The notes under the pieces are model-generated. The model had not been told where the DNA came from and did no database searches. It saw only the letters and a list, made by a program, of their open reading frames with translations. A DNA stretch of 64,000 bases from Waterburya sp. (GTDB lineage: Bacteria > Cyanobacteriota > Cyanobacteriia > Cyanobacteriales > Xenococcaceae), in contig CBDCJV010000002.1 in the NCBI GenBank assembly GCA_965217895.1, positions 3,456,001 to 3,520,000 on the forward strand, in the 5' to 3' direction. This document shows, piece after piece, positions 1-64,000 of this stretch. The position numbers and the translations under genes are program-made. How positions within the stretch are numbered: position 1 is the first letter of the stretch; every line of letters begins with the position of its first letter.

Positions 1-98
1 CATAACCACAGCCGATAATTAATGCTTTCATTAAACCTCTTGTCTATATATAACGACTAACATTGATCAATGATCATTGTTCATTGATCAATGTTAAA

Positions 99-2750
99 TT
101 ACTGCCAGTTGCCGACTAAAACATAAGCAGCCCAATAATAGGGGTGGGGAGGTAGTTGTTTCAGTTCGGGGTTGAGGGGATTAGCTTTTAAAGACTCAAT
201 TAAAGATACTTGAGCTTTTTGCAGTGCATCTGCCTTATTGACGGTAGAACGTTTAAACTCTCGATAAAATTGACTCATTAATTGAGATGTGGACGCATCT
301 TCAACAGACCACAACGAAGCTAGAGTAGTAGTTCCAGAGCGTACCGCAACTCCAGCAAAGCCTAGTACAGCCCGCTCATCTCCCGTGGCAGTATCGCAGG
401 CACTAAGTACCAATAGTTCTGGTTTTGTGCCGTCGGCGGTTAACAGCTTACTTAAAGTATTAATACCAATCAGATGGCGATCGCCCGTTACAATAAAGGT
501 TTGGTTGGGGTCGGAACTAAATACTCCGTGGGTCGCTAAATGAACTATGGGAAAACCATTTTGTAGCAGCTTTTCAATTCTAGCTTGAGTAAATTCTTGA
601 TTGAGCAACTGGCGAGACTGAGGAAAAACAGACTCGATTTGATTTAATTCTCTGGGAACATTGCTTAAAGCAGGAAAAATATCTCCTTTGATTTCTACTT
701 GCTGGCTTAACCCCGCAGCCAACACCTTGATTTGTTTTTTTGGCTTTGACTGGGTATCAAGCAATTGTAAACCAGGGGCGAGTGCCACAGCATAATTTTC
801 TAATAAATATTGCTTGCCGTCGTAAAGTGCAGCCATCGGCACATTTTGTAAACGTCCATTAAGGACAAATACCAGAGTTTTGATTTGCTTGGCTTCTAAT
901 TCTGTGGTCAAAGGTTCAATTAACCAACTGTAAACCTTTTCTAGAGTAGGCAACAAGGTTAAAGTATTTTCAGTTAACTCTTGAGGATTAATCGGCGTGG
1001 TGCTAAAAATATTAACGGCGGAATTATCAACGCTTTGATTGTACAAACTGTCATAGAGTAAATCCAAGGTTTGATTGACGCTTGCTTCTGGGATCGAGGT
1101 AGTAAATTTTTGTAGAGGCTGCCCCGCTATAGAAAGAATTACTTCTAAGCGATCGCTTAAAACAATCGGATAAATTACTGCTGCTTGGGAATCTAACTCA
1201 TCAATAGTGACGGTAGCATCAGCAGTTTGCGAGCAAGGATCTTGAAAGAAGTTATCTAATTCAGCTAGCTGCAAAGATTCTATGACTTGACGGGCTAACT
1301 CTAAGTTAGGATCGGGATCGTTTTTAGCATTAGTTACATTAATCGCGGTCAGAGATTTTGCCCGAGCCATATTATTGTTACTGTCTGTTTGTAAAAGTAA
1401 GTTAGCCAAGCTAAGATAAACGGGCTTTACTTCTTGGAGAAAGTCAAATTGAACTAGCTGATTGTTGGCATTTAAGTCGGTGCGTAAGGACTGAAGAGTA
1501 TTAAACGCCGAGATATAAGCCTCTGTTGCCTCTGCTGTTTTACCTTCTTGCTTTAATAGTTTTCCTAATTGAGACTGCCAAAGATACATTACTTCTCTAG
1601 CATCCCCGTTGACGTTTTGAGTTTGGGCTAAAATTAATGCCTGGTTGGTTAAAGCGATCGCTTTATTTGTCTGACCTTTTTGACCATAATATTGAGCTAG
1701 GTATCCTAAAGCATAGCTTTCACTCCGCGTATCCTGTATGGTTTGAGCCTGCTGTAAAGCTGTTTGCAAGATTGTTTCAATTTTGGCTGTATATCCTAGT
1801 TGGCTCAAACTTTTGGAATAGTTGATCAGGGCATAAATTCCTTGACGAGTTGGGGGGAGTTGTCGCCAACTGGCATCAATAGCAGCAACAAGAGTATTTT
1901 TAGCTGGATCTAGCTTTTGGTTTAGCAAAGCCGTAAAATTATTGGCTGCTTTAACTAATTCTGTCTGGTCAAGTCGTTGCCAGGATCTTAAACGGCGATT
2001 GGTTTGCTGTTGCCACCAGTTTTCGATCTTAATTAGTAAAGACAGGTGATTGAGTTGCGCCTGGACTTGAGTAATTGGTAAAGTACGCTGATTAGAGGCA
2101 GCTTGTTCGTAAGCCTGAAAAGATTCTAGATAGGGCTTGAGGGCAAGATTGGGGTCTTGACGGTCGATGATTTCGGTCATTTTATCGTAGCTCTGGCGAT
2201 CGCGAGTTTGATTACCTAAGGCTGCTTCTACATTCCCCAGAGCGAGTAAAGTTGCCCCTAATTCGGCAGGATTTGAGCTAGCAGCTTGGCTTAACTTTAA
2301 TAGTTTTTGAGAGCGAGTTAACATTCCCTTGTGCTGCAAAACGCTGCCCAAGCTACGTAAACCAATGCCTTGGGTGCTAGTCAAGCGGGATTTGGCTGAG
2401 ACGGTGACATTATCAATCAGCTTATCTATTCGTTCACCATTGCAGTCAGGATATTTGATTTCAAATGCCTCTAACAATGTTTTACAGGCTCTAGGGTAAA
2501 GTCCTAAATTTTGTAGAGCTTGAGCCTGATCGATCAAACTTGTAGTTCTGCCTAGGCGATCGCCCGACTCTTCATATACTGCTGCTGAGTTTTGCCAGGT
2601 AGTTGCTGCCTGGATCAATCTACCTGCCTGATATAGTTGTTGAGCCTGGACAGCTAACTGTAATCCACTTATTTCTTGAGACTGGGCTGGCAGACGAAAA
2701 GCGATCGCCAAGCTAGCTGAAACTATAAAAATTATAAGACGACGGTACAT
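99..2750 (-). CDS. CHAT domain (caspase-like) protein with TPR repeats and signal peptide
   Basis: C-terminal CHAT motifs VHLATHG, LVLSACDTA, ASLWSVED, HPYYWAAYVLVGNW; helical TPR-like N-terminal part. Confidence 0.92.
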   Translation of the reverse strand: MYRRLIIFIVSASLAIAFRLPAQSQEISGLQLAVQAQQLYQAGRLIQAATTWQNSAAVYEESGDRLGRTTSLIDQAQALQNLGLYPRACKTLLEAFEIKYPDCNGERIDKLIDNVTVSAKSRLTSTQGIGLRSLGSVLQHKGMLTRSQKLLKLSQAASSNPAELGATLLALGNVEAALGNQTRDRQSYDKMTEIIDRQDPNLALKPYLESFQAYEQAASNQRTLPITQVQAQLNHLSLLIKIENWWQQQTNRRLRSWQRLDQTELVKAANNFTALLNQKLDPAKNTLVAAIDASWRQLPPTRQGIYALINYSKSLSQLGYTAKIETILQTALQQAQTIQDTRSESYALGYLAQYYGQKGQTNKAIALTNQALILAQTQNVNGDAREVMYLWQSQLGKLLKQEGKTAEATEAYISAFNTLQSLRTDLNANNQLVQFDFLQEVKPVYLSLANLLLQTDSNNNMARAKSLTAINVTNAKNDPDPNLELARQVIESLQLAELDNFFQDPCSQTADATVTIDELDSQAAVIYPIVLSDRLEVILSIAGQPLQKFTTSIPEASVNQTLDLLYDSLYNQSVDNSAVNIFSTTPINPQELTENTLTLLPTLEKVYSWLIEPLTTELEAKQIKTLVFVLNGRLQNVPMAALYDGKQYLLENYAVALAPGLQLLDTQSKPKKQIKVLAAGLSQQVEIKGDIFPALSNVPRELNQIESVFPQSRQLLNQEFTQARIEKLLQNGFPIVHLATHGVFSSDPNQTFIVTGDRHLIGINTLSKLLTADGTKPELLVLSACDTATGDERAVLGFAGVAVRSGTTTLASLWSVEDASTSQLMSQFYREFKRSTVNKADALQKAQVSLIESLKANPLNPELKQLPPHPYYWAAYVLVGNWQ

Positions 2751-2757
2751 TTAAGTA

Positions 2758-2803
2758 GGTGGGTAGTAGGTAGTAAGTAGTAAGTAGTAAGTAGTAAGTA
2801 GTA
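2758..2803. repeat. Short tandem heptamer repeat (TAGTAAG)n, STRR-like
   Basis: ggtagtaggtagtaagtagtaagtagtaagtagtaagtagta between CHAT and TpsB genes. Confidence 0.8.
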
Positions 2804-2834
2804 TTCAAAAGCTTATAGCTACAAACGAAGTTTG

Positions 2835-4757
2835 TTAAAAAAGCTTATATTCTAGCTGTAGATAAACTCCATCTTCTTGCACAGTGCCACCTTTTACATC
2901 TTGATGCAGCAGAGGAATACCCCAGTCTACACGAGTCAATAATCGGTCTTCTGTTTGTAAGATTAGACCAAATCCCGTTCCCAACAAAGTATTAAACTCT
3001 GTCTTTTCCCCATCAGTGTTCCATCCCGTACCAAAATCAACAAAAGGACTAACCTGGAGCGTCGCACCAACTTTTGATAAGCGAGCAATAGGCAAACGCA
3101 ATTCTGCAGAGGCAGAAAAACCATTATCTGTCAGTAAAGCATCTTGACGATAACCTCTTACCGTTGCTGCACCACCTAAGCTAAATTGTTCCGTAGAGAT
3201 TAAAGGATCTGCTGCTAACTGTAGTTCTGAGCGTAATAAAATTGTCGAACCTATAGCAGGATCGCCTTTAGGAGTACTTAATAGCCGTAAATAGGATAGC
3301 TGTCCTCGCCAGCTAAAGAACTGACCGTCAGGTTCTTCCTGCTTAATTGTTGCGCCAAGGGCATCCACACCTAAAGTAAATTGCGAACGGGCAGCAATTA
3401 CCTGTTGGCGATTGCGCTGTAACCATTCTTGACCAAAACTGAGAGTAGAAGTATTAATTCTGCCCTTGCTATCTGCCCCTGGAGAGATACCTTCAGAAAC
3501 GCCTTGAATAGTAGTCTGACTTTCTCGTCTTGATGCTGTAAAGTTGAGTGCCAATTCTTGACTGAGCTGAGCATTAGCTTTTTGAAATATGGGTTGTCGC
3601 CAAGTTAAATCATAGTTATTAGAATTGATCTGAATATCTGCTTCATCAAAGGGAGATTCGACTATTTGGTTGTCGCCCAAACGAACATTAAAGTTGAGAG
3701 AACCATCACTAGCGTTTATAGGTAGAGTATAGCTGCCTCGGTATTCGTTACTCCCATCGGTGTTGTTGTAACCCACAAAAAAGCGATCGCCAATGCCGAA
3801 TAAGTTGGCTTCTTCTAGGTTGATACCTCGCTCAAAGCTACCAATACTAGGATTGCGATTATTATTGAGCCTGGTTGCTACACTAAAGGTATCTGCCCCC
3901 GTCACCGATACGGTCAAGGAATTAGTCCCTGGTTCAATACCCGCCGATAATTCTGCGTTCAGGCTCTCAATTAGAGGATTAAGCTGTAGTAATTGGAGAG
4001 CTTCTTGCAGTTTATTAATATTTAGGGGCGTGGCAATCTTAGAAGTTAGGCGATCGCGAATGTAGCTTTCACTCAATCTGCCCTTCAGGATATCTACCTC
4101 AATATCTGCTAAACGACCCTCCACTACCTGAATTTGCACCACTCCAGAGCTTAAATTTTGTTCGGGAACATAAGCCCCAGAGGTGATATAGCCTTTTTTA
4201 ACATATAGCTGGGTGATAGCGTTTGCTGCCTGTACTAGTTGGGCAAAGGAAATAGGTTTATCGGTAAAAGGCGCGATCGCCGCCTTTAATTCTGCCTGGC
4301 TAAATACCGTACTCCCCACAAACTTAAACTTCTCCACCACGATCGTCCCAGGAATATCTAAGACAGATCCAGGTAGAGGAGGAGCATTGAATTCGTTTAA
4401 AGGATTAGAATTTGGGGGTAAGGGTTTAGGTTGAGGCGGACGAGGGCGATCGGGAGGTAGAGGCACTATAGACTGAGCAAAAACAGCAACGGGATAACGA
4501 GCCATAGCTAACAAAAAAAACAAGCCATAAGCCAATAGTCTTGCTAGCTTTTTAATACCTCGACCTTGATACGCCACAGAAGAACCAAAGCCAAAAATTA
4601 AAGCTCGATATAGTAAAAGCTCCCATTGAGTTATCTTGAGTTGATGTTTAACCCCCACTCTAAATTCATCATGATCCAAACTAATTAGAGATTTAGGAGC
4701 TTTTTGAGGCTGATACAAATTGACTTTCGGTCTAGCCGACCGTGACTCAGCGAACAT
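2835..4757 (-). CDS. ShlB/FhaC/HecB family two-partner secretion outer membrane transporter (TpsB); true start probably downstream of ORF start
   Basis: POTRA-like region (YVKKGYITSGAY...QVVEG), VRGYRQD motif, C-terminal aromatic residue; adjacent to TpsA-like gene. Confidence 0.9.
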   Translation of the reverse strand: MFAESRSARPKVNLYQPQKAPKSLISLDHDEFRVGVKHQLKITQWELLLYRALIFGFGSSVAYQGRGIKKLARLLAYGLFFLLAMARYPVAVFAQSIVPLPPDRPRPPQPKPLPPNSNPLNEFNAPPLPGSVLDIPGTIVVEKFKFVGSTVFSQAELKAAIAPFTDKPISFAQLVQAANAITQLYVKKGYITSGAYVPEQNLSSGVVQIQVVEGRLADIEVDILKGRLSESYIRDRLTSKIATPLNINKLQEALQLLQLNPLIESLNAELSAGIEPGTNSLTVSVTGADTFSVATRLNNNRNPSIGSFERGINLEEANLFGIGDRFFVGYNNTDGSNEYRGSYTLPINASDGSLNFNVRLGDNQIVESPFDEADIQINSNNYDLTWRQPIFQKANAQLSQELALNFTASRRESQTTIQGVSEGISPGADSKGRINTSTLSFGQEWLQRNRQQVIAARSQFTLGVDALGATIKQEEPDGQFFSWRGQLSYLRLLSTPKGDPAIGSTILLRSELQLAADPLISTEQFSLGGAATVRGYRQDALLTDNGFSASAELRLPIARLSKVGATLQVSPFVDFGTGWNTDGEKTEFNTLLGTGFGLILQTEDRLLTRVDWGIPLLHQDVKGGTVQEDGVYLQLEYKLF

Positions 4758-7700
4758 GACAGTCAGATGAATTAAACTGTGAATTATTAGTAGTAGCCGT
4801 AGACTGAGCAGTTAAAACTACTACCCCCTTACTGTTTACATACCAGTTGTGAGCAGGAGCAGGCAACTTACTAGAGGATTCTAGGTTTTTATTTCGATCT
4901 GTCTGAGCTTGATTTTGAGGTAGACCAACGCTGACAATAGACTCGCTACTTAGAGTGTCATTGGGACGATTGGGCAAGCCTCCTCGACCACTAATGGTAA
5001 GCTGGCTGGCATTCGGCTTTTGTTCTCCTGAGCAAGCTTGTGCTACTGCCTCTTCTGGCTGCTTTAGCTTAATGGGAACGTTGACAATTTCTAAATTGGG
5101 ATTAGGTTCTAAAGTATTAATGTTGACTATGCCATCGATACCGAGCCTAGAACTAGCACTCACAACGCATTCATCACAAATAAATAGTCCTTGAGCATCA
5201 ATATTAATATTGCCCCCTTTGCCAGTGTTGGCATCGGCAGCTAATTTACTTGCTTCTAAAACAACCAGATTTCTGCCTTTAATACTGATATTGCCACCGT
5301 CGGCATCACCAGCGGCGGTTGTAGTACTGTTTCCTTTCCAAAAAATATTGCCAGCATCAATATTAATGTTGCCTCCTTTGCCAGTGCTGGTGGCAGCAGA
5401 AATTGTCCCCCGGTCATCAAGTAAAATGGAATCTTCAACTTCAATATTTAAATTTCCTGCACTTCCAGTTCCCAAACTTTGAGCATCAATGCCTGCTCCA
5501 CCTTGAATAGTCAATTCCTTAGCAGTAAGATTAATATCACCTGAATCACCACTTGCTTCAAATTCTGGAAAAGCTGCTCTTCCAGAAGCTGCGATTAAAC
5601 CGCCTCTTTGTAGATTGCTTATAGTAGTTGCGCCAGTTAGTTCAATCGAATCTTTGGCATTAATCGTTAAATTTCCTCCATTTCCTGAACCTACAGTTGT
5701 AGCAGCTATTTCTGAACCATCGCCAAGGGACAAGTTGCCAGTAAAAATCTCAATATTACCTGCCGTACCGCTGTTAAAAGAACTGGTAAAAATGCCGCTG
5801 ACAAATCTGGGGTCGGTTGAGATACCTGCAATTTTAATTGTGTCATCCACTTGAATTAAAATATTTCCACTCTCGCCTTTAGCTGCAAGATTTAAATTTC
5901 CACCCACAAATGCTCCTGTGGTGCTGGTGACCAAAGCATCGTTGATGAATAAGTTGGCAGTTTTTAAGTTGATATCACCTCCTTTACCATCGCCAATACT
6001 GGTATTGGCATAAATTCCTGTAAATATCAGGGCGTTATCAGGGGTATTTTTTAAGTCGATCATTTCGGCTGCATTGATATTTATACCGCCAGCATTAGCA
6101 TTACCAAAAGTAGCATTACTGATTGCTCCTCCCTCTTTGATCGTTAACCGTTCTGTATCCACGGCAATATTTCCCCCTGAACCAAGATTGGAACTATTTG
6201 CCAGTGCCACACTCGATAATGCCGAACCAACTATTTCAATATCAGCAGCATTTACAGTAATATCTCCGCCATTACCACTGGCAAAGATAGGACTAAAGAC
6301 AATTGCTCCATCCGTAAGACTTAAAGAATTGGTATCAATTTGTAGATTTCCTCCCATGCCATCAGCAGCAGTGCCAATGAATATTCCTGTACCTCTAGTG
6401 CCTGGTTTTAGTGAACCATTTAAAACAGATGCTTGAAAGGCTTGTTGAAACTGCTCAAATCCTTGACCTTTAATATTAAAAGATTCGGCAATATTTAAAG
6501 AAATATCGCCTCCATTTCCTGAACCAAAGCTCGTAGTGGTAATGTAGGCGCGATCGCTTATATTTAAAGAGTTAGCAGCAATTGTAATTTCGCCCCCATC
6601 ACCAGCACCAAAGTTATCACTTTGTATTTGACTACCACTAGTTAGGTTGATTGAGTCAGCTACTTCTAGATTAATTGTGCCTCCTGTTCCTCCCTCAATC
6701 GCCGCGCTGATTCCTCCACCATTGCTTAAATTGATTGAATTGGCTTTAACGGCTAAATTGCCAGCATTTCCCGTTCCATCATTACGAACCGTTAACTGTC
6801 CACCATTCTTAACTTGCAGTTGAGGAGTGTTAATAGTTACACTGCCAGAGTTACCGCTAGGTCGATCTGGTAAACCAAGAAACTGTCGTAGTTCAGGGTC
6901 GAGGATGTTAGCTGAGGCAATAATCAAACTAGGGTTAAGAGAATCTGGAACTGTTCCCGTTACTTCAATAGAATCTGAAGCATTAATAGTTAAATTCCCT
7001 GCATTACCTGAAGCCGTAGCGGACGCATCTACTCTCCCTCCATCTTGAACTATTAAATTTTTCGTCTCCAACGAGACATTTCCTGCATTTCCCGCTCCGC
7101 CACTGCCTGCTGTTATTTGGCTAGGGGCAAAAGCAATGGGGTTAATGCCAATCAGTTTAATTGAGTCTGAGGCATTAACATTGATATTTCCTCCAGAGCC
7201 AGTACCCGAACCTCCCGTTACAGAGGCTACATTTCCTCCGCCCAAAGCTGTAAAATTTCCAGTTGTTATGTCTATTGAACCTGCATTTCCCACACCATAA
7301 GCTTGAGCCGAAACAGTGCTAAATTTATTAGGATTTATCTGAGCAAATCCGACTACTTGAAAATCATCAGCAATATTGAGTGTTAAGTTGCCTGATGCTG
7401 CTGCACCAAAACTTGAAGCAATAATACTTGCTCCCCCTGTAACTTCTAACTTAGGAGTGTTAACAGAAATTGCTCCTCCATTCCCACTAGCCAATGCTTC
7501 GGTAAACAAACCGCTACTAACAAAGCTGTCTTTACTAGTGCCATTAATGGATAAAGATTTAGCTGCATCAACCGTTAAGTTACCTGATACTCTCTCCCCT
7601 TGATTTTGAATCAATACAACAGAACCATCATTGACGTTAACTGCATCACCCTGTAGGTGAATTGAGCCACTATCTTTTCCACTAGCATCCACTAAAGCCT

Positions 7701-8487
7701 GTTGGGTTAGATTAATATCCTTAAACGCCGATACATTTTCATAGCTTAGGGAGAAATTTTGTGACCCAAAATCAAGATTAACTATTCCCTCAGCGACACT
7801 ACCTAATTCAATTCTTCCTGACTCAGAAGCTACAGCCCCACCTGTAAAGGTAATATCCCCTCCAACCAAGCCCAGAGTTTTTCCCGACTGTAATTTTAAT
7901 CCTGTTACCTCTCCTCTATTAAACGGGAAGAAGATCGGATTCTCCAAGCTGAGATTATTTCCTGTTCCCTGGACATTAATTGCCCCTGAATTTTGCCCTA
8001 GCTGTAAACCAATGGGTACACTTACTGTTAACAAAGGTGACTGGGAATCATTCGCGCTAAATACTGTGCCGTCCTCAAAAATAATGCTATTAGCAGTGCT
8101 ACCTAAAAAAGAGCCACCAATATCTAAACGAGCATTGGCTCCGAAGTTAATGCCATTAGGATTAATTAAAATTAGGTTAGAGTTTCCATTGGCTTTAATT
8201 AAGCCATCAATGTTTGAAACAGTACCACCTGTAACTCGACCAATAATATTTTTAATATTGACAGCATTATTAAAAAAAGCCGTACCTGTCGAAGTGAGGG
8301 AAAATTCTTGAAAGCTATGAAATAAATTTTCACCTTTAGTAGTTCCTCCCGTAATCTCTGAGACATTATCGGTTTGGTTAACCTCTGTGCCAACGCTGTT
8401 ATCACTTTGAACTTGAGCTTTAACAGGATTGACATAACTAAAGAACAAACATCCCAAAATACTGCTGGTAGTTAAAAAACGATTCAT
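4747..8487 (-). CDS. Filamentous haemagglutinin N-terminal domain protein (TpsA-like exoprotein)
   Basis: NLFHSFQEFS, NPNGINFG TPS motifs; GNAGN/GGDI beta-helix repeats; C-terminal GRGGLP motif. Confidence 0.93.
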   Translation of the reverse strand: MNRFLTTSSILGCLFFSYVNPVKAQVQSDNSVGTEVNQTDNVSEITGGTTKGENLFHSFQEFSLTSTGTAFFNNAVNIKNIIGRVTGGTVSNIDGLIKANGNSNLILINPNGINFGANARLDIGGSFLGSTANSIIFEDGTVFSANDSQSPLLTVSVPIGLQLGQNSGAINVQGTGNNLSLENPIFFPFNRGEVTGLKLQSGKTLGLVGGDITFTGGAVASESGRIELGSVAEGIVNLDFGSQNFSLSYENVSAFKDINLTQQALVDASGKDSGSIHLQGDAVNVNDGSVVLIQNQGERVSGNLTVDAAKSLSINGTSKDSFVSSGLFTEALASGNGGAISVNTPKLEVTGGASIIASSFGAAASGNLTLNIADDFQVVGFAQINPNKFSTVSAQAYGVGNAGSIDITTGNFTALGGGNVASVTGGSGTGSGGNINVNASDSIKLIGINPIAFAPSQITAGSGGAGNAGNVSLETKNLIVQDGGRVDASATASGNAGNLTINASDSIEVTGTVPDSLNPSLIIASANILDPELRQFLGLPDRPSGNSGSVTINTPQLQVKNGGQLTVRNDGTGNAGNLAVKANSINLSNGGGISAAIEGGTGGTINLEVADSINLTSGSQIQSDNFGAGDGGEITIAANSLNISDRAYITTTSFGSGNGGDISLNIAESFNIKGQGFEQFQQAFQASVLNGSLKPGTRGTGIFIGTAADGMGGNLQIDTNSLSLTDGAIVFSPIFASGNGGDITVNAADIEIVGSALSSVALANSSNLGSGGNIAVDTERLTIKEGGAISNATFGNANAGGININAAEMIDLKNTPDNALIFTGIYANTSIGDGKGGDINLKTANLFINDALVTSTTGAFVGGNLNLAAKGESGNILIQVDDTIKIAGISTDPRFVSGIFTSSFNSGTAGNIEIFTGNLSLGDGSEIAATTVGSGNGGNLTINAKDSIELTGATTISNLQRGGLIAASGRAAFPEFEASGDSGDINLTAKELTIQGGAGIDAQSLGTGSAGNLNIEVEDSILLDDRGTISAATSTGKGGNINIDAGNIFWKGNSTTTAAGDADGGNISIKGRNLVVLEASKLAADANTGKGGNINIDAQGLFICDECVVSASSRLGIDGIVNINTLEPNPNLEIVNVPIKLKQPEEAVAQACSGEQKPNASQLTISGRGGLPNRPNDTLSSESIVSVGLPQNQAQTDRNKNLESSSKLPAPAHNWYVNSKGVVVLTAQSTATTNNSQFNSSDCHVR

Positions 8488-9132
8488 TTCAGGTTAAATA
8501 ATATGAACAATGGGTTTGACCGTTTATATCAAACGTGGCGGACTAATCTGTGACTAAACAACTAACTTTAGTCTCACTTAACTGATATTAAGCGATTTTG
8601 TTGGTTTGCAAAGATTAGAAAATGAGAAGCAGCAAAGACTAGATGCGAGTAAGGCTTTAGCCGCAACTAGTACCCCTTTCTTGCGTATGAAGCCTCAAGT
8701 CGCAGACCCGCAACGAACTGTTTCGCTTTTCGCACTCGTCCGCAGATTAGGGCGGTACGCTTTCCCAGTCTCAACCGATTAATTTGTTTCTTAGGAGTTA
8801 CTTAAATAATTTGCTGGACTAATTACTATTTCTATATGATTAAGTATCATTTAAAGCCAGCAAAATATACAGATGGGAGAAAAATGTAATAAATATTAGC
8901 GATGTAAACAGCAACTTCAGCAGTCTGTAACCTTTTAAATTCAATTATTGTCAAAGATGTGCTGGCAGGATTCTCAATTAAGTTACTTTAAATTAGGTTA
9001 CTTAGATTACTTTTAAAATACTTTTTTTGCTACAATCAATTACTACTTCACTGTAGTAACTAATATAATTTATTACTGCAATATCTAAAAATATTCAGTA
9101 TTTTCTAGAGTATCTTAGATAAGAAAGCAACT

Positions 9133-9654
9133 ATGAAAAATTTAAATATTTGGGCAAAGTTAGTAGCCTTTCCAACATTAGCTATAGCAGCAGTAATTTC
9201 ATTTGCGGGGCGAGGAGAAACAGCCAACACGTTAAAAGTAAGTTGCGATCGCCAAACTTCTACTCCTACAGTAGTTGCCACATTCTCTAACCAAGCTCGT
9301 TCTCAAGTCACACCGATATTATCTTTTTTACCGCAATATTTTTCACCTCAAGAAGCTTCGCTAAATTGTAATAGTACTGCTCAAAAGTTAGATGCTATTT
9401 ACAGTCAGGGTAAAATGAACTATTTAGCCAGCGATACCATTAATAAACAGCCAGTAGTCTGTGCAGTTTCTAGAAGAGGTTTAAGATGTGATAGCTACAG
9501 TAGCCAAATTCTATTTTCCCTCAGCAAGCCTGTCAGTCCTACAGAGCTTTTGTACGATATGCTGGGAAAAGATTTTAAAGGTTCACAAGTCCCTTCTTCT
9601 CGAACAGTTAGCCGTATCTATACCGATTTAAGGCAGAGTTGGTGGCCTTTTTAA
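9133..9654 (+). CDS. COP23 domain-containing secreted protein
   Basis: Signal peptide; YFSPQ..C, NKQPVVCAV...C...LFSL pattern typical of cyanobacterial COP23. Confidence 0.75.
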   Translation: MKNLNIWAKLVAFPTLAIAAVISFAGRGETANTLKVSCDRQTSTPTVVATFSNQARSQVTPILSFLPQYFSPQEASLNCNSTAQKLDAIYSQGKMNYLASDTINKQPVVCAVSRRGLRCDSYSSQILFSLSKPVSPTELLYDMLGKDFKGSQVPSSRTVSRIYTDLRQSWWPF

Positions 9655-9661
9655 TAAATGA

Positions 9662-11560
9662 TTAATTACACTGCCGTTGGGCTATTTTAGCTGCCTCATA
9701 GCTAGGTTGAAGTTTTATAGCTTGGTCAAAAGCAGCAACTCCAGCAGCCTCTTGCTCGGAAGCGCACAAGGTTTTACCCAGATAAAACCAAGCTTGAGCT
9801 TTATTGCTATCTTCTAATTGGCTATTGTTTAGAATAGCTCTAAATTCATTTTGAGCTTGTTGAAACTGTTGTGCTTGATTGAGGGAAATTCCTTTGCCTA
9901 GACGAGCAGGAAAATAATCTGAGGAATATTGTAGAGCGCGATTGTAGCTCTCGAAAGCTTTCTGATACTGTTTTTTTTGTCGATAGCCATTACCCAAAAA
10001 AGTTAACGCTACAGCAAATTCGCTACTTACAGCTTCTTTGCCTTCAACTGATTCTTTTTCTTCTAAAACTTGAATTGCCTTTTTGGTCACCGCCAGGGAT
10101 TCTGCTTGTTTTCCCATGGCTTTGAGAGATTCGCTTTTGTTGATTAGCAAGATAGGATCGCTAGGTGATAAAGCGATCGCCTTATTAAAAGCTACTATTG
10201 CTTCTTGCGGTCTTTTAAGATTATGTAGTGCTTCTCCTAAGCAATTCCAAGCATATACAGCCGTCGGCTTGATTATAGTTGCAGTAGAACAAGATTTCTG
10301 CATTTCTTCGTATTGCTGCATCCCTGCCAAAGCATAACCTCGATTAGTCCAAGCTTGAAAATAATTACTGTCAGTCTTGAGCAGTTCATTGTACTTTTCT
10401 AACGCTTGTTCAAAGGATTTTTGCTGTAGTAAAGCATTGCCTTGATCGAACGCCGATCTAACCGTCATACGCCTAAACATATTGTTTAAAAACACAGACA
10501 ATAGAGCAATAAAAGCTAATAAAAGCAACATATTTCTAGTTTTGGCTAATCTATTTTGCTTTTGAGCAGGTTCAGGTGACGCCACTACTAAGACTTCAGG
10601 AACAATGGTAAATGCAGATGTGTCTTGCTTGTCTAAGCTGTTTAATTTTTTTTCTATCCAAACCAGACTAAACAAAGATTGATAAATTGGGTTGGCTACG
10701 GCTAGTTTGTCTTGCTGCTTAATTACTAAACCAGTTTTTAATAGCTCTTGCTGTTCCTTACTTTCATCAGTAAATACTTTGTCTTTTAATACTTGTTGAT
10801 AAAGTCGCAGCAGACTTTTTGGCTCACACTGTTGATTATGAAGTAAGCGTTTTCTGATAGTTTCAAAATGATTAATGAGATTTTTATCTTGCAAATTATT
10901 TAATACTTTATCTTTAATTAAATAATCAATCTGCTCTTTTTCTTTGCCCTTAATAATATTTTCTTGAGATATAAATTCAAATAACCTTTGAGTTAGAGGA
11001 GAATGTCCTCCAGTCCATAAAAGTACCGCGTCTAAAGCTTTTTCTGAATAAACATCTTGATTTTCTAAATTGAGCAATCTCAGCTTAATTTTTAGAAATT
11101 CTTGGTGAACTTTTTGCGAAGAATCTAAAGAGTTAGCAAAGACTGACTGCTTAGTTGGTAAGCTAGATTTAGACTGAGAAGTAAGGTATTTTACAAAAAA
11201 ATTGACCGTTGCGGGTTTTAGCCAGCCTTTAGCGATCGCCATCTCGCCAAACTTTAGTTTAGTTTGCTGTTGCTCCTTTAAGATTTCTTGAATTTGCTGT
11301 TCGTTTAACAGCGCAGCTTGCTTTAAATATTGACCTATAGGTTGCTTTGCTTTATCTTTAGTCACAGTTGACCAGCGTTCTGCAAAAAAATCTGCCGTTT
11401 TTGGGTCAATACGTCCCTGAGAAGCCAAAATTTCGCCGATTCTTAAGTTGTTGCCAGTTTGCTTTTGTTGAATGAGAGCTGTTTTGACTTGATCATCAGA
11501 TACTAGACCAGCCTGCTGTAAAACTGCACCTAAGAGTACTTTATCTTTTGAGTGGGACAC
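9662..11560 (-). CDS. Membrane-anchored TPR protein with N-terminal repeats of the LGAVLQQAGLVS type
   Basis: Repeated G.IL...G.I motifs, WTGGHSPLTQRL segment, one TM helix, C-terminal TPRs. Confidence 0.75.
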   Translation of the reverse strand: MSHSKDKVLLGAVLQQAGLVSDDQVKTALIQQKQTGNNLRIGEILASQGRIDPKTADFFAERWSTVTKDKAKQPIGQYLKQAALLNEQQIQEILKEQQQTKLKFGEMAIAKGWLKPATVNFFVKYLTSQSKSSLPTKQSVFANSLDSSQKVHQEFLKIKLRLLNLENQDVYSEKALDAVLLWTGGHSPLTQRLFEFISQENIIKGKEKEQIDYLIKDKVLNNLQDKNLINHFETIRKRLLHNQQCEPKSLLRLYQQVLKDKVFTDESKEQQELLKTGLVIKQQDKLAVANPIYQSLFSLVWIEKKLNSLDKQDTSAFTIVPEVLVVASPEPAQKQNRLAKTRNMLLLLAFIALLSVFLNNMFRRMTVRSAFDQGNALLQQKSFEQALEKYNELLKTDSNYFQAWTNRGYALAGMQQYEEMQKSCSTATIIKPTAVYAWNCLGEALHNLKRPQEAIVAFNKAIALSPSDPILLINKSESLKAMGKQAESLAVTKKAIQVLEEKESVEGKEAVSSEFAVALTFLGNGYRQKKQYQKAFESYNRALQYSSDYFPARLGKGISLNQAQQFQQAQNEFRAILNNSQLEDSNKAQAWFYLGKTLCASEQEAAGVAAFDQAIKLQPSYEAAKIAQRQCN

Positions 11561-12076
11561 AATATTTTACATGAATATTAAAGATAATATTATATATACT
11601 TAATGATTTTTAGATACTATCCGATTAATCTTTTTTCTAACAGGAAATTACAATATTGATAATTAATTAACTTTAATAGTAAATTGACTATCAGAATTAG
11701 CACTGGCAGTTACTATTTCTCATAAAATACATTCAAATTATTACTTTTTCTGCCAAGATTTTTCCATATAACTTAAAGTTATATATTTGTAATTTCAAAG
11801 AAATATACAGTTAATAACTAATAACAGTTTCTTGTTTTACTACAAAATGTTCTTACTAGCAACTTAATGTAAAGCTATGTTACCAAGATGTCCTTTCTAT
11901 TGAAGATAAATTACCATGACTCAGATGTGTCTTAAATTTTGATAGCGGTGAGCATTATAAAATAACAAGTTTTCTCTTTTAAGCTCATTTTTTATGCTTG
12001 ATATTTCTATTTAATATGCTACTATATATTTTGTGGCAATTTAAGAAGTGTCTTCTGAATTCTCGAAACATTTTGT

Positions 12077-12150
12077 GGGACTGTAGTTCAGCTGGTTAGA
12101 ATGCCTGCCTGTCACGCAGGAGGTCGCGGGTTCGAGTCCCGTCAGTCCCG
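12077..12150 (+). tRNA. trnD: tRNA-Asp(GTC)
   Basis: GGGACTG/CAGTCCC acceptor stem, CCTGC-CTGTCAC-GCAGG anticodon arm, GGTTCGAGTCC T-arm, 74 nt. Confidence 0.97.
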
Positions 12151-12214
12151 TTCGTGCTAAATGCACTCACCTTATAGACTTCCCACCTTAACCTCCTGCG
12201 TAACAAGCAGGCAT

Positions 12215-12232
12215 TTACTCAAAACTTACTCA
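12215..12232 (+). repeat. Paired TTACTCA direct repeats, putative integrase arm-type sites (left end)
   Basis: TTACTCA at 12215 and 12226 (11-bp period); same pair at 27162/27173. Confidence 0.6.
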
Positions 12233-12312
12233 AAAATGAATATAGCAGTAGGACGAGGACGAGTGCAACGAGTACTTATGTACCCCAATTTATCGAGCGG
12301 TTAGATAAGCAC

Positions 12313-12352
12313 AAAAAAATGACGGGTTGCAAAATATCACAACTCCGTCATT
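12313..12352 (-). terminator. Putative intrinsic terminator for the leftward element operon
   Basis: AATGACGG-GTTG...CAAC-T-CCGTCATT hairpin followed by a T-run on the minus strand. Confidence 0.55.
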
Positions 12353-12475
12353 ATGTCAAATCTAGTATCTGAAATTTATCCTAACCTCTACTCGCACGAG
12401 AATGAGATTTAAGCTTAATGCACATCCTGTTAGGGAAGTAGTGGATTATTTCTATTTTCCCTTACCTCTATTAGT

Positions 12476-12739
12476 CTATTTTCGATCGTTTTCTAGCTTA
12501 TCTAGAATCTTATCCACCATCTTTTCTAGATAAATCAACCTTTCTTTTGACTCTTTAAAATCAAGATTATTTGATTTGTTTTCTAAGTGCTTTTTCTCCT
12601 GGTAGTCAAACCATTCTTCTATTATCAAATCTAGTGCCCTTGCATTACCTATTTTTTTGTCTATAGAAACGCCGTTTATTATTGCTCGAGCTTCTTCTGA
12701 CATCATAAATGTTCTAGGCTCAAAATTTTTCATACCCAT
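12476..12739 (-). CDS. Small ribbon-helix-helix-like DNA-binding protein with coiled coil
   Basis: RTFMMSEEARAII...ARALDLIIEEW; GGAGG RBS upstream; paralogous to 12887..13195. Confidence 0.55.
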   Translation of the reverse strand: MGMKNFEPRTFMMSEEARAIINGVSIDKKIGNARALDLIIEEWFDYQEKKHLENKSNNLDFKESKERLIYLEKMVDKILDKLENDRK

Positions 12740-12886
12740 AAAATTCCTCCAATACGTACAATTTATTTAACTTACTTAAAATCACTCAATCTGCTCTGAT
12801 TTTTTGCTATAAGCGTTGGTTTGACGGTATCTCAAAGCCAAAAAAGTTAGTTAGTTGAGTTAGAACCAAACAATGTACAATAGAGG

Positions 12887-13195
12887 CTATATAGCCTCTT
12901 CCTCCTTAGTCTCCCAGACATTAGTGTTGATTTCTGACCTTAGATCTGAGATCTCGTCATAAAGCTCAAAAGAGCGCCTCCAAAGAGATGATACTTTTTT
13001 GAGCAATTCCTCGTCATTGAAAGTGCGGTTTTGCTCGGCGTATTTTTGTCTCTGTTCAAACTCCCTCCACTCACGTACGATTACATCTAAAGCTCTACTA
13101 TCGTTGTCCTTTTCTTCAATGGACTTTATTTTTATTGCTTCTATTGTTTCGATATCCAGCGAAAACCCTTTGTGTAGCCTATTTCTTTTTCTCAT
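12887..13195 (-). CDS. Small ribbon-helix-helix-like DNA-binding protein
   Basis: KGFSLDIETIEAIK...SRALDVIVREW; AAGGAGG RBS upstream. Confidence 0.55.
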   Translation of the reverse strand: MRKRNRLHKGFSLDIETIEAIKIKSIEEKDNDSRALDVIVREWREFEQRQKYAEQNRTFNDEELLKKVSSLWRRSFELYDEISDLRSEINTNVWETKEEEAI

Positions 13196-13225
13196 GAGCC
13201 TCCTTTAGTGTTTGTATATTTCTAG

Positions 13226-13255
13226 AGCGTTGTACACTTCGTTGTACGTTTTTTA
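13226..13255. repeat. 30-bp element-internal repeat, copy 1 (AGCGTTGTACACTTCGTTGTACGTTTTTTA)
   Basis: Identical to 24808..24837; 24/30 match to 17190..17219. Confidence 0.9.
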
Positions 13256-13516
13256 CTTACGCCTACGCTTCTTACGCTTTTCCTTCTTAGTGAGTAATTT
13301 TTGAGTATCACCACCAGAATTTAAAAGACGTAGGTACGTTAACAGGTCTTCAAGCTGTTCATCGCTTAAAAGCAACCTAGAACGCTTCTCATAGCGTTTC
13401 TTGATGACAGATATGCAGGCTGTAGTAGACCAGCCTAAAATAGCTACTTCGTCATCTATCGCGTGCTTAAGTTCCCAAAAACTAACTCCGTCTAGTTTTT
13501 CTTTTTGTCTCTCCAC
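13253..13516 (-). CDS. Hypothetical phage protein with basic C-terminus
   Basis: 87-aa ORF in coupled leftward operon; LGWS...Y.KRSR..LSDEQL pattern. Confidence 0.6.
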   Translation of the reverse strand: MERQKEKLDGVSFWELKHAIDDEVAILGWSTTACISVIKKRYEKRSRLLLSDEQLEDLLTYLRLLNSGGDTQKLLTKKEKRKKRRRK

Positions 13517-13814
13517 TTTGTATAGAGTTGATTACGCTGTGTAAATGATGCAGTTGGCATTCCCAATCTACTACTAGTTTGTGATTTATTCTTTTGTCTC
13601 CTTTGAACAAAAAATAACTATCTATTTTTTTAGCCAGCCTTACAAAATCAGTAAACTCACACATAGCACAGTACATTATGTTTTGTACTTCTAGATTTCG
13701 CCTAATTCCAGCTTCGTCTCCATCTATATATGATTCAATGAAATAGTTGGTATTGTCTATCGCTTGATTCAATGCCAGGACGACAATTTCTAGTTCCTTG
13801 TCCGTAATTCCCAT
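13482..13814 (-). CDS. Hypothetical phage protein
   Basis: 110-aa ORF with AAGGAG RBS, in operon. Confidence 0.55.
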   Translation of the reverse strand: MGITDKELEIVVLALNQAIDNTNYFIESYIDGDEAGIRRNLEVQNIMYCAMCEFTDFVRLAKKIDSYFLFKGDKRINHKLVVDWECQLHHLHSVINSIQSGETKRKTRRS

Positions 13815-13821
13815 AATCTCC

Positions 13822-15015
13822 TTATCCTTTAGTCCATTTACCTTTTTGCAATCTCAATCCCAAATCAAGCAAACACTCTTTAGTGTCTCTTGGCTTAGGA
13901 GCTTCAAACAACCAACCTTGCTGTACCCACATATCTACTTGACCGCGTATTTGAGCTGTATAGAGTATCAGTTCCATGTTGGCGTTCAAGGCATTCTTGG
14001 TTTCAGTAGCTACAAAATCTCTAAGCAGACTACTTAACCCCGCGCTCTTTTCGGTTTCCCTTTTAAACCAAAACCAATAATCTCTCATCCTGTTAACTGC
14101 TTCCGTGTCGTCTGACCAGATACCAGTGGCAATCCCACAAGCCATCATGTCAAGGCTAATAGTTCTTTGTTGAGAACCTAGTCCTTTTACTGACTTGCTT
14201 AAAATACGCCTAGCAGTAACAAAAGTACTAGCTACGTCGATGTCCCAAAACTCATCATATAGCTTAGAGAACCCTTTCCAGCTATAAGCAGATATATCCA
14301 GTAACGCACTTTGCCAGTTATCATCGGTTATCCCTAACTCGATCTTACGATTGTCTGAAAGTTCCTCTACGCGACTACAAGGGATTACTATCAGTCGCCT
14401 CCTTAGTTCTTTAAAGCGATCGTCTAGATGCAGAGGTGAGATGCTAGAAAACACTTTAGGACAAAAGCACCTAAACTCTATATTGACTCCTGTTTCTTTA
14501 GACGAGACAACAATCTTATCTGTACTTTTGTCATACCCAAACTTAAACATATTGTACAGCTCTGGACTAGTGGTAAAGGTGTTAGCACTAACGTCATCCC
14601 AGACCATGCAGGTATTTCTTTCGACTGTCTTGTAAGGAGATTGATTTTCTCCTTCTGCTACTGGCACTTCCGCCCAGGCAGTCCTTCTTTCTTCTAAGCT
14701 GTTTCTTATGCCAGCAAAAGTATCACTACTAGAGTTAATAGGAACACCGTGTAGACAACTAGCCAGTTTAGCAAGCGTTGATTTGCCACTTCCCGATTGT
14801 CCGTTGAGGAACAAATAAGGAACAATCTTACACAAAGCAGAAGGGAGCATAAAGTAAGTAGCGATAATATCGTAAAAGTCATGAGGCAGAAATATTGTTT
14901 GCTTGAGGATGTTTAGCAAGTTTCCAGGAAGAGTCAAATTGTCACTATAAATTTCCCTCCAGGTGTCGCTTATGCCGTCCTCAGACACAAACAAGGTTGA
15001 GTAATCGTAAGCCAT
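13822..15015 (-). CDS. P-loop NTPase, probable replicative helicase-like protein
   Basis: Walker A GQSGSGKST, Walker B MVWDD, downstream ELRRRLIVI arginine-finger-like motif. Confidence 0.75.
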   Translation of the reverse strand: MAYDYSTLFVSEDGISDTWREIYSDNLTLPGNLLNILKQTIFLPHDFYDIIATYFMLPSALCKIVPYLFLNGQSGSGKSTLAKLASCLHGVPINSSSDTFAGIRNSLEERRTAWAEVPVAEGENQSPYKTVERNTCMVWDDVSANTFTTSPELYNMFKFGYDKSTDKIVVSSKETGVNIEFRCFCPKVFSSISPLHLDDRFKELRRRLIVIPCSRVEELSDNRKIELGITDDNWQSALLDISAYSWKGFSKLYDEFWDIDVASTFVTARRILSKSVKGLGSQQRTISLDMMACGIATGIWSDDTEAVNRMRDYWFWFKRETEKSAGLSSLLRDFVATETKNALNANMELILYTAQIRGQVDMWVQQGWLFEAPKPRDTKECLLDLGLRLQKGKWTKG

Positions 15016-15017
15016 AG

Positions 15018-15737
15018 TTATCTGATAATTGCCATTAACATCTCAAAGTAGATATCGGAAAAGCCTTCGCAGTCTTCGTTCTCTGTGTGAACTCGTCTTG
15101 TCAGAGTAGCCAAGGAATCTTCCTCGGTATAGCTAGTGTCTTTGATATCCGCAGTCATCTGCTTTTTAAGAAAAGCTAGTTTCTCTTCTATCGAAGCTCC
15201 TTTGCTATCCCCACCATTCTTCTTAAAACCACCGTTCGACGGTGGAGTATATTGCGGTAACTTACCGCTAAGATCGATGACCTCAGTTTTGGCGTTGGTT
15301 GCTACCAGTGCCTCCAGGCTAGCCCTGTCCATCGATGCACATATCCCGTTAGGAATAAAAGCAAGTTCTCCTTTGATACCACCAGAAGGAGGGATAAAAA
15401 AGGCTTCGTTTGTTTTGATATATTCGTACAAAGCCTTTTCAAAAACCGACGGTTGATACTTGATACCCTGCCAATTGCCGTTAGCATCTTTTTCTCTTAT
15501 TTCGTATTCTTGTCCGTAGATAGGTATGGCGCATAATCCAGGCACGAGTACTTCACTTGCTTTGAAGCTTCTGACGATGCCAGAATAACTAGTGACAAAA
15601 GCAGCGATAATGTAAGCATCATTCGTAGGGTATACTTTAGCTTCATCAAAGGTAACTTTGAAATATGTTTCTGCTTTGTCTCCTTTGAGTTTGCCATAGA
15701 GGTCGTCTTTGTAGGGGTCTAAATACTTTACTGTCAT
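15018..15737 (-). CDS. Hypothetical protein in replication module (possible ssDNA-binding/accessory)
   Basis: 239-aa ORF ending 2 bp before the NTPase start; function inferred from position only. Confidence 0.55.
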   Translation of the reverse strand: MTVKYLDPYKDDLYGKLKGDKAETYFKVTFDEAKVYPTNDAYIIAAFVTSYSGIVRSFKASEVLVPGLCAIPIYGQEYEIREKDANGNWQGIKYQPSVFEKALYEYIKTNEAFFIPPSGGIKGELAFIPNGICASMDRASLEALVATNAKTEVIDLSGKLPQYTPPSNGGFKKNGGDSKGASIEEKLAFLKKQMTADIKDTSYTEEDSLATLTRRVHTENEDCEGFSDIYFEMLMAIIR

Positions 15738-15770
15738 TACTGTTCTCGATATATGTTTGCGTTGAAATAA

Positions 15771-15992
15771 TTAGTAGATTGCCTCAGAGAGAATAGGGTA
15801 GAAAGAAGACAACTTCTTGAAATAATCTTCTTCCCCTATTTCGTGCAGCCTTTTATTTGTCACATACAACAGCTCGGCTACAAGCTGTTCTGGATTTTTG
15901 TTCTGTTCTAGTGCTAGTGTTTCAACCGCGTTTATAGCCAAGCCGATTAAAGTAACGAGTCGAACATCGTAAGGTGATTCTATTGGTGTCAT
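15771..15992 (-). CDS. Hypothetical phage protein
   Basis: 73 aa, start overlaps stop of upstream nuclease gene. Confidence 0.55.
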   Translation of the reverse strand: MTPIESPYDVRLVTLIGLAINAVETLALEQNKNPEQLVAELLYVTNKRLHEIGEEDYFKKLSSFYPILSEAIY

Positions 15993-16513
15993 CGTAATAT
16001 TTTTAATTTTCCTAACTCTTTTAAGGTCAGCAGATTTTTTTTGAAGTCGGACTCAAGCAGTGTTTTAACCATCTTGTTTTCAACTGGTAGCTTTTCAGGA
16101 AAGACAATTCTAAGCCTGCGGAAAATATTAAACCGAAGTTCTTCTAAGATTCCTAAGATAAGAGCAAATTCTGTTAAGAATGCACCTTTTGCCTCTACAA
16201 AAAGCAAAGGTTTGTTAGGTTGAGAATTATCAGAAATGGCAAAATCGACTTTCCATGTTTTCCCTCTTGGATAACAATAACTAGGCTTTAGTATTGATAC
16301 TGGTAACTGTCTAATTATCCTGTTTTCGCCGTACATTCTGCATAACTCTAGATATGTTTTAAACTCATGCTGGGAATCAAACCTCCAGATATGCTCAGGG
16401 AGTTTTAGCTTGCCTTTTACTCGATATATTTCTAAATTCCTAGAGTCAAGGACAGAACAGAGTTCTGTATTCCAAAAAACAGGCACGGCTTTATATTTTG
16501 GTCTCGCTGGCAT
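15989..16513 (-). CDS. PD-(D/E)xK nuclease, DUF1064-like
   Basis: FDSQHE...Y, WKVDF and FVEAKG motifs. Confidence 0.7.
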   Translation of the reverse strand: MPARPKYKAVPVFWNTELCSVLDSRNLEIYRVKGKLKLPEHIWRFDSQHEFKTYLELCRMYGENRIIRQLPVSILKPSYCYPRGKTWKVDFAISDNSQPNKPLLFVEAKGAFLTEFALILGILEELRFNIFRRLRIVFPEKLPVENKMVKTLLESDFKKNLLTLKELGKLKILR

Positions 16514-16824
16514 TAAGCAGATTCCTCGTAAGAGCGCCTCTTGTTGTCTAGAACCCCGTAGTAATTATCCCAAGCTTCGTCAACAAGATCTAGCACCCCT
16601 TCTTTGCCTAAAACAAAAAGTGTTTTGCAGATTCCTTTTCCTATGTAATTGATTACATATTGACGGTCGTAAATAACTTTAAACATGGTCGGTACTGGAT
16701 CGCCAATACGTCGAATACTTTTATTACACTCGTATCCAGCCTCGCTAACCATAGCGGGGTGCAAAGCTTTGATAAACTTATTACCCGTCATTTCTCGCCA
16801 GGTAATAGTCTCTATTTCAGGCAT
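16513..16824 (-). CDS. Hypothetical phage protein, first gene of leftward replication operon
   Basis: 103 aa; TAATG stop/start coupling with the nuclease gene. Confidence 0.6.
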   Translation of the reverse strand: MPEIETITWREMTGNKFIKALHPAMVSEAGYECNKSIRRIGDPVPTMFKVIYDRQYVINYIGKGICKTLFVLGKEGVLDLVDEAWDNYYGVLDNKRRSYEESA

Positions 16825-17189
16825 AGTTTTCTTATTGAATTGTTAGCTAAAGCTTTAAAGGCAATCTCTCAGAGCTTTGAATCAAAGGTAAGTAGATTTG
16901 ACTTTTTAAACTTAATCTACTATCGTTTTTTTTTTGACTCGCATCAGGAAAAATACGGAAATTTTAGCTAAAAATTGGCTTATTTTTTAAATAATTAAAA
17001 ATATTGTTTTTATTGTAAATAATAATTACATAACTATTGACGTTAGTGTTTTTAAAAGCAATTATATTAATAACCCTATTCCGCTTCGCTCCAAGGGAAA
17101 TATACTAGGGGTGGGTGGGCGTAGCCACAGGGAAATAATCACTTATATAAAAACTTTACTTGTTCTCTCTTCTAAGAACATCTTCTAAA

Positions 17190-17219
17190 AGCGTTCAACA
17201 CATCGTTCAACGTTTTTCA
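17190..17219. repeat. Variant copy of 30-bp element repeat
   Basis: AGCGTTCAACACATCGTTCAACGTTTTTCA; GT to CA change in both half-sites. Confidence 0.8.
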
Positions 17220-17228
17220 GATATACAT

Positions 17229-17651
17229 CTACTCACTAGTTACCTGCTTAATAATTTTCTTAGTAGCTGATATTTCTGTTTTTATCTCTTCTGTATTTTC
17301 TACCTCTGGCAATTCCTGAATCTCTTCTATCGCTCCCTGTAATCTTCCGTACCCTTCCTGTCCTTTTAAAGACTCCTCGTAAACCTTTCTTAGCTTCTCG
17401 TAAGCCTCGTCTTTTTGCCTAATAATCTCGGCCTGACTATCTAGCTTAGCTGCTACTTCTGTAAGTTTGTTCGCACTGCTGCCAATGATTAGTTGAGTAT
17501 TCGCTACCTTTAAGCCGACTTCAGGCGCACGAGCAACTCGTATCCCCAAACAGACAATAAACACAAAAACACCCCCAGAAAGCAAATTCAAGCTTAATGG
17601 AGGCAGTCGAGTAAAACCTTTAGTAATCATTGTTTTATAAATAAATTGCAT
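17229..17651 (-). CDS. Single-TM coiled-coil protein, possible lysis accessory (spanin/holin-like)
   Basis: N-terminal hydrophobic helix, coiled-coil C-terminus, overlaps lysozyme 3' end. Confidence 0.5.
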   Translation of the reverse strand: MQFIYKTMITKGFTRLPPLSLNLLSGGVFVFIVCLGIRVARAPEVGLKVANTQLIIGSSANKLTEVAAKLDSQAEIIRQKDEAYEKLRKVYEESLKGQEGYGRLQGAIEEIQELPEVENTEEIKTEISATKKIIKQVTSE

Positions 17652-18253
17652 TCGTCTTTTCTGCGGTTAACCAAACCAGGCAAAAGTTTTCCTCCTGCTC
17701 TAGTCCAACGACTAAACTCATTAAACGCTCTTTGATAGTCTTTTTGATTAAGTAGTTTAAGCAAAGTAGATTCACTAAACGCATCAATACCTACGTTAAA
17801 GGTAAAGCTAACTAAGGCATCAAACTGATTCTGATTTAAAGGCACGTCTACAAGCCTGAGTACAGCTTGTTCGTAAATTCTCAAGTCCTCTATAAGAAGG
17901 TTTTCAGCTTCAAGGTGACTAATCATCTGTCCTTGCTTTACTCCCTTAGTGTGTCCATAACCAATAGTCCAGACACCAGCGGGACAAAGATAAGCATTGG
18001 TTCTTAAGCCTTCCCACTTCTTGATCAGGCTTACGCCAATCTGCGAAGTCTTATTAGGTTTAATCGTTTTTTCATCAGGCTGTGTCATCCAGCCAACATA
18101 AGGCAAAGCTCCTTTAGGTCTAGGGGGGAGGTTTAAAACTTTTCTTGCTTCGGTATCGATTAGGTAATCAACACTCAGGCATTCGTCATCAGATGTTCTA
18201 CTTGTTATCGCTGCCATCGCCCGTTCCCGCATCTCCTTGATCGACAGGTTCAT
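17627..18253 (-). CDS. Phage lysozyme/endolysin (GH24)
   Basis: GVSLIKKWEGLRTNAYLCPAGVWTIGYGHT, LNQNQFDALVSFTFNVG, LPGLVNRRKDE. Confidence 0.95.
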   Translation of the reverse strand: MNLSIKEMRERAMAAITSRTSDDECLSVDYLIDTEARKVLNLPPRPKGALPYVGWMTQPDEKTIKPNKTSQIGVSLIKKWEGLRTNAYLCPAGVWTIGYGHTKGVKQGQMISHLEAENLLIEDLRIYEQAVLRLVDVPLNQNQFDALVSFTFNVGIDAFSESTLLKLLNQKDYQRAFNEFSRWTRAGGKLLPGLVNRRKDECNLFIKQ

Positions 18254-18731
18254 TTATTATTACTCCTGATACTGTTATTGTTTTTTCTAGATAGATAGGT
18301 ACACAGTAAAGTGTTAACGAATTCAAGTTAGCTAATGGAGAAATTAGTACCGTATCCCCTGGAGTTAAAGTAATAAAGTTTTGGTCGATAAATTCTTTAG
18401 TAGGCAGTAGAGAGCGACAAAATACTCTCTTTTCTAGCCTCACAATTGAAAAATAACAACTTGCATAACCTGCGTTATTGGCGTCTATATCAGAAACACT
18501 AATAAAGTCATCATCAGATTCAACGTCGCTACCTGCTGCTACTACCAAGTACTCCTTGCCCAAAATATCTTTTAAGTCAAACTGGTGTTGTTTGTTTGCT
18601 TTCAAGTCATAAAACACTATCGGCGTATAGCTTTCCAACTCCTTAGCTCTGTAAACCAACCCATCTTCTTTAAATACAGCAATCGAGTCAGTGCCATTGA
18701 GAATAATATCTTTTTTAATCGAACTTTCCAT
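18198..18731 (-). CDS. Hypothetical, candidate virion protein
   Basis: 177 aa beta-rich; coupled to 18731..19465. Confidence 0.55.
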   Translation of the reverse strand: MESSIKKDIILNGTDSIAVFKEDGLVYRAKELESYTPIVFYDLKANKQHQFDLKDILGKEYLVVAAGSDVESDDDFISVSDIDANNAGYASCYFSIVRLEKRVFCRSLLPTKEFIDQNFITLTPGDTVLISPLANLNSLTLYCVPIYLEKTITVSGVIINEPVDQGDAGTGDGSDNK

Positions 18732-19465
18732 TATAAAAACCCTAAATCTATTTGTAGTCTGCTGCCAATCACTTGTCTTAAAGCCTGTCCTTGGTCTGGT
18801 GGCAATAGCGCAGCTAATCCCTCAGCCAAGGTATATAATCCTGCGTCTGTTTGACTAATCCGAGTATTAAGCTGCGTTTCTCTAAAGTCATCAAGCTGTA
18901 TCTGGGAAGTTTCCCTCTCGCTTAGTTCCCTAAATTTATCCGTTATCAATTCCTCAATTACCGTTAGTTGTGCCTCAATCAAACCACTGGGTTGATTTGG
19001 ATCGATGCCTAGCACATTACCAATGCCGAACAAAGCATCCTCGACGAAGTTAAGCGTGTCACCTGTATATTCGTAAACCCTGATAGCCACATCTTTAAAC
19101 CAAAACGGCGGTGTATACCTAAGCCTAAACCTATCGGTACTAATGCGGTTTGTTTCGACTATCTGTAGCTTGTTAATAAACAAGCGGGTCGGAAGACTTT
19201 GAAGAACACTCGTTACGGGGCTATTACCACCAGGTACAAAATTGTAAACTTGCCTGATATCTCCTGCAAACTGCCAGCTAGGTTTGCCCGAGCCTGTTGT
19301 AGCTACGACAGCAATATAGTCAGAAAAAAGGCTAACGCCAAGGTCGATAGGAGGTATAGGGGTATGAGAATTTTCATTGATAATAGTAGCTGTTCTACTA
19401 GCATCGGCTACAATCCTCCAATCTTCAGAGTTATCAAAAAATATTAAGTCTTGTCCTGCTGGCAT
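18731..19465 (-). CDS. Hypothetical, candidate virion protein (beta-rich N-terminus, helical C-terminus)
   Basis: 244 aa in contiguous leftward block upstream of lysozyme. Confidence 0.6.
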   Translation of the reverse strand: MPAGQDLIFFDNSEDWRIVADASRTATIINENSHTPIPPIDLGVSLFSDYIAVVATTGSGKPSWQFAGDIRQVYNFVPGGNSPVTSVLQSLPTRLFINKLQIVETNRISTDRFRLRYTPPFWFKDVAIRVYEYTGDTLNFVEDALFGIGNVLGIDPNQPSGLIEAQLTVIEELITDKFRELSERETSQIQLDDFRETQLNTRISQTDAGLYTLAEGLAALLPPDQGQALRQVIGSRLQIDLGFL

Positions 19466-19471
19466 AACTGG

Positions 19472-19708
19472 CTATACCAATTTCATTTCTTCTAGATTGC
19501 CTTCAATAGTTTCTAGATAGCCGTCGATGTTCACTTGAGCGGTTTCAAGTAAATCGATGTACTCCTGAAAGCTAATTTTCTGAGCCAAAAAATCGTCCTT
19601 GGCTACTTCGACTATGGCATAGGTGTCCATTAATCTGTCTAGATCACTGTCGTTCATATCCCTAGTACTACCACCAGGGATAATTAGCTCTATTGCCCTA
19701 TCAAGCAT
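19472..19708 (-). CDS. Small acidic hypothetical protein
   Basis: 78 aa, 2-6 bp spacing to neighbours. Confidence 0.6.
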   Translation of the reverse strand: MLDRAIELIIPGGSTRDMNDSDLDRLMDTYAIVEVAKDDFLAQKISFQEYIDLLETAQVNIDGYLETIEGNLEEMKLV

Positions 19709-19710
19709 TT

Positions 19711-20274
19711 TTAATACTTCTCAGAATGAAAACTAGCTGAAGCAGTCGTAAGTGCTTCGACAGCAATAAGTATATCCCCTCTAACTTTGTTTTCTGCTTT
19801 TTCTGTTGCCGATGCACCATACGGGAAGGTAAAAGAATTGCCGATTCTCTTGCTGTATTTAATGCCCGTAATTTGACTAGTTGGTGATGCCGAACCTGTT
19901 CCGTAATCAAATACAGTTACCTGCGCAGGTTTAAAGCCCTGTATCTTGGTTTGACTTTCTGGGTCGTAAGTAACATGATTACAAGCACTTTGTACAGAGT
20001 CCAGAGTCGCTTTCTCATCTGCTCGTTTTGAAAGTGCTACGATTGCACCATTCGCAGGGTTTCCACCGAAGAAAAAAGGTAAAATGCCTGTTTTTAAAAT
20101 TTCACCAGGATTGCTATTATCGTCTCTGGAATAAACTAACTTAGTTTTCCCAGAAGCAAAGTCTTGAAAGTTTCTGGCAATTGTATTAGCAGGGGCATCG
20201 GGAGTGGGGGCGTTTGAGTTGGGAGTACGCAAAGTGGTCAAGGCATATTTTAATCTACTAAATCTTCTAGCCAT
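19711..20274 (-). CDS. Hypothetical, candidate capsid-type protein with basic N-terminus
   Basis: MARRFSRLKY N-terminus, 187 aa; structural role is inference. Confidence 0.55.
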   Translation of the reverse strand: MARRFSRLKYALTTLRTPNSNAPTPDAPANTIARNFQDFASGKTKLVYSRDDNSNPGEILKTGILPFFFGGNPANGAIVALSKRADEKATLDSVQSACNHVTYDPESQTKIQGFKPAQVTVFDYGTGSASPTSQITGIKYSKRIGNSFTFPYGASATEKAENKVRGDILIAVEALTTASASFHSEKY

Positions 20275-20391
20275 ATCTAATTATTGCTATTTTTATATAT
20301 TTACACTTTGTTTCTAACCTATCTGTCTTTGAATGAAAATGATTTGACTGGCAACTGATTAGAGAATCGACCTTTAAGGGCGCACACTTTT

Positions 20392-21210
20392 TTAAGCAAC
20401 CTCGATCGTTCTTGCTTTTGTCCCCGTTCTGTCTACTAAAATAAGCGGTTGAGTCAATCCTGGAATAAATAATTCTGCATAAGCAAATTTAACTGTGGCT
20501 ACGGGTCTTCGTTTTGGCTTCCTGACTACATCGCCCATGACTCGTACTGTTCCAGGTACATTGTAATTTTTTTTGTCTTCGTGGTATCTGAGAAAATTAT
20601 CCCAGTCTGGTTCGCTGTCATCTTGTATCCTAATTGCCTGCTCGATTATTTTCTTGGCGTCCGTTTCGTCATCTGTAGTGACGCTAAAAAAGTAACCTTT
20701 CTGTTTGTCTGCATAACTCCACAACTGTCTGCCTTTTCTGTAGAAAAAAACAGGTCTAGCAAAATCATTTAGTATTTTTAAAGCCAGTCGATTAATATTT
20801 GTTGTCGTATAATCTTCTTCTCTCCACCTAAAACTTACCTCGCTCCTAGCTGGTCTTCTTTCATTATCGGAAGCCTCATATTTGTCCTCTCTAAAGTGAA
20901 GCTTTACCTGTGGATAGTAGGTATTAGAAATCTCAAAGTCAGTGCTAGGAATACCGTAAACGTATTCATCTAATAAGTTTCCCGCTTCTACCCACCAGGT
21001 TAACATCCTGGCTAACGTAAGAGTCATTGTATCGGTGTCCTTATGTAGACAAATACGTTTAATTAGCTGTCTTGGCGCAGCCGTGCTAAGGCTAGCGTCA
21101 TCACTACCGTCAACGTCTCTAAAGTGCTTGTTTATAGCCTTGTTAAAGTAAGTTCTACAGTAACTTTGAAACATTTCAACATCTGGTTTACTCACAAGTT
21201 CGTTCCTCAC
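20392..21210 (-). CDS. Hypothetical phage protein (start may be the GTG of VSKPD, which has a GAGG RBS)
   Basis: 272-aa ORF; YGIP, PQVKLHFRED and RKPKRRP motifs. Confidence 0.7.
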   Translation of the reverse strand: MRNELVSKPDVEMFQSYCRTYFNKAINKHFRDVDGSDDASLSTAAPRQLIKRICLHKDTDTMTLTLARMLTWWVEAGNLLDEYVYGIPSTDFEISNTYYPQVKLHFREDKYEASDNERRPARSEVSFRWREEDYTTTNINRLALKILNDFARPVFFYRKGRQLWSYADKQKGYFFSVTTDDETDAKKIIEQAIRIQDDSEPDWDNFLRYHEDKKNYNVPGTVRVMGDVVRKPKRRPVATVKFAYAELFIPGLTQPLILVDRTGTKARTIEVA

Positions 21211-21447
21211 CTGTTCTAATTGGTATATTCATACTAACTTTTAATTTCAGGTGTTAATATTTTGTTTAGTTTCTGTTGTTCCAATAGATGCGCACTCTAA
21301 AAACGTGATAAGAAACAGGCACGCTCTAAAAACGCGTAGGGATAACTACTGATTCTTGTTTTTAAACTTTTTATCTGTCTTTTGTTTTTTTATCTGTCTA
21401 TCTAATTGTTTCTTAAGATACTGTAGTTCGATAACAAAAGCTTTCTA

Positions 21448-21897
21448 GTGCTACCAAGAGGATGGTTACAAACCAGACTCTTTCATCATTTAAATACCAG
21501 TCAAAATAGCAACAATTTAAAAGCACCCTTGGGAGAATTAGCTAGTAACACCCGATTAGATATCCCAAACACTACACCTACTACAACCAACAAATCATCT
21601 GTACCTACTGCTAGTAATGAGTTACAAAATAATAACTTTATAGACAAATCTCTTTGCGTATTTCATAACCATTTAGACTGGTTAAGTTTTACTTTTGAGA
21701 AGCTAAGTAAAGAGGAATTTAACCAATTAATTCAACTTACTGGTAGAGGATTAACCACGTTAGAAAAAAACAAATCCTGGTCTAGTGGTGAAAGAGCTAG
21801 AAGCTATCAAAACACTATTCACTCTGCTATCAGCTTAAAAGGTGCTTATAACTGCTATCAGGTAGAAAACAAAATAAGAAAAGTCGGTTTCCGATAA
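21448..21897 (+). pseudogene. Truncated N-terminal fragment of a Rep_trans-like replication initiator, copy 1
   Basis: SNTRLDI and HLDWLSFTF motifs, ends after 149 aa. Confidence 0.5.
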
Positions 21898-21954
21898 ATA
21901 GGCAAAAAAAAAGAAGCCCTGTTAAACAAGACCAACTTTCTTTACACAAAGACA

Positions 21955-22263
21955 ATGATAAATCCAAACAATCAAAATAGCAACCAGTAGTTTTCACCTG
22001 CCCAAAATAGCCCTAGTAATACCCCGCTAGATATCCGTTATACTCCACCCTTTTCTACTCATAGCTTTAAGTCACTTTTACTTTCTTCCTTAGACTCCCA
22101 GAATAAAAATAATATATTAAAAAATACTATTGATTATTTAAGAATTAGTAGTAGTAAATTAAGTAAAAGGTCTTTTGGAAACTTACTAGCTAACCTAGTC
22201 TTACCTGTACCTTGCTTTGAAAACAAAATACCTTTTGTCTATGATACATTAGTACTTGTTTGA
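21955..22263 (+). pseudogene. Second decayed paralogous Rep-like N-terminal fragment
   Basis: Manual translation MINPNNQNSNQ*FSPAQNSPSNTPLDI...TIDYLRISSSKLSK, in-frame TAG at 21988. Confidence 0.5.
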
Positions 22264-22300
22264 ATACTAACCTTAGTTACACCCAAAAGATATCTAAATA

Positions 22301-22609
22301 ATGACTCAAATTAACATTGCTACCGATATTCCAAGTCAAATCAATACTTTAGAACGCCTAGCTATGTGGTCGTGTATGGCATTGAGAAGAGTAAATCCAA
22401 CTTTAGCAGTCATTGAAATCGCCGACCAGACAGCCGAGAAGGTAGCGCAAACCGCTTTGGTACAGGCTGATGATGGAAAAATTAGGTTTATTGGCAGATT
22501 GAGCCTGGAAGTAGCAGCCGATTATGCAGAAGACAATACGGCAAAGCTTTGGACGAAAGCACTGGAGTTTAGCAATACTCAGCTACCCGCAGCCTACAAA
22601 GCAAACTAA
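22301..22609 (+). CDS. Hypothetical, candidate virion protein
   Basis: 102 aa, TAATG-coupled to 718-aa gene. Confidence 0.7.
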   Translation: MTQINIATDIPSQINTLERLAMWSCMALRRVNPTLAVIEIADQTAEKVAQTALVQADDGKIRFIGRLSLEVAADYAEDNTAKLWTKALEFSNTQLPAAYKAN

Positions 22610-24765
22610 TGGGCATTTATTCAAAATTTGTCAAAACACCTGGGGGGCAAACTAGATTTGTCGTCACGACTGAACCCCCTAGTATTTACGAAAGCTTTAG
22701 AAGTCCTATCCCCAAACCACCAAAACCACCTGTGTTGCTCAAGGGGGTAGGTAAGCTTCTAGGAATCCCTGCTTTAGTTCTTCTTGATTTTTTCTTTAAT
22801 AACAAGCCCTTGAGCGACGGAACGATCCCTCAATGGATTACGCAGATTGACGAGCAGCAAAAAATAGGCACAAAAAGCTATCCCCAGTCGCGTGACACCT
22901 ATTATCGCTTTGTTTATCGAGAAGCTAATCTTAATAACGGCGTGGTGACATGGGGTAATGACTACGTAAGGGTCAACTCAGATCGGTTTAACGGCATCCA
23001 GTCTTGGCGATTAAAGGCATTCTACAAAGGGATTGCCTCTTATCCAGCCGATAATAAATTTTTTACCTACGTTTACTATCCCAGCACAGGTAAATACGAT
23101 TCAAGACCAGCAGGTGAACGTAATGCTGATTATTATGTTGAGGTCGTTGATTTTTTAGGTGTAATAACAACTATCTACCTGGGTGGTACTAGCGGTCTAT
23201 GGGGACAAAGGTTTATTACAGTTGACAATATCCCTCAGCCCGAAATACAAGAAGATATTAAAACCAAAGCTAATAATCAGTTTGCAGCAGGATTAGCCTT
23301 AATCGATCTGCTTGGAGCTAAAGAATGGCAATTTGCAGGATTTAGTAAGCTGCCTAGCTTTGGTAATAACCAGTATCCTCAGATTGATTTTATTCCTCTA
23401 CCGACAATAAGTAATAAGCCAGGCATATTACCTACTCCTACACCTGTTCCTATACCCGACCCCGAGCCAAAGCCAGAAATAAAGCCAGAAATTAATGGTG
23501 GCACTAAAGAGATAATCGAACAAAAACAAGGACAAAAGAATGAATACCCCGATCTCGTTCCTGGCAAAAAATACATCAAGAGAATTACGACCAAGGATTC
23601 AGATGGAAAAATTATTAAGATTACTGTAAATCCTTCTGAAATATTAAACCCAACGCCTACACCAGTTCCCGACCCCAAACCAGTAAAAATTACCAAGACT
23701 CCCGACCCCGAGCCTAAAAACAATATTATTATTTTTACTCCTAATCCTGTTCCACCCCCTTCGATTAAGCAAGAAAAAATTACAGATAACGACCCTAAAC
23801 CATTCCCTCCGCCAATTATCCCCCCTGTCAAGCCACCCAATCAAACCGCGACAGATGACTGTGCTGGTTCGTGTGCAAATAGAGCTTTAGCACCAGGTTC
23901 ACCAGGGTTGCTAAATATTACAGGCTTATTAAATGGTTTGCTACTACAAGATCCTCTACTTAGAAGAATAGATACAACTACTACGACAACAAGAGACATA
24001 GTTTCTCATGCCGATTATGGTCTGTCTAAAATACAAAAATTCGCTAGTACCGCTTGGAAGGCTACCCACGGAGACAAGATCCTCAATGCGCTTACAACAG
24101 CGGTAGTTATTCATAACGGGGTAATGCTGTCTAGAGGATTGGGGAACAGTCTTGCTGACGTTGCTACCGTCACGCTTCAAGCCATGGGGCTTAAAGACTC
24201 GGAAGGTAAACCGTTTGACGTCCAACAGATAGTCAGTGAAAAACTAACTCAGATGATGCAAAGAATATTAGGTGCTGGAAACTACGAAGCACTCACTGCT
24301 AAACTGGCATCTTATAGTCGTGTCTACCAATCAGCTGCTAACTTAGCTGATTTAACCTTCAGTCTGTTTGATTCAGCTAGAAACATCGCAGAGGCTTCGG
24401 CTACTAATACAGGTAAGATAGGTAACGCTCTCAGGGAAGCTGGAGCGGTTTACGAAGATGCCTATGAAGAGATGTCCGAAAAATACAGTCCTCAGAACAG
24501 AGCAATGCGTAAGCTGTCGGGTCTGACTGAGAATGTAGAGGAGTTCACAGAAAAGGCAGACAGAATAGGCGAGGTAAGTAGTGAGGTAGTTGAAATCAGA
24601 GAGAGCTTTGCAGAGCTACAGTCAGAAAGAGAGGTGCTAAAGAATGAGGTTAACACCGCCTTAGATCTCAAGAAAGAAGAGAAAGACTTGGCTAAGGAAG
24701 ATGTTCAGACTAAAACAGATGTTAACGACATTGACTTTGACCCCGCTCTAGCTGAAGACAACTAA
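22609..24765 (+). CDS. Large Pro-rich/coiled-coil protein, candidate adsorption/DNA-delivery protein
   Basis: Aromatic beta-rich N-domain, PTPTPVPIPDPEPKP linkers, CxxxC, long helical C-terminus. Confidence 0.65.
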   Translation: MGIYSKFVKTPGGQTRFVVTTEPPSIYESFRSPIPKPPKPPVLLKGVGKLLGIPALVLLDFFFNNKPLSDGTIPQWITQIDEQQKIGTKSYPQSRDTYYRFVYREANLNNGVVTWGNDYVRVNSDRFNGIQSWRLKAFYKGIASYPADNKFFTYVYYPSTGKYDSRPAGERNADYYVEVVDFLGVITTIYLGGTSGLWGQRFITVDNIPQPEIQEDIKTKANNQFAAGLALIDLLGAKEWQFAGFSKLPSFGNNQYPQIDFIPLPTISNKPGILPTPTPVPIPDPEPKPEIKPEINGGTKEIIEQKQGQKNEYPDLVPGKKYIKRITTKDSDGKIIKITVNPSEILNPTPTPVPDPKPVKITKTPDPEPKNNIIIFTPNPVPPPSIKQEKITDNDPKPFPPPIIPPVKPPNQTATDDCAGSCANRALAPGSPGLLNITGLLNGLLLQDPLLRRIDTTTTTTRDIVSHADYGLSKIQKFASTAWKATHGDKILNALTTAVVIHNGVMLSRGLGNSLADVATVTLQAMGLKDSEGKPFDVQQIVSEKLTQMMQRILGAGNYEALTAKLASYSRVYQSAANLADLTFSLFDSARNIAEASATNTGKIGNALREAGAVYEDAYEEMSEKYSPQNRAMRKLSGLTENVEEFTEKADRIGEVSSEVVEIRESFAELQSEREVLKNEVNTALDLKKEEKDLAKEDVQTKTDVNDIDFDPALAEDN

Positions 24766-24807
24766 AATAACCTAAAAACACCAACGAGTTTATAGGCATT
24801 TCCAGAA

Positions 24808-24837
24808 AGCGTTGTACACTTCGTTGTACGTTTTTTA
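24808..24837. repeat. 30-bp element-internal repeat, copy identical to 13226..13255
   Basis: Direct sequence comparison, 30/30. Confidence 0.9.
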
Positions 24838-24848
24838 GATATGCCTAC

Positions 24849-25334
24849 CTACCTCTTCACCCAAACACCATCTTTTACCGCATAAGCTTCTAACTTCCGT
24901 TTGATTATTTTCCCCCTGGGTTTTTGAATACCGTGTCGCCACAGCTTGACCTTCCATTCACTTTGTCCCGTTATGGCTGCGATACGTTCATCATTCAAAT
25001 ACTTCGCATTTTCGTCTTGCTGTAAAGCCTTAATCTTGTCTAGTTCAGACTCTAAATACGCTACTTGCTCTTCTAACTCCTTTGTCCTCTCCAGTACCTG
25101 TACTGCTAGCTTATTAGCAGCCATAATGCCGTCTTCTGCTACAAGCCTCCACGCATCGAAGTCTCGATCCTCCATCAGACTCTTTGGTGTCTCGTCAATA
25201 ATCCCAGCACCTTTCTTAACCAGAGCCTCTAAAGCTTCAGATCTAGTCATCCTATGTTTGTCCGCATACTCGCTTATCAGTTCCTCTTCTGTAATATCGA
25301 AGTATCCCGCGATCGCCGTCTTATTCTCTTCCAT
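24849..25334 (-). CDS. Putative regulator: RHH-like N-terminus, coiled coil, HTH-like C-terminus
   Basis: YADKHRMTRSEALEALV; DERIAAITGQSEWKVKLWRHG. Confidence 0.55.
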   Translation of the reverse strand: MEENKTAIAGYFDITEEELISEYADKHRMTRSEALEALVKKGAGIIDETPKSLMEDRDFDAWRLVAEDGIMAANKLAVQVLERTKELEEQVAYLESELDKIKALQQDENAKYLNDERIAAITGQSEWKVKLWRHGIQKPRGKIIKRKLEAYAVKDGVWVKR

Positions 25335-25759
25335 AGCTTTGTCTCTCAGCTTCTACTGTTAAGCAATTATGTACTAAGTTTACTGTTTCACCTTCTGCTT
25401 CTATTGCTCTTAAAAACAGTCACGAAACACCCTAATCAGCGATGGTTACAAAATGGCTCGAAGCCGAAGAAAGTCAAGTGCTTGACCGCAGGTTTTTGAG
25501 GTACGAGAAACACTTTACGTTCGCAGGTGAAGAGGTATAATGCCATCGCTTGCTGATTGGGTTTGACTCAATACGCTTAATCTGAGATGCTATTCTTGCA
25601 AAGAGAATAATCTTGTACTTTATTAAATTAAAGCTAACCTTGATTTGTAAGCACCTCTTTGCACCCAAAGGTGCAGACAAACAATAAAAAAGACTCCTGT
25701 TAGAGAGCCTCTTTTTGATAAGCATATTGGTTTAATATATACCTAGTCCAGTAATGCAC

Positions 25760-27169
25760 CTATAGTAGCGCAAGAATCCCTTCCTTGTCCTTCTGGTAGA
25801 CGATTGACAGTATTTTAGCTGATATCTCTTTGTCTTCAGGAGAGGCAGCGCAGAGCCTCTTAACAGAAGCTAGTGCAGTAACGAAGTCAATAGCATTCTG
25901 GTTGGAGTTAAGTAACAAATCGATAGTTGTCTGCGTTGATTGTCTTTTCTTGTAGACGGATTCATTCATCTGTACTGTATGTCCCATCGATTGCGCTCTA
26001 ACTTCTTGAGGTATCCCCGCCTGTATCCCGTTGATATTAGCCAAGTGCCGTAAAGCGTGTGTCTGGGTAAAAGGAGCATTCCACTTAAGTAGTTTTTTAT
26101 AAGCACTTTTGTTGTAATAATTTGCCTTAGCTCTATCGCTACCATTCTGTACGCCAATTTCTGGTAGCAAAGGATTTTTAATATCTAGCAAGTCTATTAG
26201 GTTAGGATAGGCAGGCGGAATATTAGGACGCGCTATTCTGTAGCCTGTTTTAGTTGTAGTTTTAGTCGCGGTGAAACCAGATACAACTATTAGGTTGTTT
26301 GTGTTAGTAGCATCTGATAAGGACGGAATTATCACGCCGTCTTCTGTTTCAAAAGGAGTATACAAGTTAGATATTGCGAATACTTCATGAATTCTTAGTC
26401 CATAGATTATCTGTGTAGAAAAAACCCACAGCCAAGCTTTTCTTACGTCTATTCGAGCATTTGAACGAAGCTTGCTGCTAACTCCAAGCACTCTGTCTTT
26501 CCATTCCAAAAAGCTTTGTAATGTTATATTCTGAAGCTTTTTGTACTCAACTTGCATTACATCTATTTCGTCTAATTGGTCGATTAACGCTCGGTTATGG
26601 GCAAGCCTACATAAACGCTTCATAGAAGAAACGACACCTTTAAAAGTTTTTGTACCTTTCTTCTGTCTATCGATGACTTTTTGAATGTCAGCTAGGTTAA
26701 GCGTTTTATGGGTTGGAAGATATTTGTAAAATCTGCCGTAGGTATCATGCCAGCTTGACTGGTCACTAGGATTATCTTTATCCCTTTTCCTTTTTGTTCT
26801 ACTAGGTCTATCCCAAAAGTCATCCTCTACCTTTTTGATCGCTTCACCAAAAGTCAGCCTGTCATCAGCTAACTGAGACTCCTGTTTAATTTCTTTGTCG
26901 TACCACTGCCAGAATTCTGCTTCGGAAGCTAAGTTTTTTAACGCCTCCGCTACTTTGTTAGATTTTTTAAGAGCCTCTACCATCCCGTCTAAGGTAAATG
27001 TACAGCCACAGGCATAAGGCTTTCTAGCTGTATTAGGAGTCTTAAACTGCAAGTAGATGTTTTGACCTTTGCGAGTCATACCTACACCTCTAGGCGTTTG
27101 CTTCTGGTATCTACTGAAGTCAGATAATAAAGTCTCGTATCCTATCTCGTCTGTGTAATCCTTACTCAT
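25760..27169 (-). CDS. Tyrosine recombinase/integrase
   Basis: Catalytic set present: GLRIHE (R), TKTG (K), HALRH (HxxR), MGH, VY (Y). Confidence 0.92.
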   Translation of the reverse strand: MSKDYTDEIGYETLLSDFSRYQKQTPRGVGMTRKGQNIYLQFKTPNTARKPYACGCTFTLDGMVEALKKSNKVAEALKNLASEAEFWQWYDKEIKQESQLADDRLTFGEAIKKVEDDFWDRPSRTKRKRDKDNPSDQSSWHDTYGRFYKYLPTHKTLNLADIQKVIDRQKKGTKTFKGVVSSMKRLCRLAHNRALIDQLDEIDVMQVEYKKLQNITLQSFLEWKDRVLGVSSKLRSNARIDVRKAWLWVFSTQIIYGLRIHEVFAISNLYTPFETEDGVIIPSLSDATNTNNLIVVSGFTATKTTTKTGYRIARPNIPPAYPNLIDLLDIKNPLLPEIGVQNGSDRAKANYYNKSAYKKLLKWNAPFTQTHALRHLANINGIQAGIPQEVRAQSMGHTVQMNESVYKKRQSTQTTIDLLLNSNQNAIDFVTALASVKRLCAASPEDKEISAKILSIVYQKDKEGILALL

Positions 27170-27206
27170 TTCTTACTCACTTTGCTTGCAATGGTTAACG
27201 AGTAAG
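27162..27206 (+). repeat. TTACTCA pair plus inverted GAGTAAG, putative arm-type sites overlapping integrase start codon
   Basis: TTACTCA at 27162 and 27173; CTTACTC on minus strand at 27200..27206. Confidence 0.6.
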
Positions 27207-27246
27207 CGTTTGAGAGAACGCTATTGCGCTGGTTAGTCGGTCTACT

Positions 27247-27275
27247 GGGAGTTCAAGTCTCCCTACCCCCACTCG
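27247..27275 (+). other. tRNA-like 3' fragment (T-arm plus acceptor 3' strand), putative right attachment site
   Basis: GGGAG-TTCAAGT-CTCCC-TACCCCC-A; not tRNA-Asp sequence. Confidence 0.65.
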
Positions 27276-27476
27276 ACATAAAGTCTTTTGTTGAAAAGGA
27301 TTTAAGACTGTCAGGTTAGATGACATTATTTTGTTAAGACGACAAATAATTAGTGAATGTACATTTGTATCCCCTTAATTTGCTTTTTAAACGAGTTATC
27401 GTAGAATAACAAAAATGAATGGCTTGCTAGTTGCCGCTAACAAGCCAAAGACAATTAAGACCAACCTAAGTTTGTT

Positions 27477-27611
27477 TTACTTTTTCTTCTTAGGGGTGGC
27501 TTTTGATGGTGTAGAACCAGCAGTTTTTGTTGCATTACTGGAGTTTTTGTTGCCTGACGCTTTTGAAGTTGGTTGAGCAGCTTTTGCTCCAGTCTTTTTC
27601 TGTTTAGTCAT
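27477..27611 (-). CDS. 44-aa Lys/Ala/Thr/Ser-rich basic protein (below ORF-track cutoff)
   Basis: MTKQKKTGAKAAQPTSKASGNKNSSNATKTAGSTPSKATPKKKK; AAGGAG RBS upstream. Confidence 0.6.
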   Translation of the reverse strand: MTKQKKTGAKAAQPTSKASGNKNSSNATKTAGSTPSKATPKKKK

Positions 27612-27751
27612 ATTAGGAAATCTCCTTAAATAATAGGTTAAGGGCGAGTAATCAACCCTCAGCTACCCATTATATCCAACGTCCTAAAAATCTAGTGTAT
27701 TTGCACCCATACCTACCTTTTATCCTTAAAAGCTATAGGCTATAAGCTTTA

Positions 27752-28450
27752 TTACTCTTGGCTCTCAGATTCCACTACTTTTCGCTTAGAGAAACCCCAG
27801 GCAAAGAATATAGCTACTACTGCTACGGTTAACCATTCTGGAATGAAGTAATCTGGTAGCCAAACTTTTAAGAGCAGACGCAAGCCAACAAAACCAACGG
27901 TAATAAAGCCTGCGTCCTCTAGGTAAGTATATTCCTGTAGCCATTTGATAAACAAGCCTGCCAAGAAGCGTAAAATAATGATGCCGATCGTTCCACCAGC
28001 AATAATCAGCCAAGTATCTTCGGTAATGGCGATCGCTGAAGTTACGCTATCTAGAGAGAAAGCTAGGTCAGTAATGGCGATAGTCGGAATTACTTGCCAA
28101 AGAGATTTTAAACCTAAGCTGCGATGTTCATCCGTATTATCTTTATCACTAAAAAAAAAGTAATTAATAACTAGCCACAGGAGATACATTGCCCCTAATA
28201 GCTCAAACTGCCAATATTTAATTACCCAAGTAGCAGCCAAAATCAGGGCAATTCTCAGTACATATGCGCCGACTAGTCCAATATCAAGAGCCTGACGCTG
28301 TTTTTGCGGATCTTGAATGCTTTTAGCGATCGCAGCTAGGGCGATCGCATTATCAGCAGACAAAACAGCCTCTAGCAAAATCAAAACCAGCAGTATTAGA
28401 TAGGTTTCAACCCCAGCATTGGTAAAATAATTAACTATGTTTGACAACAT
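27752..28450 (-). CDS. TerC family integral membrane protein
   Basis: LEAVLSADNA and DLAFSLDSV motifs. Confidence 0.92.
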   Translation of the reverse strand: MLSNIVNYFTNAGVETYLILLVLILLEAVLSADNAIALAAIAKSIQDPQKQRQALDIGLVGAYVLRIALILAATWVIKYWQFELLGAMYLLWLVINYFFFSDKDNTDEHRSLGLKSLWQVIPTIAITDLAFSLDSVTSAIAITEDTWLIIAGGTIGIIILRFLAGLFIKWLQEYTYLEDAGFITVGFVGLRLLLKVWLPDYFIPEWLTVAVVAIFFAWGFSKRKVVESESQE

Positions 28451-28623
28451 TTACTATATATTTTTAAATTAAAAAACACGCCCTGCCTACCATATAAATT
28501 GCTTGTCACCCCGTGAGCTATCGATCTAAAAATCCGTAGATTTTGTAATTTTCTCCTATTTTTATCCAGTTTTTTCTTAAGTTTCCTTCTTCATTATGTT
28601 GCATCTTGTTAAGTGTAGTTTAT

Positions 28624-29274
28624 TTATTCTCCACTCAACCAAGCGATCGCACTTCTGATCCATTCTTCTACGTTATTATTTTTAAGCAACTGATTATCTT
28701 GACTAAGAGCAGTTAAAACCTGTTCGATTTCCTCATTTGTATAGCCAAGAGCCATAAGAGTCATTTCCAAGTCTTCTTTAATTTCAGGTTTGGGAGCAAA
28801 AACAGCATCGGGTTGCTGTACTTCCACGCCAGATATATTGGAAATTTTGTGCCACTCAGCAAGCTTAGTCTTTAATTCTAAAGCAATTCTTTCGGCGGTC
28901 TTTTTACCTACACCAGGGGTTTTAGTGAGAGTAGGAATATTGCTGGTAACTATTGCCCCGACTAACTCTGCTATTCCCAAAGTGTCAATTAGGGCGATCG
29001 CCAACTGCATCCCAATTCCGCTAACAGCAGTTAATTGACGAAACAAATCTCTCTCTGCTAGCGTTGGAAAACCATAAAGAATCTGTTTATCCTCTTGGAT
29101 CTGTAAATGAGTAAAAACTTGCAGCAATTCATCTTGCTCTATATCTAACTGACGAGCAAAACGAGAATAGATTTGCATTTCATAGCCAATATTATTAACC
29201 TCTAAAATCAAAAAAAGGCGATTTTGAGTATTTTTGGCAATTTCTACTTTTTTACCCTTGAGGTAACTAATCAT
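28624..29274 (-). CDS. ruvA: Holliday junction branch migration protein RuvA
   Basis: MISYLKG, VSGIG, TPGVGKKTAERIALELK. Confidence 0.96.
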   Translation of the reverse strand: MISYLKGKKVEIAKNTQNRLFLILEVNNIGYEMQIYSRFARQLDIEQDELLQVFTHLQIQEDKQILYGFPTLAERDLFRQLTAVSGIGMQLAIALIDTLGIAELVGAIVTSNIPTLTKTPGVGKKTAERIALELKTKLAEWHKISNISGVEVQQPDAVFAPKPEIKEDLEMTLMALGYTNEEIEQVLTALSQDNQLLKNNNVEEWIRSAIAWLSGE

Positions 29275-29334
29275 TAATTTCGTAGTTTAAATAGTTATTT
29301 ATTCTTTTACATTCGTTCCTTCTAGAGTGCGTAA

Positions 29335-30048
29335 CTAACCCAAATACTCTTTTGCCGACGGACAAAGGTGAACCAGTGGGCAGACTTCACACAAAGGTTT
29401 ACGAGCTTTACAAACTGCTCTACCGTGATAGATGGTGCGAATTGAATAATTTTCCCATTCTGACTGAGGTAGCAAAGCCATCAAATCCTTTTCGATCGCA
29501 ATTGGTTTATCAGATTTAGTCAACTGCCAACGGTTACTCAGGCGTTTGACGTGGGTATCTACCGTGATACCTTGAATATTACCAAAAGCATGAGCAGAGA
29601 CGACGTTAGCAGTTTTGCGAGCTACTCCTGGCAATTTTAATAATTGCTCCATCTCACTTGGAACTTTGCCATCAAAGTCAGTAATAATCATTTGACAAGC
29701 ACCCTGGATGTTTTTGGCTTTATGGCGATAAAAGCCCGTTGAACGAATTAACGCTTCTAATCGATCGCGATCGCATCCTGCAATCGCCCTAGCGTCAGGA
29801 AATTCAGCAAATAAAGCAGGAGTAACCTTATTTACTCTTATATCGGTACATTGAGCGGAAAGAATTGTTGCGACTAAAAGCTGTACGGGAGTCTCATAAT
29901 CCAGGCTACAGGTAGCATCAGGATATATTTGGGTTAACAGCGAAAAGATAGATTGCGATCGCTGTTTGAGAGCTTTACTGGGCGATTTACACCTGTTTCT
30001 AGTTGTTCTCTTGTTCTCTGTGTTAGTAGAAGTTTTATCAATGGACAT
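29335..30048 (-). CDS. nth: Endonuclease III
   Basis: LLVATILSAQCTD, LPGVARKTANVV, VDTHV, C-terminal 4Fe-4S cysteines. Confidence 0.96.
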   Translation of the reverse strand: MSIDKTSTNTENKRTTRNRCKSPSKALKQRSQSIFSLLTQIYPDATCSLDYETPVQLLVATILSAQCTDIRVNKVTPALFAEFPDARAIAGCDRDRLEALIRSTGFYRHKAKNIQGACQMIITDFDGKVPSEMEQLLKLPGVARKTANVVSAHAFGNIQGITVDTHVKRLSNRWQLTKSDKPIAIEKDLMALLPQSEWENYSIRTIYHGRAVCKARKPLCEVCPLVHLCPSAKEYLG

Positions 30049-30739
30049 TGAATTTAAGTAACGAGAGAAAAATATTAGAATCAGACCTTTTAAGGTGTCT
30101 ATTTTTGGGTTTTATTATGTTTATTTAATTGAGCAATATATATCGCTAACCCTGGTGTTGCCGGACGATGCCAAGCAACAATCAATCCCGTGACGGCAAA
30201 AGCGATCGCTAAAACACTTTCTAGACCTACAAAATATACTACATGGAAAGTTTCAGTCAAACCAAAATGCACTAAGTAGGAATGATAATACGTTTCAGCT
30301 TCACTTTGGAGTGATTCAATCCGAGCGAAAGTATTGCCACAGGCAGCTTAGCTACAATTGCTATCAGAAAAATTAAAATCGAAAATTTTCTTGTCTGCTG
30401 AAAGTTGCTTCTTAAAGATGTAATGTTTCTGCTGATCATCGTTTTAAATCTTTTATTATTCGTAACTACCCAAAATCCTCATTTAGCAATTGCAAAGCTA
30501 GCGGTCGGCATCGATTGAAAAAAAAGTTTCTAAATTTAACTTGACATTCAAGACAATCGCTTTGCCCAGATTTAAATCGATTAATTAGTGCGTAACATTA
30601 GAATACAACAAAGTCACAGACTACTCCGTCCGTTTAGGGTGGAATAATCTGTGACCGTTGGTCAGCAGCAAGCATCATGACTAACAACTAACTAATAACA
30701 GCTTATAAGCTGAGGTTTTATAGCAACCCGTGGCATATT

Positions 30740-31831
30740 TTATTGAAATAAATTCTGAAAGAATGCCAAATTCATAGTATCTCTGACAATGATAAATACA
30801 CCTAGGCTAAGTAGCAAAACTAAACCAGTTTGCATAATGCCATCTTGCAGCTTACTAGGTAGAGGTTTTCCAGTAACTCCTTCAACGGTCAAAAAGGCTA
30901 GCTGACCGCCATCTAGGGCGGGTAAAGGCAGAATATTAATAATCGCTAAGTTAATGCTAATTAACGCTCCAAACTGGAATAAATTCCCTAAGTCATTGCG
31001 AGCAAGTTCTGCACCCACTGCCACAATAGCTACTGGACCTGCTACCTGTTGAGCATTTTCGCTAAAGTTACTAATTAATTGCCAAAAACCCTGGACTGTA
31101 AGCTGGATAATTCTTTGAAACTCATTCGCACCAGTAGTAAAAGCTTCGACGATATTTTTGGCGCGACGACGCACAATGTCGCCATTAGGAGCAAGCATCA
31201 CACCAATTCTACCTTTACCATCTTGACCAATATTTGGCTTAACATCCAAGGTAATAGTTTCAACATCTCTTTTGATTGAAAGCCGTAGAGATTTATCAGG
31301 AGAATTTTGAATTGCGGTTCTTAGATTTTCTAAAGCCTTTCCTGAATCGTCTAGCTCCAGATTATCTATTTTTAGAATAATATCCCCTGGTTTAACCCCT
31401 GCTTGGGCAGCAGCGGATTCGGCTTCGTTTAACAACTGTGGTACTAGTACCCCTGGTCTATAGCTAATGTCTTGAAAGCCAACAGTTGTCGCTTGAGCGA
31501 CCAGCAGAAAATAGGCAAAAATCAAGTTAGCAATTACACCAGCACTAATTACAATTGCTCTATCTAAAACAGGGCGATTACGTAGTAAATTAGGATCATC
31601 TGGGGGAATAGTGCTGTCAGGATCATCATCAGGAAATCCGACATAACCACCTAGAGGAATAGCTCTGATGGCATATTCCGTTTCTGAACCTTGGTATTTT
31701 AAAAGAGTAGGTCCAAATCCGATTGAGAAACGGTTAACTCTGATTTTTTGTAACCGTGCTGCTGCAAAGTGACCAAATTCATGAACTACGATGAGTAGAA
31801 GCACTACTGAAATTGCTGCCAATACTGACAT
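30740..31831 (-). CDS. rseP: RIP metalloprotease RseP (site-2 protease with PDZ)
   Basis: HEFGH, NILPLPALDGG. Confidence 0.94.
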   Translation of the reverse strand: MSVLAAISVVLLLIVVHEFGHFAAARLQKIRVNRFSIGFGPTLLKYQGSETEYAIRAIPLGGYVGFPDDDPDSTIPPDDPNLLRNRPVLDRAIVISAGVIANLIFAYFLLVAQATTVGFQDISYRPGVLVPQLLNEAESAAAQAGVKPGDIILKIDNLELDDSGKALENLRTAIQNSPDKSLRLSIKRDVETITLDVKPNIGQDGKGRIGVMLAPNGDIVRRRAKNIVEAFTTGANEFQRIIQLTVQGFWQLISNFSENAQQVAGPVAIVAVGAELARNDLGNLFQFGALISINLAIINILPLPALDGGQLAFLTVEGVTGKPLPSKLQDGIMQTGLVLLLSLGVFIIVRDTMNLAFFQNLFQ

Positions 31832-31901
31832 ATTTAAAAAATATTACTTTTATTAAGTGTTTCGGTTCGATTTACTATTCTAGAACATTCTTCTACCCCT
31901 A

Positions 31902-32453
31902 TTGGTTAAAAAAGGGAGCTTGACCATGAGCAATAATTTAATTTGGCAACAGAATAGCAGAGATCGCAATAATGGCGATAATCTAGAGGCGATCGCTAAT
32001 TGGTGGTCTAATTTGGCAGACAAAGAAATTAATTGGCAACAGCGATTAATACCTAGTGATAATGATTTACAAAAAATTGATTGGCAGCCACAGAAGTTTG
32101 ATGAAATATTTGTTTTGCAGACACCGCAACTAAGGGGAATTACGCTTTTTTGGCGTACCGAAAAAATTGCCGACGAACGCAATATCACTCCTAGTAAGCT
32201 TCAGCTAGATTTAAACCAGCAACAGCTTTATATTTTTCCCCAATCTCAATCTCAGGTAGCGATCAAGATTAATGTACCAGAATTGATTTATCAAAAGCTT
32301 AATTTAGTAAATCCGCAAATCGCAGCAACAACCAAAGATGATGGCGGAATTTTACTGCTACGGGATGCAGCACAAAAATTGGAAATTAAAGTTATCTTAG
32401 GCAGTGAACAATTAAATCAATTACTCGATCGCTTCAAAACAACAGACAATTAA
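31902..32453 (+). CDS. Hypothetical protein
   Basis: 183-aa ORF containing a HIP1 site, divergent from rseP. Confidence 0.7.
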   Translation: MVKKGSLTMSNNLIWQQNSRDRNNGDNLEAIANWWSNLADKEINWQQRLIPSDNDLQKIDWQPQKFDEIFVLQTPQLRGITLFWRTEKIADERNITPSKLQLDLNQQQLYIFPQSQSQVAIKINVPELIYQKLNLVNPQIAATTKDDGGILLLRDAAQKLEIKVILGSEQLNQLLDRFKTTDN

Positions 32454-32516
32454 TCAACAGTTAGGAGGGAGCTTGTTCCACACCCGCGTAGGAAGAAGTC
32501 AACGCAGCAGTACTAG

Positions 32517-33527
32517 CTACTTATAGCTTTTCCAGCATATTCCTGCGGCGATCGCTTCTGCTGAGATGCTAATCAGACGATATAGTGCCACTGCTGCTAT
32601 TTCTGCGGGAAACTGAGAATTATCTAAAAGACTATAAGCGGTAACTTCAAATACTCCCAAGCCTCCTGGTGCGCCAGGTACAACCAAACCCAACAGCCAA
32701 GCAAAGCTAAAGGCACTGGTCAATTGAGAAATCTGCTGCCAAGTCACAGACTGCAATGCCATAAAAGTCAGCATAAATCCCGTTGCTCTAAAGATTACAA
32801 ATCCGATTTCCCCTAGAAAAGGAATAAAAGGATATCGGTCTAATTTAATAGCTTGGGCTGCGGAGGCATCAGCTTTGTTTTTGCTATAGCTCAATCGGTG
32901 TAAGAGTTGATTGAGAATGAAGGGATGTATGGCGATTAGCACTGCTATTAAGCTTGCCAAACTTAAAATCTTAATTGCAGATAGCAAAAACTGAGAATCG
33001 ACATTAATTGCTAGCCAGCTTAATTTACTAGTAACTAAATCAACAATCTTTAAAACGAATAATGAAATTGGCGAATTTATATCCTTTGACAAAATCAATC
33101 CGCTACTGGTTAAACCAACAAATAAAGCTGCTGCTGCCATTAATAATGGCTCTAATAAAACACAAAGAGTTGCAGCACCCCTAGAGCCACCTTTGCGCCC
33201 GACGGCGGTTATTCTGCCGTAAAAATGCCAAATATTACCTGGGGAATATTTAGCAATATTGGTTAATAGATAAACTCTAATACCTTCTTTTCTGCTTAAA
33301 GGCTGTTGAAAAATTTTGATAATCCATGTCCATATCCAGCCAGACCAAACATGAGCGCAGATAGTTATGATTAATGCTCCTATCAACATTAGCCAGCCTT
33401 GGGCATCGATCCTAAGCGTGGCAACTTCTATAAAACGATCTTTGAGTGTTTTGGTTAAGAAAAATAATATTCCTCCTAAAATAAACCAGCGTAGATAAGG
33501 TTTAATTCGAGCAAGAATTTGTTTCAT
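32517..33527 (-). CDS. Lysylphosphatidylglycerol synthase TM-domain (UPF0104) membrane protein
   Basis: NIAKYSPG, PGAPGGLGVFE, LYR motifs. Confidence 0.82.
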   Translation of the reverse strand: MKQILARIKPYLRWFILGGILFFLTKTLKDRFIEVATLRIDAQGWLMLIGALIITICAHVWSGWIWTWIIKIFQQPLSRKEGIRVYLLTNIAKYSPGNIWHFYGRITAVGRKGGSRGAATLCVLLEPLLMAAAALFVGLTSSGLILSKDINSPISLFVLKIVDLVTSKLSWLAINVDSQFLLSAIKILSLASLIAVLIAIHPFILNQLLHRLSYSKNKADASAAQAIKLDRYPFIPFLGEIGFVIFRATGFMLTFMALQSVTWQQISQLTSAFSFAWLLGLVVPGAPGGLGVFEVTAYSLLDNSQFPAEIAAVALYRLISISAEAIAAGICWKSYK

Positions 33528-33558
33528 TGAGTAAATTGTTAATTACCTATTACCTCAA

Positions 33559-36147
33559 TCAATTGCCCAGTTTACGATCGATTCTCTCTAAAGCTTGATT
33601 TGCTGCTTGCCAATTTGGCTTTGAATTTACTGCTTTTTGATAGTATTCTTTAGCTGTTTGATACTGTTGTAAATATTCGGCGACTGAGCCTTTACCATAC
33701 CAAGCTTCATGATAATCAGGATTAATGGCTAATGCCCGATCATAAGAATCTATAGCTTGAGTATATAGTTGGTTAGATTTTTGCACATTGCCTAACCCAA
33801 TCAAGGCAGGCAAATAATCTGGTTTAACAGCTAATGCCTCTAGATAAGCCTCTGATGCCTGTTGATTGTCCCCTTTTTCAAAGTACAGTTTGCCTAAATT
33901 ATTCCAGGAAACAAAACTTTTATCTGGGTCTAAGGCGATCGCTTTTTGAAAATCAGCTATGGCTTTGTCTATTCGCCCTAAACGGGTATAGGTTTCACCA
34001 CGATTGTTCCACAACCAGACATTTTCAGGAGCAATCTCAATAGCTTGATTATACGCTGCGATCGCCAAATCATATTTTTCAAGACTATACAGAGTTAAAG
34101 CTTTACAATTCCATAGCTGAGGACTTTGGTAGTATTTTAAAGCTATGTCACAAGTACTCAAAGCTGCTTGATAGTCCCCCAGTTGTCTTTGTGCCTTGGC
34201 TTTTTTTAACCAAACTTGTTCAAAATTTCTTACCTGTCCTTTAGTATTTGGTAATCTTCCCAGTCCACTATCGTAATAGTCAATAGCTGCTTGATATTGA
34301 TTTTTGTCTAACTTAGTATCACCGCGATAAAACTCCAAAATTGCCGCCCTTTGACTGTATTGAGTCCAGCCATATAAAATTCCAAAAAACAAGATAGGAG
34401 CGATGAGCAGGTATTTATATAATCCTCTAAATTTAGATTTGTGCTTGATTTTTTTGAGGTCTTTAACTACTCGATTTACCGATTGATATCGTTGATTTTG
34501 ATCTAGATAGATCATTTTATCGAGGATTTTGGCAAAGCTAGGACTAATTCTGGCTTTTCGGTGCCACAATATCTCTCCCGTGCGAGGATTTTTTTCTAAA
34601 TTTTGCGGTGAAGTTCCCGTTAATACATGAATAGCAGTCATGCCAAGGGCATAAATATCGCTTGCAGAAGTAGGACTATTAGCAATTTGCTCTGGAGGAA
34701 TATAGCCAGTTTTGCTTTCAGGAATTGAATTGATAGCTTCATTAACTAAATTAAAATCAACCAAAGTAATTTTATTATCTTTGTGTCGTCTAATTAGGCT
34801 AGAAGGTCTAATATTGCCATGAATAAATTGCTGTTTGTGGAATGGACGTAAAGCAGTAGCAGCATTAATTAGAATCTCAACTACTTCAGTTTCTGAAAGG
34901 ATAAACTGATCCTCAATAATTTGAGCTAAGTTTTTCCCTTCTACATATTCTTGAACAATATAAACTCTTGATTCATCAATAAAATATTCAATGACCTCTG
35001 GAGTTTTTTTATCATTATCAATAGCCGATAAATTACTAAAGCCGATCATTATCTCTTGATTCATTTCTGCTATTGAAGATTCTCCCAATTGCAGAGGTTG
35101 TAAAATTTCTAAATAATATCTAAGTTCACTTTCTTCTAAACTATTAGCTACATAAGAGTGTGTTTCTTTTCTGCCACCTAGGTACTTAGCTATTTGATAT
35201 TTATCGGCAATAGTTTTGCCGATCATTTCTAATGGTTGAAGATCGCGCAATACTTCTTCGGCACTGATGTAACGTTGTGAAGGATTACCAGCAGTCATGC
35301 GATTGATAATCTTCAAAAAAGCTTCACTAATGGCTATTTTTTTATTCCAGACAGTCACACCACTAGCTTCAGCTTCCTCCCACTCTATAGGCGACTTATT
35401 GGTCATGCCAAAAATAGCTGTTTTACCTAAAGCAAAGATATCGCTACTGTAGATTGGCTTGCCGTTATTTTGCTCTGGGGGCATATACCCTGGAGTACCA
35501 ATAATTTGGGTTTTAATCTGCTGTTTGCTGGTATCAAAAGCTAAAGTGCCTATTTCTTTAACTGCACCAAAATCAATCAGGATCATCTTGCCATCTTGTT
35601 TACGTCTGATTAAATTGGATGGCTTAATATCGCGATGAATAACACCTTGCTGGTGAACAAACTTGAGTATTTCTAAAACATCAAATAAAAATTGAATTGC
35701 CTGAGCTTCATTTAATATTTGTCGATGGGCTTCCTGCTCAAATTCTTCGCCTTCAATAAATTCTAAAGCTAGATAAAATTGTTTTTTTTCTTCAAAATGA
35801 CCAATAAACCGAGGAATTTGATCGTGTTTACCTAGCCACTGCAAAACCATCGCTTCTGTTGCCAACCTCTCTTTGGCACTTTCCCATACGGCAGAAGTGT
35901 TAAATCTTGGCTGTAGTTGTTTAACAGCGCATTTGTGTTCACCTGCTAATTGTCTGTCTAAAGCCAAATAGGTGGTAGCAAATCCTCCACTACCTAATTC
36001 TCTGACAATAGAAAACCTTTCGTTTAATATATCTCCTGATTTAAGAGTTTTGTAGCCATACTCAGTATTTCGTTCAGAGTTTAAGTCTTCGGATTGAGAA
36101 ATAGGAATAGTGAAATCTGAATCTGACATGGCATATCTGAAACACAA
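33559..36147 (-). CDS. Ser/Thr protein kinase with second degenerate kinase domain, TM helix and TPRs
   Basis: LGSGGFA, HRDIKPSN, DFG; second domain HGNIRPSS/DFN; C-terminal TPRs. Confidence 0.92.
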   Translation of the reverse strand: MCFRYAMSDSDFTIPISQSEDLNSERNTEYGYKTLKSGDILNERFSIVRELGSGGFATTYLALDRQLAGEHKCAVKQLQPRFNTSAVWESAKERLATEAMVLQWLGKHDQIPRFIGHFEEKKQFYLALEFIEGEEFEQEAHRQILNEAQAIQFLFDVLEILKFVHQQGVIHRDIKPSNLIRRKQDGKMILIDFGAVKEIGTLAFDTSKQQIKTQIIGTPGYMPPEQNNGKPIYSSDIFALGKTAIFGMTNKSPIEWEEAEASGVTVWNKKIAISEAFLKIINRMTAGNPSQRYISAEEVLRDLQPLEMIGKTIADKYQIAKYLGGRKETHSYVANSLEESELRYYLEILQPLQLGESSIAEMNQEIMIGFSNLSAIDNDKKTPEVIEYFIDESRVYIVQEYVEGKNLAQIIEDQFILSETEVVEILINAATALRPFHKQQFIHGNIRPSSLIRRHKDNKITLVDFNLVNEAINSIPESKTGYIPPEQIANSPTSASDIYALGMTAIHVLTGTSPQNLEKNPRTGEILWHRKARISPSFAKILDKMIYLDQNQRYQSVNRVVKDLKKIKHKSKFRGLYKYLLIAPILFFGILYGWTQYSQRAAILEFYRGDTKLDKNQYQAAIDYYDSGLGRLPNTKGQVRNFEQVWLKKAKAQRQLGDYQAALSTCDIALKYYQSPQLWNCKALTLYSLEKYDLAIAAYNQAIEIAPENVWLWNNRGETYTRLGRIDKAIADFQKAIALDPDKSFVSWNNLGKLYFEKGDNQQASEAYLEALAVKPDYLPALIGLGNVQKSNQLYTQAIDSYDRALAINPDYHEAWYGKGSVAEYLQQYQTAKEYYQKAVNSKPNWQAANQALERIDRKLGN

Positions 36148-36418
36148 GATTTTTAAATTGTAGCGAACATCGTTAAAAGATTGAACCTACTTTAAATTGC
36201 AGTTAGCTGTAGTATACAGGGGAATCTTATACTTAATTTATTTAGCCTTAGTAATTTGCTGTATAAAACTGGAGCGTCATACTTTAATTTTCCTGACTAT
36301 TTGAAATATAAAAGTTCAGGTTAACGATAAAATTATTATCTAGCCCCGTATACAAATTAGCTTTTTAGCTTTCACTTTAATCGCTTTTATAGTTTACTAT
36401 CGCCAACTTTCTGAGATT

Positions 36419-36592
36419 ATGACATTTCTTCGCCAATATATAGCACCTTTAGCTGTACTGATAATTTTTTTGCTAGCTTTATTTGCAGTGAGCGCCCGTA
36501 TCTTCTTACCTTCTGATATGGCTGCTCCTGCTCCAGTTGCATTAGATGATTTGAGTGTCATCATGCACCAAATTAGCTCAAATATATTTTAG
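36419..36592 (+). CDS. Small 57-aa membrane protein (below ORF-track cutoff)
   Basis: MTFLRQYIAPLAVLIIFLLALFAVSARIFLPSDMAAPAP...; resembles a conserved cyanobacterial small protein (from memory). Confidence 0.7.
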   Translation: MTFLRQYIAPLAVLIIFLLALFAVSARIFLPSDMAAPAPVALDDLSVIMHQISSNIF

Positions 36593-37071
36593 AGATATTG
36601 CCAAATAAAGTGTGAACCGAAAAGAGTACTGTTAGTAGCTTTAAGCTAAGAGCTACTAGCTCGTAATTCAATACTTCTCGGTTGACATTTGTTGGGAAGA
36701 TTTGAATTTAGCTCTGTTTGGTTGTTGTTAAGCTTAATTAAAGATTTATAGTTGACTAACTACCACCATTTTCGTAATTCAGCGTCTCCAACTTTTTTAT
36801 CTTTCATCTGCATCAAAAGCCTATCATTTACCAGCAAATTTGAGCTTCCTTTTTTACTACTATAAATTTATTCTTCTCTTCCAAAAATATTATCAATTTT
36901 AATACCTTTGTTATATCCTTATGTTGATTCTTGACTAAACCCCTTGTAGAACTTCGGCAGGCTTAGACCCGTTTGGCGCGACAAATTAGACTAGCCTAAA
37001 TAATATTCAGCTTGGTATTTTAATAACTACAGCAATCTATTTCATTTGTGAACAGTTAAATCTCGATGTCG

Positions 37072-37098
37072 GGAACAGGGAACAGGGAACAGGGAACA
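37072..37098. repeat. Heptamer tandem repeat (GGGAACA)x4
   Basis: gggaacagggaacagggaacagggaac. Confidence 0.8.
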
Positions 37099-37151
37099 AA
37101 AATTTCACGATTCATTTAGGATTGCTATATTATTTTTTACTTTCTAATTTC

Positions 37152-38424
37152 ATGAGCAAAAAAAAAGAAACTACGGTTTTACTATTGTCATTATTAATTA
37201 CGGTCAGCGCAATAGGTGGTGGTTTGTGGTGGCTGACTCAAGATAAACAGTCTTCAAACCCAACCAGAACTGTTTAATCTGCGGGAAAACCTCAGTCTCT
37301 CAAATCGACTTTTGATCGAGAACAAATTGGTACAGGAGATAAACTTTTAATTAGTCAAGATACTACTTTCCAAAAGCAAAAAGCAGTACAGGCGATCGCA
37401 AAAGCTGATTACCCTCAAGCAGTATCTCAATTGGAGCAATCATTAAAAGTAAAGCGTAACGATCCCGAAGCTCTTATTTATCTTACATAATGCGCGTATT
37501 GGTAGCAACAAAGCCTATAGTATTGCTGCACCTGTTCGAGTAGGCACAGATATGACTACAGCTAAAGAAATACTAAGAGGTGTGGCGCAAGCACAGGATG
37601 AAATTAATCAGCAAGGAGGAATCAATGGTGTTCCTTTAAAAGTAATCATTGCCAATGATGATAATAATCCTGAATCTGCTAAGGAAATTGCCCAAAACTT
37701 CGTTAAAAGTAAAGATATTCTGGGGGTAGTAGGGCATTTTTCCAGTGGAGTTAGTTTAGCTGCTGCACCGATTCACCAAAAAAACGGCTTGGTTGCTGTT
37801 TCTCCTACTAGTACTTCAGTTGCTTTATCTAATATGGGCAATTATCTCTTTCGTACTGTACCAAGCGATCGCTTTAGTGGCAATACCCTATCTAAATATA
37901 TGCTGGAAAAACTCAACCAGCCAAAGGCTGCGGTTGTTTATAATTCTCAAAGTGACTATAGCAAATCCCTAAAAGATGCTTTTACCACCAATTCGGTTGG
38001 CGACGGCGGGGAAATCGTTAGCGAAATTGATTTATCCCAAGGGAATTTTAATCCAGTCGAGACGTTGCAATCAGTAGCTAACAACGGTGCAGAAGTATTA
38101 GTCTTTCTTAATGATTTGACGACATTAGACAAAGCATTTTTGTTGATGCAGCTAAACAATCGTCAATTGCCAATGTTAGCAGGAGATAGCTTCTATCGAC
38201 CTCAAACCCTACAAAATTTAGGCGAAAAAGCACTTGGCTTAGTTGTCAGCGTACCTTGGCACATTTTGGGCAATACTAACTCCAATTTTCCTAATGCTGC
38301 CCGTCGTTTATGGGGAGGAGATGTTAGCTGGCGAACAGCTATGGCTTATGATGCTACCAAGGCTTTAGCTGCTGGTTTAACCAATAATCCTAGTCGTCAA
38401 GGAATAGCTGTTTCTATATGGTGA
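37152..38424 (+). pseudogene. Branched-chain amino acid ABC substrate-binding (LivJ-like) protein, disrupted
   Basis: N-terminus MSKKKETTVLLLSLL at 37152 hits an early stop; remaining 290-aa ORF has ILGVVGHFSS, FRTVPSD, WRTAMAYDA; C-terminus truncated next to IS. Confidence 0.8.
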
Positions 38425-38478
38425 GCAAATTGCTCACCACTTCTTTTACTCAGTTATTAGTTTTTAGTTGTTAGTTAT

Positions 38479-39868
38479 TAGCCCTTTTGTGTCAGTTTCC
38501 GATAATTAAACTATAATAGAAAAAGTACTTGGTAGCTGTGAGGTAGATAGGGTAATGGATGTAGAACTACAGATTCTCAGACATTTAAAAAGAGATCCTC
38601 GACCAACCGTTTCCCTCGTCGATCAATATTGCTCTGCTTATAATGACTTGTTTTCTGATGTGAGAAGCTATGAATGTTTTAAATATTTACATCAAGGAAT
38701 AATCTCACCAATTAAGCGTAAATCATTACCTGAAATAGCGAAAGTTGTTGGAGTATCTTCGCCCCAATCATTGCATCATTTCTTGGCTTCTTGATGCAGT
38801 CGCTCATGGGGGAAACCCCCACCGCAAGCGTGGAATAAGCTGCTTGCGAAGCAGCATTACCGCTTGCAAAGACCGCGCTGCATCGCTAATTCACCTTGGT
38901 CGGTAGAAGAATTAAGAACCAAAAGACTGAACTCAACTCGGAAGGTATTGAAAGACCAAGAAATTACATTAGTAATAGATGAAACAGGAGATCGAAACAA
39001 AGGCAAAAAAACTGACTATGTGGCGAGGCAATATCTTGGTAGTGTAGGCAAAGTAGATAACGGCATTGTTTCTGTCAACGCCTATGGAGTCTATGAAAAT
39101 ATCACTTTTCCTCTAATGTTTAAAGTTTTCAAAATTAGAGAAATACAAACTACCCTGGGTCTTGGCAATTAGAAGCAACCAAGGGGTCTGGCTGTCCTCC
39201 GAGCAAAAAGTTAGAGCAAATAAGTGGTGCAAATTCACAAGAACTTTTAGCGATCAATCATCTGAAACTAGATAGATCAGAGAAATAATTTATGGCAAAC
39301 GGAATAAAAGAACTTATTGGGAAGTAACCAGCGATCCTGAAACTATGCCCGAAAATTCGACTTATGAGTGTGATGACTAATCTACAATTAAGCCGAAGTA
39401 AAATGAAGAAGACTTTGGGCAACTTGTACGGATTAAGAACGTGGGTTGAATATGGATTTAGACAATGCAAACAAGAACTGGGATGGACTCATTATCGATT
39501 CACTAATTTTCAGGAGATTGAAAAATGGTGGTCAATAATTTTTTCAGCTTACTGGATGGTTAGTTCTTACTCTAAAGTCTTATATGACTTAAGTTTAATT
39601 CAAGAGCGTGTTAGTGATTTTTCTCTTCATCTACAATGGTCGAATAAAGGGGGATGGAAGACTACTTTAAATAATCTACGTTTAATCATTCAACCAACAA
39701 TTGTATTCTGGATGATTATTCCCTGGTTAGACATTTTTCCTAACCGTTCTTTACTACTTGGTTTTCATCGACTCATCGCTACGATGAATCAATTCTCTTT
39801 CTATTTGCCTGATGGTTAAATCTTTTTTCTACTACTCTTTAAACTCGGAAACTGACAAAAGAGGGCTA
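38479..39868 (+). mobile_element. Decayed IS701-family insertion sequence
   Basis: 24-bp TIRs TAGCCCTTTTGTGTCAGTTTCCGA / TCGGAAACTGACAAAAGAGGGCTA (22/24); transposase fragments IDETGD, VARQYLG..GKVDNG, RTWVEYGFRQCKQELG in broken frames. Confidence 0.9.
38789..38887. repeat. 99-bp nested short dispersed repeat inserted in IS701 transposase
   Basis: GATGCAG...CTGCATC outer stem, GGGGGAAACCCCC hairpin, inner GCAAGCG...CGCTTGC and GCTGCTTGCGAAGCAGC hairpins. Confidence 0.75.
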
Positions 39869-39974
39869 TAGAAGATATCTATAGTACTCATCGTCTTTAC
39901 TATATTTTTTGAATCAACACAGAAGCCTATAATAATCACAACAAGCAACATTTCAAGATTCTGGAGAAATTCTT

Positions 39975-40973
39975 ATGGCGCGGATGTATTACGATGAAGA
40001 TGCCAACTTAGACCTACTTAAAGATAAAACGGTAGCAATTATTGGCTATGGTTCTCAGGGACACGCCCACGCTCTAAACCTCAAAGATAGCGGTGTAAAC
40101 GTAATTGTTGGCCTATATCCTTCAAGTAAATCAAAAGCCAAAGCAGAAGCCAATGGTTTAAAAGTTCATTCTGTAGACGATGCAGCAAAAGCAGCGGATC
40201 TAATTATGATTCTGCTACCAGATGAGGTTCAAAGGCAAGTTTATACCGAGCAAATTGCACCACACTTAACAGACGGTAAAATGTTAGCCTTTGCTCACGG
40301 GTTCAATATTCACTTTGGTCAAATTGTTCCTCCTAGCACGGTAGACGTGATGATGGTTGCACCAAAAGGGCCTGGACATTTAGTTAGACGTACTTATACT
40401 CAAGGACAGGGTGTACCTTGTCTGTTTGCAGTTTATCAAGATGCAACTGGTCAAGCACGCGATCGCGCTATGGCTTATGCTAAAGGTGTAGGTGGCACAA
40501 GAGCAGGTATCTTAGAAACCTCCTTTAGAGAAGAAACCGAAACAGATTTATTTGGCGAACAGGCTGTTCTTTGTGGTGGCTTGAGTGCCTTAATCAAAAC
40601 TGGTTTTGAAACCTTAGTTGAAGCGGGCTATCAGCCAGAATTAGCTTATTTTGAATGTCTGCACGAAGTTAAGCTAATTGTCGATTTAATTGTCGAAGGT
40701 GGTTTAGCCAAGATGCGCGACAGCATTTCCAATACGGCCGAATATGGTGACTATACCCGTGGTCCGAGAATAGTTAACGAAAGTACTCGCGCGGAGATGC
40801 GTAAAATTCTCCGAGAAATTCAACAGGGAGACTTTGCCAGAGACTTTATTCTCGAAAACCAAGCTGGTAAGCCTGGATTTACTGCTACTCGCCGTTTAGA
40901 ATCAGAGCATCCTATCGAAGAAGTAGGTAAAGATGTTCGCGCTCACTTTAGCTGGCTTAAAAATGACCAGTAA
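39975..40973 (+). CDS. ilvC: Ketol-acid reductoisomerase
   Basis: [40 protein letters not shown]. Confidence 0.98.
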
Positions 40974-41078
40974 TGAAAATAATGCTTTAAATTTATATTT
41001 TTGAGGCAAAAAAATCGGTTGACGTTACAATTTCCTCCCGTAATTAATTAACATAACAATTGATAAAACCTATAAACC

Positions 41079-41260
41079 TAGTAGGGGCGAATCGCCTTTC
41101 GGGTTCGACATCGGAAAGCATTCCCTTGCGCCTTGCGTCGGCGCGGGGTCTTTCCTCAGTTTGCTTATGTCGGTGAAACCGCAAGTCGAGCATTCCCTTG
41201 CGTCTTGCGCCGACGCGGGATCTCGGCCCACCGCAACTGTCTCACGAATCGCCCCTACTA
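41079..41260. repeat. REP-like element (TAGTAGGGGCGA termini) with nested small repeats
   Basis: 16-bp terminal inverted repeats (15/16); internal 35-bp unit twice (41117, 41189). Confidence 0.75.
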
Positions 41261-41268
41261 ATTCTGAA

Positions 41269-41463
41269 TTAAAGCATAGGTTCTTTGTTCAAATGAACAT
41301 CAATAATTTCCTTGCGAGGTAACAAACCAATCAAAAAATCATTAATATTGGTTTTTAATTGTTGACTACCACTACTATATGGTTGAGGTAAAAACAAGTC
41401 TCCAGCCATAATAAAAGTAACTGAAACAGTCAAACAAAATTCAACAAATAATTTCCAACGCAT
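41269..41463 (-). CDS. Small hypothetical membrane protein
   Basis: 64 aa with N-terminal hydrophobic segment. Confidence 0.45.
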   Translation of the reverse strand: MRWKLFVEFCLTVSVTFIMAGDLFLPQPYSSGSQQLKTNINDFLIGLLPRKEIIDVHLNKEPML

Positions 41464-41738
41464 TTTTGTTAAACCAAATTTTGAATTTAATCGTCCTTAA
41501 ATAGCAGATTAAGCGATTATTTAGAAATATATAAAAGCTCGATGAATTAAGGCTTGTAATACTCTAAGTTTAATTACTTTAATATTAAATAACTTCAGTA
41601 TTCATACTAAATAAATTAGCTTCTATATAAATAAAACTTAAGAGTTTTCCCCAATAAAAAACCGCTCCTAGAAACAACTAGAAGCGGAGAAGTAATTTAT
41701 TCAACAAATATGCAATAGGCTTAATCTATTACTGTAAA

Positions 41739-42467
41739 TTAATCACGACTATTCATCGCCAGCAATAAACGCAGAATAAATACAAATAGATTGATGTAAG
41801 TAAGATACATCGAGAGTGCAGCAGGTAAATACTGTTCGTCTTTATAGGTGCGAGGTAAGATATAAAAATCTACCACAGCCACACCTGCAAACAAAGCCAC
41901 ACCTAAACCAGAGATAGCTACTTCTAGCCAGCTTGGAGTATAAACACCAAATAGAGAAAGAAGTAATTGTCCTACTAAGACAACTAATAAAGCAGTAACA
42001 CCGAGACGTACTGTTTGTGCGAGAGCCAAACCGTCTTCGTCGCTGAGGTTTGAGCCGATTTTGCGCCCAACTATAAAGGTGACACCACAGCCAAGGGCAG
42101 CAATTCCTACACCCTGTATACCTACCCCTGAATTACTAAGAGCGAGATGAACGATACCACTAAGGGTATATCCCGATAAAAGACTATAAAGAGCTAATAA
42201 AGGTAAAGCGGTACTGTTGTTTCCCTGGTTCGCCACTCCACGAGCCACAAAGAAAAGAACTAACTCGGCAATCATTGCCCCAATAAAGGTGGGCATGAAT
42301 AAATCTGGACGAGAAGCAATTACGCCTAAACCGCCATAAGTTCCTAAAGCAGTTAACACCAAACCACCACCTAAATAAGGTAAAGCGTTGGGAATTACAT
42401 TTGGTCCGAGGATCTCCTGTCCTTGAACCTCCTGCATTGCTTTTCTAAAATTACTACTACTACTCAT
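41739..42467 (-). CDS. Bax inhibitor-1/YccA family membrane protein
   Basis: Multiple TM helices; ALSMYLTYINLFVFILRLL. Confidence 0.9.
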   Translation of the reverse strand: MSSSSNFRKAMQEVQGQEILGPNVIPNALPYLGGGLVLTALGTYGGLGVIASRPDLFMPTFIGAMIAELVLFFVARGVANQGNNSTALPLLALYSLLSGYTLSGIVHLALSNSGVGIQGVGIAALGCGVTFIVGRKIGSNLSDEDGLALAQTVRLGVTALLVVLVGQLLLSLFGVYTPSWLEVAISGLGVALFAGVAVVDFYILPRTYKDEQYLPAALSMYLTYINLFVFILRLLLAMNSRD

Positions 42468-42633
42468 GATCTAAAATTTATATTTACACTTTTATGTTGC
42501 TGATTAATATTGATTCTAATTCAACTAGCAATTTTAAGGTGTGGGAAGATTACCGAATCTTTGAGTTTCTTCTGTTAAAGATTAATAAAAACTCAGAAAC
42601 CAGATATATTGAGTTAATTCTAATCTTGTGAGC

Positions 42634-44115
42634 TTAAGCAGATTTACCGTTGTAATTTTCAAGGGACTTTGATGCTGTTGCCAGAGCGATCGCTTTACGG
42701 CGAGTTTCCATGACTGCACCAATTTCTTGTCTAAGGCGAGTACTGCGCTCTAAAGCGATCTGCATCGCTTCAATTGGTAGAATTAATAGTTCTAAGTCAG
42801 ATAATGCCGTGACCGCAACAGGACTAATACTTTTCCCTGACAGTGCTGACTCACCAAAAAAGTCGCCATCATTAAGTATCGCTACTTCCTGTTCTGCCAA
42901 GGAATCTTTTTCCCTAATCGTTACAGAAGCTCTGCCCTGAATTATTATATACAGTCCAGCAGTATGATTGCCTATGGCGATCGCTTTTTCTCCTTCGCCA
43001 AAAAACTTAATTGTGGCATCTTGTGCCAATTCTGTCAGTATTTCTTGATCGACACTGCCAAAGCTAGGAAAACTATGCAGATGTTCTATATAGCCATTGA
43101 TTATCTCGCTGGATTTAATCTTCGCTGGCGGATTATGATACAGAGTCCGAATAGGAAAAGGAATATTTAAGCCATGACGCTCGGCTGCATACCAAACGCG
43201 AGTCACAAATTCATCGCGAATTTGCGGAACTTTATCGTAATCTGCTAAAAACATTCGCACTCGATAACCAATTGAAGAATCATCATAAGAAATAGTCTGA
43301 ATTACTGGCTCTGGCTTGTCTAACACTCCTTTGGTTGCCAAAGCCGTTTCTTTCATTACCCGCTTTACTTTATTGGGTGGGTCATTATAAGAAAAACCTA
43401 CGTCTACTGCTTCAACATGAAGTTTTTGCGGACGACGATAGTTACGGATAGTTGCACCTGCCAAGACTGCATTAGGAATAATCATCATTTCTAACTGCCT
43501 AGTCAGCAAATGAACCGAACGCCAGTTAATCTCAATGACTTTGCCCGTAATACCATCAACCTCAATCCAATCTCCTTCAGTAAAGGGACGTTCAAACAGT
43601 AAGGCAATACCCGAAAACAAGTTACCTAGAGTATCTTGTAAAGCCAAACCAATCACAATTGAACCAACGCCCAAAGCAGCAAGCAAGCCACCCAAATCTG
43701 CTCCCCAAACTACAGACAGCACCAAAGCAAGACCACAAAGAATCAGAAAGACGCGACTCAAATCGCGAAACAGTCTGGGAACATTGGCTTGCCAACTATC
43801 TGCCTGTGCCTGATTAAACAACAGACCATTAACTACGGTTAAAGAGCCATGAATTACAAATAACCATAGCCCAGTCTGTACCAATCGCAACGGTGTACTT
43901 TCTGGGGATAGTCCGACTATCTTATTGAGCAGAATAAATAGAGCTAAACTGGGAAAAATCAAATTACGAATAATTCGCAGAGTTGCCACCAGTAGTTTAT
44001 CTTTTGGTTTTGCTCGATAACTAATTTCTCCTAGCAATAGCGTCAGCAAGGGAAAGCCGACAATTAATGTTGCGCCCCAAATAAACCAATCCTGTTGCCA
44101 AAAAGACTCTTGCAT
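42634..44115 (-). CDS. MscS-family mechanosensitive channel with cyclic nucleotide-binding domain
   Basis: GLALQDTLGNLFSG, IPFP; C-terminal GDFFGE cNMP motif. Confidence 0.92.
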   Translation of the reverse strand: MQESFWQQDWFIWGATLIVGFPLLTLLLGEISYRAKPKDKLLVATLRIIRNLIFPSLALFILLNKIVGLSPESTPLRLVQTGLWLFVIHGSLTVVNGLLFNQAQADSWQANVPRLFRDLSRVFLILCGLALVLSVVWGADLGGLLAALGVGSIVIGLALQDTLGNLFSGIALLFERPFTEGDWIEVDGITGKVIEINWRSVHLLTRQLEMMIIPNAVLAGATIRNYRRPQKLHVEAVDVGFSYNDPPNKVKRVMKETALATKGVLDKPEPVIQTISYDDSSIGYRVRMFLADYDKVPQIRDEFVTRVWYAAERHGLNIPFPIRTLYHNPPAKIKSSEIINGYIEHLHSFPSFGSVDQEILTELAQDATIKFFGEGEKAIAIGNHTAGLYIIIQGRASVTIREKDSLAEQEVAILNDGDFFGESALSGKSISPVAVTALSDLELLILPIEAMQIALERSTRLRQEIGAVMETRRKAIALATASKSLENYNGKSA

Positions 44116-44162
44116 ATTTTAGTTATCCGTTTTGATTTCCTCATCCCTCATCCTTCATCCCT

Positions 44163-46304
44163 TTAATATGGTTTAGTAGCCCAAACAGCCATCCTCCCTT
44201 TGCCAGACATTTCCAACTCTTTGGCTGGCTCAAAGTCTTCAATAAACTCAGCAATCCGACTATGAACATTTTGGGTAACCTGAATGGTATTCCATTCTCC
44301 CTGAGACTGGAGGCGATTAGCAATATTGACTGTATCGCCCCACAAATCATAAATAAATTTATCTTTACCCACAATACCTGCGACTACTGAACCTGAGTTT
44401 ATGCCAATCCGCAGTTGGAGATTCATATTTTTATCTTGATTAAAGCGACGAACAATCCGCAGCATATCTTTAGCAAAATCAATAATTCTTTTAGCATGAT
44501 CGATACGAGGCACAGATAAACCACTGACTGCCATGTAGCTACTACCGATGGTTTTGACTTTTTCTACTCCGTGTCTTTCTGCTGCATCGTCAAAAGCACT
44601 AACTAAATCATTCAGGAAGACTATGGTTTCACTAGCGGGTAAAGTTTCTGAAAGCTCTACAAAGCCACCTAAATCAGCAAATAATACCGTAACGTTGGAA
44701 AAGGTATCGCCGATGCTTTCTTCGCCTTTTTTCACTCTTTGAGCTACTGGTTCTGGCAGGATACTCAACAATAAAGCTTCATTTTCCTGATGTTTTTCTT
44801 GAACTAGTTTCTTTTGATGGTCTAAACTATCTACCATCTCATTAAAAGAATCACCAAGTTCACGAAATTCATCTCTTGACTTTATTTTGACTCGAACATC
44901 AGTATTACCTTTGCCTACCTGACGGAAGCCATCAATTAAAGTACGGATAGGACGGACAAAATAGTAGGAAAGTATGGAGGCAATTAAGGTAACTAACAAG
45001 ACAATAATTGCCGTTGCTAATAATACCTTATGCTGAAAATTATTAATTGGCTCAAAGGCTTCTGCTGTATCTATCTGAGCGTTGATTACCCAGTCTAAAT
45101 CATCTAATTCTAAGGGACGATAAGCATTGAGGGTACTTACTCCTCGATAATCCTCAACCACCGCAAAACCTGTTTGATTATCTAGTGCCGCTTCAGTAGC
45201 TGGAGTATGTATTTCTTGATGCAGTATAGAAGTATTAAGCAGTTTTATTTGCGCAATTTCATCTTTTGCTAAGCCTTTTGCTTCTATAGCCTGGAAATAT
45301 TTTTTTGGTTGTTCAATTAGAAAGCGTGAGGTGCTGCGCATCCCATAATCTGACCCTACTAAATATGTCTCCCCTGTTTTACCCAAGCCATTTTGCGACC
45401 AGTTCTGATCGCTAGTCATAATTCGGTCGATTTCATCAGTAGATAACTGGAAAGCTAGGACACCAATTAATTTTGAATCATCAAATATTGGGCTGGCAAC
45501 AAAGGCTGCGGGAGCACCATAAGAGCCACGATAAGGTTCAAAATCGGAGATTGCTATAAAACCTGGATTTCTCCCCTGGCTTGCTTTTTTTACTATATCT
45601 GCCAAGCTACTGCTAGCATAAGGGCCATTGTAAATATTGGTAGCAAAATCGGTTTGTTTTTCGACCGAATAGAGTATGTTACCTGCTTGGGCATCAATCA
45701 GTAATAAATCATAATAATTGAATTTTTCAATAAAATTGCGAAAAATTGGCTGTATTTGGTTATGAATATCGCTATAGCTACTACCGTCATTAGCATTATT
45801 TAAAAATTCTTTTTCGCCAACAGGATTTGTATTGGCAGCAATATATTGATATTGAAGATAGCGAGAGGCGGTTTCGTGAGGAAGATAAGAATAGAGTAGG
45901 GGTTTGCCTTCTGTATTTTGCTCTAGCTTGGGTAAAAATTCTTGACTGTAGTAGTTTTTAAGCTTATCGTTCCAACTAATTGGCAAGGATTCTGCGTTTA
46001 ACTTTTGGAAAGCTACTTTTAGGTTCTTCACCGCCTCGACAACGCTGCCCATTTCGCTAGTAGTTTCTACTTGAGCGCGAACTTTTTCAAAGTAATCTTC
46101 AATTTCGTATGCCTTATTTTCCCGTAAGCTAACTAATTGATTTTCGATACTGCGATCGAGAGCTTGGCGACCATTATTATAACCTACATAGGCGATCGCA
46201 ATAATTGAACTAATGCAGACAGCCAGCAGCATCAGCATTAGCTTAGACTGAATAGTTAATTTTCCTAGCAAGTTTTTATATTCCTTTTTATTACGACTGA
46301 CCAA
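44163..46304 (-). CDS. Adenylate/guanylate cyclase with periplasmic Cache-like sensor and HAMP
   Basis: VTVLFADL, KVKTIGSSYM, RIGINSG, YDLWGDTVNIANRL. Confidence 0.92.
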   Translation of the reverse strand: MVSRNKKEYKNLLGKLTIQSKLMLMLLAVCISSIIAIAYVGYNNGRQALDRSIENQLVSLRENKAYEIEDYFEKVRAQVETTSEMGSVVEAVKNLKVAFQKLNAESLPISWNDKLKNYYSQEFLPKLEQNTEGKPLLYSYLPHETASRYLQYQYIAANTNPVGEKEFLNNANDGSSYSDIHNQIQPIFRNFIEKFNYYDLLLIDAQAGNILYSVEKQTDFATNIYNGPYASSSLADIVKKASQGRNPGFIAISDFEPYRGSYGAPAAFVASPIFDDSKLIGVLAFQLSTDEIDRIMTSDQNWSQNGLGKTGETYLVGSDYGMRSTSRFLIEQPKKYFQAIEAKGLAKDEIAQIKLLNTSILHQEIHTPATEAALDNQTGFAVVEDYRGVSTLNAYRPLELDDLDWVINAQIDTAEAFEPINNFQHKVLLATAIIVLLVTLIASILSYYFVRPIRTLIDGFRQVGKGNTDVRVKIKSRDEFRELGDSFNEMVDSLDHQKKLVQEKHQENEALLLSILPEPVAQRVKKGEESIGDTFSNVTVLFADLGGFVELSETLPASETIVFLNDLVSAFDDAAERHGVEKVKTIGSSYMAVSGLSVPRIDHAKRIIDFAKDMLRIVRRFNQDKNMNLQLRIGINSGSVVAGIVGKDKFIYDLWGDTVNIANRLQSQGEWNTIQVTQNVHSRIAEFIEDFEPAKELEMSGKGRMAVWATKPY

Positions 46305-46400
46305 CGGTCACAGATCACCTGTGATTATTAATCAATCAATTTTAAATTAACAAGTAATTATATGTAAGATTGTTTTTTAGATGTTGCCAAATGTAGTTTA

Positions 46401-46565
46401 TTGACATACTACCCGACCTGAAGGTACGGGAATTCTGGTTATTAGTCCCTGCGGTGGGTACACCTTGGCTAGTTTTAGTACTTAATTGACTACTAAAAAC
46501 TAAAGACTAAAAACTACGAGCAAGTTGCCGTTCACGGCGAGGCTTGAAACCCAAAGCGATGGTAA
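46401..46565 (-). mobile_element. IS200/IS605-type right-end remnant without transposase/TnpB
   Basis: Minus strand ends GAATTCCCGTACCTTCAGGTCGGGTAGTATGTCAA, subterminal hairpin plus TCAA. Confidence 0.55.
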
Positions 46566-46568
46566 GCC

Positions 46569-47480
46569 TTACCAATCATCTTCGTGATTTTGTCTTTCTA
46601 ATAAAGATATAGCCAAAGCGATCGCTTTTTTTACTCCTTCGTCTTTTTCTTTGTCTAAAGCAGTCTCTAAAGAAGCGAGGGAATTGCGATCGCCAATTTT
46701 CATTAAGGATAAAGCTGCTGATTTGCGAGTTTCTGCCTCTGCATGATTTAGCAATAATCTTAAATCAGGAATAGCTGGCTGATATTTTAGGTTACCTAAT
46801 ACTGCTGCTGCTTCACTGCGAACGTTGGTTGCAGGATCTTGTAAAGATGTAACTAATAAATTCAGTGCTTTGGCATCATGACGATCTTCTTCTACTACTT
46901 TAGCGATCGCACCTACCACCGCAGCCCGCACTTCAGGAGAGTCTGAGTCATAAACTTCATATAGCTTATCTTTTGCCTTAGCACCAATAAACGCTAAAGC
47001 CCAAGCTGCATGACCTTTATTGCTTTCAGTAGATTCCTTGGCAGCTAAGACTTCTAATAAAGGCGTTACTGATGCTTCCCCTGTCCGCGCCAGTGCGCCA
47101 ATAGCAGAGGCTTGCACCACCGTATCTTCGTCGTTTAATAGTGCCTGGATTAAATAAGGGACAGCCTGGGGATCTTCAATCAAAGTTAGAGTTTTTCCTG
47201 CTGCTCTTCTCACCACTGCGTTAGAGTGATGTAATAAGGCATCGATCAATAGATTTACGGCGGGTTTACCTACCTCTCCTAAAGCTTCTGCATAGCCCAG
47301 CCTGACCATTCCCCGCGTATCTCCTAAGCATTCCACCATTTGCCACAAAAGCTGTTGGTCACTATGGTCAAATGTTCCTTGAGCAAGCTGCTGATTTATT
47401 TTGGCTAACAGTTCGTCTGTTTCTTCGTGATTAAGTAGCAGCGTCTCGCCATTCTTAGAAGTGTTAGGCGTATTAGTCAT
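46569..47480 (-). CDS. HEAT-repeat (phycobilin lyase-like) protein
   Basis: Repeated VRxAAAxALG units; DTRGMVRLGYAEALG. Confidence 0.85.
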   Translation of the reverse strand: MTNTPNTSKNGETLLLNHEETDELLAKINQQLAQGTFDHSDQQLLWQMVECLGDTRGMVRLGYAEALGEVGKPAVNLLIDALLHHSNAVVRRAAGKTLTLIEDPQAVPYLIQALLNDEDTVVQASAIGALARTGEASVTPLLEVLAAKESTESNKGHAAWALAFIGAKAKDKLYEVYDSDSPEVRAAVVGAIAKVVEEDRHDAKALNLLVTSLQDPATNVRSEAAAVLGNLKYQPAIPDLRLLLNHAEAETRKSAALSLMKIGDRNSLASLETALDKEKDEGVKKAIALAISLLERQNHEDDW

Positions 47481-47482
47481 TT

Positions 47483-47701
47483 CTAATTATTCTCAGTCAA
47501 ATTAGCTTGTTGTTCACGGATTCTTGCTAGTTTGCTATCAATTTCTGCTAGCTGTGGCTCTAGCTTGGCCATGGTTGCTTTTTTCGACAGCTTGGCTTTT
47601 TTTGCTGCTTCTAAAGTTTCGTTGACCAGGCGATCGCGGTATTGCTCAAATTCAACAATCAATTCTGCCAAATCTTCTGCCGTTACTGGAGTATCAGCCA
47701 T
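47483..47701 (-). CDS. Small coiled-coil hypothetical protein
   Basis: 72 aa, ends 2 bp before the HEAT gene start. Confidence 0.7.
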   Translation of the reverse strand: MADTPVTAEDLAELIVEFEQYRDRLVNETLEAAKKAKLSKKATMAKLEPQLAEIDSKLARIREQQANLTENN

Positions 47702-47868
47702 TTGCTATTTCCTAAAAGAATTATATTTATATTTTCAAACTTTACTAACTTTCACTGTTCACTATCTAAACAATGTTTTTTGAGTAATCGATAAAGTTAT
47801 CTAGCTACATAGCCAGTTGTTTTACCAATAATCAATTTACCAAACTTTCGTTTTACCTGACTTTTATT

Positions 47869-48552
47869 TCAAAGCCCCGTTTCCCGCATTGCTTCTAAAT
47901 AGTCGATCGCCGCCTTCAATTTATCCTCATAGGCATAGGAAAACTCTTCAAACCACTTCCCTTCTTCTGAACGTGGATTAAGCTTTACCAGCCACTCTTT
48001 AGCTGCTTCTCGTAATGCTTCTTTACGCCTGCGCTCTCGTAATTCTTCTCTCTTTTGTAGCTCTATAAGTTCTTGCTCATGGCGTTTTTGCTCGGCAAGC
48101 TTGGTTTCTTCCTGACGTTTAGTTTCGGCTATTTTCGCTTCTTCCTGACGTTTAATTTCGGCAAGTTTTTCTTCACGCTTGTGAGCCTGTCGGCGATAGT
48201 CTGTATCTATTAAGGCGTTCAGGCGATCGCGTGACATTAATTCCAACTGACCACGGGATTTAGCTGAGTGAGCCGTAGTATTAGGTTTATTTGGCTGGGC
48301 AGAGGATGTTGGTTTTTCTGGCATACTATTTGGTCTTCCTCTTCCTGATTCTAATTCTGCTCTCAACTCTGCTAGCATCTTATCCATTGAGGCTTTTGGC
48401 TTCGAGCTTTGGGGTGGCTGTTTTGCTGGGCGAGATTGAGATTGCCCATGATTAGATCTTCTAGATTGTTGTTTAGGCTCAAACTCCTCTTCCAACTGAG
48501 CCAGTAAATCATCCATATTTTTATCCGACATCAATACCATCCCCTTACTCAA
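47869..48552 (-). CDS. Coiled-coil protein, Slr1339-like salt stress family
   Basis: C-terminal EWL..L.P.SEEG.WFEEFSY.Y..KL.AAIDYL. Confidence 0.7.
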   Translation of the reverse strand: MSKGMVLMSDKNMDDLLAQLEEEFEPKQQSRRSNHGQSQSRPAKQPPQSSKPKASMDKMLAELRAELESGRGRPNSMPEKPTSSAQPNKPNTTAHSAKSRGQLELMSRDRLNALIDTDYRRQAHKREEKLAEIKRQEEAKIAETKRQEETKLAEQKRHEQELIELQKREELRERRRKEALREAAKEWLVKLNPRSEEGKWFEEFSYAYEDKLKAAIDYLEAMRETGL

Positions 48553-48571
48553 TGCTCATCTTAATTTTAAA

Positions 48572-49048
48572 TTATGCAGCAGCTAGAGTGTCAGCCAGAG
48601 GTTTCCAATTAACATAGCGATCGCCACCCATTTCTAAAACAACCTTTATTTTTGGCTCTTCTTTAGTCAAATTAACTAAGTACTGAATTTCTTGGCGGGA
48701 CAATATTTGTCCTTCCATAATCCACAGTGCTAATCCTTTGGCATTAGCAGGTAAAGAACTTAACTCATAAGTAGCAATTGGTGGTATGTAATAAATATCA
48801 CCAACCGCAGCATCTTGACCAATAGTTTTCTTACCCAGGTGAGGAGGACGAACTCCATGTACTCTAGTTAAATAAGCGTCTAAGTCCCCTAAACCTCTGG
48901 CGGTAATGTTAATAGTCTGATAGCCATACGCTCGCAAACGCCTTTGATAGCGTCCTTCAGATCCTCCTTCTAGAGGCATATACAAGCCCAATGCACCATT
49001 TTTTTCTAAAGCCCGAATAAATGATTTTCCAGTGGTAATTAGTGGCAT
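48572..49048 (-). CDS. ndhN: NAD(P)H-quinone oxidoreductase subunit N
   Basis: PLEGG.EGRYQRRLR, ARGLGD, HGVRPPHLGK. Confidence 0.96.
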   Translation of the reverse strand: MPLITTGKSFIRALEKNGALGLYMPLEGGSEGRYQRRLRAYGYQTINITARGLGDLDAYLTRVHGVRPPHLGKKTIGQDAAVGDIYYIPPIATYELSSLPANAKGLALWIMEGQILSRQEIQYLVNLTKEEPKIKVVLEMGGDRYVNWKPLADTLAAA

Positions 49049-49154
49049 AGCCTCTATATATTTGTCTTTATGTTGGTTTGTCTAAAATTATATTTCATCA
49101 GCTATCTTTAAAACTAGGTTAGTTTGGTTAAAAGGTTAAAAGTTAAGATTGGGT

Positions 49155-50468
49155 TCAAAAGATAAATTTCAACTGCAAACCCCATAATTGAGATTCGCTG
49201 CGTAAAATTTCAATCTGTTTAATAAATTCACGAAAATAAAAACGTCTTTCTGCTTCTGATAAATCTAACCAAAATTGAGGCAAAGAAACAGCCTGGGCGA
49301 TCGCCTGAAGATTTCCTGGAGGTAACTGGGCCATTTTGCTTTCTAGTTGAGCTATTTCGGCACGTAATTTATAGTTGCGAAGTTCGACGGTTTCTAGATC
49401 TAAAACTTCTTGTTCTAATAAATTGGGTAATTGAGCAATTGCTGATTGCTTCTGTTTAATTTGCTGTCTTAAAATATCCTCGATCACTTTATTATCTGGT
49501 AGATTTAACTGCTCTACAGCTAGAGGAAGTTCAACGCAAATTTTATTAATAGTTTGATTTAAAACTTGAGTATAAGCGATCGCTTTACACTTAGGTTTTT
49601 GAGGACATTTATGACAGCGTAGATAAAGATATTCAGCTTTTTTTTGATGCTGGGTAACACGAGCAATATTCATCGTTAGCTGACATTGTTGGCAAATAAC
49701 TAATCCTGCTAAGGAACGAGGCGCGCTAGCTGTGCGAGGAGATAAGCTACTATTGCGTCGCAACAAACGATCTATTTGTGCTGCTTCTTCACGGCTGATG
49801 ATTGAGGCATGAGTATTAGAAATCAGCTCTGCTTTTTTATACTTCAAATCCCCTCGATACACGGGGTTTGTCAGCCAGTTACGACCAGTAGAAGGAGAGA
49901 TTTTTTTGCCATAACGCTTTTCTAAATATTTAACCGCACCCCGCAATGAACCAAATAATAAAAATCGCTCGAAAAAATCTTTAACCACTGGCGCGGTGCT
50001 TTTATCAATAATATATTTGTCTTGTCCCCGACGATATCCGTAAGGAGCTTTCCCTGGAGGAGGCAAAATTTTTAAGCGATTACGAGCATGACCTTGCTTT
50101 AGCCGTGTACGCTGCTTATTTGCCTGTATTTGATCCAGGATTTTGGCTATATTAGCTTTTAAGTCGTGACTGCCGTTTTCTGACCACATCCGAGAACTGT
50201 AATCTTGTTCTGTAGCAATAACCTGGATGCCAATTGATTCTAATTGGTTTAGGCGATCGCTAATAATATTAATATTGTCTCCCAATTCTTCTAAGCGACG
50301 AAGCAATAAGATGTCTGGATGTTCGTCGTGACAGTCTGCAAGTAGTTGATTTAACTGCTGATAGTTACCTATATCTTGGTAGACTCGATCTATTTCTAAT
50401 CCCCATATTTCTTTATTTGGTGCAGGTTCTAAAAGAGGATCGCTATAAATATAGGCAATGATTTTCAT
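49155..50468 (-). CDS. Large serine recombinase-family protein with degenerate catalytic motifs
   Basis: PPPGKAPYGY, WLTNPVYRG, H..IIS.E, LAGLVICQQC zinc ribbon, coiled coil. Confidence 0.82.
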   Translation of the reverse strand: MKIIAYIYSDPLLEPAPNKEIWGLEIDRVYQDIGNYQQLNQLLADCHDEHPDILLLRRLEELGDNINIISDRLNQLESIGIQVIATEQDYSSRMWSENGSHDLKANIAKILDQIQANKQRTRLKQGHARNRLKILPPPGKAPYGYRRGQDKYIIDKSTAPVVKDFFERFLLFGSLRGAVKYLEKRYGKKISPSTGRNWLTNPVYRGDLKYKKAELISNTHASIISREEAAQIDRLLRRNSSLSPRTASAPRSLAGLVICQQCQLTMNIARVTQHQKKAEYLYLRCHKCPQKPKCKAIAYTQVLNQTINKICVELPLAVEQLNLPDNKVIEDILRQQIKQKQSAIAQLPNLLEQEVLDLETVELRNYKLRAEIAQLESKMAQLPPGNLQAIAQAVSLPQFWLDLSEAERRFYFREFIKQIEILRSESQLWGLQLKFIF

Positions 50469-50543
50469 TATTCTGTGAAATTTAACAGAAGCGCGATCGC
50501 AATATCTAATACCAAATTAAATTGTATCCGCTACAGATTAATT

Positions 50544-50571
50544 GTAAGGGCGAACGGCCGTTCGCCCCTAC
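50544..50571. repeat. REP-like palindrome GTAAGGGCGAACGGCCGTTCGCCCCTAC
   Basis: Near-perfect palindrome; related copies near 57714 and 61764. Confidence 0.75.
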
Positions 50572-50661
50572 AGAAAACGATGTGTCATGTTGTAAATTTA
50601 AAATGGTATAACTTTATCTGTATCGCGATCGCGAGGTAGCCGATCTATAAATATGTAAGAT

Positions 50662-52086
50662 TTACGCAAAATATTTAATGATTGCTTGAGCAAATTCAGA
50701 GCATTTCAAAGGAGGGTCAACTGGAGGCTCGATCAATCTAGCTAAATCATAGGTAACTTCACTATTAGCGATCGCTTTAGCCAATCCCTTTTGAATTAAA
50801 TCCGCTGCTTCTTGCCAACCCATAAACTCTAGCATCATCACTCCAGAGAGAATCACCGAGCCTGGATTAATCCGATCTAGTCCAGCGTGCTTTGGTGCTG
50901 TGCCGTGGGTAGCCTCAAAGATAGCGCAATCGTCACCTATATTTGCCCCAGGACTCATACCCAAACCACCAACAATCGCTGCTGCCGCATCAGAAATGTA
51001 ATCGCCGTTCAGGTTCATCGTTGCTAAGATGGAATAATCATCAGGGCGGGTTTGAATTTGCTGAAAAATACTGTCAGCAATGCGATCGTTGACCATGATC
51101 TTGCTTTTCCATTTGCCTTCCCCGTGAGTATCCCAAATATTGTCTAAGACTTCTTGAACTTCTTGACCAATTTTTTGCTGTTTTTCTGGAGTTAAAGCAT
51201 CGTATCCAGGTTCTATTTTACGAGCATTATCTTCAATTGAAAGATTACTATTTGCTTCTTTATTGCTTAAAATCCAAGATTCTCGTTCAGTAACACATTC
51301 ACCCCGAAATTCTGTAGTTGCCAATTCATAACCCCAGTCACGAAAAGCACCTTCGGTATATTTCATAATATTACCCTTATGTACTAAAGTAACCTGTCGC
51401 TTGTTTGCAGTCAGTTTTAAAGCGTGCTGAATTGCTTTTCTAATTAAGCGTTGTGAACCAGTTTTGCTAATCGGCTTGATGCCAATCCCCGAATCTAAAG
51501 GAATTTGCTTGTTGCCATGTTCAGGAGTATTAGGAATCAAATCTGTGTTTAGTAAATTAATCAACCTAGTGCCAATTTCGTCCCCTTTTTTCCATTCAAT
51601 ACCCAGATAAATATCCTCGGTATTTTCACGATAAACAATTACGTCGAGCTTTTCAGGATATTTATGAGGAGATGGCGTACCTTGATAGTAACGGCAGGGA
51701 CGCACGCAGGCATAAAGCTGAAATATCTGGCGCAAAGCTACATTTAAGGAACGAATCCCTCCTCCTACAGGAGTTGTTAAAGGACCTTTTATTGCCACGC
51801 CATATTCTTTAATCGCATCTAAAGTATCCTGAGGCAGATATTGATAAGTACCATATTTTTCACAGGCTTCGTCTCCCGCATATATCTTAAACCAATTGAT
51901 TTTACGCTTGTCACCGTAGGCAGTTTTGACCGCTGCATCAATTACAGCTTCGGTAGCTGGCCAAATATCTACTCCTGTACCGTCACCACGAATAAAGGGA
52001 ATGACTGGATCATCAGGAACAATAGGCTTGCCATCTTGAAAAGTTATTTTAGAGCCAGCCTTTGGTGGTGTGAGTTTTTCGTACAT
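50662..52086 (-). CDS. icd: NADP-dependent isocitrate dehydrogenase
   Basis: [39 protein letters not shown]. Confidence 0.98.
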
Positions 52087-52304
52087 ACGGTTGTGATTAG
52101 GAAAAAATGAATATAGCTACAGTACAATTAAATCGCTCTGATTTGACAGTAGCAAAATTTTTTAGCTGAAGTCTGTAAATAAAAATAATTATCTTAAAAA
52201 CCTGCATTAAATAATTATTAAGTTTTAAAGGGTGAGAAAATATATATTTAAAGGTGCAAAGATAGAGAATTTAATTTAAATACTTTCTTTAGTAACATAA
52301 AGGC

Positions 52305-53030
52305 ATGAAAAAGATACTAATAGTAGATGACGATTTGATTTTGCGCCAGGTGCTGCAAAATTCTCTAGAACAAAAAGGATACCAAGTTATTTCTGTTGGT
52401 TCTGCTAAAGAGGCTTTGACTAAATTTAATCAGGACGTACCAGATATTATTGTTTCTGATGTATCTATGCCAGAAATGGATGGATTTGAGTTTTGTCGCC
52501 AATTGCGATCGCAAACATCTGGTAAATTAATCCCCTTTATTTTCCTCTCGGCAAAAGATGAATTAGAAGACCGTATTCAAGGACACACGATTGGCGCTGA
52601 CAGTTATCTTACTAAACCTTTTGAAATGAAAGAGTTACTGGCTAACATTGAGGCTTTGATCGAACGTTCTCGTCGAGTCCATGCAGAAATAGTACATCTT
52701 ATTGAACAATTAGTGAACTCTCATCATCCCACCGAAATTGTCACCGATATTGGTCACTATTCCACAAAGGTGAGGCAAAATGCTGAAGCAACCCCAAAAA
52801 ACCAGCCTTCTAGTACTCCCGATCCTCTACCACTAACCCCAGCAGAAGAAAGGGTATTTTGGGAAACTATTCAGGGCTACACTAATAAGCAAATTAGCGA
52901 GCGTCTATTTATTAGTCCTCGAACTGTCCAGACTCATTTAAGTAACATTTTAAATAAGCTTAATTTAAGCAATCGTACTCAGCTTGTTCGTTTTGCCTAC
53001 GAACAAGGATACGAGAAAGTATCGTTTTAG
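52305..53030 (+). CDS. Response regulator with LuxR/NarL HTH
   Basis: ILIVDDD, DVSMP, KPF; LTPAEE...SPRTVQTHLSN. Confidence 0.93.
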   Translation: MKKILIVDDDLILRQVLQNSLEQKGYQVISVGSAKEALTKFNQDVPDIIVSDVSMPEMDGFEFCRQLRSQTSGKLIPFIFLSAKDELEDRIQGHTIGADSYLTKPFEMKELLANIEALIERSRRVHAEIVHLIEQLVNSHHPTEIVTDIGHYSTKVRQNAEATPKNQPSSTPDPLPLTPAEERVFWETIQGYTNKQISERLFISPRTVQTHLSNILNKLNLSNRTQLVRFAYEQGYEKVSF

Positions 53031-53268
53031 ACAAATTTCCCCATAATCGACTGCTGAGCGACAGCTAAATCTAAAAAAGTTAATAAATCCTAATCTGACC
53101 ATTATTTTAAACACTGACTACAGCCAAACCATGATAGGATTTTCATCATAGACAACTAAGTACAAACACTCATCTTTCTTTAGAGCAAAAAAGCGATTTT
53201 GTCTAGAGCTTACTCTGCACCTTCAAAGTTTTAAATAGTGGCAGATTAACCGCCTGAGGAAAATTTAT

Positions 53269-53958
53269 ATGGACGATATTAGAGATTCAAATCACCCAAT
53301 ATACTCAGAATCAGAGAAGAATCAATTAAAGCTAGTTTCTCAATTACTAGAAGCAGGAGAAACTGGTTTAGATGTCTTATCAGATTGGATGATTTCTCTT
53401 AAGGGTGAACTTAGCAATTTAGCTCTGGGCAAGGCTTATCAAGCTCTGTATCAAGATAGTAATCCTGCCGTTCAAGATTTTTTAGCCAACAATTTTCCTC
53501 AAGGTGTTGTTCCTCTCCTCTCAGAGCAAAACACTGACTATCAACCCTTACAGCAATTATTGGCTCAACAAGATTTTCAAGGTGCTGATGTAGTAACTTT
53601 ACAAAAGCTGTGTGAGTTAGCAGGTGCAGCAGCGGTTGAGAGAAAGTGGGTTTACTTTACGGAAATAGAAAACATTTCAACTACAGATTTCCAGACTTTG
53701 GATCGATTATGGTTGATGCACTCTCAAGGAAAGTTTGGTTTTTCTGTACAAAGACGAATTTGGCTATCTGTTGGTAAGGATTTTTCTAAATTGTGGACTA
53801 AGATAGGCTGGAAATCTGAAAATACATGGACACGTTACCCCAAAGAATTTACCTGGAATTTAACTGCTCCTGATGGTCATTTACCTTTATCTAATCAATT
53901 ACGCGGTGTAAGAGTTTTAGATGCTATATTTGCTCATTCAGCTTGGACTAATATTTAG
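53269..53958 (+). CDS. gun4: GUN4 (Mg-chelatase activator, Ycf53)
   Basis: SQGKFGFSVQRRIW, AP.GHLPLSNQLRGVR. Confidence 0.85.
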   Translation: MDDIRDSNHPIYSESEKNQLKLVSQLLEAGETGLDVLSDWMISLKGELSNLALGKAYQALYQDSNPAVQDFLANNFPQGVVPLLSEQNTDYQPLQQLLAQQDFQGADVVTLQKLCELAGAAAVERKWVYFTEIENISTTDFQTLDRLWLMHSQGKFGFSVQRRIWLSVGKDFSKLWTKIGWKSENTWTRYPKEFTWNLTAPDGHLPLSNQLRGVRVLDAIFAHSAWTNI

Positions 53959-53989
53959 ACCTCTTGTCTGAATATATTTTCTCAACAAC

Positions 53990-54190
53990 TCGATTGCCAG
54001 ACAGCGCAATCGAGTTGGTTTCCAAAGGCGACTTTTGTGTGGGAAGCTTCCTATATAACCTCGTCAGTTTGCTCAACGGGGGAAACCCCCGCAACGCAAC
54101 TGACTCGCAAAACGCGCCGTACAAAGAGCGACTAGCGACCCCGTGCCGACACAAGGCGCAAGGATACACGCTGCGATACGCACCCCTCTC
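53990..54190. repeat. Cluster of short GC-rich dispersed repeats
   Basis: CAGTTTGCT..GGGGGAAACCCCC..GCAACTG unit and reverse copy of the CCTTGCGCCTTG.GTCGGC.CGGGGTC unit seen at 41117. Confidence 0.7.
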
Positions 54191-54597
54191 CTTCAACACC
54201 AGTTTCCAATTCCTGACTCCATACATATAGCAATACGTACTTATATTAGGACACTTGTTACTTGTTACTTTTTACTTTTTACTTACAAGCAATTAAATTT
54301 TCTGTCCTAACCAGTCAACGTACTGCGATACAAGTCCTTTATGACTTCTAACTTGAAGCAAAGAACGCGCAGCCAATCTTTGAGAGCTGACTTAATTTTT
54401 AACGATTTCTGCTAAAAATGTTCGTTCAAGCAGATTTTCGGGAACTTTAAAAGGAGCAAGCTAATAAAAGCATAAGTTCTCTTTCATTTACTAGAAAAGA
54501 ATTTAATGATCTAAAATTAGCAATCTAGTCTATATGTTCATTTTTATAACTTGAAAGTCCATATACAATAACTTTTATTAAAAATTAAGTAATACCA

Positions 54598-56199
54598 GTG
54601 GAAGCAGTAGATTTAGGGTTAGCAGTCACCAATATGACTAAGCCACAAAACCAACTTTTTTGCCGTTTAGATGGTCTTACTTCCTCAACGAGAGAGCAGC
54701 TAAGATTAACCACTTTAAGTCAACTAGGCTTATTGGTTTCTGAATCTGTTCCTGTTTTTGAAGAAGTGACCCAAAAAGCTGCAACTTTTGCCAATGCGCC
54801 AATATCTATTTTAGGTTTGGCTATTGAAGGTGAACTATGGTTTAAATCAGCAGTTGGTCTATCAACAACTGGTTTAATGAATCAGTTGGCATCTCAACGT
54901 AAAATATCTCTTGATGAGTCTTTTAGTAGTTATGTTATTGATAGTCAGCAGCCATTAGTTATCGATAATACTTTAAGTAATGCTGTTTTTGCCCATAGTG
55001 TTTTGACTCAGCATTATGGGATTCGAGCTTATTTGGGAGTTCCTCTGATTAGTTCTGATGATTTGTGTATTGGAACTCTAGAAGTGATGGACTGGAAAAC
55101 TAGAAGGTTTAATGAGCGCGACATCGATTATTTAGCTTTACTAGCTCGCTGGTGTTTAGGGGAATTTGAACGTCATCAAAATATCAAAACTCAAGAAGCA
55201 AATTTTTCGGGTTTTACTCAACCAGAATGGCAAAAAGCTAATGGCTCGATCTTGCCTGATACAGTAAATTTGGGTTCAAGTAACTGTGCAGTTGCGGGGA
55301 AAAATTTCATTCATACAAATCAATTTAGTGAAGATAGTCAAGCCCCGCTAAAAGTTGCCACTAATCCAATTAAAATTAAGCTCTTATCTCAACTAACCCA
55401 AGAGTTAAAAACTCCTCTGACTTCAGTAATTGGTATGGCGAGCGTGCTGCATCGCGAAGTGTATGGACCTTTGACCGTTAAGCAAAGAGAATATCTAGAA
55501 ATTATTCATGATAGTGGTCAAAATTTGATTAACTTGGTAGATGAAATTGTCAGTCTAGGAATTTTAAACGCGCAAAATTCAGAGATTAACACCACAGCAG
55601 TAGATATTGAAATGCTTTGTCAGCAGGTAATTAATAGTTTGGAAGATAGCGCTAAACAGCATCAGCAAGCATTATGTCTTTCTATAGAGCCTGGCAACAG
55701 AATTTGGTCTTTAGATAAGGAAAAAGTACGACAAGCTCTTTACTATTTAATTACCAGTATTTTGGAAATGTCGGAAGCTGGCGGAGAAATAAAAATTCAT
55801 GTTTCTCGTAGAAATAAAGCCTTAAATATTGCCGTAGGTATTTCTCATCCTTGGTTAGGAGAAAATTTTGGCGAATCAAATCTTCATTCTCAGGCGATCG
55901 CCAAGGCTTTGAGTCTAAATCAAGATAATTCTCAAAACCTCGATGGTTTTAATGCGGGAATGAGCGATATTGCTGTAAGTAATCATCAAATATTAACCTC
56001 TGCTGCGTTAATGATGGTTATTAATGAGGAAGATTCTTTGGATAAAGTGGTTAATAAAATTCCCCGTGATGTTTTGGGACTATTGTTTTGCTGTCATTTA
56101 ACCGAAATACATGAAGGATATGTAGTTGTTCAAGGTTCGCTTAATTCTAGTTATCGTTATGTGCTGCAATTTCCGAAAACTTATTCGGCAGATAAGTAA
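54598..56199 (+). CDS. GAF-domain histidine kinase-like protein lacking the phospho-acceptor His
   Basis: GAF (GIRAYLGVPL..IGTL); H-box reads LTQELKTPLTS. Confidence 0.82.
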   Translation: MEAVDLGLAVTNMTKPQNQLFCRLDGLTSSTREQLRLTTLSQLGLLVSESVPVFEEVTQKAATFANAPISILGLAIEGELWFKSAVGLSTTGLMNQLASQRKISLDESFSSYVIDSQQPLVIDNTLSNAVFAHSVLTQHYGIRAYLGVPLISSDDLCIGTLEVMDWKTRRFNERDIDYLALLARWCLGEFERHQNIKTQEANFSGFTQPEWQKANGSILPDTVNLGSSNCAVAGKNFIHTNQFSEDSQAPLKVATNPIKIKLLSQLTQELKTPLTSVIGMASVLHREVYGPLTVKQREYLEIIHDSGQNLINLVDEIVSLGILNAQNSEINTTAVDIEMLCQQVINSLEDSAKQHQQALCLSIEPGNRIWSLDKEKVRQALYYLITSILEMSEAGGEIKIHVSRRNKALNIAVGISHPWLGENFGESNLHSQAIAKALSLNQDNSQNLDGFNAGMSDIAVSNHQILTSAALMMVINEEDSLDKVVNKIPRDVLGLLFCCHLTEIHEGYVVVQGSLNSSYRYVLQFPKTYSADK

Positions 56200-56261
56200 A
56201 ATCTGAATATAAGCAATACGTGGTTTAGGATAAGGATGTTCAATTTTACTCAATCCTATCT

Positions 56262-57644
56262 ATGAAATCGGCTTGGTTAACCATCATGCTTTCAAAGCCA
56301 CAGTTGCATCAGTGGCGCAAAGGTAGCTATCTTCATCGATCAGTTGGCGTTTTAGCTAGCTGGCGACAGGGAAGTTGGCTGCTGCAATGGTCTGAGGCAA
56401 TTGGAGCTTGCTTAATTAGCCTGGTTTTTGTATTTGCACCTTTTGTTTCTACTGCTTTAATTGGTGTTTTGTTGCTTGCTGTTGCAGCCTACTGGGTTGT
56501 AATTACTATTTCTACAGCTAAAAAAGAAACGCTCAGCATTACGCCGATTCATATTTTAGTTTTTTTGTACTGGTGCATAGCGGCGATCGCCACAGCTTTT
56601 TCTCCCGTTAAGTCTGCTGCCTTAAATGGTCTAGTAACCTTGACTATTTATTTAATTTTGTTTGCTTTAGCAGCACAACTATTGCGATCGCCTAAACTAT
56701 ATAACTGGATTATCACTAGCTATTTATTAACTGCTTTGGTAGTTAGTTCTTATGGCGTGCGCCAGGAGTTTTTTGGCGTACAGCAGTTAGCCACCTGGAA
56801 CGATCCTACCTCACCCTTGGCAAACGAGACGAGAGTTTATAGCTACTTAGGCAATCCTAATTTGTTGGGAGGATATTTATTACCAGCGATCGCTTTAAGC
56901 ATAGCTGCGGTTTTTATGTGGCGTGGTTGGATTAAAAAAACTTTAGCGGTAACTATGGTAATAATTAATTCGAGCTGTCTATATTTTACTGGTAGTCGTG
57001 GAGCATGGTTGGCGATGACAGTATTAATTAGTGTAATGCTGCTGCTGTTTTACTATTGGTGGCGTGAATATTTACCTCGCTTCTGGCAAATTTGGTTATT
57101 ACCTTTGGTATTTGGCAGTTTGGCAGGAATGTTTATCTTGGCATTTATTTCTCTAGAGCCTTTACGCATCAGAGTTATGAGTATTTTTGCAGGTAGAGGA
57201 GACAGCAGCAATAATTTTCGGATTAACGTTTGGCAAGCCTGTTTCAAAATTATTGAAGACTACCCAATAATTGGCATTGGACCAGGACATGATGCTTTTA
57301 ATAAAATTTATCCCCGCTACATGGACTCACGCTATCCTGCCCTAAGTGCCTATTCAATCTATTTAGAACATCTGGTAGAAATGGGCTACATTGGCTTGGG
57401 GTGCTTTGTCTGGCTCTTGGTAGTCACATTTAATCATGGCATAGGTCAATTAATTCGTTTACGTCAGAGCAAAAACAAAAGAGGAATCTATCTAATTGCT
57501 GCGATCGCTGCGATCGCTAGTCTGTCTCTTCATGGCTTTGTGGACACAGTTTGGTATCGCCCGCAAATTAATACACTCTGGTGGTTGACCTTAGCCATTA
57601 TTGCTAGCTTCTACGACGATGTTAATACAATCAAAAATCAATAA
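56262..57644 (+). CDS. ictB: IctB family (O-antigen ligase-like) membrane protein
   Basis: QLATWNDP, RVYSYLGNPNLL, DSSNNFRINVW, DTVWYRPQ. Confidence 0.92.
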   Translation: MKSAWLTIMLSKPQLHQWRKGSYLHRSVGVLASWRQGSWLLQWSEAIGACLISLVFVFAPFVSTALIGVLLLAVAAYWVVITISTAKKETLSITPIHILVFLYWCIAAIATAFSPVKSAALNGLVTLTIYLILFALAAQLLRSPKLYNWIITSYLLTALVVSSYGVRQEFFGVQQLATWNDPTSPLANETRVYSYLGNPNLLGGYLLPAIALSIAAVFMWRGWIKKTLAVTMVIINSSCLYFTGSRGAWLAMTVLISVMLLLFYYWWREYLPRFWQIWLLPLVFGSLAGMFILAFISLEPLRIRVMSIFAGRGDSSNNFRINVWQACFKIIEDYPIIGIGPGHDAFNKIYPRYMDSRYPALSAYSIYLEHLVEMGYIGLGCFVWLLVVTFNHGIGQLIRLRQSKNKRGIYLIAAIAAIASLSLHGFVDTVWYRPQINTLWWLTLAIIASFYDDVNTIKNQ

Positions 57645-57752
57645 GTAGGGTGGGCAATCTAAAAATAAAGTGTGTCAATTCATATTAAAACCAAATTTGC
57701 CCACCTTACCAGTTAGGGGCGAACGGCCGTTCGCCCGTACATCAGCAATTAT

Positions 57753-58220
57753 TTAATCTCGTTTCATAGCTCTTGCCATAGCTCTTTCATCGTCGCGTTT
57801 TTTCGATGTTTCTCGCTTGTCGTGTAGTTTTTTACCTTTACCTAAACCGATGACAATTTTAACCCTGCCTTTTTTGAAGTACATTTTCAAGGGAACAAGA
57901 GTTAAACCTTTTTGTTCGGTTTGCCCAATGAGTTTATTAATTTCTTTACGGTGGAGCAGTAATTTACGAACACGACGAGCCTCATGGTTAAAATGAGTCC
58001 CTCCTGCTTGATAGGGAGAAATATGAACATTACTCAACCAAGCTTCACCGTTTTTGATAAAAGCATAACCGTCTCTAAGATTAACTTTTCCTGCTCGGAT
58101 TGACTTTACTTCTGTACCAACTAATTCAATTCCTGCTTCGTAGGTTTCGAGAATTTCGTAAAGATAACGAGCCTGACGATTATCACTAACAATTTTGACT
58201 CCTGGGTTGTTTTCAGCCAT
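57753..58220 (-). CDS. smpB: SsrA-binding protein
   Basis: [34 protein letters not shown]. Confidence 0.98.
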
Positions 58221-58295
58221 GCTTATACTTCTAAAATCTGGACTTGTTGAGGACTTATTAGTATATCATTCAGCTTTTAGTCGGGCTTGTCATCA

Positions 58296-58967
58296 CTACT
58301 GAAGACAGTTTTTGGGATCGCAAGAAACTTCTATAGCTGCGATCGCTGCATCATCACGATATTTATCAGTTGTATAAGAAACACCTGGATATTTGGGATA
58401 AATACCAGAGAATCCTATGCCATTGGCAATCAATTTAAAGGATGAGGCTCTAAAACGGATATTCTCAGAATTCTGCTCTTTAAAGGTGATGTACTCTGAT
58501 TCAGCTTCACTATTGTAAGTTAAGACAGCATCTCCATAAATCTCTTCTGCTTCCTTAATTAGCGTACCTACTTTTATTCCTGCTTTAGTTTGATAGCGAT
58601 CGTTAGCAGTTAACAATGTAGTAATAGGATCGTCATCAGAAAGAGTTGCCCGCCTAGGGTTAGAAGCCGTTCCTGTTGGATAAAGAATATAATATTGAAC
58701 AATATCTTTTTGACTAACGGCGATCGCATTAGTATCAACCGTAAAAGATGATATCACTTCAAATTTAGTATCTGGTGATATTTGTTTTAATTGACCCAAA
58801 GTCATGCCAAGCTTAGCTTTGCCTATGCCACTAGAAGATATGAGAACTTTTTCTTTTACAGTTGTTGCTGCATTAACTTGGCTAATCTTCACACCAGATT
58901 GAGCATTAATAGTTTTGGCTTGACAAGCTGACAAAAGCAGCAAGGTCAACAAAATAATTCTTTTCAT
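58296..58967 (-). CDS. Hypothetical lipoprotein
   Basis: LSAC lipobox; GIGKAKLGMT motif. Confidence 0.75.
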   Translation of the reverse strand: MKRIILLTLLLLSACQAKTINAQSGVKISQVNAATTVKEKVLISSSGIGKAKLGMTLGQLKQISPDTKFEVISSFTVDTNAIAVSQKDIVQYYILYPTGTASNPRRATLSDDDPITTLLTANDRYQTKAGIKVGTLIKEAEEIYGDAVLTYNSEAESEYITFKEQNSENIRFRASSFKLIANGIGFSGIYPKYPGVSYTTDKYRDDAAIAAIEVSCDPKNCLQ

Positions 58968-59073
58968 TGAAATATCGTAATTTCTTAAAGGGAATGCTCA
59001 CCAAGACGGCTTAAAGCTTAAGGCTTAGAGCTATCTTAACTAATCAATTGTCTTAACCCGAACTGAGGTTAAA

Positions 59074-60801
59074 TTAAATGCCATGACTTTTGCCAATTAC
59101 CCAGTGGCGACGAAAAAAGCGAGAGAGGCTAGATTCTTCGAGGGAAAGATAAATCGGTCTACCGTGGGGACAGGTGCGAGGATTACGAGTAGCTTGCCAT
59201 AAATCCAATAGATTTTGCATTTCTTTGATACTTAGAGCTGTACCGTTACGAATTGCGCTACGACAGGCACTAGCTACTTGAGCCGATCGCAAATCTCCTC
59301 CCCAGCTTAACTCAATTAAAGCATCAGCACAGTCATCTCGATTAGCAAGTATTTTCGGTGCATTGCGAATTGCCCAAATGTTCTCGCCAAAAAGTTCGAC
59401 GTTAATTTTTAGTTTCTGCAATTGCTCAAGCTGAGATTGTCTTAAATATTCTAAAGTAATGGGGGTTGTTAAAGATACTAATTCCCAGCAGCTACAAAGC
59501 TGCTCGTATAATACTCTTTCGTGGGCAATATGCTGTTCAACTAGCCATACTCCAGAAGAATGTTCCGCTACAATATAGGTTTTGTTGACTTGTGCTACTG
59601 CCTTTAGCTTTAGCGAATTAGGTTGAGAAGATGTGTTTGCTTCCAGTTTTTCGGTGAGATGGCGATCTACCTGATATTTGCCTGAAGCTTCGGCTACCTT
59701 TAACATTCTGCCGATTCGGCGATCGCCTACCGCAGCAGGGAGATTAACTGTATTTAACTTTAAGGCTTGAGAAATTGCTTTGCTAATTTCTGTCTGCCAA
59801 TAAGCAAGAGAGTGAAGATAAATTTCGGTTTTAGCGGGGTGACGATTCCAATCAATTTGGCTAGGGCAGGTATGAAGATGTAATAAACATACAGGAAAGC
59901 GATCGCGTGGTAGGGTTTTTGCCATACTGTTGAGGATAGTCTGTTCTAATTCAGGCGATCGCACATAGCGATTATTGACTGAAACTTTTACCCAATCTGA
60001 CTTATGGCGATGACAGCGATCTGGTAAACCCATGACTAATTCAATCTGGGAATTGGACTGCTGTTGGTTAACTATAAAAGAGGCTAAATTATCCTTTTTA
60101 AAAGGAGTGGGAATTTCTATTTTGAGATGGTGTAAGTCACTACTGCTAATCCTCCTGAGAAATTGCGGTAAAACATCCTTGGCGGTTGCACCTGGACTAA
60201 CGTAAAACCAAGGACTATTATTTTGTTTAATTTGCCAAGTGATTTGTGGATGACACAGGGCAATTTGCTGAATTAGTTTTTGAACTGCCTTTAACTGCTG
60301 ATTCAAGGCGGGCAAACCTCGACGACGTACAGGAAGCTTGGCAAACAAGTTAGAGACGGTGATAATCGTGCCTGTGGCGATCGCTACTGCCGATTCTAGC
60401 TGAGATTTACCCTCAAGGTAATTTACCTTCCAGCCAACAGGATCTGATTGATGCTTAGCGCGACTACAAATATTTAAATCTGCTACTTGAGCAATACTAT
60501 GAAGAGCTTCACCCCTAAATCCTAAACTAGTAATGTGCCACAGGTCTTTACGACTGCGAATCTTGCTGGTGCTGTGGGGTTGAGCGCAGATTCTTAAATC
60601 ATCTAAAGACATTCCCTTGCCATTGTCTATTACCTGAACTTGCCATAGTTCAGGATGCAGAGAAATAGTAATTCTATTTGCCCCTGCATCAAGGGAATTT
60701 TCTACCAACTCTCTTACCACCGCTGCCAAAGAATCAATGACCTCTCCCGCAGCAATGAGATCGATCACCTCATCTGGTAAAGTTTGAATCTCACAAGGCA
60801 T
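59074..60801 (-). CDS. mutL: DNA mismatch repair endonuclease MutL
   Basis: IAAGEVI, ELVENSLDAGA, GFRGEAL, EQHIAHER, ACR, CPHGRP. Confidence 0.97.
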   Translation of the reverse strand: MPCEIQTLPDEVIDLIAAGEVIDSLAAVVRELVENSLDAGANRITISLHPELWQVQVIDNGKGMSLDDLRICAQPHSTSKIRSRKDLWHITSLGFRGEALHSIAQVADLNICSRAKHQSDPVGWKVNYLEGKSQLESAVAIATGTIITVSNLFAKLPVRRRGLPALNQQLKAVQKLIQQIALCHPQITWQIKQNNSPWFYVSPGATAKDVLPQFLRRISSSDLHHLKIEIPTPFKKDNLASFIVNQQQSNSQIELVMGLPDRCHRHKSDWVKVSVNNRYVRSPELEQTILNSMAKTLPRDRFPVCLLHLHTCPSQIDWNRHPAKTEIYLHSLAYWQTEISKAISQALKLNTVNLPAAVGDRRIGRMLKVAEASGKYQVDRHLTEKLEANTSSQPNSLKLKAVAQVNKTYIVAEHSSGVWLVEQHIAHERVLYEQLCSCWELVSLTTPITLEYLRQSQLEQLQKLKINVELFGENIWAIRNAPKILANRDDCADALIELSWGGDLRSAQVASACRSAIRNGTALSIKEMQNLLDLWQATRNPRTCPHGRPIYLSLEESSLSRFFRRHWVIGKSHGI

Positions 60802-60951
60802 ATACTTCTCAATCTAGTTGGGGAAACTACGTAAGCAAAAGCTTTTGCTACTTAAATATTAAGGTAGTCATCAAATTTGAGCGTACCTTACGATCATTTA
60901 TCCTACCCTGTTATTGCTTAATTAAATATAGCTAAATATGTTTTTAAAATA

Positions 60952-61032
60952 GCGATCGCAATATTACTGCATCGGGTTTGATCACTATTGTTTGGGAATA
61001 AAAATCAAATGAGTTTTGGGGAAAGCGATCGC
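60952..61032 (+). repeat. HIP1-to-HIP1 81-bp duplicate of vapC 3' end (other copy 63092..63172)
   Basis: 72/81 identity, both copies begin and end with GCGATCGC. Confidence 0.85.
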
Positions 61033-61097
61033 CTTTTCGGGGATGGAAATGTTGCACATTAATCATTGTGCCGTTACTGTAAATACACAAAAAACAA

Positions 61098-61685
61098 TTA
61101 AGCTGACAAAATATTATTCACAGTGACTTTTAATTCGGGAAAAGTCATCGAATCAACAGTTTCATCGACTGCAAATACTGTTTTGGCGTAGCTTCCTGAC
61201 TCTAAAACTAAAATTGTTATTTTCTGTTGAATAGGATCGACAATCCAATACTCAGGAATACCTATATTTTGGTATTCTGCTGTCTTTTCGCTATAGTCTC
61301 TAGACACTTGTTCAGTACCAGGACTTACTACTTCAACAGCTAACATTAAACCATCTTCAATCACGGCTGAAGAGTTACGGCGATAACTTTGCCAAACTTG
61401 ATTATTGATAACTGCAATATCGGGAATTCTGGCAGAGTTAATCCCAGTTCTAACTCCTACATCACCAGTCTTAACTTTAATATTTAATTTGTACTCTTTG
61501 GCTATAGCTTTGAAACAATCAGCAATGAAGTCAATAATATCTGAATGCAAAAAACTGGCTGGAGGCATTTCTACTAATTTACCTTTAACCAATTCATAAA
61601 CCTCATTAGTGTCATATTCACCATAGTTGAGATATTCTTGATAGGTTATTTCATTTGCGGGTGTAGTGACCATCAGGGGTTGCAT
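61098..61685 (-). CDS. Uma2 family (DUF820) endonuclease
   Basis: YELVKG, RIPDIAV, AVEVVSPG, K..EY...GIPEYWIVDP. Confidence 0.93.
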   Translation of the reverse strand: MQPLMVTTPANEITYQEYLNYGEYDTNEVYELVKGKLVEMPPASFLHSDIIDFIADCFKAIAKEYKLNIKVKTGDVGVRTGINSARIPDIAVINNQVWQSYRRNSSAVIEDGLMLAVEVVSPGTEQVSRDYSEKTAEYQNIGIPEYWIVDPIQQKITILVLESGSYAKTVFAVDETVDSMTFPELKVTVNNILSA

Positions 61686-61917
61686 TCAAAGGATGGTTAT
61701 GGCTTGAATATTTATAATAATACGTTATTTTATTGTCAAGATAGTTGGTCATCTAGATTGATCATAGGGGCGTTTCGCGAAACGCCCCTACGGGGTTTGG
61801 CGGTGTTGGTACGGGGTCGATCGCCAATAATCATGATGATGGAAAAATAATTGGTAATGGCGATCGATTCATGAGGATGCAAATGCTCTAATTTAATTGG
61901 ACTGTCGTTCTTCGAGT

Positions 61918-62194
61918 TTATTTTGCCAGCCATGATTTAATAATTGCTTGCCTAGCAACACCTAAACGAGATGCTTCTCGATCTAAGCCCTCGATCATCT
62001 ACAGGGGCAGATTAACATCGATCTTTTTTTGTTAAAGATTGACTCGCTCGGCATCTGCTAGCTCAAAATATTCCAAGATGCTTTCTTGGTTGCCGTCAAA
62101 CTTTCGCTCTAATTTATTTTTATTGCTTTTCATAAATTCTCACTTCTTCCTGTCTAGTCCTTACTGAAATAAGGCGAATAATTTCATTTCGATA
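61918..62194 (-). pseudogene. Decayed BrnT/BrnA-like toxin-antitoxin pair
   Basis: Manual translation: IIRLISVR (toxin end); KFDGNQESILEYF...MIEGLDREASRLGVARQAIIKSWL with two internal stops. Confidence 0.6.
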
Positions 62195-62502
62195 AAAATT
62201 GCCAGCATTGCAATTAGTTTTTTTAAAATTACATAACGGATATATGACGGATTAATTCTAGACCCTTTATTTTTCTGCTTGTTTTAGTTCTTCTCTTAAA
62301 ACTCGACGTAGTGTTTCTTCAAGAGGTTCTTGCTGAATATGTTGTCGTAACTCTTGGAAAGCGAGGATCTTTAATAAGTTTTTCTATTGTATTACCTGTG
62401 CGATACTGTGACGGCGATCTCCTGTAGTGTTTATCGGGGTCATATTTCATTGGGATTGTCTAAGTTATAATTATTTCAACAATTTAAGAGAAATAATCAA
62501 AA

Positions 62503-62733
62503 ATGTTTCAGTCTGTAAAAGGAGTCTACAAACATGGCTCAATTGAATTAACAGAGATGCCAGAAAATATTGAAGAAAGCCAGGTAATCGTTACATTTCT
62601 AGAAACCAAATTAAAACAGACAAGTAAACGTATGTCTTTTGGAATGTTTACTGGCTCAAAACAATCTAATAAAGATGATTTTGAGATAGCAGAATTTACT
62701 GGAGATCCTGATGACAACTTAAACTGGCAATAA
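62503..62733 (+). CDS. Putative antitoxin (VapB-position)
   Basis: 76 aa, ends 6 bp before PIN toxin. Confidence 0.7.
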   Translation: MFQSVKGVYKHGSIELTEMPENIEESQVIVTFLETKLKQTSKRMSFGMFTGSKQSNKDDFEIAEFTGDPDDNLNWQ

Positions 62734-62739
62734 ACAGTT

Positions 62740-63141
62740 ATGAGGTATGTTGTCGATACTCATGCTTTAGTCTGGTTTTTAGAAGGTAATTCGCGTTTGG
62801 GGACAAATGCCAAAACTATTCTGGCTAATTCTGATAGTCAATTAATTTTGCCTGCGATCGCTCTAGCCGAAGCAGTTTGGATTGTCGATCGTGCTAGAAC
62901 ATCAATTCCTTCAGTAGTAGATTTACTCGATGCAGTAAGTGCCGATCCTAGAATAGCAATTTATCCGCTAGACAAAGCTGTTATTGAGCAAAGTATTAGC
63001 TTGTCTGCTATTACCGAGATGCACGATCGATTAATCGTAGCTACTGCACTTATCTTAGAAAATAGAGGAGAAAATATTGCATTGTTGACTTGCGATCGCA
63101 ATATTACTGCATCGAGTTTAATCTCTATTATTTGGGAATAA
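62740..63141 (+). CDS. PIN domain VapC-type toxin
   Basis: YVVDTHALVW, MHDRLIVATA, LLTCD. Confidence 0.9.
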   Translation: MRYVVDTHALVWFLEGNSRLGTNAKTILANSDSQLILPAIALAEAVWIVDRARTSIPSVVDLLDAVSADPRIAIYPLDKAVIEQSISLSAITEMHDRLIVATALILENRGENIALLTCDRNITASSLISIIWE

Positions 63142-63188
63142 AAATAATATGGGTTTTGGGTAAGGCGATCGCCCCAACAGGGTTTCAT

Positions 63189-63730
63189 TTACCATTTTGA
63201 GAGGTTATCTGGATGCAACTGATCTATTGACCAGGATCGGGGATTGTTGATGATGTATTGGCGAATTTTATCCATTGCGTCCTGGTTACGGATAATGTGT
63301 TCGTAATAATTACGTTGCCATAACGTCGTTCCTGGTGCATCACGTAAGATATCGATTTTTTTGGTGGAAACGGTTTTGAATGCACCGATTAAACCTCCCA
63401 ATGGTTTACGTTGTTTATTGATTACATTGGCGTTATGCCGTTTATTTGTCGTAGGGGTTCGTCGGTAATAACCATGATTGCATGGAAATGATTCGGCATC
63501 ACAATCCATTCATCGGTGTACAAATACGGATAACGTTGACACAACCATTGCCATTCATCGGCAACGATCGCACCATATTGATTCAAAACCATTTGCCCAT
63601 CAACCACATCACCAAATAAACATTGTCGTTGATACGCACATATTGTCACAAAATACGCCCCCGATTGGCTATAATCATATCCTGGTAATCGGATTGACCG
63701 CCTGTGGTGTTTGTCGAGGTCATATTTCAT
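63189..63730 (-). pseudogene. REP-associated tyrosine transposase (RAYT), frameshifted
   Basis: RRSIRL.GYDYS..GAYFVTIC and VMPNHFH in one frame; WQRNYYEHIIRN in another. Confidence 0.85.
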
Positions 63731-64000
63731 TAATTTAATCTCCATGCTTAACCCAATCCGTCATATTGACGAACTCTTCTTTTCAGATGTTCTCTTAGAG
63801 ACAAAAGCGATCGCAGAAAATAGATTCACATCAATATGACAATTTATCGCTGCAAATCAATTTAGAAAAATCAACTTTCCTCTGGCAATTTGACACTAAT
63901 ACTTTATCGCTTCGCTCTTATAATTTTATTAATCCAAAACTAATTTGAATTGCTCGTTCGACTTGTTTCATTGATGTCAAAGTAAGTTTACCTAACCGTT

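Follow-up and report, generated by a model that had tools for sequence, protein, structure and literature searches.

An inverted copy of target tRNA sequence at the left ends of a family of tyrosine-integrase elements in Waterburya and its relatives

Described systems and the Waterburya element

Integrases that use tRNA genes are thought to locate their site through protein-DNA contacts together with a short identical overlap, and the T loop is nearly identical in most tRNAs; a T-loop class of tRNA-integrating elements was reportedly delineated by Williams in 2002. The bridge RNA of the IS110 family comes from non-coding DNA that adjoins the recombinase gene where the ends of the circular form meet, and it can pair with target sequence to either side of the crossover, each side on a different strand. 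CTX phage attP(+) and integron attC are folded single-strand sites in which the recombinase-binding arms pair with each other around an unpaired centre, and the primer-binding sites of retroelements are complementary to a host tRNA.

The tycheposons of marine cyanobacteria combine tyrosine recombinases, many tRNA targets, partial tRNAs and tandem accumulation, and, according to the available part of the preprint, their integrases cluster by target tRNA and their partial tRNAs are direct att repeats (bioRxiv 10.1101/2020.12.28.424599). As far as that part of the text presents them, they resemble the present family (cyanobacterial, with tyrosine recombinases that target many tRNA genes, with partial tRNAs and with tandem accumulation) and differ from it in that eight integrases of the present family do not cluster by tRNA and in that a mirror copy of the target is present here. 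The text of the preprint contains neither "reverse complement" nor "palindrom", and "inverted" appears once, in the reference list.

The window analysed here is a stretch of 64,000 nt from Waterburya sp. (GenBank assembly GCA_965217895.1, contig CBDCJV010000002.1, positions 3,456,001 to 3,520,000 of the forward strand). It holds an integrated element of ~15 kb, with a tyrosine integrase and TTACTCA heptamer pairs at both ends, beside a single gene for tRNA-Asp(GTC) that ARAGORN and Rfam place at 12076/12077-12150/12151. The features, in window coordinates, are these:

12077..12150, plus strand: tRNA-Asp(GTC), the sole full copy in the genome and the chromosomal target
12100..12124, plus strand: mirrored stretch of the tRNA, namely the anticodon arm and 4 nt on either side (tRNA positions about 25-49)
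12126..12150, plus strand: block made up of T arm, acceptor 3' strand and discriminator, of which the family has a direct copy by the integrase end
12131-12137, plus strand: T loop, the likeliest crossover place within 12126..12150, on the basis of 20/20 right ends and of attL/attR of relatives G022 and G017
12151..12190, plus strand: element-borne trailer, with a short GC hairpin (12154-12166) and a degenerate ACTTTCAC copy (12177-12186)
12191..12215, plus strand: mirror segment, the reverse complement of 12100-12124 (23/25)
12215..12232, plus strand: left-end heptamer pair TTACTCA-N4-TTACTCA (N4 = aaac; 12215-12221 and 12226-12232), putative arm-type integrase sites
12311..12352, minus strand: hairpin and then seven U, terminator-like, where the leftward operon of the element appears to end, some 80 nt in from the left end
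12476..25334: element body, mostly minus-strand small ORFs without an assigned family
13822-15015, in the element body: P-loop ATPase
17229-17651, in the element body: membrane/coiled-coil protein
17627-18253, in the element body: GH24 lysozyme
22609-24765, plus strand, in the element body: Pro-rich 718-aa protein, with no usable match in the protein atlas
25760..27169, minus strand: integrase of 469 aa, a divergent tyrosine recombinase (PHROG phrog_1, E 6.7e-8; sequence motifs)
27162..27179, plus strand: heptamer pair of the right end, TTACTCA-tttc-TTACTCA, which overlaps the start codon of the integrase
27247..27271, plus strand: direct tRNA block, made of T arm and acceptor of tRNA-Leu(TAA), not of tRNA-Asp
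27280..27358, plus strand: terminal fragment of another repeat family (ending ...GTGAATGTACA)

With classical tRNA-integrating elements that have lambda-type tyrosine integrases, this family shares the recombinase motifs, a direct tRNA 3' block that restores the gene, and arm repeats flanking the core; unlike them, it carries in its attP an inverted copy of the target from across the crossover as well. No description of an attP with an added inverted copy of far-side target sequence was found in the literature searched, and we know of none. The likeness to retroelement primer-binding sites is that of a mobile element retaining complementarity to a host tRNA, whereas the stretch here matches the occupied gene and varies with it; a reverse transcriptase was not found among the 20 element ORFs scanned. 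The integrase translation contains LRIHE, HALRH and GH...VY, which we take to be the catalytic R...HxxR...H/W...Y set of tyrosine recombinases. It has 471 homologues, with the precomputed label PF27132, and no match in Pfam-A, NCBIfam or PDB sequences; among viral contigs, no relatives of it were confirmed. The left-end heptamer pattern occurs in 21 of the 39 genomes of the genus (reversed control, 0), and its six matches in viral contigs all proved on inspection to lack a tRNA or family features.

The copy in the window has tRNA-Asp at its left junction and a tRNA-Leu(TAA) block at its right end, so that no matching direct repeat stands at its two ends; it is therefore a hybrid of two family members and as such uninformative on recent integration. 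Sequence common to the TerC-side flank of relatives begins at about 27359-27374. Homology to the second element copy of the genome begins at 12213. The identity between the two copies stops exactly at the start of contig C2, and a reading of that contig as circular was dropped for this reason. Contigs from two sequencing runs (one sample, mixed relatives), compared with 11000-28500, contained no joint across the element ends. A candidate outward promoter in the left end (TTGACA-17-TATTTT) was rejected because it sits within the terminator-like hairpin and seven U; the leftward operon seems to terminate before the mirror segment. New insertions of the family pile onto remnants of older ones.

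The mirror segment and its match to the target tRNA

A repeat search of the window returned two arms, 12100-12124 and 12191-12215, that are 25 nt long, 92% complementary and separated by 66 nt. When the window was searched with the 25-mer on both strands at up to 3 mismatches, these two sites were the only matches, and none of 100 dinucleotide-preserving shuffles yielded a match. These searches bear out the initial annotation, which had reported a 23/25 antisense copy of tRNA-Asp 12100-12124 with two mismatches in the anticodon loop, lying 40 bp past the tRNA and abutting the TTACTCA pair. The mismatches fall at 12202 and 12206, both inside the copy of the anticodon loop; position 12191 is 40 nt beyond the end of tRNA-Asp; and T12215 is both the final base of the segment and the opening T of the heptamer pair, so that segment and pair abut. 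Weak tRNA similarity extends leftwards from the segment into a degenerate mirror of the T loop at 12177-12190, and the inverted replica is thus longer than the 25 nt, which are its well-kept part. There is good support for a replica that covers target tRNA positions about 22 to 60 and is best preserved in 12191-12215. Across the whole genome, a strong inverted copy within 130 nt downstream was found for only two of 41 tRNA genes, tRNA-Asp (score 20.0) and tRNA-Leu(TAA) (20.5), both of which adjoin copies of the element; tRNA-Leu(TAG) scored 12.0, all others at most 9, and the upstream control reached a maximum of 9.5.

Twenty same-genus genomes have a tRNA-Asp locus in which no contig end cuts the match to the tRNA. 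The match stops at the tRNA 3' end in 16 of them, and the remaining four have trailer, mirror and left end; on inspection of four element-free and four element-bearing loci, the element-free trailers were unrelated. The comparison with empty-site strains proposed in the initial annotation accordingly finds the segment absent after tRNA-Asp in element-free relatives, and, judged by these sequences, the mirror segment is part of the element, not of the host. A host trailer, an ordinary terminator or chance, for which nothing speaks beyond the position after the tRNA, can practically be dismissed as its source: chance did not produce a match in any of the 100 shuffles, the segment is missing behind tRNA-Asp where the element is missing, and behind the local 5-pair hairpin of 12191-12215 comes TTTACTC, not a U tract. 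A small hairpin downstream of the tRNA is no general feature, since z falls below -1.5 in just 10 of 40 junctions. Breaks after GACTTT in relatives were considered as crossover points and set aside, since short inverted-repeat elements are inserted there.

Co-variation was examined in 40 unique junctions between a tRNA and a left end, which represent 15 tRNA species. In 29 of the 40, covering 10 tRNA species, the cognate tRNA beats every non-cognate tRNA in reverse-complement score, which is the outcome that the initial annotation had sought across homologous elements, and in 28 the cognate score lies above all 100 shuffles. What is copied is in every case the ~28 nt that directly precede the T loop on its 5' side, which means the anticodon arm in short tRNAs and, in tRNA-Leu, the variable arm; the Waterburya genome's second element copy, at tRNA-Leu(TAA), has a 19/19 reverse complement of the variable arm. 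One junction is chimeric, with a Val-type trailer and a Thr(GGT)-type mirror (23/24), and a search of one genome for the displaced Val-type mirror matched the tRNA gene alone. A cognate mirror copy is lacking in 11 or 12 of the 40 junctions, including the Geminocystis-type Thr and Pro junctions, and it follows that the mirror is dispensable for sitting at a tRNA. The Gly-GCC, Ser-TGA and Ser-GCT junctions of one genome also belong to this group and have a common spacer that is unrelated to any of these tRNAs and has no other source within that genome.

Eight full-length integrases are 56-72% identical in pairwise comparison, without clustering by tRNA, and the two that adjoin a Leu(TAA) block are only 60% identical; on these comparisons, target choice by protein alone seems a weak explanation. 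The match between mirrors and their own tRNAs suggests that the element fits its target by sequence, and not by protein recognition alone.

Attachment site and crossover

In all 20 right ends, one of which has a single heptamer, the direct tRNA block starts in the T stem, after the right-end heptamers, which places the crossover in the block from T arm to 3' end and not in the anticodon loop. The direct-repeat feature is found in relatives: a single contig of G017 contains both a left junction and a block of Leu(TAG), ~14 kb from each other, and in G022 left junction and block are both of Asp, each on its own contig. By bringing the tRNA 3' block as a direct copy, the element leaves the tRNA whole after insertion. 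The heptamers are repeated about 80-98 nt either side of the core, as putative arm sites. It is well supported that the family has a tyrosine integrase and heptamers TTRCTCA at both ends and recombines inside the tRNA 3' block, between T loop and 3' end.

A metagenomic contig of 14,211 nt contains an attP-like junction, in which the integrase end is followed by a 23-nt tRNA-Pro(CGG) 3' block, a 64-nt spacer and a left end. No full tRNA is present, and the spacer is the reverse complement of tRNA-Pro(CGG) at 23/25, which makes the mirror copy part of attP. The search pattern (right-end heptamer, 135-175 nt, left end) gave this single metagenomic match, with none in 401 genomes of the order and none in viral contigs. 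Spacer length is 61-64 nt in 38 of 40 junctions, and in 25 of 28 the mirrored T54 lies 31-33 nt away from the heptamers of the left end. The family motif ACTTTCAC, a mirrored T loop with two fixed changes, occurs at no more than 1 mismatch in 14 of 40 spacers as against 4.6% of shuffles, and, of the 25 spacers with it at no more than 2 mismatches, 20 have its first base 37-38 nt from the left end. Beyond the core, attP consists in order of a trailer of ~25-35 nt, the mirrored T loop and a mirror of ~28 nt, an arrangement that is well supported; the mirror reproduces, as reverse complement, the part of the tRNA that borders the crossover on its 5' side, and ends exactly at the left-end heptamers. 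With a direct 3' block and a mirrored 5' block, attP contains both sides of the target. The sequence comparisons give good support for regarding the replica as the element's own, within attP.

The initial annotation had offered an inverted core-type site (CCTGC-7nt-GCAGG) at the anticodon arm as one option. Although the inverted repeats formed by the two arms resemble a recombinase core site in their hairpin shape, recombination of CCTGC-7-GCAGG hairpins, as an integration core or as an invertible switch, is very unlikely and that option found no support. The direct repeat between the element ends begins in the T stem, the mirrored hairpin of tRNA-Leu is the variable arm and not CCTGC-7-GCAGG, the loop (the would-be overlap) is conserved least, with 2 of 7 positions differing in the window, and no junction with a flipped 66-nt segment was seen among the junctions inspected.

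The direct 3' and mirrored 5' blocks share the geometry of the IS110 bridge RNA, a likeness of layout only: the recombinase here is of the tyrosine type with arm sites, and the direct block is ordinarily explained by tRNA restoration. The only Rfam match in the window is the tRNA. To CTX attP(+) and attC the locus is similar in having inverted core-like stretches tens of nt apart with a fixed central mismatch, here a real and a mirrored T loop that differ at two positions. It differs from them in that the mirrored T stems are poorly kept (about 6/17 in the window, by eye; alignment reached them in only 7-12 of 28 junctions) and in that the best-kept part is without any partner inside attP. A CTX-type folded core finds no support in the window, where the mirrored T stems are degenerate.

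Possible roles of the mirror segment

The mirror differs from the tRNA at 82 of 691 aligned positions (88% identity), evenly over about 28 nt. Among 22 same-tRNA pairs of junctions with diverged trailers, trailer identity is 0.45 (background 0.44) and mirror identity 0.61 (background 0.34), the mirror exceeding the trailer in 18; these values come from gapped alignment, since register shifts of 1-3 nt make ungapped comparison uninformative. The part of the mirror that copies the anticodon loop is the least conserved (0.74-0.75), which is not as simple guide pairing predicts and was the ground for rejecting a kissing of extruded hairpin loops.

It is conceivable, though improbable, that the mirror is a by-product without a function of its own, left by an inverted duplication of the tRNA when the targeting region formed (fold-back synthesis or a faulty recombination event at the T arm might produce one) and since refreshed by gene conversion from the adjacent tRNA. 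The replica does resemble one contiguous inverted copy running leftwards from the T arm, its decay favours A/T (of the 82 mismatches, 33 are G>A and 13 C>T), some junctions have lost the mirror or have a foreign one at a still constant spacer length, and copies in the same genome are visibly homogenised through recombination. However, the architecture and register are repeated across 10 tRNA species, the mirrored T loop retains a constant pair of changes that gene conversion by the tRNA would remove, the mirror stays similar although adjoining trailers have diverged to background, and it is kept in the attP junction, where no tRNA partner lies alongside.

An effect at the RNA level, also raised in the initial annotation, is similarly doubtful. 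Because no terminator lies between tRNA and segment, read-through transcripts would include antisense of the tRNA body; this could pair with the anticodon or variable arm and alter tRNA processing, stability or read-through, or the released trailer RNA could mark the integrated state. Such transcripts would pass no terminator-like site within 11900-12700, and in the predicted fold of the 165-nt tRNA and trailer, which has -56.9 kcal/mol (z -4.7; 0/200 shuffles as stable), 12100-12124 and 12191-12215 form a long hairpin that is possible only when the element is integrated because its 5' partner is host sequence. The pairing would, however, harm an essential single-copy tRNA with no evident gain for the element, and the hairpin, whose loop measures 66 nt, runs across the acceptor stem and lacks a U tract behind it. 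The fixed heptamer register and the conserved altered T-loop motif would be left unexplained, and the segment is present in attP too, away from any promoter-bearing tRNA.

The reading tentatively preferred, a little short of probable, is that the mirror half is one part of the recombination site that serves to match the target. Since the element has to supply the correct tRNA 3' end, such a part would bind it to its cognate tRNA and keep it off other tRNAs with a near-identical T loop. This might happen in either of two ways. Once strands are opened or exchanged, the mirror strand could pair with the host strand by the T loop, and such pairing would serve as a homology check or a lock past the 7-nt overlap. 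Alternatively, the mirror could be a same-molecule copy of the tRNA-side half-site, holding an integrase subunit anchored on the neighbouring heptamers and setting an affinity that the real target must match. Of the guide put forward in the initial annotation, the element-borne, target-matched segment has stood, while guiding by base pairing is a hypothesis.

A bolder proposal, for which the chances appear slim, is that target choice by the integrase is set by nucleic-acid complementarity and that the ~115 nt between the heptamer pairs are an exchangeable addressing cassette. Its contents would be the direct 3' block, the trailer and the mirrored 5' block. In the form of single-stranded DNA, or of an RNA transcribed across attP, the two blocks would pair with opposite strands of the tRNA gene flanking the T-loop crossover. 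To our knowledge, no tyrosine integrase reads its target by base pairing. If the proposal were true, a cassette swap would re-aim the same integrase to another tRNA and, in principle, also to some other site with a T-loop-like core.

An element that joined the wrong 5' and 3' parts of a tRNA would destroy an essential gene, and a conserved, target-matched mirror of the neighbouring 28 nt in ten tRNA species points to an extra, undescribed matching device. Were base pairing to prove correct, the family would represent a naturally re-addressable integrase system from the most widely used family of site-specific recombinases; a protein-binding copy or an action at the RNA level would still add a new element to the architecture of att sites. 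Such a mirror device would also explain how one element family spreads across many tRNA genes.

An inverted tRNA copy at the left end of the element

The tRNA-Asp(GTC) gene is followed by a reverse-complementary copy of part of itself, here called the mirror segment (and the mirror copy at other loci). The repeat finder places two arms of 25 nt each at 12100-12124 and 12191-12215, 92% complementary and with 66 nt between them; a pattern search for the 25-mer (up to 3 mismatches) returns only two sites in the 64 kb, and none of 100 shuffled sequences contains a match. The segment begins 40 nt past the tRNA, both of its mismatches fall within the copy of the anticodon loop, and its final base is base 1 of the heptamer pair at the left, tRNA-side end of the element. 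Repeat finder, pattern search and shuffles thus confirm, as stated in the initial annotation, an inverted copy of the tRNA-Asp arm that abuts the heptamers. Across the same genome, a high inverted-copy score is seen for only 2 of 41 tRNAs, both of them element-bearing.

Features of the element and its borders in the window
12077-12150: tRNA-Asp(GTC), the only tRNA gene in the window
12191-12215: mirror segment
12215-12232: left-end heptamer pair, TTACTCA-aaac-TTACTCA
13822-15015: P-loop ATPase (Walker A GSGKST; 226 homologues; no Pfam label)
17229-18253: membrane/coiled-coil protein, then GH24 lysozyme
plus strand: Pro-rich protein of 718 aa
25760-27169: integrase of 469 aa (PHROG integrase family, E 6.7e-8)
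27162-27179: second heptamer pair, TTACTCA-tttc-TTACTCA, overlapping the integrase start
27280-27358: terminal fragment of another repeat family, ending ...GTGAATGTACA
from 27.7 kb: host genes resume (TerC, RuvA, endonuclease III)

The host is a cyanobacterium (COP23, NdhN, GUN4 and numerous GCGATCGC repeats in the window). Host genes for a TPR protein, COP23 and a TPS-domain protein lie to the left of tRNA-Asp, and the region to its right (12.2-27.3 kb) holds largely small minus-strand ORFs without an assigned family. The ATPase is a core gene of the element, and many of its homologues come from contigs 12-15 kb long, as would be seen if the element often assembled alone. Tyrosine recombinase box motifs can be seen by eye in the translated integrase, which has no match in local Pfam-A, NCBIfam or PDB sequence libraries; its 471 homologues (E up to 1e-5) are nearly all 469 aa long and carry the precomputed label PF27132.

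Several other features were observed in the window. A minus-strand hairpin at 12311-12352 (-18.2 kcal/mol, z -4.4), followed by seven U, resembles a terminator for the leftward operon of the element, and relatives have hairpins with T runs at the equivalent position, some on both strands. A candidate outward promoter in the left end was rejected, as it lies inside this terminator-like hairpin with its seven U. An intergenic repeat in three copies (13226-13266, 17190-17230 and 24808-24848), with a tandem GTTGTAC motif and a T run, sits each time directly past a minus-strand element ORF and may act as a signal for regulation or termination in the element. A large serine recombinase gene (49155-50468; Resolvase, Recombinase and zinc-ribbon domains) adjoins NdhN, and a DDE transposase fragment (39364-39819) lies between 24-nt inverted repeats (38479-38502 and 39845-39868).

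Target matching across junctions and genomes

Left ends were gathered with the pattern TTRCTCAAWNCYTRCTCAAAA. A scan of one genome per species yielded 96 stretches, 80 of which were fetched, and a tRNA lies within 260 nt upstream in 18 of the 80, all in records with cyanobacterial titles. Within the genus, the pattern occurs in 21 of 39 genomes and a reversed control pattern has 0 matches. With further fetched regions included, a same-strand tRNA precedes 55 of the 124 matches with at least 150 nt upstream; removing one junction with a 27-nt spacer as well as exact duplicates left 39, which together with the window make 40 unique junctions (tRNA, spacer and left-end heptamers) spanning 15 tRNA species. 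In 38 of them, 61-64 nt separate the tRNA end from the heptamers. In local alignments of each spacer with its own tRNA in reverse complement, the cognate score exceeded that of every other-species tRNA in 29/40 junctions and all 100 shuffles in 28/40, and forward-strand scores stayed at background level. A clear mirror copy is present for ten tRNA species (Arg-CCG, Arg-TCT, Asp, Gly-TCC, Leu-GAG, Leu-TAA, Leu-TAG, Pro-CGG, Thr-GGT and Val-TAC), so that the predicted co-variation, in which elements at other tRNAs match their own tRNA in reverse complement, holds for the 29 junctions. No cognate mirror copy was found in 11 or 12 of the 40; the junctions without one are three of Geminocystis type (Thr, Thr, Pro-GGG), two Ser-GGA, two Leu-GAG, one Asp and four in a single genome, G013.

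The tRNA-Asp locus was compared by searching 41 genomes, which gave 20 same-genus matches uncut by a contig end. The match stops at the tRNA 3' end in 16 of these (query positions 751-766) and extends through trailer, mirror segment and heptamers in four (G022, G008, G001 and G013). Among eight loci read, the tRNA-Asp sequence is identical in all; the sequence past it is unrelated in G017, G019, G020 and G023, and a homologous trailer, mirror segment and heptamer pair follow it in the other four genomes. The segment is hence absent past tRNA-Asp in element-free relatives, the outcome expected if it does not belong to the host trailer. Homology with the second element copy in the window's own genome (contig C2, minus strand, left end 15294, after tRNA-Leu(TAA)) begins at 12213, at the heptamers, and the 19 nt preceding the heptamers in that copy are a perfect reverse complement of the tRNA-Leu(TAA) variable arm. 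The mirror segment is real, element-borne and target-matched. With respect to the proposal that it is a guide selecting the tRNA by base pairing, co-variation and empty sites sustain the element-borne and target-matched parts; the guide itself is plausible but unproven.

Crossover site and anatomy of the mirror copy

For right ends, the 330 nt preceding each of 20 integrase genes from the genus were read. In all 20, the heptamers overlap the integrase start codon (a single heptamer at one locus) and are followed by ~50 conserved nt, including an inverted heptamer, and then by ~32 variable nt; a block identical to the tRNA 3' part, from within the 5' strand of the T stem to the 3' end, is likewise present in 20/20. 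In the genome G017, left junction and block both belong to tRNA-Leu(TAG) and lie ~14 kb apart on a single contig; in G022, both belong to tRNA-Asp. Given this layout and these paired ends, the elements are of the classical tRNA-restoring type, and their crossover lies within the block from T arm to 3' end. The likely overlap is the T loop, judging by the left boundary of the block and by the class of T-loop integrases. The core hence does not lie in the anticodon arm, and the suggested core-type site at that position is not supported, as the direct block starts in the T stem at every right end.

Past its block, G017 retains the trailer, decayed mirror copy and left-end remnant of an older insertion, and the same remnant stands past intact tRNA-Leu(TAG) in G019 and G020. 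Both of these genomes look element-free at this tRNA, yet a trailer of 64 nt is left there (L029/L031), its mirror copy decayed and its heptamer pair degenerate, and a small ORF comes next; these are old remnants, pushed downstream by new insertions as in G017.

One metagenomic contig of 14,211 nt was found with a joint right-end/left-end pattern. Its integrase start with heptamers is separated by ~70 nt from a block of 23 nt, and a spacer of 64 nt then leads to the left-end heptamers and the left-end interior. ARAGORN detects no tRNA gene in it. The block matches the 3' end of a tRNA-Pro(CGG) from the junction set without a mismatch, and the last part of the spacer is the reverse complement of the same tRNA (23/25). 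Among the homologues of the integrase and of the ATPase, one each has 14,211 nt as the length of its longest listed contig, and since many homologue contigs measure 12-15 kb, the metagenomic contig is probably a whole circular or tandem element. In either case, the element carries the mirror copy along but not the mirrored part of the tRNA, and the mirror copy is part of attP. The layout of attP around the T loop is roughly symmetric, with a heptamer pair ~80-98 nt off on either side, and the mirror copy sits between the core-proximal trailer and the left-end heptamers.

The copy covers tRNA positions from ~22-31 to ~47-65, directly 5' of the T loop; in short tRNAs this is the anticodon arm, in tRNA-Leu the variable arm plus part of the anticodon arm. 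The register is fixed, with mirrored T54 31-33 nt from the heptamers in 25/28 junctions. Identity is 88% overall (82 mismatches in 691 positions) and 0.75-1.0 per position over ~28 positions, with a minimum of 0.74-0.75 at the anticodon loop; kissing loops were rejected as a candidate, this part being the least conserved. In alignments that reach the T loop (7-12 junctions), flanking positions match and those mirroring T55 and C56 do not (4/9 and 2/9). The family motif at this place is ACTTTCAC, where real tRNAs would give AYTYGAAC; it occurs with up to one mismatch in 14/40 spacers versus 4.6% of shuffles, begins 37-38 nt from the heptamers in 20 of 25 spacers with up to two mismatches, and has a weak copy in the window (12177-12186). 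A short GC-rich hairpin or palindrome opens many trailers and is not general (z below -1.5 in 10/40). Among 22 same-tRNA junction pairs with diverged trailers, which are not independent, trailer identity is down to 0.45 (between-tRNA background 0.44), the last 30 nt have 0.61 identity (background 0.34), and the last 30 nt are more alike than the trailer in 18.

Decay of the mirror copies is strand-asymmetric: on the tRNA-sense strand of 28 junctions there are 33 G>A changes among 173 G and 13 C>T among 206 C, a threefold difference per base from which no inference is drawn because related copies share changes. In mirrored anticodon loops, nearly every C reads T on the other strand.

Recombined copies and possible roles of the mirror copy

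The G013 junctions of Gly-GCC, Ser-TGA and Ser-GCT share one common spacer, which begins with a heptamer and lacks the ACTTTCAC motif; it is unlike any of the tRNAs, and no further copy of it occurs in G013. The tRNA-Val junction there combines a Val-type trailer with a mirror copy of tRNA-Thr(GGT) (23/24). Left-end interiors are at least 97.5% identical in five G013 junctions over the comparable 60-168 nt, and a near-identical left end stands at at least five different tRNAs (loci L048, L074, L083, L089, L094 and L103). The two copies in the window genome are 99.4% identical over 13797-27489 and only 86% over the first 400 nt. These identities show that recombination overwrites copies within a genome and can thereby separate a backbone from its junction.

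The window copy (12077-27271) is a hybrid, with an Asp left junction and a block (27247-27271) from tRNA-Leu(TAA), and for this reason the tRNA 3' part is not repeated directly at its two ends. Clean excision would yield a chimeric tRNA, so the copy is probably fixed in place. Contig C2 begins exactly where identity with the window copy ends (second copy at G000:C2:1-15296), and the assembly was therefore probably broken at the element repeat. Past the block come 8 nt and then the 79-nt terminal fragment of another repeat family; inverted copies of this GTGAATGTACA-ending repeat begin 42-45 nt past tRNA-Leu(TAA) in relatives (L037 of G020; L139/L143). One copy splits an old mirror-plus-left-end remnant and has ACGA on both sides, much as a transposon with a 4-nt target duplication would.

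Keeping 28 nt equal to host sequence for ten tRNA species calls for sequence comparison (pairing or templated copying) or for one protein surface that binds both. Eight integrases, 56-72% identical, do not group by tRNA (a small sample, in which the window's integrase may be mismatched by recombination), which weakens the case for a specificity encoded in the protein alone. A role inside the recombination complex is suggested by the constant spacing from the heptamers and by the conserved, altered T loop. We therefore tentatively favor the mirror copy as the target-matching part of attP, with a confidence that stops a little short of even. It could serve as a homology check or lock, in which the mirror strand would pair with the host strand beside the T loop, or as a same-molecule copy of the tRNA-side half-site that would hold an integrase subunit anchored on the neighboring heptamers. 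Maintenance by gene conversion, which would make the mirror copy a by-product, is considered unlikely. An effect at the RNA level, on the same transcript as the tRNA, is similarly improbable: the predicted fold of tRNA plus trailer does pair both arms (-56.9 kcal/mol, z -4.7) and no terminator separates the tRNA arm from the segment, but no benefit is apparent and the geometry is left unexplained. A terminator function of the segment was rejected, there being no terminator-like site between tRNA-Asp and the heptamers.

The resemblance of the att region to bridge RNAs, CTX attP(+), integron attC and retroelement primer-binding sites is one of layout and not of membership; a folded CTX-like core is not supported in the window copy, whose mirrored T stems are degenerate. 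Passages of the tycheposon preprint (bioRxiv 10.1101/2020.12.28.424599) describe direct partial tRNAs and integrases that cluster by tRNA, and the integrase-driven inversions between archaeal tRNA genes that are the subject of PMC5495485 are a possible parallel for hybrids such as the window copy. Among the titles and abstract openings listed by full-text literature searches, none describes a mirror copy. The element belongs to the broad kind of tRNA-integrating elements with a tyrosine integrase, and compared with the known members the mirror copy is a new feature.

Follow-up and report, generated by a model that had tools for sequence, protein, structure and literature searches.

A Widespread Family of Small Integrating Elements in Cyanobacteria, Possibly Temperate Viruses Whose Virion Module Is Unrecognised

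The window (the whole 64,000-nucleotide stretch of Waterburya sp. DNA that was analysed) contains at 12152-27271 a discrete element of 15.1 kb with 21 ORFs. Our best, if tentative, explanation places it in a new lineage of temperate viruses that are small and whose virion module has gone unrecognised. Its ORFs are intact and tightly coupled; only two can be recognised, one for a GH24 lysozyme and the other for a tyrosine integrase that is divergent and 469 aa long (Table 1). A first-pass annotation had described a compact element of ~15 kb with a lysozyme and without recognisable head, tail or packaging genes; scans of the 21 ORFs against Pfam, PHROGs and NCBIfam agree, with no head, tail or packaging gene found. 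The number of unrecognised ORFs, given there as about seven, was an understatement; no family can be assigned to ~17 of the 21.

Table 1. Features of the element and its flank (window coordinates)
Feature	Position	Strand	Basis or description
tRNA-Asp(GTC)	12076..12151	+	ARAGORN; Rfam tRNA 71.3 bits; abuts left end of element
Left att arm (P′)	12152..12330	.	Sequence; element DNA begins at 12152
g01 (87 aa, 12476-12739) and g02 (102 aa, 12887-13195), small variable regulators	12476..13195	-	Sequence
Terminator-like repeat (family D1): A-tract, 8-bp hairpin, T-tract	13226..13266, 17190-17230, 24808-24848	.	Repeat search
g03 (87 aa, 13253-13516) and g04 (110 aa, 13482-13814)	13253..13814	-	Sequence
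g05, P-loop NTPase, 397 aa	13822..15015	-	Walker A (GQSGSGKST) and Walker B
g06 (239 aa), g07 (73 aa), g08 (174 aa, 15989-16513) and g09 (103 aa), remainder of replication/recombination operon	15018..16824	-	Order kept in 9 loci
Structured non-coding element, two hairpins, one with GCGAAGC	17040..17150	-	Between two operons
g10, 140 aa, one N-terminal transmembrane helix and coiled coil	17229..17651	-	Read from sequence
g11, GH24 (T4-type) lysozyme, 65-aa N-terminal extension	17627..18253	-	PF00959 6.2e-52; phrog_7 endolysin 2.9e-62
g12, variable late-operon protein, 177 aa	18198..18731	-	Locus comparison
g13, 244 aa	18731..19465	-	Universal ~145-aa N-terminal domain and swappable C-terminal part
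g14, 78 aa, acidic, apparently helical	19472..19708	-	Position and size kept in all types
g15, core protein, 187 aa	19711..20274	-	Basic N-terminal helix and ferredoxin-like beta-alpha-beta-beta-alpha-beta domain
g16, hallmark protein, 272-aa ORF	20392..21210	-	Homologues 267 aa
g17, doubtful gene, 149 aa, GTG start	21448..21897	+	Only match is the genome's own second copy (L004)
g18 (102 aa, 22301-22609) and g19 (718 aa, 22609-24765)	22301..24765	+	Sequence
g20, 161 aa	24849..25334	-	RHH-like N-terminus and HTH-like C-terminus read from sequence
Structured element, ~135 nt, between int and g20	25405..25560	-	29 predicted pairs, 12 compensatory, 8 loci
Divergent tyrosine integrase, 469 aa	25760..27169	-	phrog_1 at 6.7e-8 (PHROGs)
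Right att arm (P)	27170..27271	.	TTACTCA / TGAGTAA sites and 26-nt copy of tRNA-Leu(taa) 3′ end

Attachment Sites and Element Copies

The tRNA-Asp(GTC) gene beside the element occupies the position of the target tRNA in relatives; in the genome's second copy (L004), tRNA-Leu(taa) lies 62 nt from the conserved arm, a spacing identical to that of tRNA-Asp at the window copy. The P′ arm consists of a 59-nt spacer, in which the anticodon arm of tRNA-Asp recurs in inverted orientation, followed by ACTCAAAACTTACTCAAAA repeats that may be read as candidate integrase arm sites, and it is kept in L006, L017, L007 and a circular contig (L018). The layout of the right arm also matches that in L018, and its tRNA-Leu fragment ends at 27271, ~75 nt past the integrase start. 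Direct repeats of tRNA 3′ ends (23-27 nt) flank four of the six integrated copies tested. As assembled, the window copy may be unable to excise, because its ends do not match: tRNA-Asp stands on the left and the tRNA-Leu fragment on the right. HIP1 (GCGATCGC) occurs once inside the element versus 19.2 sites expected (Poisson P ~1e-7) and 62 times elsewhere in the window, a depletion as sharp as was first noticed.

The two copies in the host genome are 99-100% identical over 13.7 kb, the regulator region aside, with g01-g02 the most divergent part; this is the pattern of heteroimmune prophages. Contigs of the sequencing runs that hold this DNA include a variant in which the g18-g19 module is replaced (joint 22231->24806). 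No circle junction is among the joints listed for these contigs, a weak negative given that contigs drop rare forms.

Integration, Regulation and Replication

The integrase is intact, as had been claimed: orthologues in five loci (L006, L007, L008, L018 and L024) are all 469 aa, with 56-66% identity, and R..HxxR..Y-type motifs are visible by eye; it matches no Pfam or NCBIfam model. The adjoining g20, a candidate repressor or excision regulator judged by its sequence, is conserved in L004 (the genome's own copy), L006, L008, L018, L022, L023 and L053. The structured element between the two matches no Rfam family at E<=1 and could serve a regulatory function as RNA or as DNA.

Terminator-like repeats bound the regulator, replication and 'late' operons, and the D1 hairpin is retained in eight loci with differing sequences. 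The g01-g02 pair is a candidate immunity region, with homologues detectable in L023 only. An earlier description of g01, g02 and g20 as RHH-like regulators stands as a sequence pattern and gains nothing from profile searches, in which none of the three has a significant family match (Pfam, PHROGs and NCBIfam). The conserved g03, with a basic C-terminus, is present in nine loci (L006, L008, L013, L014, L018, L019, L023, L053 and the second copy in the host genome, L004) and matches the C-terminus of the NCBIfam slr1353 family at 1.6e-8, under the family cut-off.

The NTPase of the first-pass annotation, g05, is confirmed by its Walker motifs and probably acts in replication as a helicase or initiator of SF3-like type. 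Its SF3-type signals are weak (PF00910 matches 8 of 10 orthologues, at E 0.0067 in the best case; phrog_1139 'DNA primase', 0.002), its nearest Atlas clusters are cyanobacterial hypotheticals (DUF3631 on 12% of the members of one), and its identity between loci is 60-71%. The g08 protein, previously called a DUF1064-like nuclease, has no match of its own in Pfam, PHROGs or NCBIfam; it appears PD-(D/E)XK / resolvase-like, and the L017 orthologue does match a Holliday junction resolvase family (phrog_190, 1.3e-6). No profile matches g06. The two-hairpin element between this operon and the late one, a candidate origin or leader, has 72-88% DNA identity in nine loci, with compensatory changes in 5 of 10 predicted pairs.

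The Conserved Core

Six genes, g18-g19-g16-g15-g14-g13, form the core. The true start of g16 probably lies five codons into the ORF, because homologues are shorter by that length. Modelling with AlphaFold, proposed in the first-pass annotation, yielded confident structures for g16 (a helical domain and an alpha/beta domain) and g15, and the fold search matched neither to any solved or viral fold, known capsid folds included. The N-terminal domain of g13 is beta-rich, as judged by eye, and would be the best jelly-roll candidate; W16, W64, G68 and W122 are invariant across 16 family members, the C-terminal part (a coiled coil in the window element) differs or is absent, and no Pfam or PDB match was found. 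A scaffold-like or chaperone-like role for g14 is a guess.

The large g19 protein has a variable N-terminal part, a Pro-rich linker and a conserved C-terminal part of ~280 aa, with conservation across loci confined to residues ~410-718. Alternative N-termini match tail-fibre PHROGs in 3 of 12 orthologues (best 1.5e-11) within an Ala-rich coiled coil, and g19 of L055 likewise matches tail-fibre PHROGs. Close relatives swap g19 N-termini and g13 C-termini; each protein has an anchor domain plus a swappable domain, as adsorption proteins do. No N-terminal signal peptide was seen by eye in the core proteins, and the only hydrophobic helix among the element's proteins is in g10, with perhaps another at the g19 N-terminus.

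Lysis Genes

Pfam and PHROGs both confirm the GH24 lysozyme (Table 1). The g10 gene, whose product appears from its sequence to be holin-like or spanin-like, is translationally coupled to the lysozyme gene in every case. The peptidoglycan hydrolase 3′ of the core is swapped non-orthologously (GH24 here, Peptidase_M15 in L046, phrog_3000/endolysin in L060), which argues for selection on lysis itself. Homologues of g12 occur in L004 (the own second copy, 100%), L006 (48%), L007 (25%), L053 (52%) and L054 (48%), and unrelated ORFs of 95-160 aa fill its slot in L008, L018, L023 and L024. No related locus other than L004 matches g17.

Distribution and Circular Forms

At least eight of the element's genes are kept in the same order at 10 of 23 related loci. 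Within the host's order g16 is carried by 67 of 301 genomes, spread over 44 of 119 genera; it also occurs in 565 sequence clusters. Metagenome contigs of ~14.5-15.2 kb are circular permutations with intact attP: L018 (14.5 kb) is a permutation of integrated L008 in which the P arm, a tRNA-Ser core and the P′ arm are joined, and its g03-to-int adjacency recurs in L019 and L013. A lack of conserved synteny elsewhere is ruled out by these loci, genomes and contigs. The original view is borne out in that the element is discrete and mobile, of temperate type, and supplies lysis genes of its own. Distant relatives of 8-10 kb have a small integrase, non-orthologous endolysins and the core in collinear order; replication genes, including the NTPase, which is absent from small relatives, and integrase type change, and the core order stays.

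Decay of an ordinary tailed prophage, with loss of the genes for head, tail and packaging, would account for an integrase, a GH24 endolysin and a tRNA site, all common in prophages. It is very improbable, being contradicted by the recurrent, ordered and compact gene set (at least eight genes in 10 of 23 loci, with the hallmark gene across 44 genera), the complete-looking circular attP contigs of 14.5-15.2 kb, the intact and tightly coupled ORFs, the near-identity of the two genome copies over 13.7 kb and the lack of head or tail gene fragments in or beside any relative scanned.

The core module also occurs within a 37-kb plasmid and on a 15.6-kb ParAB plasmid, CP019638.1, a closed circular replicon of 15,633 bp from a Nostocales culture that carries the g19-g16-g15 module. 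The plasmid locations, with the lack of viral hallmarks in scanned proteins, would suit a non-viral integrative or plasmid-like element, or a lysis-released complex or cell-to-cell device, in which the core is a surface/adhesion, transfer or bacteriocin-like apparatus and the circles are plasmid forms. We regard this as unlikely: no relaxase, type IV secretion system, coupling protein or secretion signal was seen in the window element, the operons follow the logic of temperate phages (an immunity-like variable region, replication genes and then a late operon with the lysis cassette in last place), and the modular swaps are fibre-like. In tblastn searches g05 matched no plasmid and g16 only two records, both from one strain.

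Viral Hallmarks and Comparison with Known Systems

Scans of the element's 21 ORFs and of relatives' proteins (127 + 79 + 70) gave no capsid, portal or terminase, and no ATPase of A32/FtsK or Zot type. As far as profile searches can see, standard Caudoviricetes and inovirus hallmarks are absent, as first stated. None of 50, 26 and 33 pattern matches in IMG/VR was a confirmed relative, and tblastn found none among deposited phages. The host genome (99.9% complete) has no detectable TerL (PF03354, PF03237) or HK97 capsid (PF05065); no resident tailed helper is therefore seen.

These absences bear on a somewhat unlikely alternative, a new type of phage satellite that integrates, excises and replicates itself and is packaged in the capsid of a helper cyanophage, the core g18-g13 redirecting helper assembly or supplying retargeting fibres. 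In size (8-15 kb) and in the arrangement of integrase, regulators and SF3-like NTPase the family resembles P4 and PICI, which likewise have an integrase at a tRNA gene and an SF3-type replication NTPase; no capsid or packaging gene is recognisable in the scanned proteins, and the folded core proteins g16 and g15 are not capsid-like. Set against this, the family's scanned proteins include no primase domain, no Sid/Psu/Cpm/TerS-like product and no homologue of the terS, capsid or size-redirection genes known from satellites. It has its own lysis cassette, with endolysins that are kept and non-orthologously replaced, whereas helpers of phage satellites normally supply lysis. The missing TerL and HK97 capsid also tell against a helper in the host genome, although a lytic helper would escape such a search. 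Finally, no hijacking module known to us is as large as the six-gene core, which has adsorption-like mosaic proteins of its own.

The PICI-like tycheposons of Prochlorococcus are described as having a terS gene or a gene for a major capsid protein that can be recognised as such (Hackl et al., bioRxiv 10.1101/2020.12.28.424599). They resemble the window family in being cyanobacterial, modular and mosaic, with a tyrosine recombinase, tRNA-gene insertion and a helicase in the replication module; the window family differs in having no detectable terS or capsid gene and, instead, a six-gene core without known folds and endolysins.

PM2-like corticoviral prophages and Thermus phages IN93/P23-77 (Matshushitaviridae) are temperate dsDNA phages that have no tail and a small genome. 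The family recalls them in several respects: a circular genome in the 10-19-kb range, integration in some members, lysis genes, spike proteins (putative in the family) built of an anchor domain and receptor-binding domains, and a tendency to be missed by prophage finders. What defines these phages is a jelly-roll capsid protein together with a packaging ATPase of A32/FtsK type; no such ATPase was found in the window family, and its g16 and g15 models are not jelly rolls. SNJ2-type temperate pleolipoviruses and Plasmaviridae L2 are likewise small and integrating, with no classical capsid and a large spike protein beside small conserved proteins of as yet unmatched fold. They are membrane vesicle viruses with lysis-free release and multi-pass membrane proteins, whereas the window family conserves endolysins, and in the window element a hydrophobic helix is present only in g10 and perhaps at the g19 N-terminus.

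In weighing the viral reading we counted in its favour the 23-27-nt repeats, circles (CP019638.1 among them), coherent family, lysis swaps, adsorption-like mosaicism, HIP1 depletion, signal-peptide-free core, heteroimmune-like copies and want of a resident tailed helper. Counted against it were the missing capsid, portal, terminase and packaging ATPase, the unlikeness of g16 and g15 to known capsid proteins, a sole NTPase that looks replicative rather than packaging and is missing in small relatives, the absence from IMG/VR and deposited phages, the core on a ParAB plasmid, the mismatched ends and the lack of a circle junction among the joints listed.

Proposed Life Cycle

The element uses a tyrosine integrase to insert at a tRNA-gene 3′ end, and its relatives excise as circles in which attP is restored. 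Terminators divide its genes into a variable regulator region (g01-g04 and g20); a replication operon, g09-g05, which encodes the SF3-like NTPase and the resolvase-like nuclease; and a 'late' operon, g16-g10, in which lysozyme and a single-pass membrane protein come last. The collinear core may be the virion module, in which g19 and g13, each with a conserved and a swappable part (fibre-like in g19), would serve in adsorption or at the vertices. The shell, of a fold type new for capsids, would be built from g15, g16 and/or the N-domain of g13, and g14 would be an assembly factor; particles would assemble in the cytoplasm and then be released by lysis. The family to which the element belongs is large and so far without a name, and consists of small elements of cyanobacteria, 8-15 kb in size.

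Gene Content and Layout of the Element

The 15.1-kb element (genes g01–g20 in window order, plus the integrase gene) is a mobile temperate element and not a remnant, as shown by integration, excision of relatives to a circle, a variable regulator region, depletion in HIP1 sites, and the occurrence of near-identical copies that carry different regulator regions. Comparison of all 21 ORFs with Pfam, PHROGs, and NCBIfam recognized only a GH24 lysozyme (g11) and, more weakly, a tyrosine integrase, both of which the first-pass annotation had named. The lysozyme has the Phage_lysozyme domain expected of GH24 phage enzymes. The integrase has a catalytic R..HxxR..Y region, in which the motifs GLRIHE, HALRH, and VYKK were seen by eye, together with att sites made up of a core plus arm sites (TTACTCA, repeated on both att arms). 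Integrases of this large type have no match to Pfam PF00589; those of the small relatives described below do.

The NTPase (g05; 397 aa, with Walker A and B motifs) is the only P-loop protein, and its signals of SF3-helicase type are marginal: PF00910 was found in eight of ten orthologues (best E 0.0067) and phrog_1139 at 0.002, and the g05 profile gave P-loop-level matches only against the PDB (best E 0.0077). Its Atlas neighbors are cyanobacterial hypothetical proteins, with DUF3631 on 12% of the members of one cluster. A role for g05 as packaging ATPase was considered and dropped, the weak signals being of SF3 type. For g08, labeled a DUF1064-like nuclease, backing comes only from a single orthologue, which matches phrog_190 (Holliday junction resolvase; 1.3e-6); the calls of RHH-like regulators found no profile support. 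A match at 1.6e-8, short of the family cut-off, between the first 60 residues of g03 and the C-terminal end of the NCBIfam "slr1353 family" links the element to a family of uncharacterized cyanobacterial proteins. The reported depletion of HIP1 is real, with one site inside the element (19.2 expected; P about 1e-7) and 62 outside; G+C content does not differ.

Three copies of a 41-nt repeat, in which an 8-bp hairpin lies between an A-tract and a T-tract, bound four blocks of genes. The hairpin is retained with differing sequences in eight related loci, and the repeats are read as putative bidirectional terminators. Two intergenic stretches have DNA conservation above that of the surrounding genes. 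The one in the g10-g09 gap shows compensatory changes in five of ten pairs and includes the motif GCGAAGC, known from ssDNA phage origins as a very stable DNA mini-hairpin; this stretch may be an origin. Neither structured element has an Rfam match at E<=1.

Features of the element and its flanks (positions in the window)
Feature	Position	Strand	Description
tRNA-Asp gene	12076-12151		Left neighbor of the element
Element	12152-27271	18 ORFs on minus	21 ORFs; adjoins tRNA-Asp
Spacer	12152-12210		Between tRNA and P' (left att) arm
Regulator region	12.2-13.8 kb		Differs between copies
41-nt repeats	13226, 17190, 24808		Candidate terminators
g03	13253-13516		Partial match to slr1353 family
Non-coding element, g10-g09 gap	17040-17150	minus	~70 nt conserved; C-rich tract and two hairpins, one with GCGAAGC
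GH24 lysozyme (g11)	17627-18253		PF00959 6.2e-52, full profile, positions 1-125; phrog_7 2.9e-62
Structured element, int-g20 interval	25405-25560	minus	~135 nt conserved; 29 predicted pairs, 12 with compensatory changes, eight loci
Tyrosine integrase (int)	25760-27169		phrog_1 6.7e-8, residues 75-406
Host ORF	27460-27612	minus	50 aa, lysine/alanine-rich
Block: g01 + g02			Small variable genes
Block: operon g09-g03			NTPase, resolvase-like nuclease, three unknowns
Block: operon g16-g10			Last genes are lysozyme and a single-pass membrane/coiled-coil protein
Block: g20 and g18-g19			g20 and the divergent pair g18-g19

Relatives, Integration Sites, and an Excised Circle

The hallmark protein g16 (a 272-aa ORF) has 108 close homologues, nearly all of 267 aa, in Pleurocapsa, Chondrocystis, Hydrococcus, and metagenome contigs, many of 14.3-15.4 kb; 49 of them form the alignment (A1) used for profile searches. 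Scans yielded four genome loci and 19 metagenome loci, none from IMG/VR, and the search for syntenic homologues that had been proposed as a check found at least eight window genes in the same order in 10 of these 23 loci, the remainder being short contigs. Pattern matches in IMG/VR were confirmed in none of 50 cases for the g16 alignment, 26 for the g05 alignment, and 33 for the small-type g16. A DNA search with the whole element found no match among deposited phages, nor did tblastn of g05 and g16 against phages or of g05 against plasmids.

Integrated relatives occupy tRNA-Leu(tag), Ser(gct), Ser(gga), Leu(gag), Leu(taa), Val(tac), and Pro(cgg) genes, and one Pleurocapsa isolate has two copies. 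A direct repeat of the tRNA 3' end, 23-27 nt long, lies 75-100 nt upstream of int in four of six relatives tested; the other two (L023 and L025) have no direct repeat of at least 11 nt, and L017, a contig without int, was left out. One 14,522-nt contig (L018) has the order g08-g05-g03 | int-g20-g19...g16...g10 and aligns to an integrated relative (L008) as a circular permutation. At its junction the P (right att) arm, the 3' end of tRNA-Ser(gga), and the P' arm with ACTCAARACTTACTCAAAA repeats are joined, and the TTACTCA sites are kept; by this arrangement, L018 is evidently an excised circle. The same g03-to-int adjacency occurs in L019 and L013, with a different type of integrase.

A Second Copy and Mismatched Ends

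The ~25-nt fragment beside the integrase corresponds to the 3' end of tRNA-Leu(taa) and not to that of tRNA-Asp. The genome has it at three sites, and the other two flank a second copy of the element (L004, C2:219-15443) that adjoins a complete tRNA-Leu(taa). The two copies share 99.4% identity over 13.7 kb. From ~17.8 kb to 27489 they are identical except for a 4-nt indel (window 26989-26992), which is the sole difference between the integrase genes and cuts that of L004 to 407 aa; because no such deletion is among the joints listed for contigs from the sequencing runs, it may be an assembly error. The copies are divergent or rearranged in the regulator region. Between tRNA and P' arm, each has a spacer of 59-62 nt (L004 15297-15357) within which a segment of the adjoining tRNA is repeated in inverted orientation. 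In the window copy this segment is the anticodon arm of Asp, and in L004 it is the variable arm of Leu; the left ends are thus adapted to different tRNAs, and the right ends are both of Leu type. A comparable inverted repeat surrounds the tRNA-Ser fragment in the attP of L018.

As assembled, the window copy has ends without a common core, and the genome holds no other tRNA-Asp fragment. Identity between the copies extends 218 nt beyond the att fragment and ends exactly at contig base 1. The host genes that follow the window copy on its right side (27460-28450) are also found next to a relative at a tRNA-Leu site (L006), whose tRNA-side flank matches neither copy's flank. The 50-aa host ORF and its neighbor, a gene for a 232-aa multi-pass membrane protein, are both kept beside the element there, at 85% and 93% identity.

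Two sequencing runs, both from one sample that may be the source of the assembly, contain this DNA, and no RNA run containing it was listed. Their contigs contain two host variants at about equal depth (~50:50 in the host flank at 27976-28430) and, at about half depth, alternative sequence at module borders (22231-24806, 18016, and 13468-13812). The joint 22231->24806 represents replacement of g18-g19, and a further joint is 13468->13812; the sample therefore comprised at least two strains and at least three variants of the element. None of the ten joints listed is a circle junction. The window copy is either a recombinant of Leu-type and Asp-type proviruses or a product of mixed-strain assembly. 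An inversion may also lie behind its mismatched ends.

Core Proteins

The core (g18-g19-g16-g15-g14-g13) has no Pfam, PHROG, or NCBIfam model, and the family is missing from IMG/VR and the deposited phages searched. Across 62 diverse members of the 150 listed, g16 has only P100, G160, and Y166 invariant, and no Pfam family recurs among them. The invariant tyrosine, in a YxDK context, raised the possibility of a rolling-circle initiator; this was rejected, since an HUH motif is lacking and the structural matches include neither an HUH nor a Rep_trans fold.

An N-terminal domain of ~145 aa is present in all 16 aligned members of g13, with W16, W64, G68, and W122 invariant; judged by eye, this domain and g12 look beta-rich. 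What follows it is a coiled coil, an unrelated beta domain, an acidic tail, or nothing. Conservation in g19 is confined to the last ~280 residues, and the N-terminal part is swapped between close relatives. These N-termini match tail-fibre PHROGs in 3 of 12 orthologues and in L055 (best 1.5e-11, within Ala-rich coiled coil; composition may contribute). Two relatives (L023 and L024) have two proteins of ~120 aa in place of g15. The g13 profile (A12) has no PDB or Pfam match, profile searches against the PDB with g15, g05, g06, g16, and g13 gave P-loop or chance matches at most, and an ESM Atlas search with g15 gave no usable match. Prediction of a four-copy g15 complex scored 0.29 (mark 0.42) and is evidence in neither direction.

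Distribution and Small Relatives

The A1 profile detected g16 in 67 of the 301 genomes sampled from the host's order (63 of the 282 of high quality) and in 44 of its 119 genera; in the host genus, this genome excluded, 6 of 13 genomes have it. Among 1.84 billion cluster representatives, 565 matched at E<=1e-3, 448 at <=1e-10, and 207 at <=1e-30, and the matches listed were mostly of 260-290 aa.

A further 18 regions were examined beyond the first 23 loci. Elements from the order's other families measure only about 8-10 kb. They have a small (~190-aa) PF00589 integrase, HTH_3 regulators, once a DdrB-like protein, and the block g18-g19-g16-g15-g14-g13 (N-domain), collinear and on a single strand. 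Genes g05-g09 are absent, and the endolysin comes from other families (Peptidase_M15 in L046, phrog_3000/endolysin in L060). A third type has the g16 C-domain within a protein of 370-530 aa.

The plasmid collection has g16 matches in only two replicons, both from Nostocales HT-58-2. One (CP019638.1), a 15,633-bp closed circle, has ParAB, homologues of g19-g16-g15, a 1,664-aa protein, an integrase, and a nuclease; possibly it represents the family in plasmid-borne form. The second, a plasmid of 37 kb, contains a small-type element. That a ParAB plasmid has part of the core, and that no viral hallmark was found, would fit a non-viral element, an explanation we consider unlikely.

Comparison with Known Viruses and Satellites

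No match to capsid, portal, terminase, or tail-tube/sheath proteins was found in 127 orthologues and variant ORFs (a set without the g11, g16, g21, and g23 orthologues, the duplicate locus L014, and two references with internal stops) or in 79 and 70 further proteins of relatives. The earlier observation that recognizable head, tail, and packaging genes are lacking thus extends from the 21 ORFs (Pfam, PHROGs, and NCBIfam) to all 276 of these proteins, Caudoviricetes TerL included. HK97-fold capsid or portal proteins gave no profile match and are not among the matches of the g16 and g15 models. As an explanation, decay of a tailed prophage is so improbable as to be effectively excluded. The same models are alpha+beta and not jelly rolls, unlike the capsid proteins (vertical single or double jelly rolls) of Varidnaviria-type tailless phages such as Corticoviridae, Tectiviridae, and Matshushitaviridae, and no A32/FtsK-HerA packaging ATPase was matched. 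Nor was a Zot/pI-type ATPase of Tubulavirales, for which a lysis cassette, as in the element, is atypical.

PICI and P4-type satellites share with the element an integrase and a replication initiator or helicase (here the weakly SF3-like g05), but terS, capsid, and Sid/Psu/Cpm-like helper-exploitation genes were not detected in the window or its relatives. Tycheposons resemble it in using a tyrosine recombinase, in targeting a tRNA 3' end with a partial tRNA repeat, and in having a replication module. They are the nearest described cyanobacterial elements, and the satellite-like ones among them have terS or capsid genes according to their description (10.1101/2020.12.28.424599). A satellite that borrows a helper's capsid would account for the missing capsid and packaging genes but leaves the lysis and fibre-like modules unexplained. 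TerL and HK97 capsid genes are not detectable in the host genome, which counts only against a resident helper, not a lytic one. We regard a satellite as unlikely, though it ranks second.

Our first-ranked reading, to which we give somewhat less than an even chance, is an autonomous small virus whose virion module goes unrecognized. It is placed first because replication genes and integrases are swapped around a constant core, because two core proteins consist of an anchor and a variable domain, and because a peptidoglycan hydrolase is kept through non-orthologous replacement. Such a virus would assemble its particle in the cytoplasm, supply its own adsorption proteins, and exit by lysis. Against it, no shell or packaging protein was recognized among the scanned proteins, and the two folded candidates are unlike any capsid protein. 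A bolder proposal, which we consider unlikely, is that the elements are cyanobacterial viruses of a new and widespread lineage. The shell would then be made of the ferredoxin-like g15, the two-domain g16, and/or the N-domain of g13 (~145 aa), of a fold class without precedent among capsids, and the circular genome of 8-15 kb would be packaged without a known packaging ATPase. Neither the virion architecture nor the hallmark genes would fit into an established virus realm, and the lineage would be invisible to current virus-detection pipelines.

Implications

Full-text literature searches gave no description of this family among listings, abstracts, and passages of PMC13626063 and 10.1101/2020.12.28.424599; supplements could list such elements. 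The family supplies two conserved structured non-coding elements with covariation and offers integrases that target different tRNA genes (Leu, Ser, Val, and Pro), and its small self-replicating circles could become tools for cyanobacteria that are hard to manipulate. Whether virus or satellite, g16 is a defined marker by which such elements can be found. If they are satellites, they would represent a new cyanobacterial type with its own lysis and adsorption modules. Should they be viruses, roughly one in five of the genomes sampled from a major cyanobacterial order would carry a type of provirus overlooked by the catalogues, and a further set of hallmark genes, perhaps also a novel capsid architecture, would be added to those known.

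What the first reader, a model, noticed from the sequence alone, without database searches (positions are those of the whole stretch)
27205..27275. Right end is a tRNA mimic in register with, but not identical to, the tRNA-Asp 3' end
Seen: I found no duplicated tRNA-Asp fragment. Instead 27247..27275 (GGGAG TTCAAGT CTCCC TACCCCC A CTCG) aligns gap-free with 12126..12154 (GCGGG TTCGAGT CCCGT CAGTCCC G TTCG). Identity is only 18/29, but the T-stem pairs fully and both end in TCG just past the discriminator base. A palindrome AGCGTT-TGAGAG-AACGCT (27205..27222) lies about where an anticodon arm would sit. Inference: crossover just 3' of the tRNA with ~3-bp homology, by an integrase that reads generic tRNA T-arm features and can move between tRNA genes. 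The fragment may be an element-borne mimic or a relic of a previous target.
Basis: partly seen in the sequence, partly recalled or inferred. Interest (0 to 1): 0.82.

Follow-up and report, generated by a model that had tools for sequence, protein, structure and literature searches.

The report
Mismatched prophage ends expose tRNA-hopping integrase
The supposed tRNA mimic is simply the end of a twin prophage that sits in a leucine tRNA gene and was most likely stitched here during genome assembly, but the family it belongs to hops among many tRNA genes and often carries a mirror copy of whichever tRNA it occupies.

Summary
The fragment is no mimic: 27246-27271 equals the 3' end of the host's tRNA-Leu(TAA), 26/26. 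A second ~15-kb copy of the element starts at that tRNA; the copies show no substitution over 17751-27489, including 218 bp of host flank up to a contig end. Contigs from the matching sample hold the Leu-type right end at 1x, the element core at 2x or more, and an Asp-type right end missing from the assembly. So the window joins an Asp left end to a Leu right end: assembly collapse (~60%) or real inversion (~35%). Crossover is at the T loop, not 3' of the tRNA; the palindrome is perfect in 1 of 32 right ends. New: at fixed register, 25 of 43 left ends carry an antisense copy of their own tRNA (window 12191-12215) behind an outward promoter-like site. Most likely a prophage-state RNA hairpin; an RNA guide is possible (~12%).

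The parts
12077..12150 (+). Intact host tRNA-Asp(GTC); attL of the Asp copy
   Evidence: ARAGORN, Rfam RF00005
12154..12166 (+). Small hairpin at the start of the element's left end; a similar hairpin is seen in many homologous left ends
   Evidence: Sequence; folds; left ends listed
12177..12185 (-). T-loop-like motif in inverted orientation (family consensus GTGAAAGTC opposite GTTCRAGTC)
12191..12215 (-). Antisense (inverted) copy of tRNA-Asp 12100-12124 (anticodon arm and variable loop), 23/25; both mismatches are G-U wobbles in the minus-strand RNA
   Evidence: (I2); minus-strand fold -71.7 kcal/mol, z -6.95
12215..12235 (+). Two direct arm-type integrase sites (TTRCTCAAAA x2); role inferred
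   Evidence: Motif in 25 of 39 genus genomes, reversed control in 5; sits +55..75 behind tRNAs in 43 of 110 loci
12239..12267 (-). Outward-facing sigma70-like site (-35 at 12267-12262, 17-nt spacer, -10 TATATT at 12244-12239); would read into the tRNA in the prophage and across attP into int in the circle
   Evidence: TATATT or TATAGT at this place in 26 of 40 left ends; NOT called by the consensus scan; transcription not shown
12151..27245 (.). About 15-kb prophage-like integrative element (endolysin 17627-18253, P-loop/primase-like 13822-15015, mostly unknown genes; no capsid or terminase recognised)
   Evidence: second copy at G000 C2:1-15443; related elements in G023, G017, G049, G006
17751..27489 (.). 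Stretch with no substitution between the two assembled copies (one 4-bp gap in the contig-end copy), against 50 substitutions and an 18-bp indel in 13850-17750: the collapsed or exchanged segment
25760..27169 (-). 469-aa tyrosine integrase, XisA/XisC-like, lambda-Int fold; invariant R259, K307, R374, H397, Y406; this allele is the Leu(TAA)-type one
   Evidence: phrog_1 E 6.7e-8; Atlas 0.99 to XisAC_N/XisAC_2nd clusters; Foldseek 1z1g E 1.3e-4; alignment
27162..27205 (+). Right-end arm-type sites: two direct (27162-27182, the first overlapping the int start codon) and one inverted (27200-27205); role inferred
   Evidence: conserved in homologous right ends
27205..27222 (.).
   Evidence: perfect in 1 of 32, 5 or more of 6 pairs in 8 of 32
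27246..27271 (+). attR direct repeat: exact 3' end (T arm, acceptor strand, discriminator) of host tRNA-Leu(TAA)
   Evidence: 26/26 to G000 C2:15383-15358
27272..27489 (+). Host flank of the Leu attR, duplicated at the start of contig C2
   Evidence: first 15 nt resemble the Leu(TAA) flank of G019

Best explanation
The fragment is the ordinary displaced 3' end (attR) of tRNA-Leu(TAA) [shown]. The strain carries two sister elements, one with Asp ends and one with Leu(TAA) ends, that share about 8 kb of (near) identical DNA but have different integrase middles [shown from contigs, one sample]. The window joins the Asp left end to the Leu right end, most likely because the assembler collapsed the repeat [inferred, about 0.6; real inversion about 0.35]. 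The XisA/XisC-like integrase crosses over at the T loop of a generic T arm [inferred from repeat borders] and can enter several tRNA genes, each ending up with its own 3' end at both borders [shown as a pattern; the repair step is unexplained, probably in-register conversion from the displaced or a sister-chromosome copy]. The left end carries an outward promoter that serves int in the circle, as Pcirc does in ICEclc; in the prophage it fires antisense into the host tRNA, and the inverted tRNA copy folds that transcript into a 35-40-bp hairpin that masks or dooms it [inferred, about 0.45]. The copy is rewritten after a move, probably by template switching in the imperfect inverted repeat.
For: 26/26 identity and second copy. 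Contigs: unitig 26030-27354 at depth 26.3/201, core unitigs 69-79/400-429, a joint from 27228 through 15 other letters to 12124 at 25.8/172, second integrase allele at 26891-26924 at 28/168; that joint puts the T loop 89 nt from the arm motif, the family's spacing (88-91 in 34 of 34); its 15 letters are absent from the assembly. All 5 genus elements fetched with both ends in one stretch have cognate ends; 19 of 22 left/right pairs share a repeat reaching the discriminator. Antisense copy: own tRNA is best match in 30 of 43 arm-bearing left ends, 25 of 43 reach 20/30, against 3 of 67 without arm sites, all three being element ends. Copy matches the host-side sequence (20-27/30) not the element's other arm (9-14/30) and pairs mainly in modelled attL. 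C>T 34/133 vs G>A 18/189; 20 of 28 pair better on the minus-strand RNA.
Against: Contigs cannot phase the 8-kb shared stretch, so the true join is open. Both runs are one sample, may be the assembly's source, and hold other related strains, one at similar depth, so the Asp-type end could in principle be another strain's. No RNA data: promoter and hairpin are predictions, and the scan did not call the promoter. The strand bias also follows from transcription-linked C-to-T mutation and the loci are kin. 18 of 43 left ends score under 20/30, and only 2 of 11 repeat-flanked elements outside the genus have the copy, so it is dispensable.
Confidence: 0.75

Rival explanations
1. The join is real: homologous recombination between the two inverted copies flipped the chromosome segment between them, giving Asp-left/Leu-right here and Leu-left/Asp-right at the other site; only the contig start is misbuilt.
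For: Copies are in opposite orientation with a long identical stretch; gene order next to tRNAs is shuffled between G000 and close relatives, e.g. the terC block follows Leu(TAG) in G017, G019, G020, G023; such inversions between cognate elements are described (PMC7253208, passages).
Against: The assembly shows Leu-left joined to Leu-right at the contig start and has lost the Asp right end, so it is demonstrably wrong somewhere in this repeat; the far end of the contig turns to 50-63% GC.
Confidence: 0.35
2. The inverted tRNA copy is a guide: the int leader RNA made from the circle pairs with the template strand of the target tRNA gene and tells a T-arm-generalist integrase which tRNA to use.
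For: Copy covers exactly the host-side part of attB that attP lacks, in fixed register, tracks at least 13 tRNA types, is free of its partner in modelled attP, and mismatches favour rU-dG wobble; the two Leu(TAA) integrases are only 51-56% alike in the middle and not sisters; an attP-like junction with a matching copy exists (L233, 26/30).
Against: G013 elements sit cleanly at three tRNAs with a non-matching copy (10-13/30) and one Val site has a Thr-type copy; 9 of 11 outside-genus elements lack it; the predicted fold is a plain lambda-type integrase with no extra domain; the Asp and Leu sisters differ in the integrase middle, as protein-set specificity predicts.
Confidence: 0.12
3. The copy is a neutral footprint: template switching between the T loop and its inverted look-alike copies tRNA sequence into the element, which then decays.
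For: Wide range of decay (10-27/30), a Val/Thr hybrid copy (L115), absence in most distant elements.
Against: Fixed borders and register in three families; high identity in most genus elements; strand-biased mismatches.
Confidence: 0.25
4. One reading: the element entered tRNA-Asp just 3' of the gene and carries a mimic or a relic of an earlier target at its right end.
For: As assembled, the ends do not match and no Asp fragment is present; the family does move between tRNAs.
Against: Exact Leu(TAA) identity, duplicated Leu flank, single-copy depth of the Leu end, Asp-type attR in contigs, empty-site prediction failing in 4 of 4 close relatives.
Confidence: 0.04

Closest known systems
tRNA-targeting tyrosine-integrase islands/prophages, T-loop/J subsite class (Islander, PMC4383910, passages read)
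   Same: Intact tRNA at one end, displaced 3' fragment at the other, integrase beside it; repeat begins at the T arm.
   Different: One integrase clade, even one element, uses many tRNA types; left end carries an inverted copy of the tRNA body, which the passages read do not mention.
XisA/XisC excisases of heterocyst nifD/hupL elements (PF27551, PF27132; PMC4874684, passages read)
   Same: Integrase clusters with XisAC families (Atlas 0.99); acts on short direct repeats.
   Different: Targets tRNA genes, lies in a prophage-like element with an endolysin; no interrupted protein gene. The Pfam copy here gave no hit.
ICEclc Pcirc (PMC5812530, passages read)
   Same: Outward promoter at the far end placed upstream of int on circularisation; target is a tRNA 3' end.
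   Different: Here the promoter lies at the end next to the intact tRNA and faces into it; promoter activity untested; no antisense copy described there.
pT26-2 suicidal integrases of Thermococcales (PMC7253208, passages read)
   Same: One family, many tRNA 3' ends; hybrid elements by inversion between cognate copies.
   Different: There att lies inside int; here int is whole, with arm sites.
Lambda sib retroregulation (recalled, no call)
   Same: RNA structure controlling an int-linked transcript that exists in only one recombination state.
   Different: Here one arm is host tRNA sequence and the other is rewritten for each target.

Membership tests
tRNA-targeting integrative element (Islander signature) | Intact tRNA plus its 3' fragment in direct orientation flanking the element | tested here: not met
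   Not met for the window as assembled (Asp gene, Leu fragment). Met for the C2:1-15443 copy and for 5 of 5 genus elements fetched whole; an Asp fragment is in the sample's contigs.
tRNA-targeting integrative element (Islander signature) | Tyrosine integrase within the element | tested here: met
tRNA-targeting integrative element (Islander signature) | Crossover in the T loop / T-acceptor junction | tested here: met
   Repeat starts 0-9 nt 5' of the T loop in 34 right ends; inferred from borders, cleavage not mapped
Heterobivalent tyrosine integrase (lambda type) | N-terminal arm-binding domain and arm sites on both sides of the core | tested here: inconclusive
   Three-strand plus helix N-domain, full-length match to lambda Int, repeated TTRCTCA sites at both ends; binding not shown
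XisA/XisC excisase family | XisAC_N and XisAC_2nd domains | tested here: inconclusive
   Atlas neighbours carry them; no direct HMM hit in the Pfam or NCBIfam copies here
XisA/XisC excisase family | Element interrupts a protein gene and excises in heterocysts | tested here: not met
   Targets are tRNA genes
tRNA mimic / pseudo-tRNA | tRNA-like fold not identical to a host tRNA | tested here: not met
   26/26 to host Leu(TAA); z -0.80
Temperate phage | Capsid and packaging genes | tested here: inconclusive
   Only endolysin and integrase recognised; the 272-aa protein has only sub-0.9 Atlas neighbours, some viral; no match in viral contigs or phage records
RNA-guided recombinase | An RNA that sets the target by base pairing | not testable with these tools
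   Pattern compatible in most genus elements, contradicted in G013

The most novel reading that the evidence does not exclude
A XisA/XisC-like tyrosine integrase that reads the universal T arm and is steered to one tRNA gene by an element-encoded RNA copy of that tRNA's anticodon or variable arm, rewritten at each change of target: a naturally reprogrammable, RNA-aimed tyrosine recombinase, with the guide sequestered by hairpin formation once integrated.
Probability: 0.12. Interest if true: 0.92.

Novelty: new variant of a known kind. Interest (0 to 1): 0.55.

Why it matters
The flagged oddity itself is an ordinary att site seen through a bad or shuffled join, a warning for island finders. What the follow-up exposes is more interesting: a cyanobacterial integrase family related to the heterocyst excisases that moves among some twenty tRNA genes and restores each, which makes the old question of how integrases change target directly testable; and a target-tracking antisense copy of the host tRNA at the element end that I did not find described. 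If it is a hairpin switch it is a new way for an element to spare the tRNA it sits in; if it is a guide it would be a programmable tyrosine integrase.

Tried and rejected
Rfam around the fragment: only chance hits. Anticodon-arm reading of the palindrome: rejected. tmRNA origin of the fragment: host tmRNA end differs. Synteny with complete relatives to decide misassembly vs inversion: uninformative, flanks are shuffled and the Asp right flank is unknown. Weak PDB profile hits to Csm3 (E 0.001-0.002): rejected, predicted helices fall on what I recall as a Csm3 strand and the fold search gives lambda Int. Pairing of the copy with the element's other arm: no (9-14/30). Integrase tree vs target: weak tracking, 16 partly fragmentary sequences, not decisive. 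Viral contigs and phage records: no relatives. Earlier scan notes by place and sequence: none. Ten paper searches listed nothing describing an inverted target copy at attL; the library lacks most subscription papers, Williams 2002 was not read and no supplements were opened. Read laying showed only 40 of 454 difference rows and 12 of 109 loose ends, so the Asp right flank and possible SNPs in 17751-26030 were not seen. No RNA run was examined.

Full report
Observation. The letters are as reported: 18/29 to the tRNA-Asp end, paired T stem, palindrome at 27205-27222, one Asp 3' end in the assembly. A search of the genome shows that 27246-27271 is identical (26/26) to the 3' end of tRNA-Leu(TAA) at C2:15383-15358. 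The resemblance to Asp is what two tRNA ends share (15/25, among 38 host entries ranging 10-25).

Second copy. The integrase has a second copy at the start of contig C2. That element begins at tRNA-Leu(TAA) and ends in the same fragment plus 218 bp of the same host flank, where the contig stops. The copies have different left ends, 50 substitutions and an 18-bp indel over 13850-17750, and no substitution over 17751-27489; the C2 copy has one 4-bp gap in int.

Reads. Two runs of one sample hold the region; they also hold related strains, and may be the assembly's source, so they are not independent. In their contigs the piece 26030-27354 with the Leu end has depth 26.3 and 201, like single-copy host DNA (28 and 203 at 28375 after subtracting the other allele), while core pieces have 69-79 and 400-429. 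A contig leaves the right end at 27228, carries 15 other letters and enters tRNA-Asp sequence at 12124 (depth 25.8 and 172); a second integrase allele appears at 26891-26924 and diverges over 26087-26861. So there are two left ends and two right ends; the assembly duplicated the Leu end and lost the Asp end. Contigs cannot phase them: collapse (about 0.6) or real inversion (about 0.35).

Family. The integrase is a XisA/XisC-like tyrosine recombinase with a lambda-Int fold, found in 16 of 39 genus genomes and 33 of 301 order genomes; named homologue records are labelled Myxosarcina and Pleurocapsa. Of 36 right ends with a T loop in place, 34 match a tRNA end at 18/20 or better, under 20 labels (isoacceptors with like ends cannot be told apart); the T loop lies 88-91 nt from the arm motif and the match runs 0-9 nt 5' of it. 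Crossover is therefore at the T loop, the class Islander groups as J (PMC4383910, passages). The palindrome is perfect in 1 of 32. All 5 genus elements fetched with both ends have cognate repeats, as do 11 of 14 tRNA rows in 20 outside-genus regions. In G013 near-identical right ends abut Gly(GCC), Ser(TGA) and two Ser(GCT)-type ends, and near-identical left ends follow those tRNAs, each with its own 3' end, one lacking a C. In metagenomes, 26 distinct ends from 93 loci have a T loop in place; five share one flank (one with a single change) but five different tRNA-like ends and four T loops. How the left tRNA end is restored in register after a move is unexplained.

The antisense copy. 12191-12215 is the reverse complement of tRNA-Asp 12100-12124. 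The Leu copy has the inverted variable arm of its own tRNA at the same place. Among 110 distinct tRNA-plus-flank loci, 43 have arm sites at +55..75; in 30 the copy matches the adjacent tRNA best and 25 reach 20/30; of 67 without arm sites 3 do, all element ends (own Leu(TAG) relic, G140 Gln 28/30, G222 Pro 25/30). The loci were picked by the arm motif, integrase or tRNA, not by the copy, but are kin. Identity spans stems, loops and variable region with a dip at the anticodon. A -10-like hexamer faces the tRNA in 26 of 40 left ends; the generic scan missed it. The minus-strand RNA folds at -71.7 kcal/mol, z -6.95, the plus strand at -56.4; 20 of 28 copies pair better on the minus strand, 7 on the plus. 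In 13 modelled pairs with a matching copy, 16-28 of 30 nt pair past the repeat in attL against 0-21 in attP; 3 non-matching pairs give 0 in attL. L233 is an attP-like or tandem junction with a matching copy. Against a required guide: G013 (10-13/30), a Thr/Val hybrid at a Val site, G006, and 9 of 11 outside-genus elements.

Mechanism. I favour: outward promoter drives int across attP in the circle (precedent ICEclc Pcirc, PMC5812530, passages; a related outward transcript at a tRNA in PhiRv2, PMC3861185, passages); in the prophage the transcript is antisense to the host tRNA and the copy folds it back. Guide (0.12) and neutral footprint (0.25) remain; an accessory protein site is not excluded. 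Target switching and hybrid ends by inversion are known for archaeal integrases (PMC7253208, passages); strict overlap homology with loose core sites is shown for mv4 Int (bioRxiv 2023.11.06.565760, passages). XisA/XisC elements interrupt protein genes (PMC4874684, passages; PMC4853749, passages, adds nothing). None of the passages read describes the copy.

Verdict. The flagged mimic is an ordinary attR in a hybrid join. The family pattern is a new variant of a known kind; interest 0.55.

Noticed in passing
window 13226-13266, 17190-17230, 24808-24848: Three copies of a 41-nt repeat between element genes, with internal direct repeats; operator- or promoter-like.
   Followed up: no
G000 C2 behind tRNA-Leu(TAG) 2327497, Arg(TCT) 3039688, Leu(GAG) 3754835, Ser(GGA) 49985: Relic left ends with decayed antisense copies and partial arm sites: this family has visited several tRNAs of the same genome.
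   Followed up: partly
G000 C2:3927664-3933766, 4439516-4440453, 47364-48016: Further fragments of related elements without an integrase.
   Followed up: no
G000 C2:5197099-5206099: Contig end jumps to 48-63% GC against 39% for the genome; probably foreign DNA fused to the contig.
   Followed up: no
G000 C2:498 (window 26989-26992): 4-bp gap frameshifts int in the contig-end copy; the sample's contig over this place has no gap, so likely an assembly error.
   Followed up: partly
window 25760-27169: Integrase residues 101-361 are hypervariable in the family (45-65%) even where the N-terminus is 86-96% identical.
   Followed up: partly
window 27279-27364: AT-rich dispersed repeat also found beside tRNAs and att sites in relatives.
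   Followed up: no
L233: Metagenome contig with right end, Ser(GGA) repeat and left end joined: excised circle or tandem.
   Followed up: partly
L115 (G013): Left end at tRNA-Val(TAC) whose copy is a Thr/Val hybrid: recombination between element ends.
   Followed up: partly
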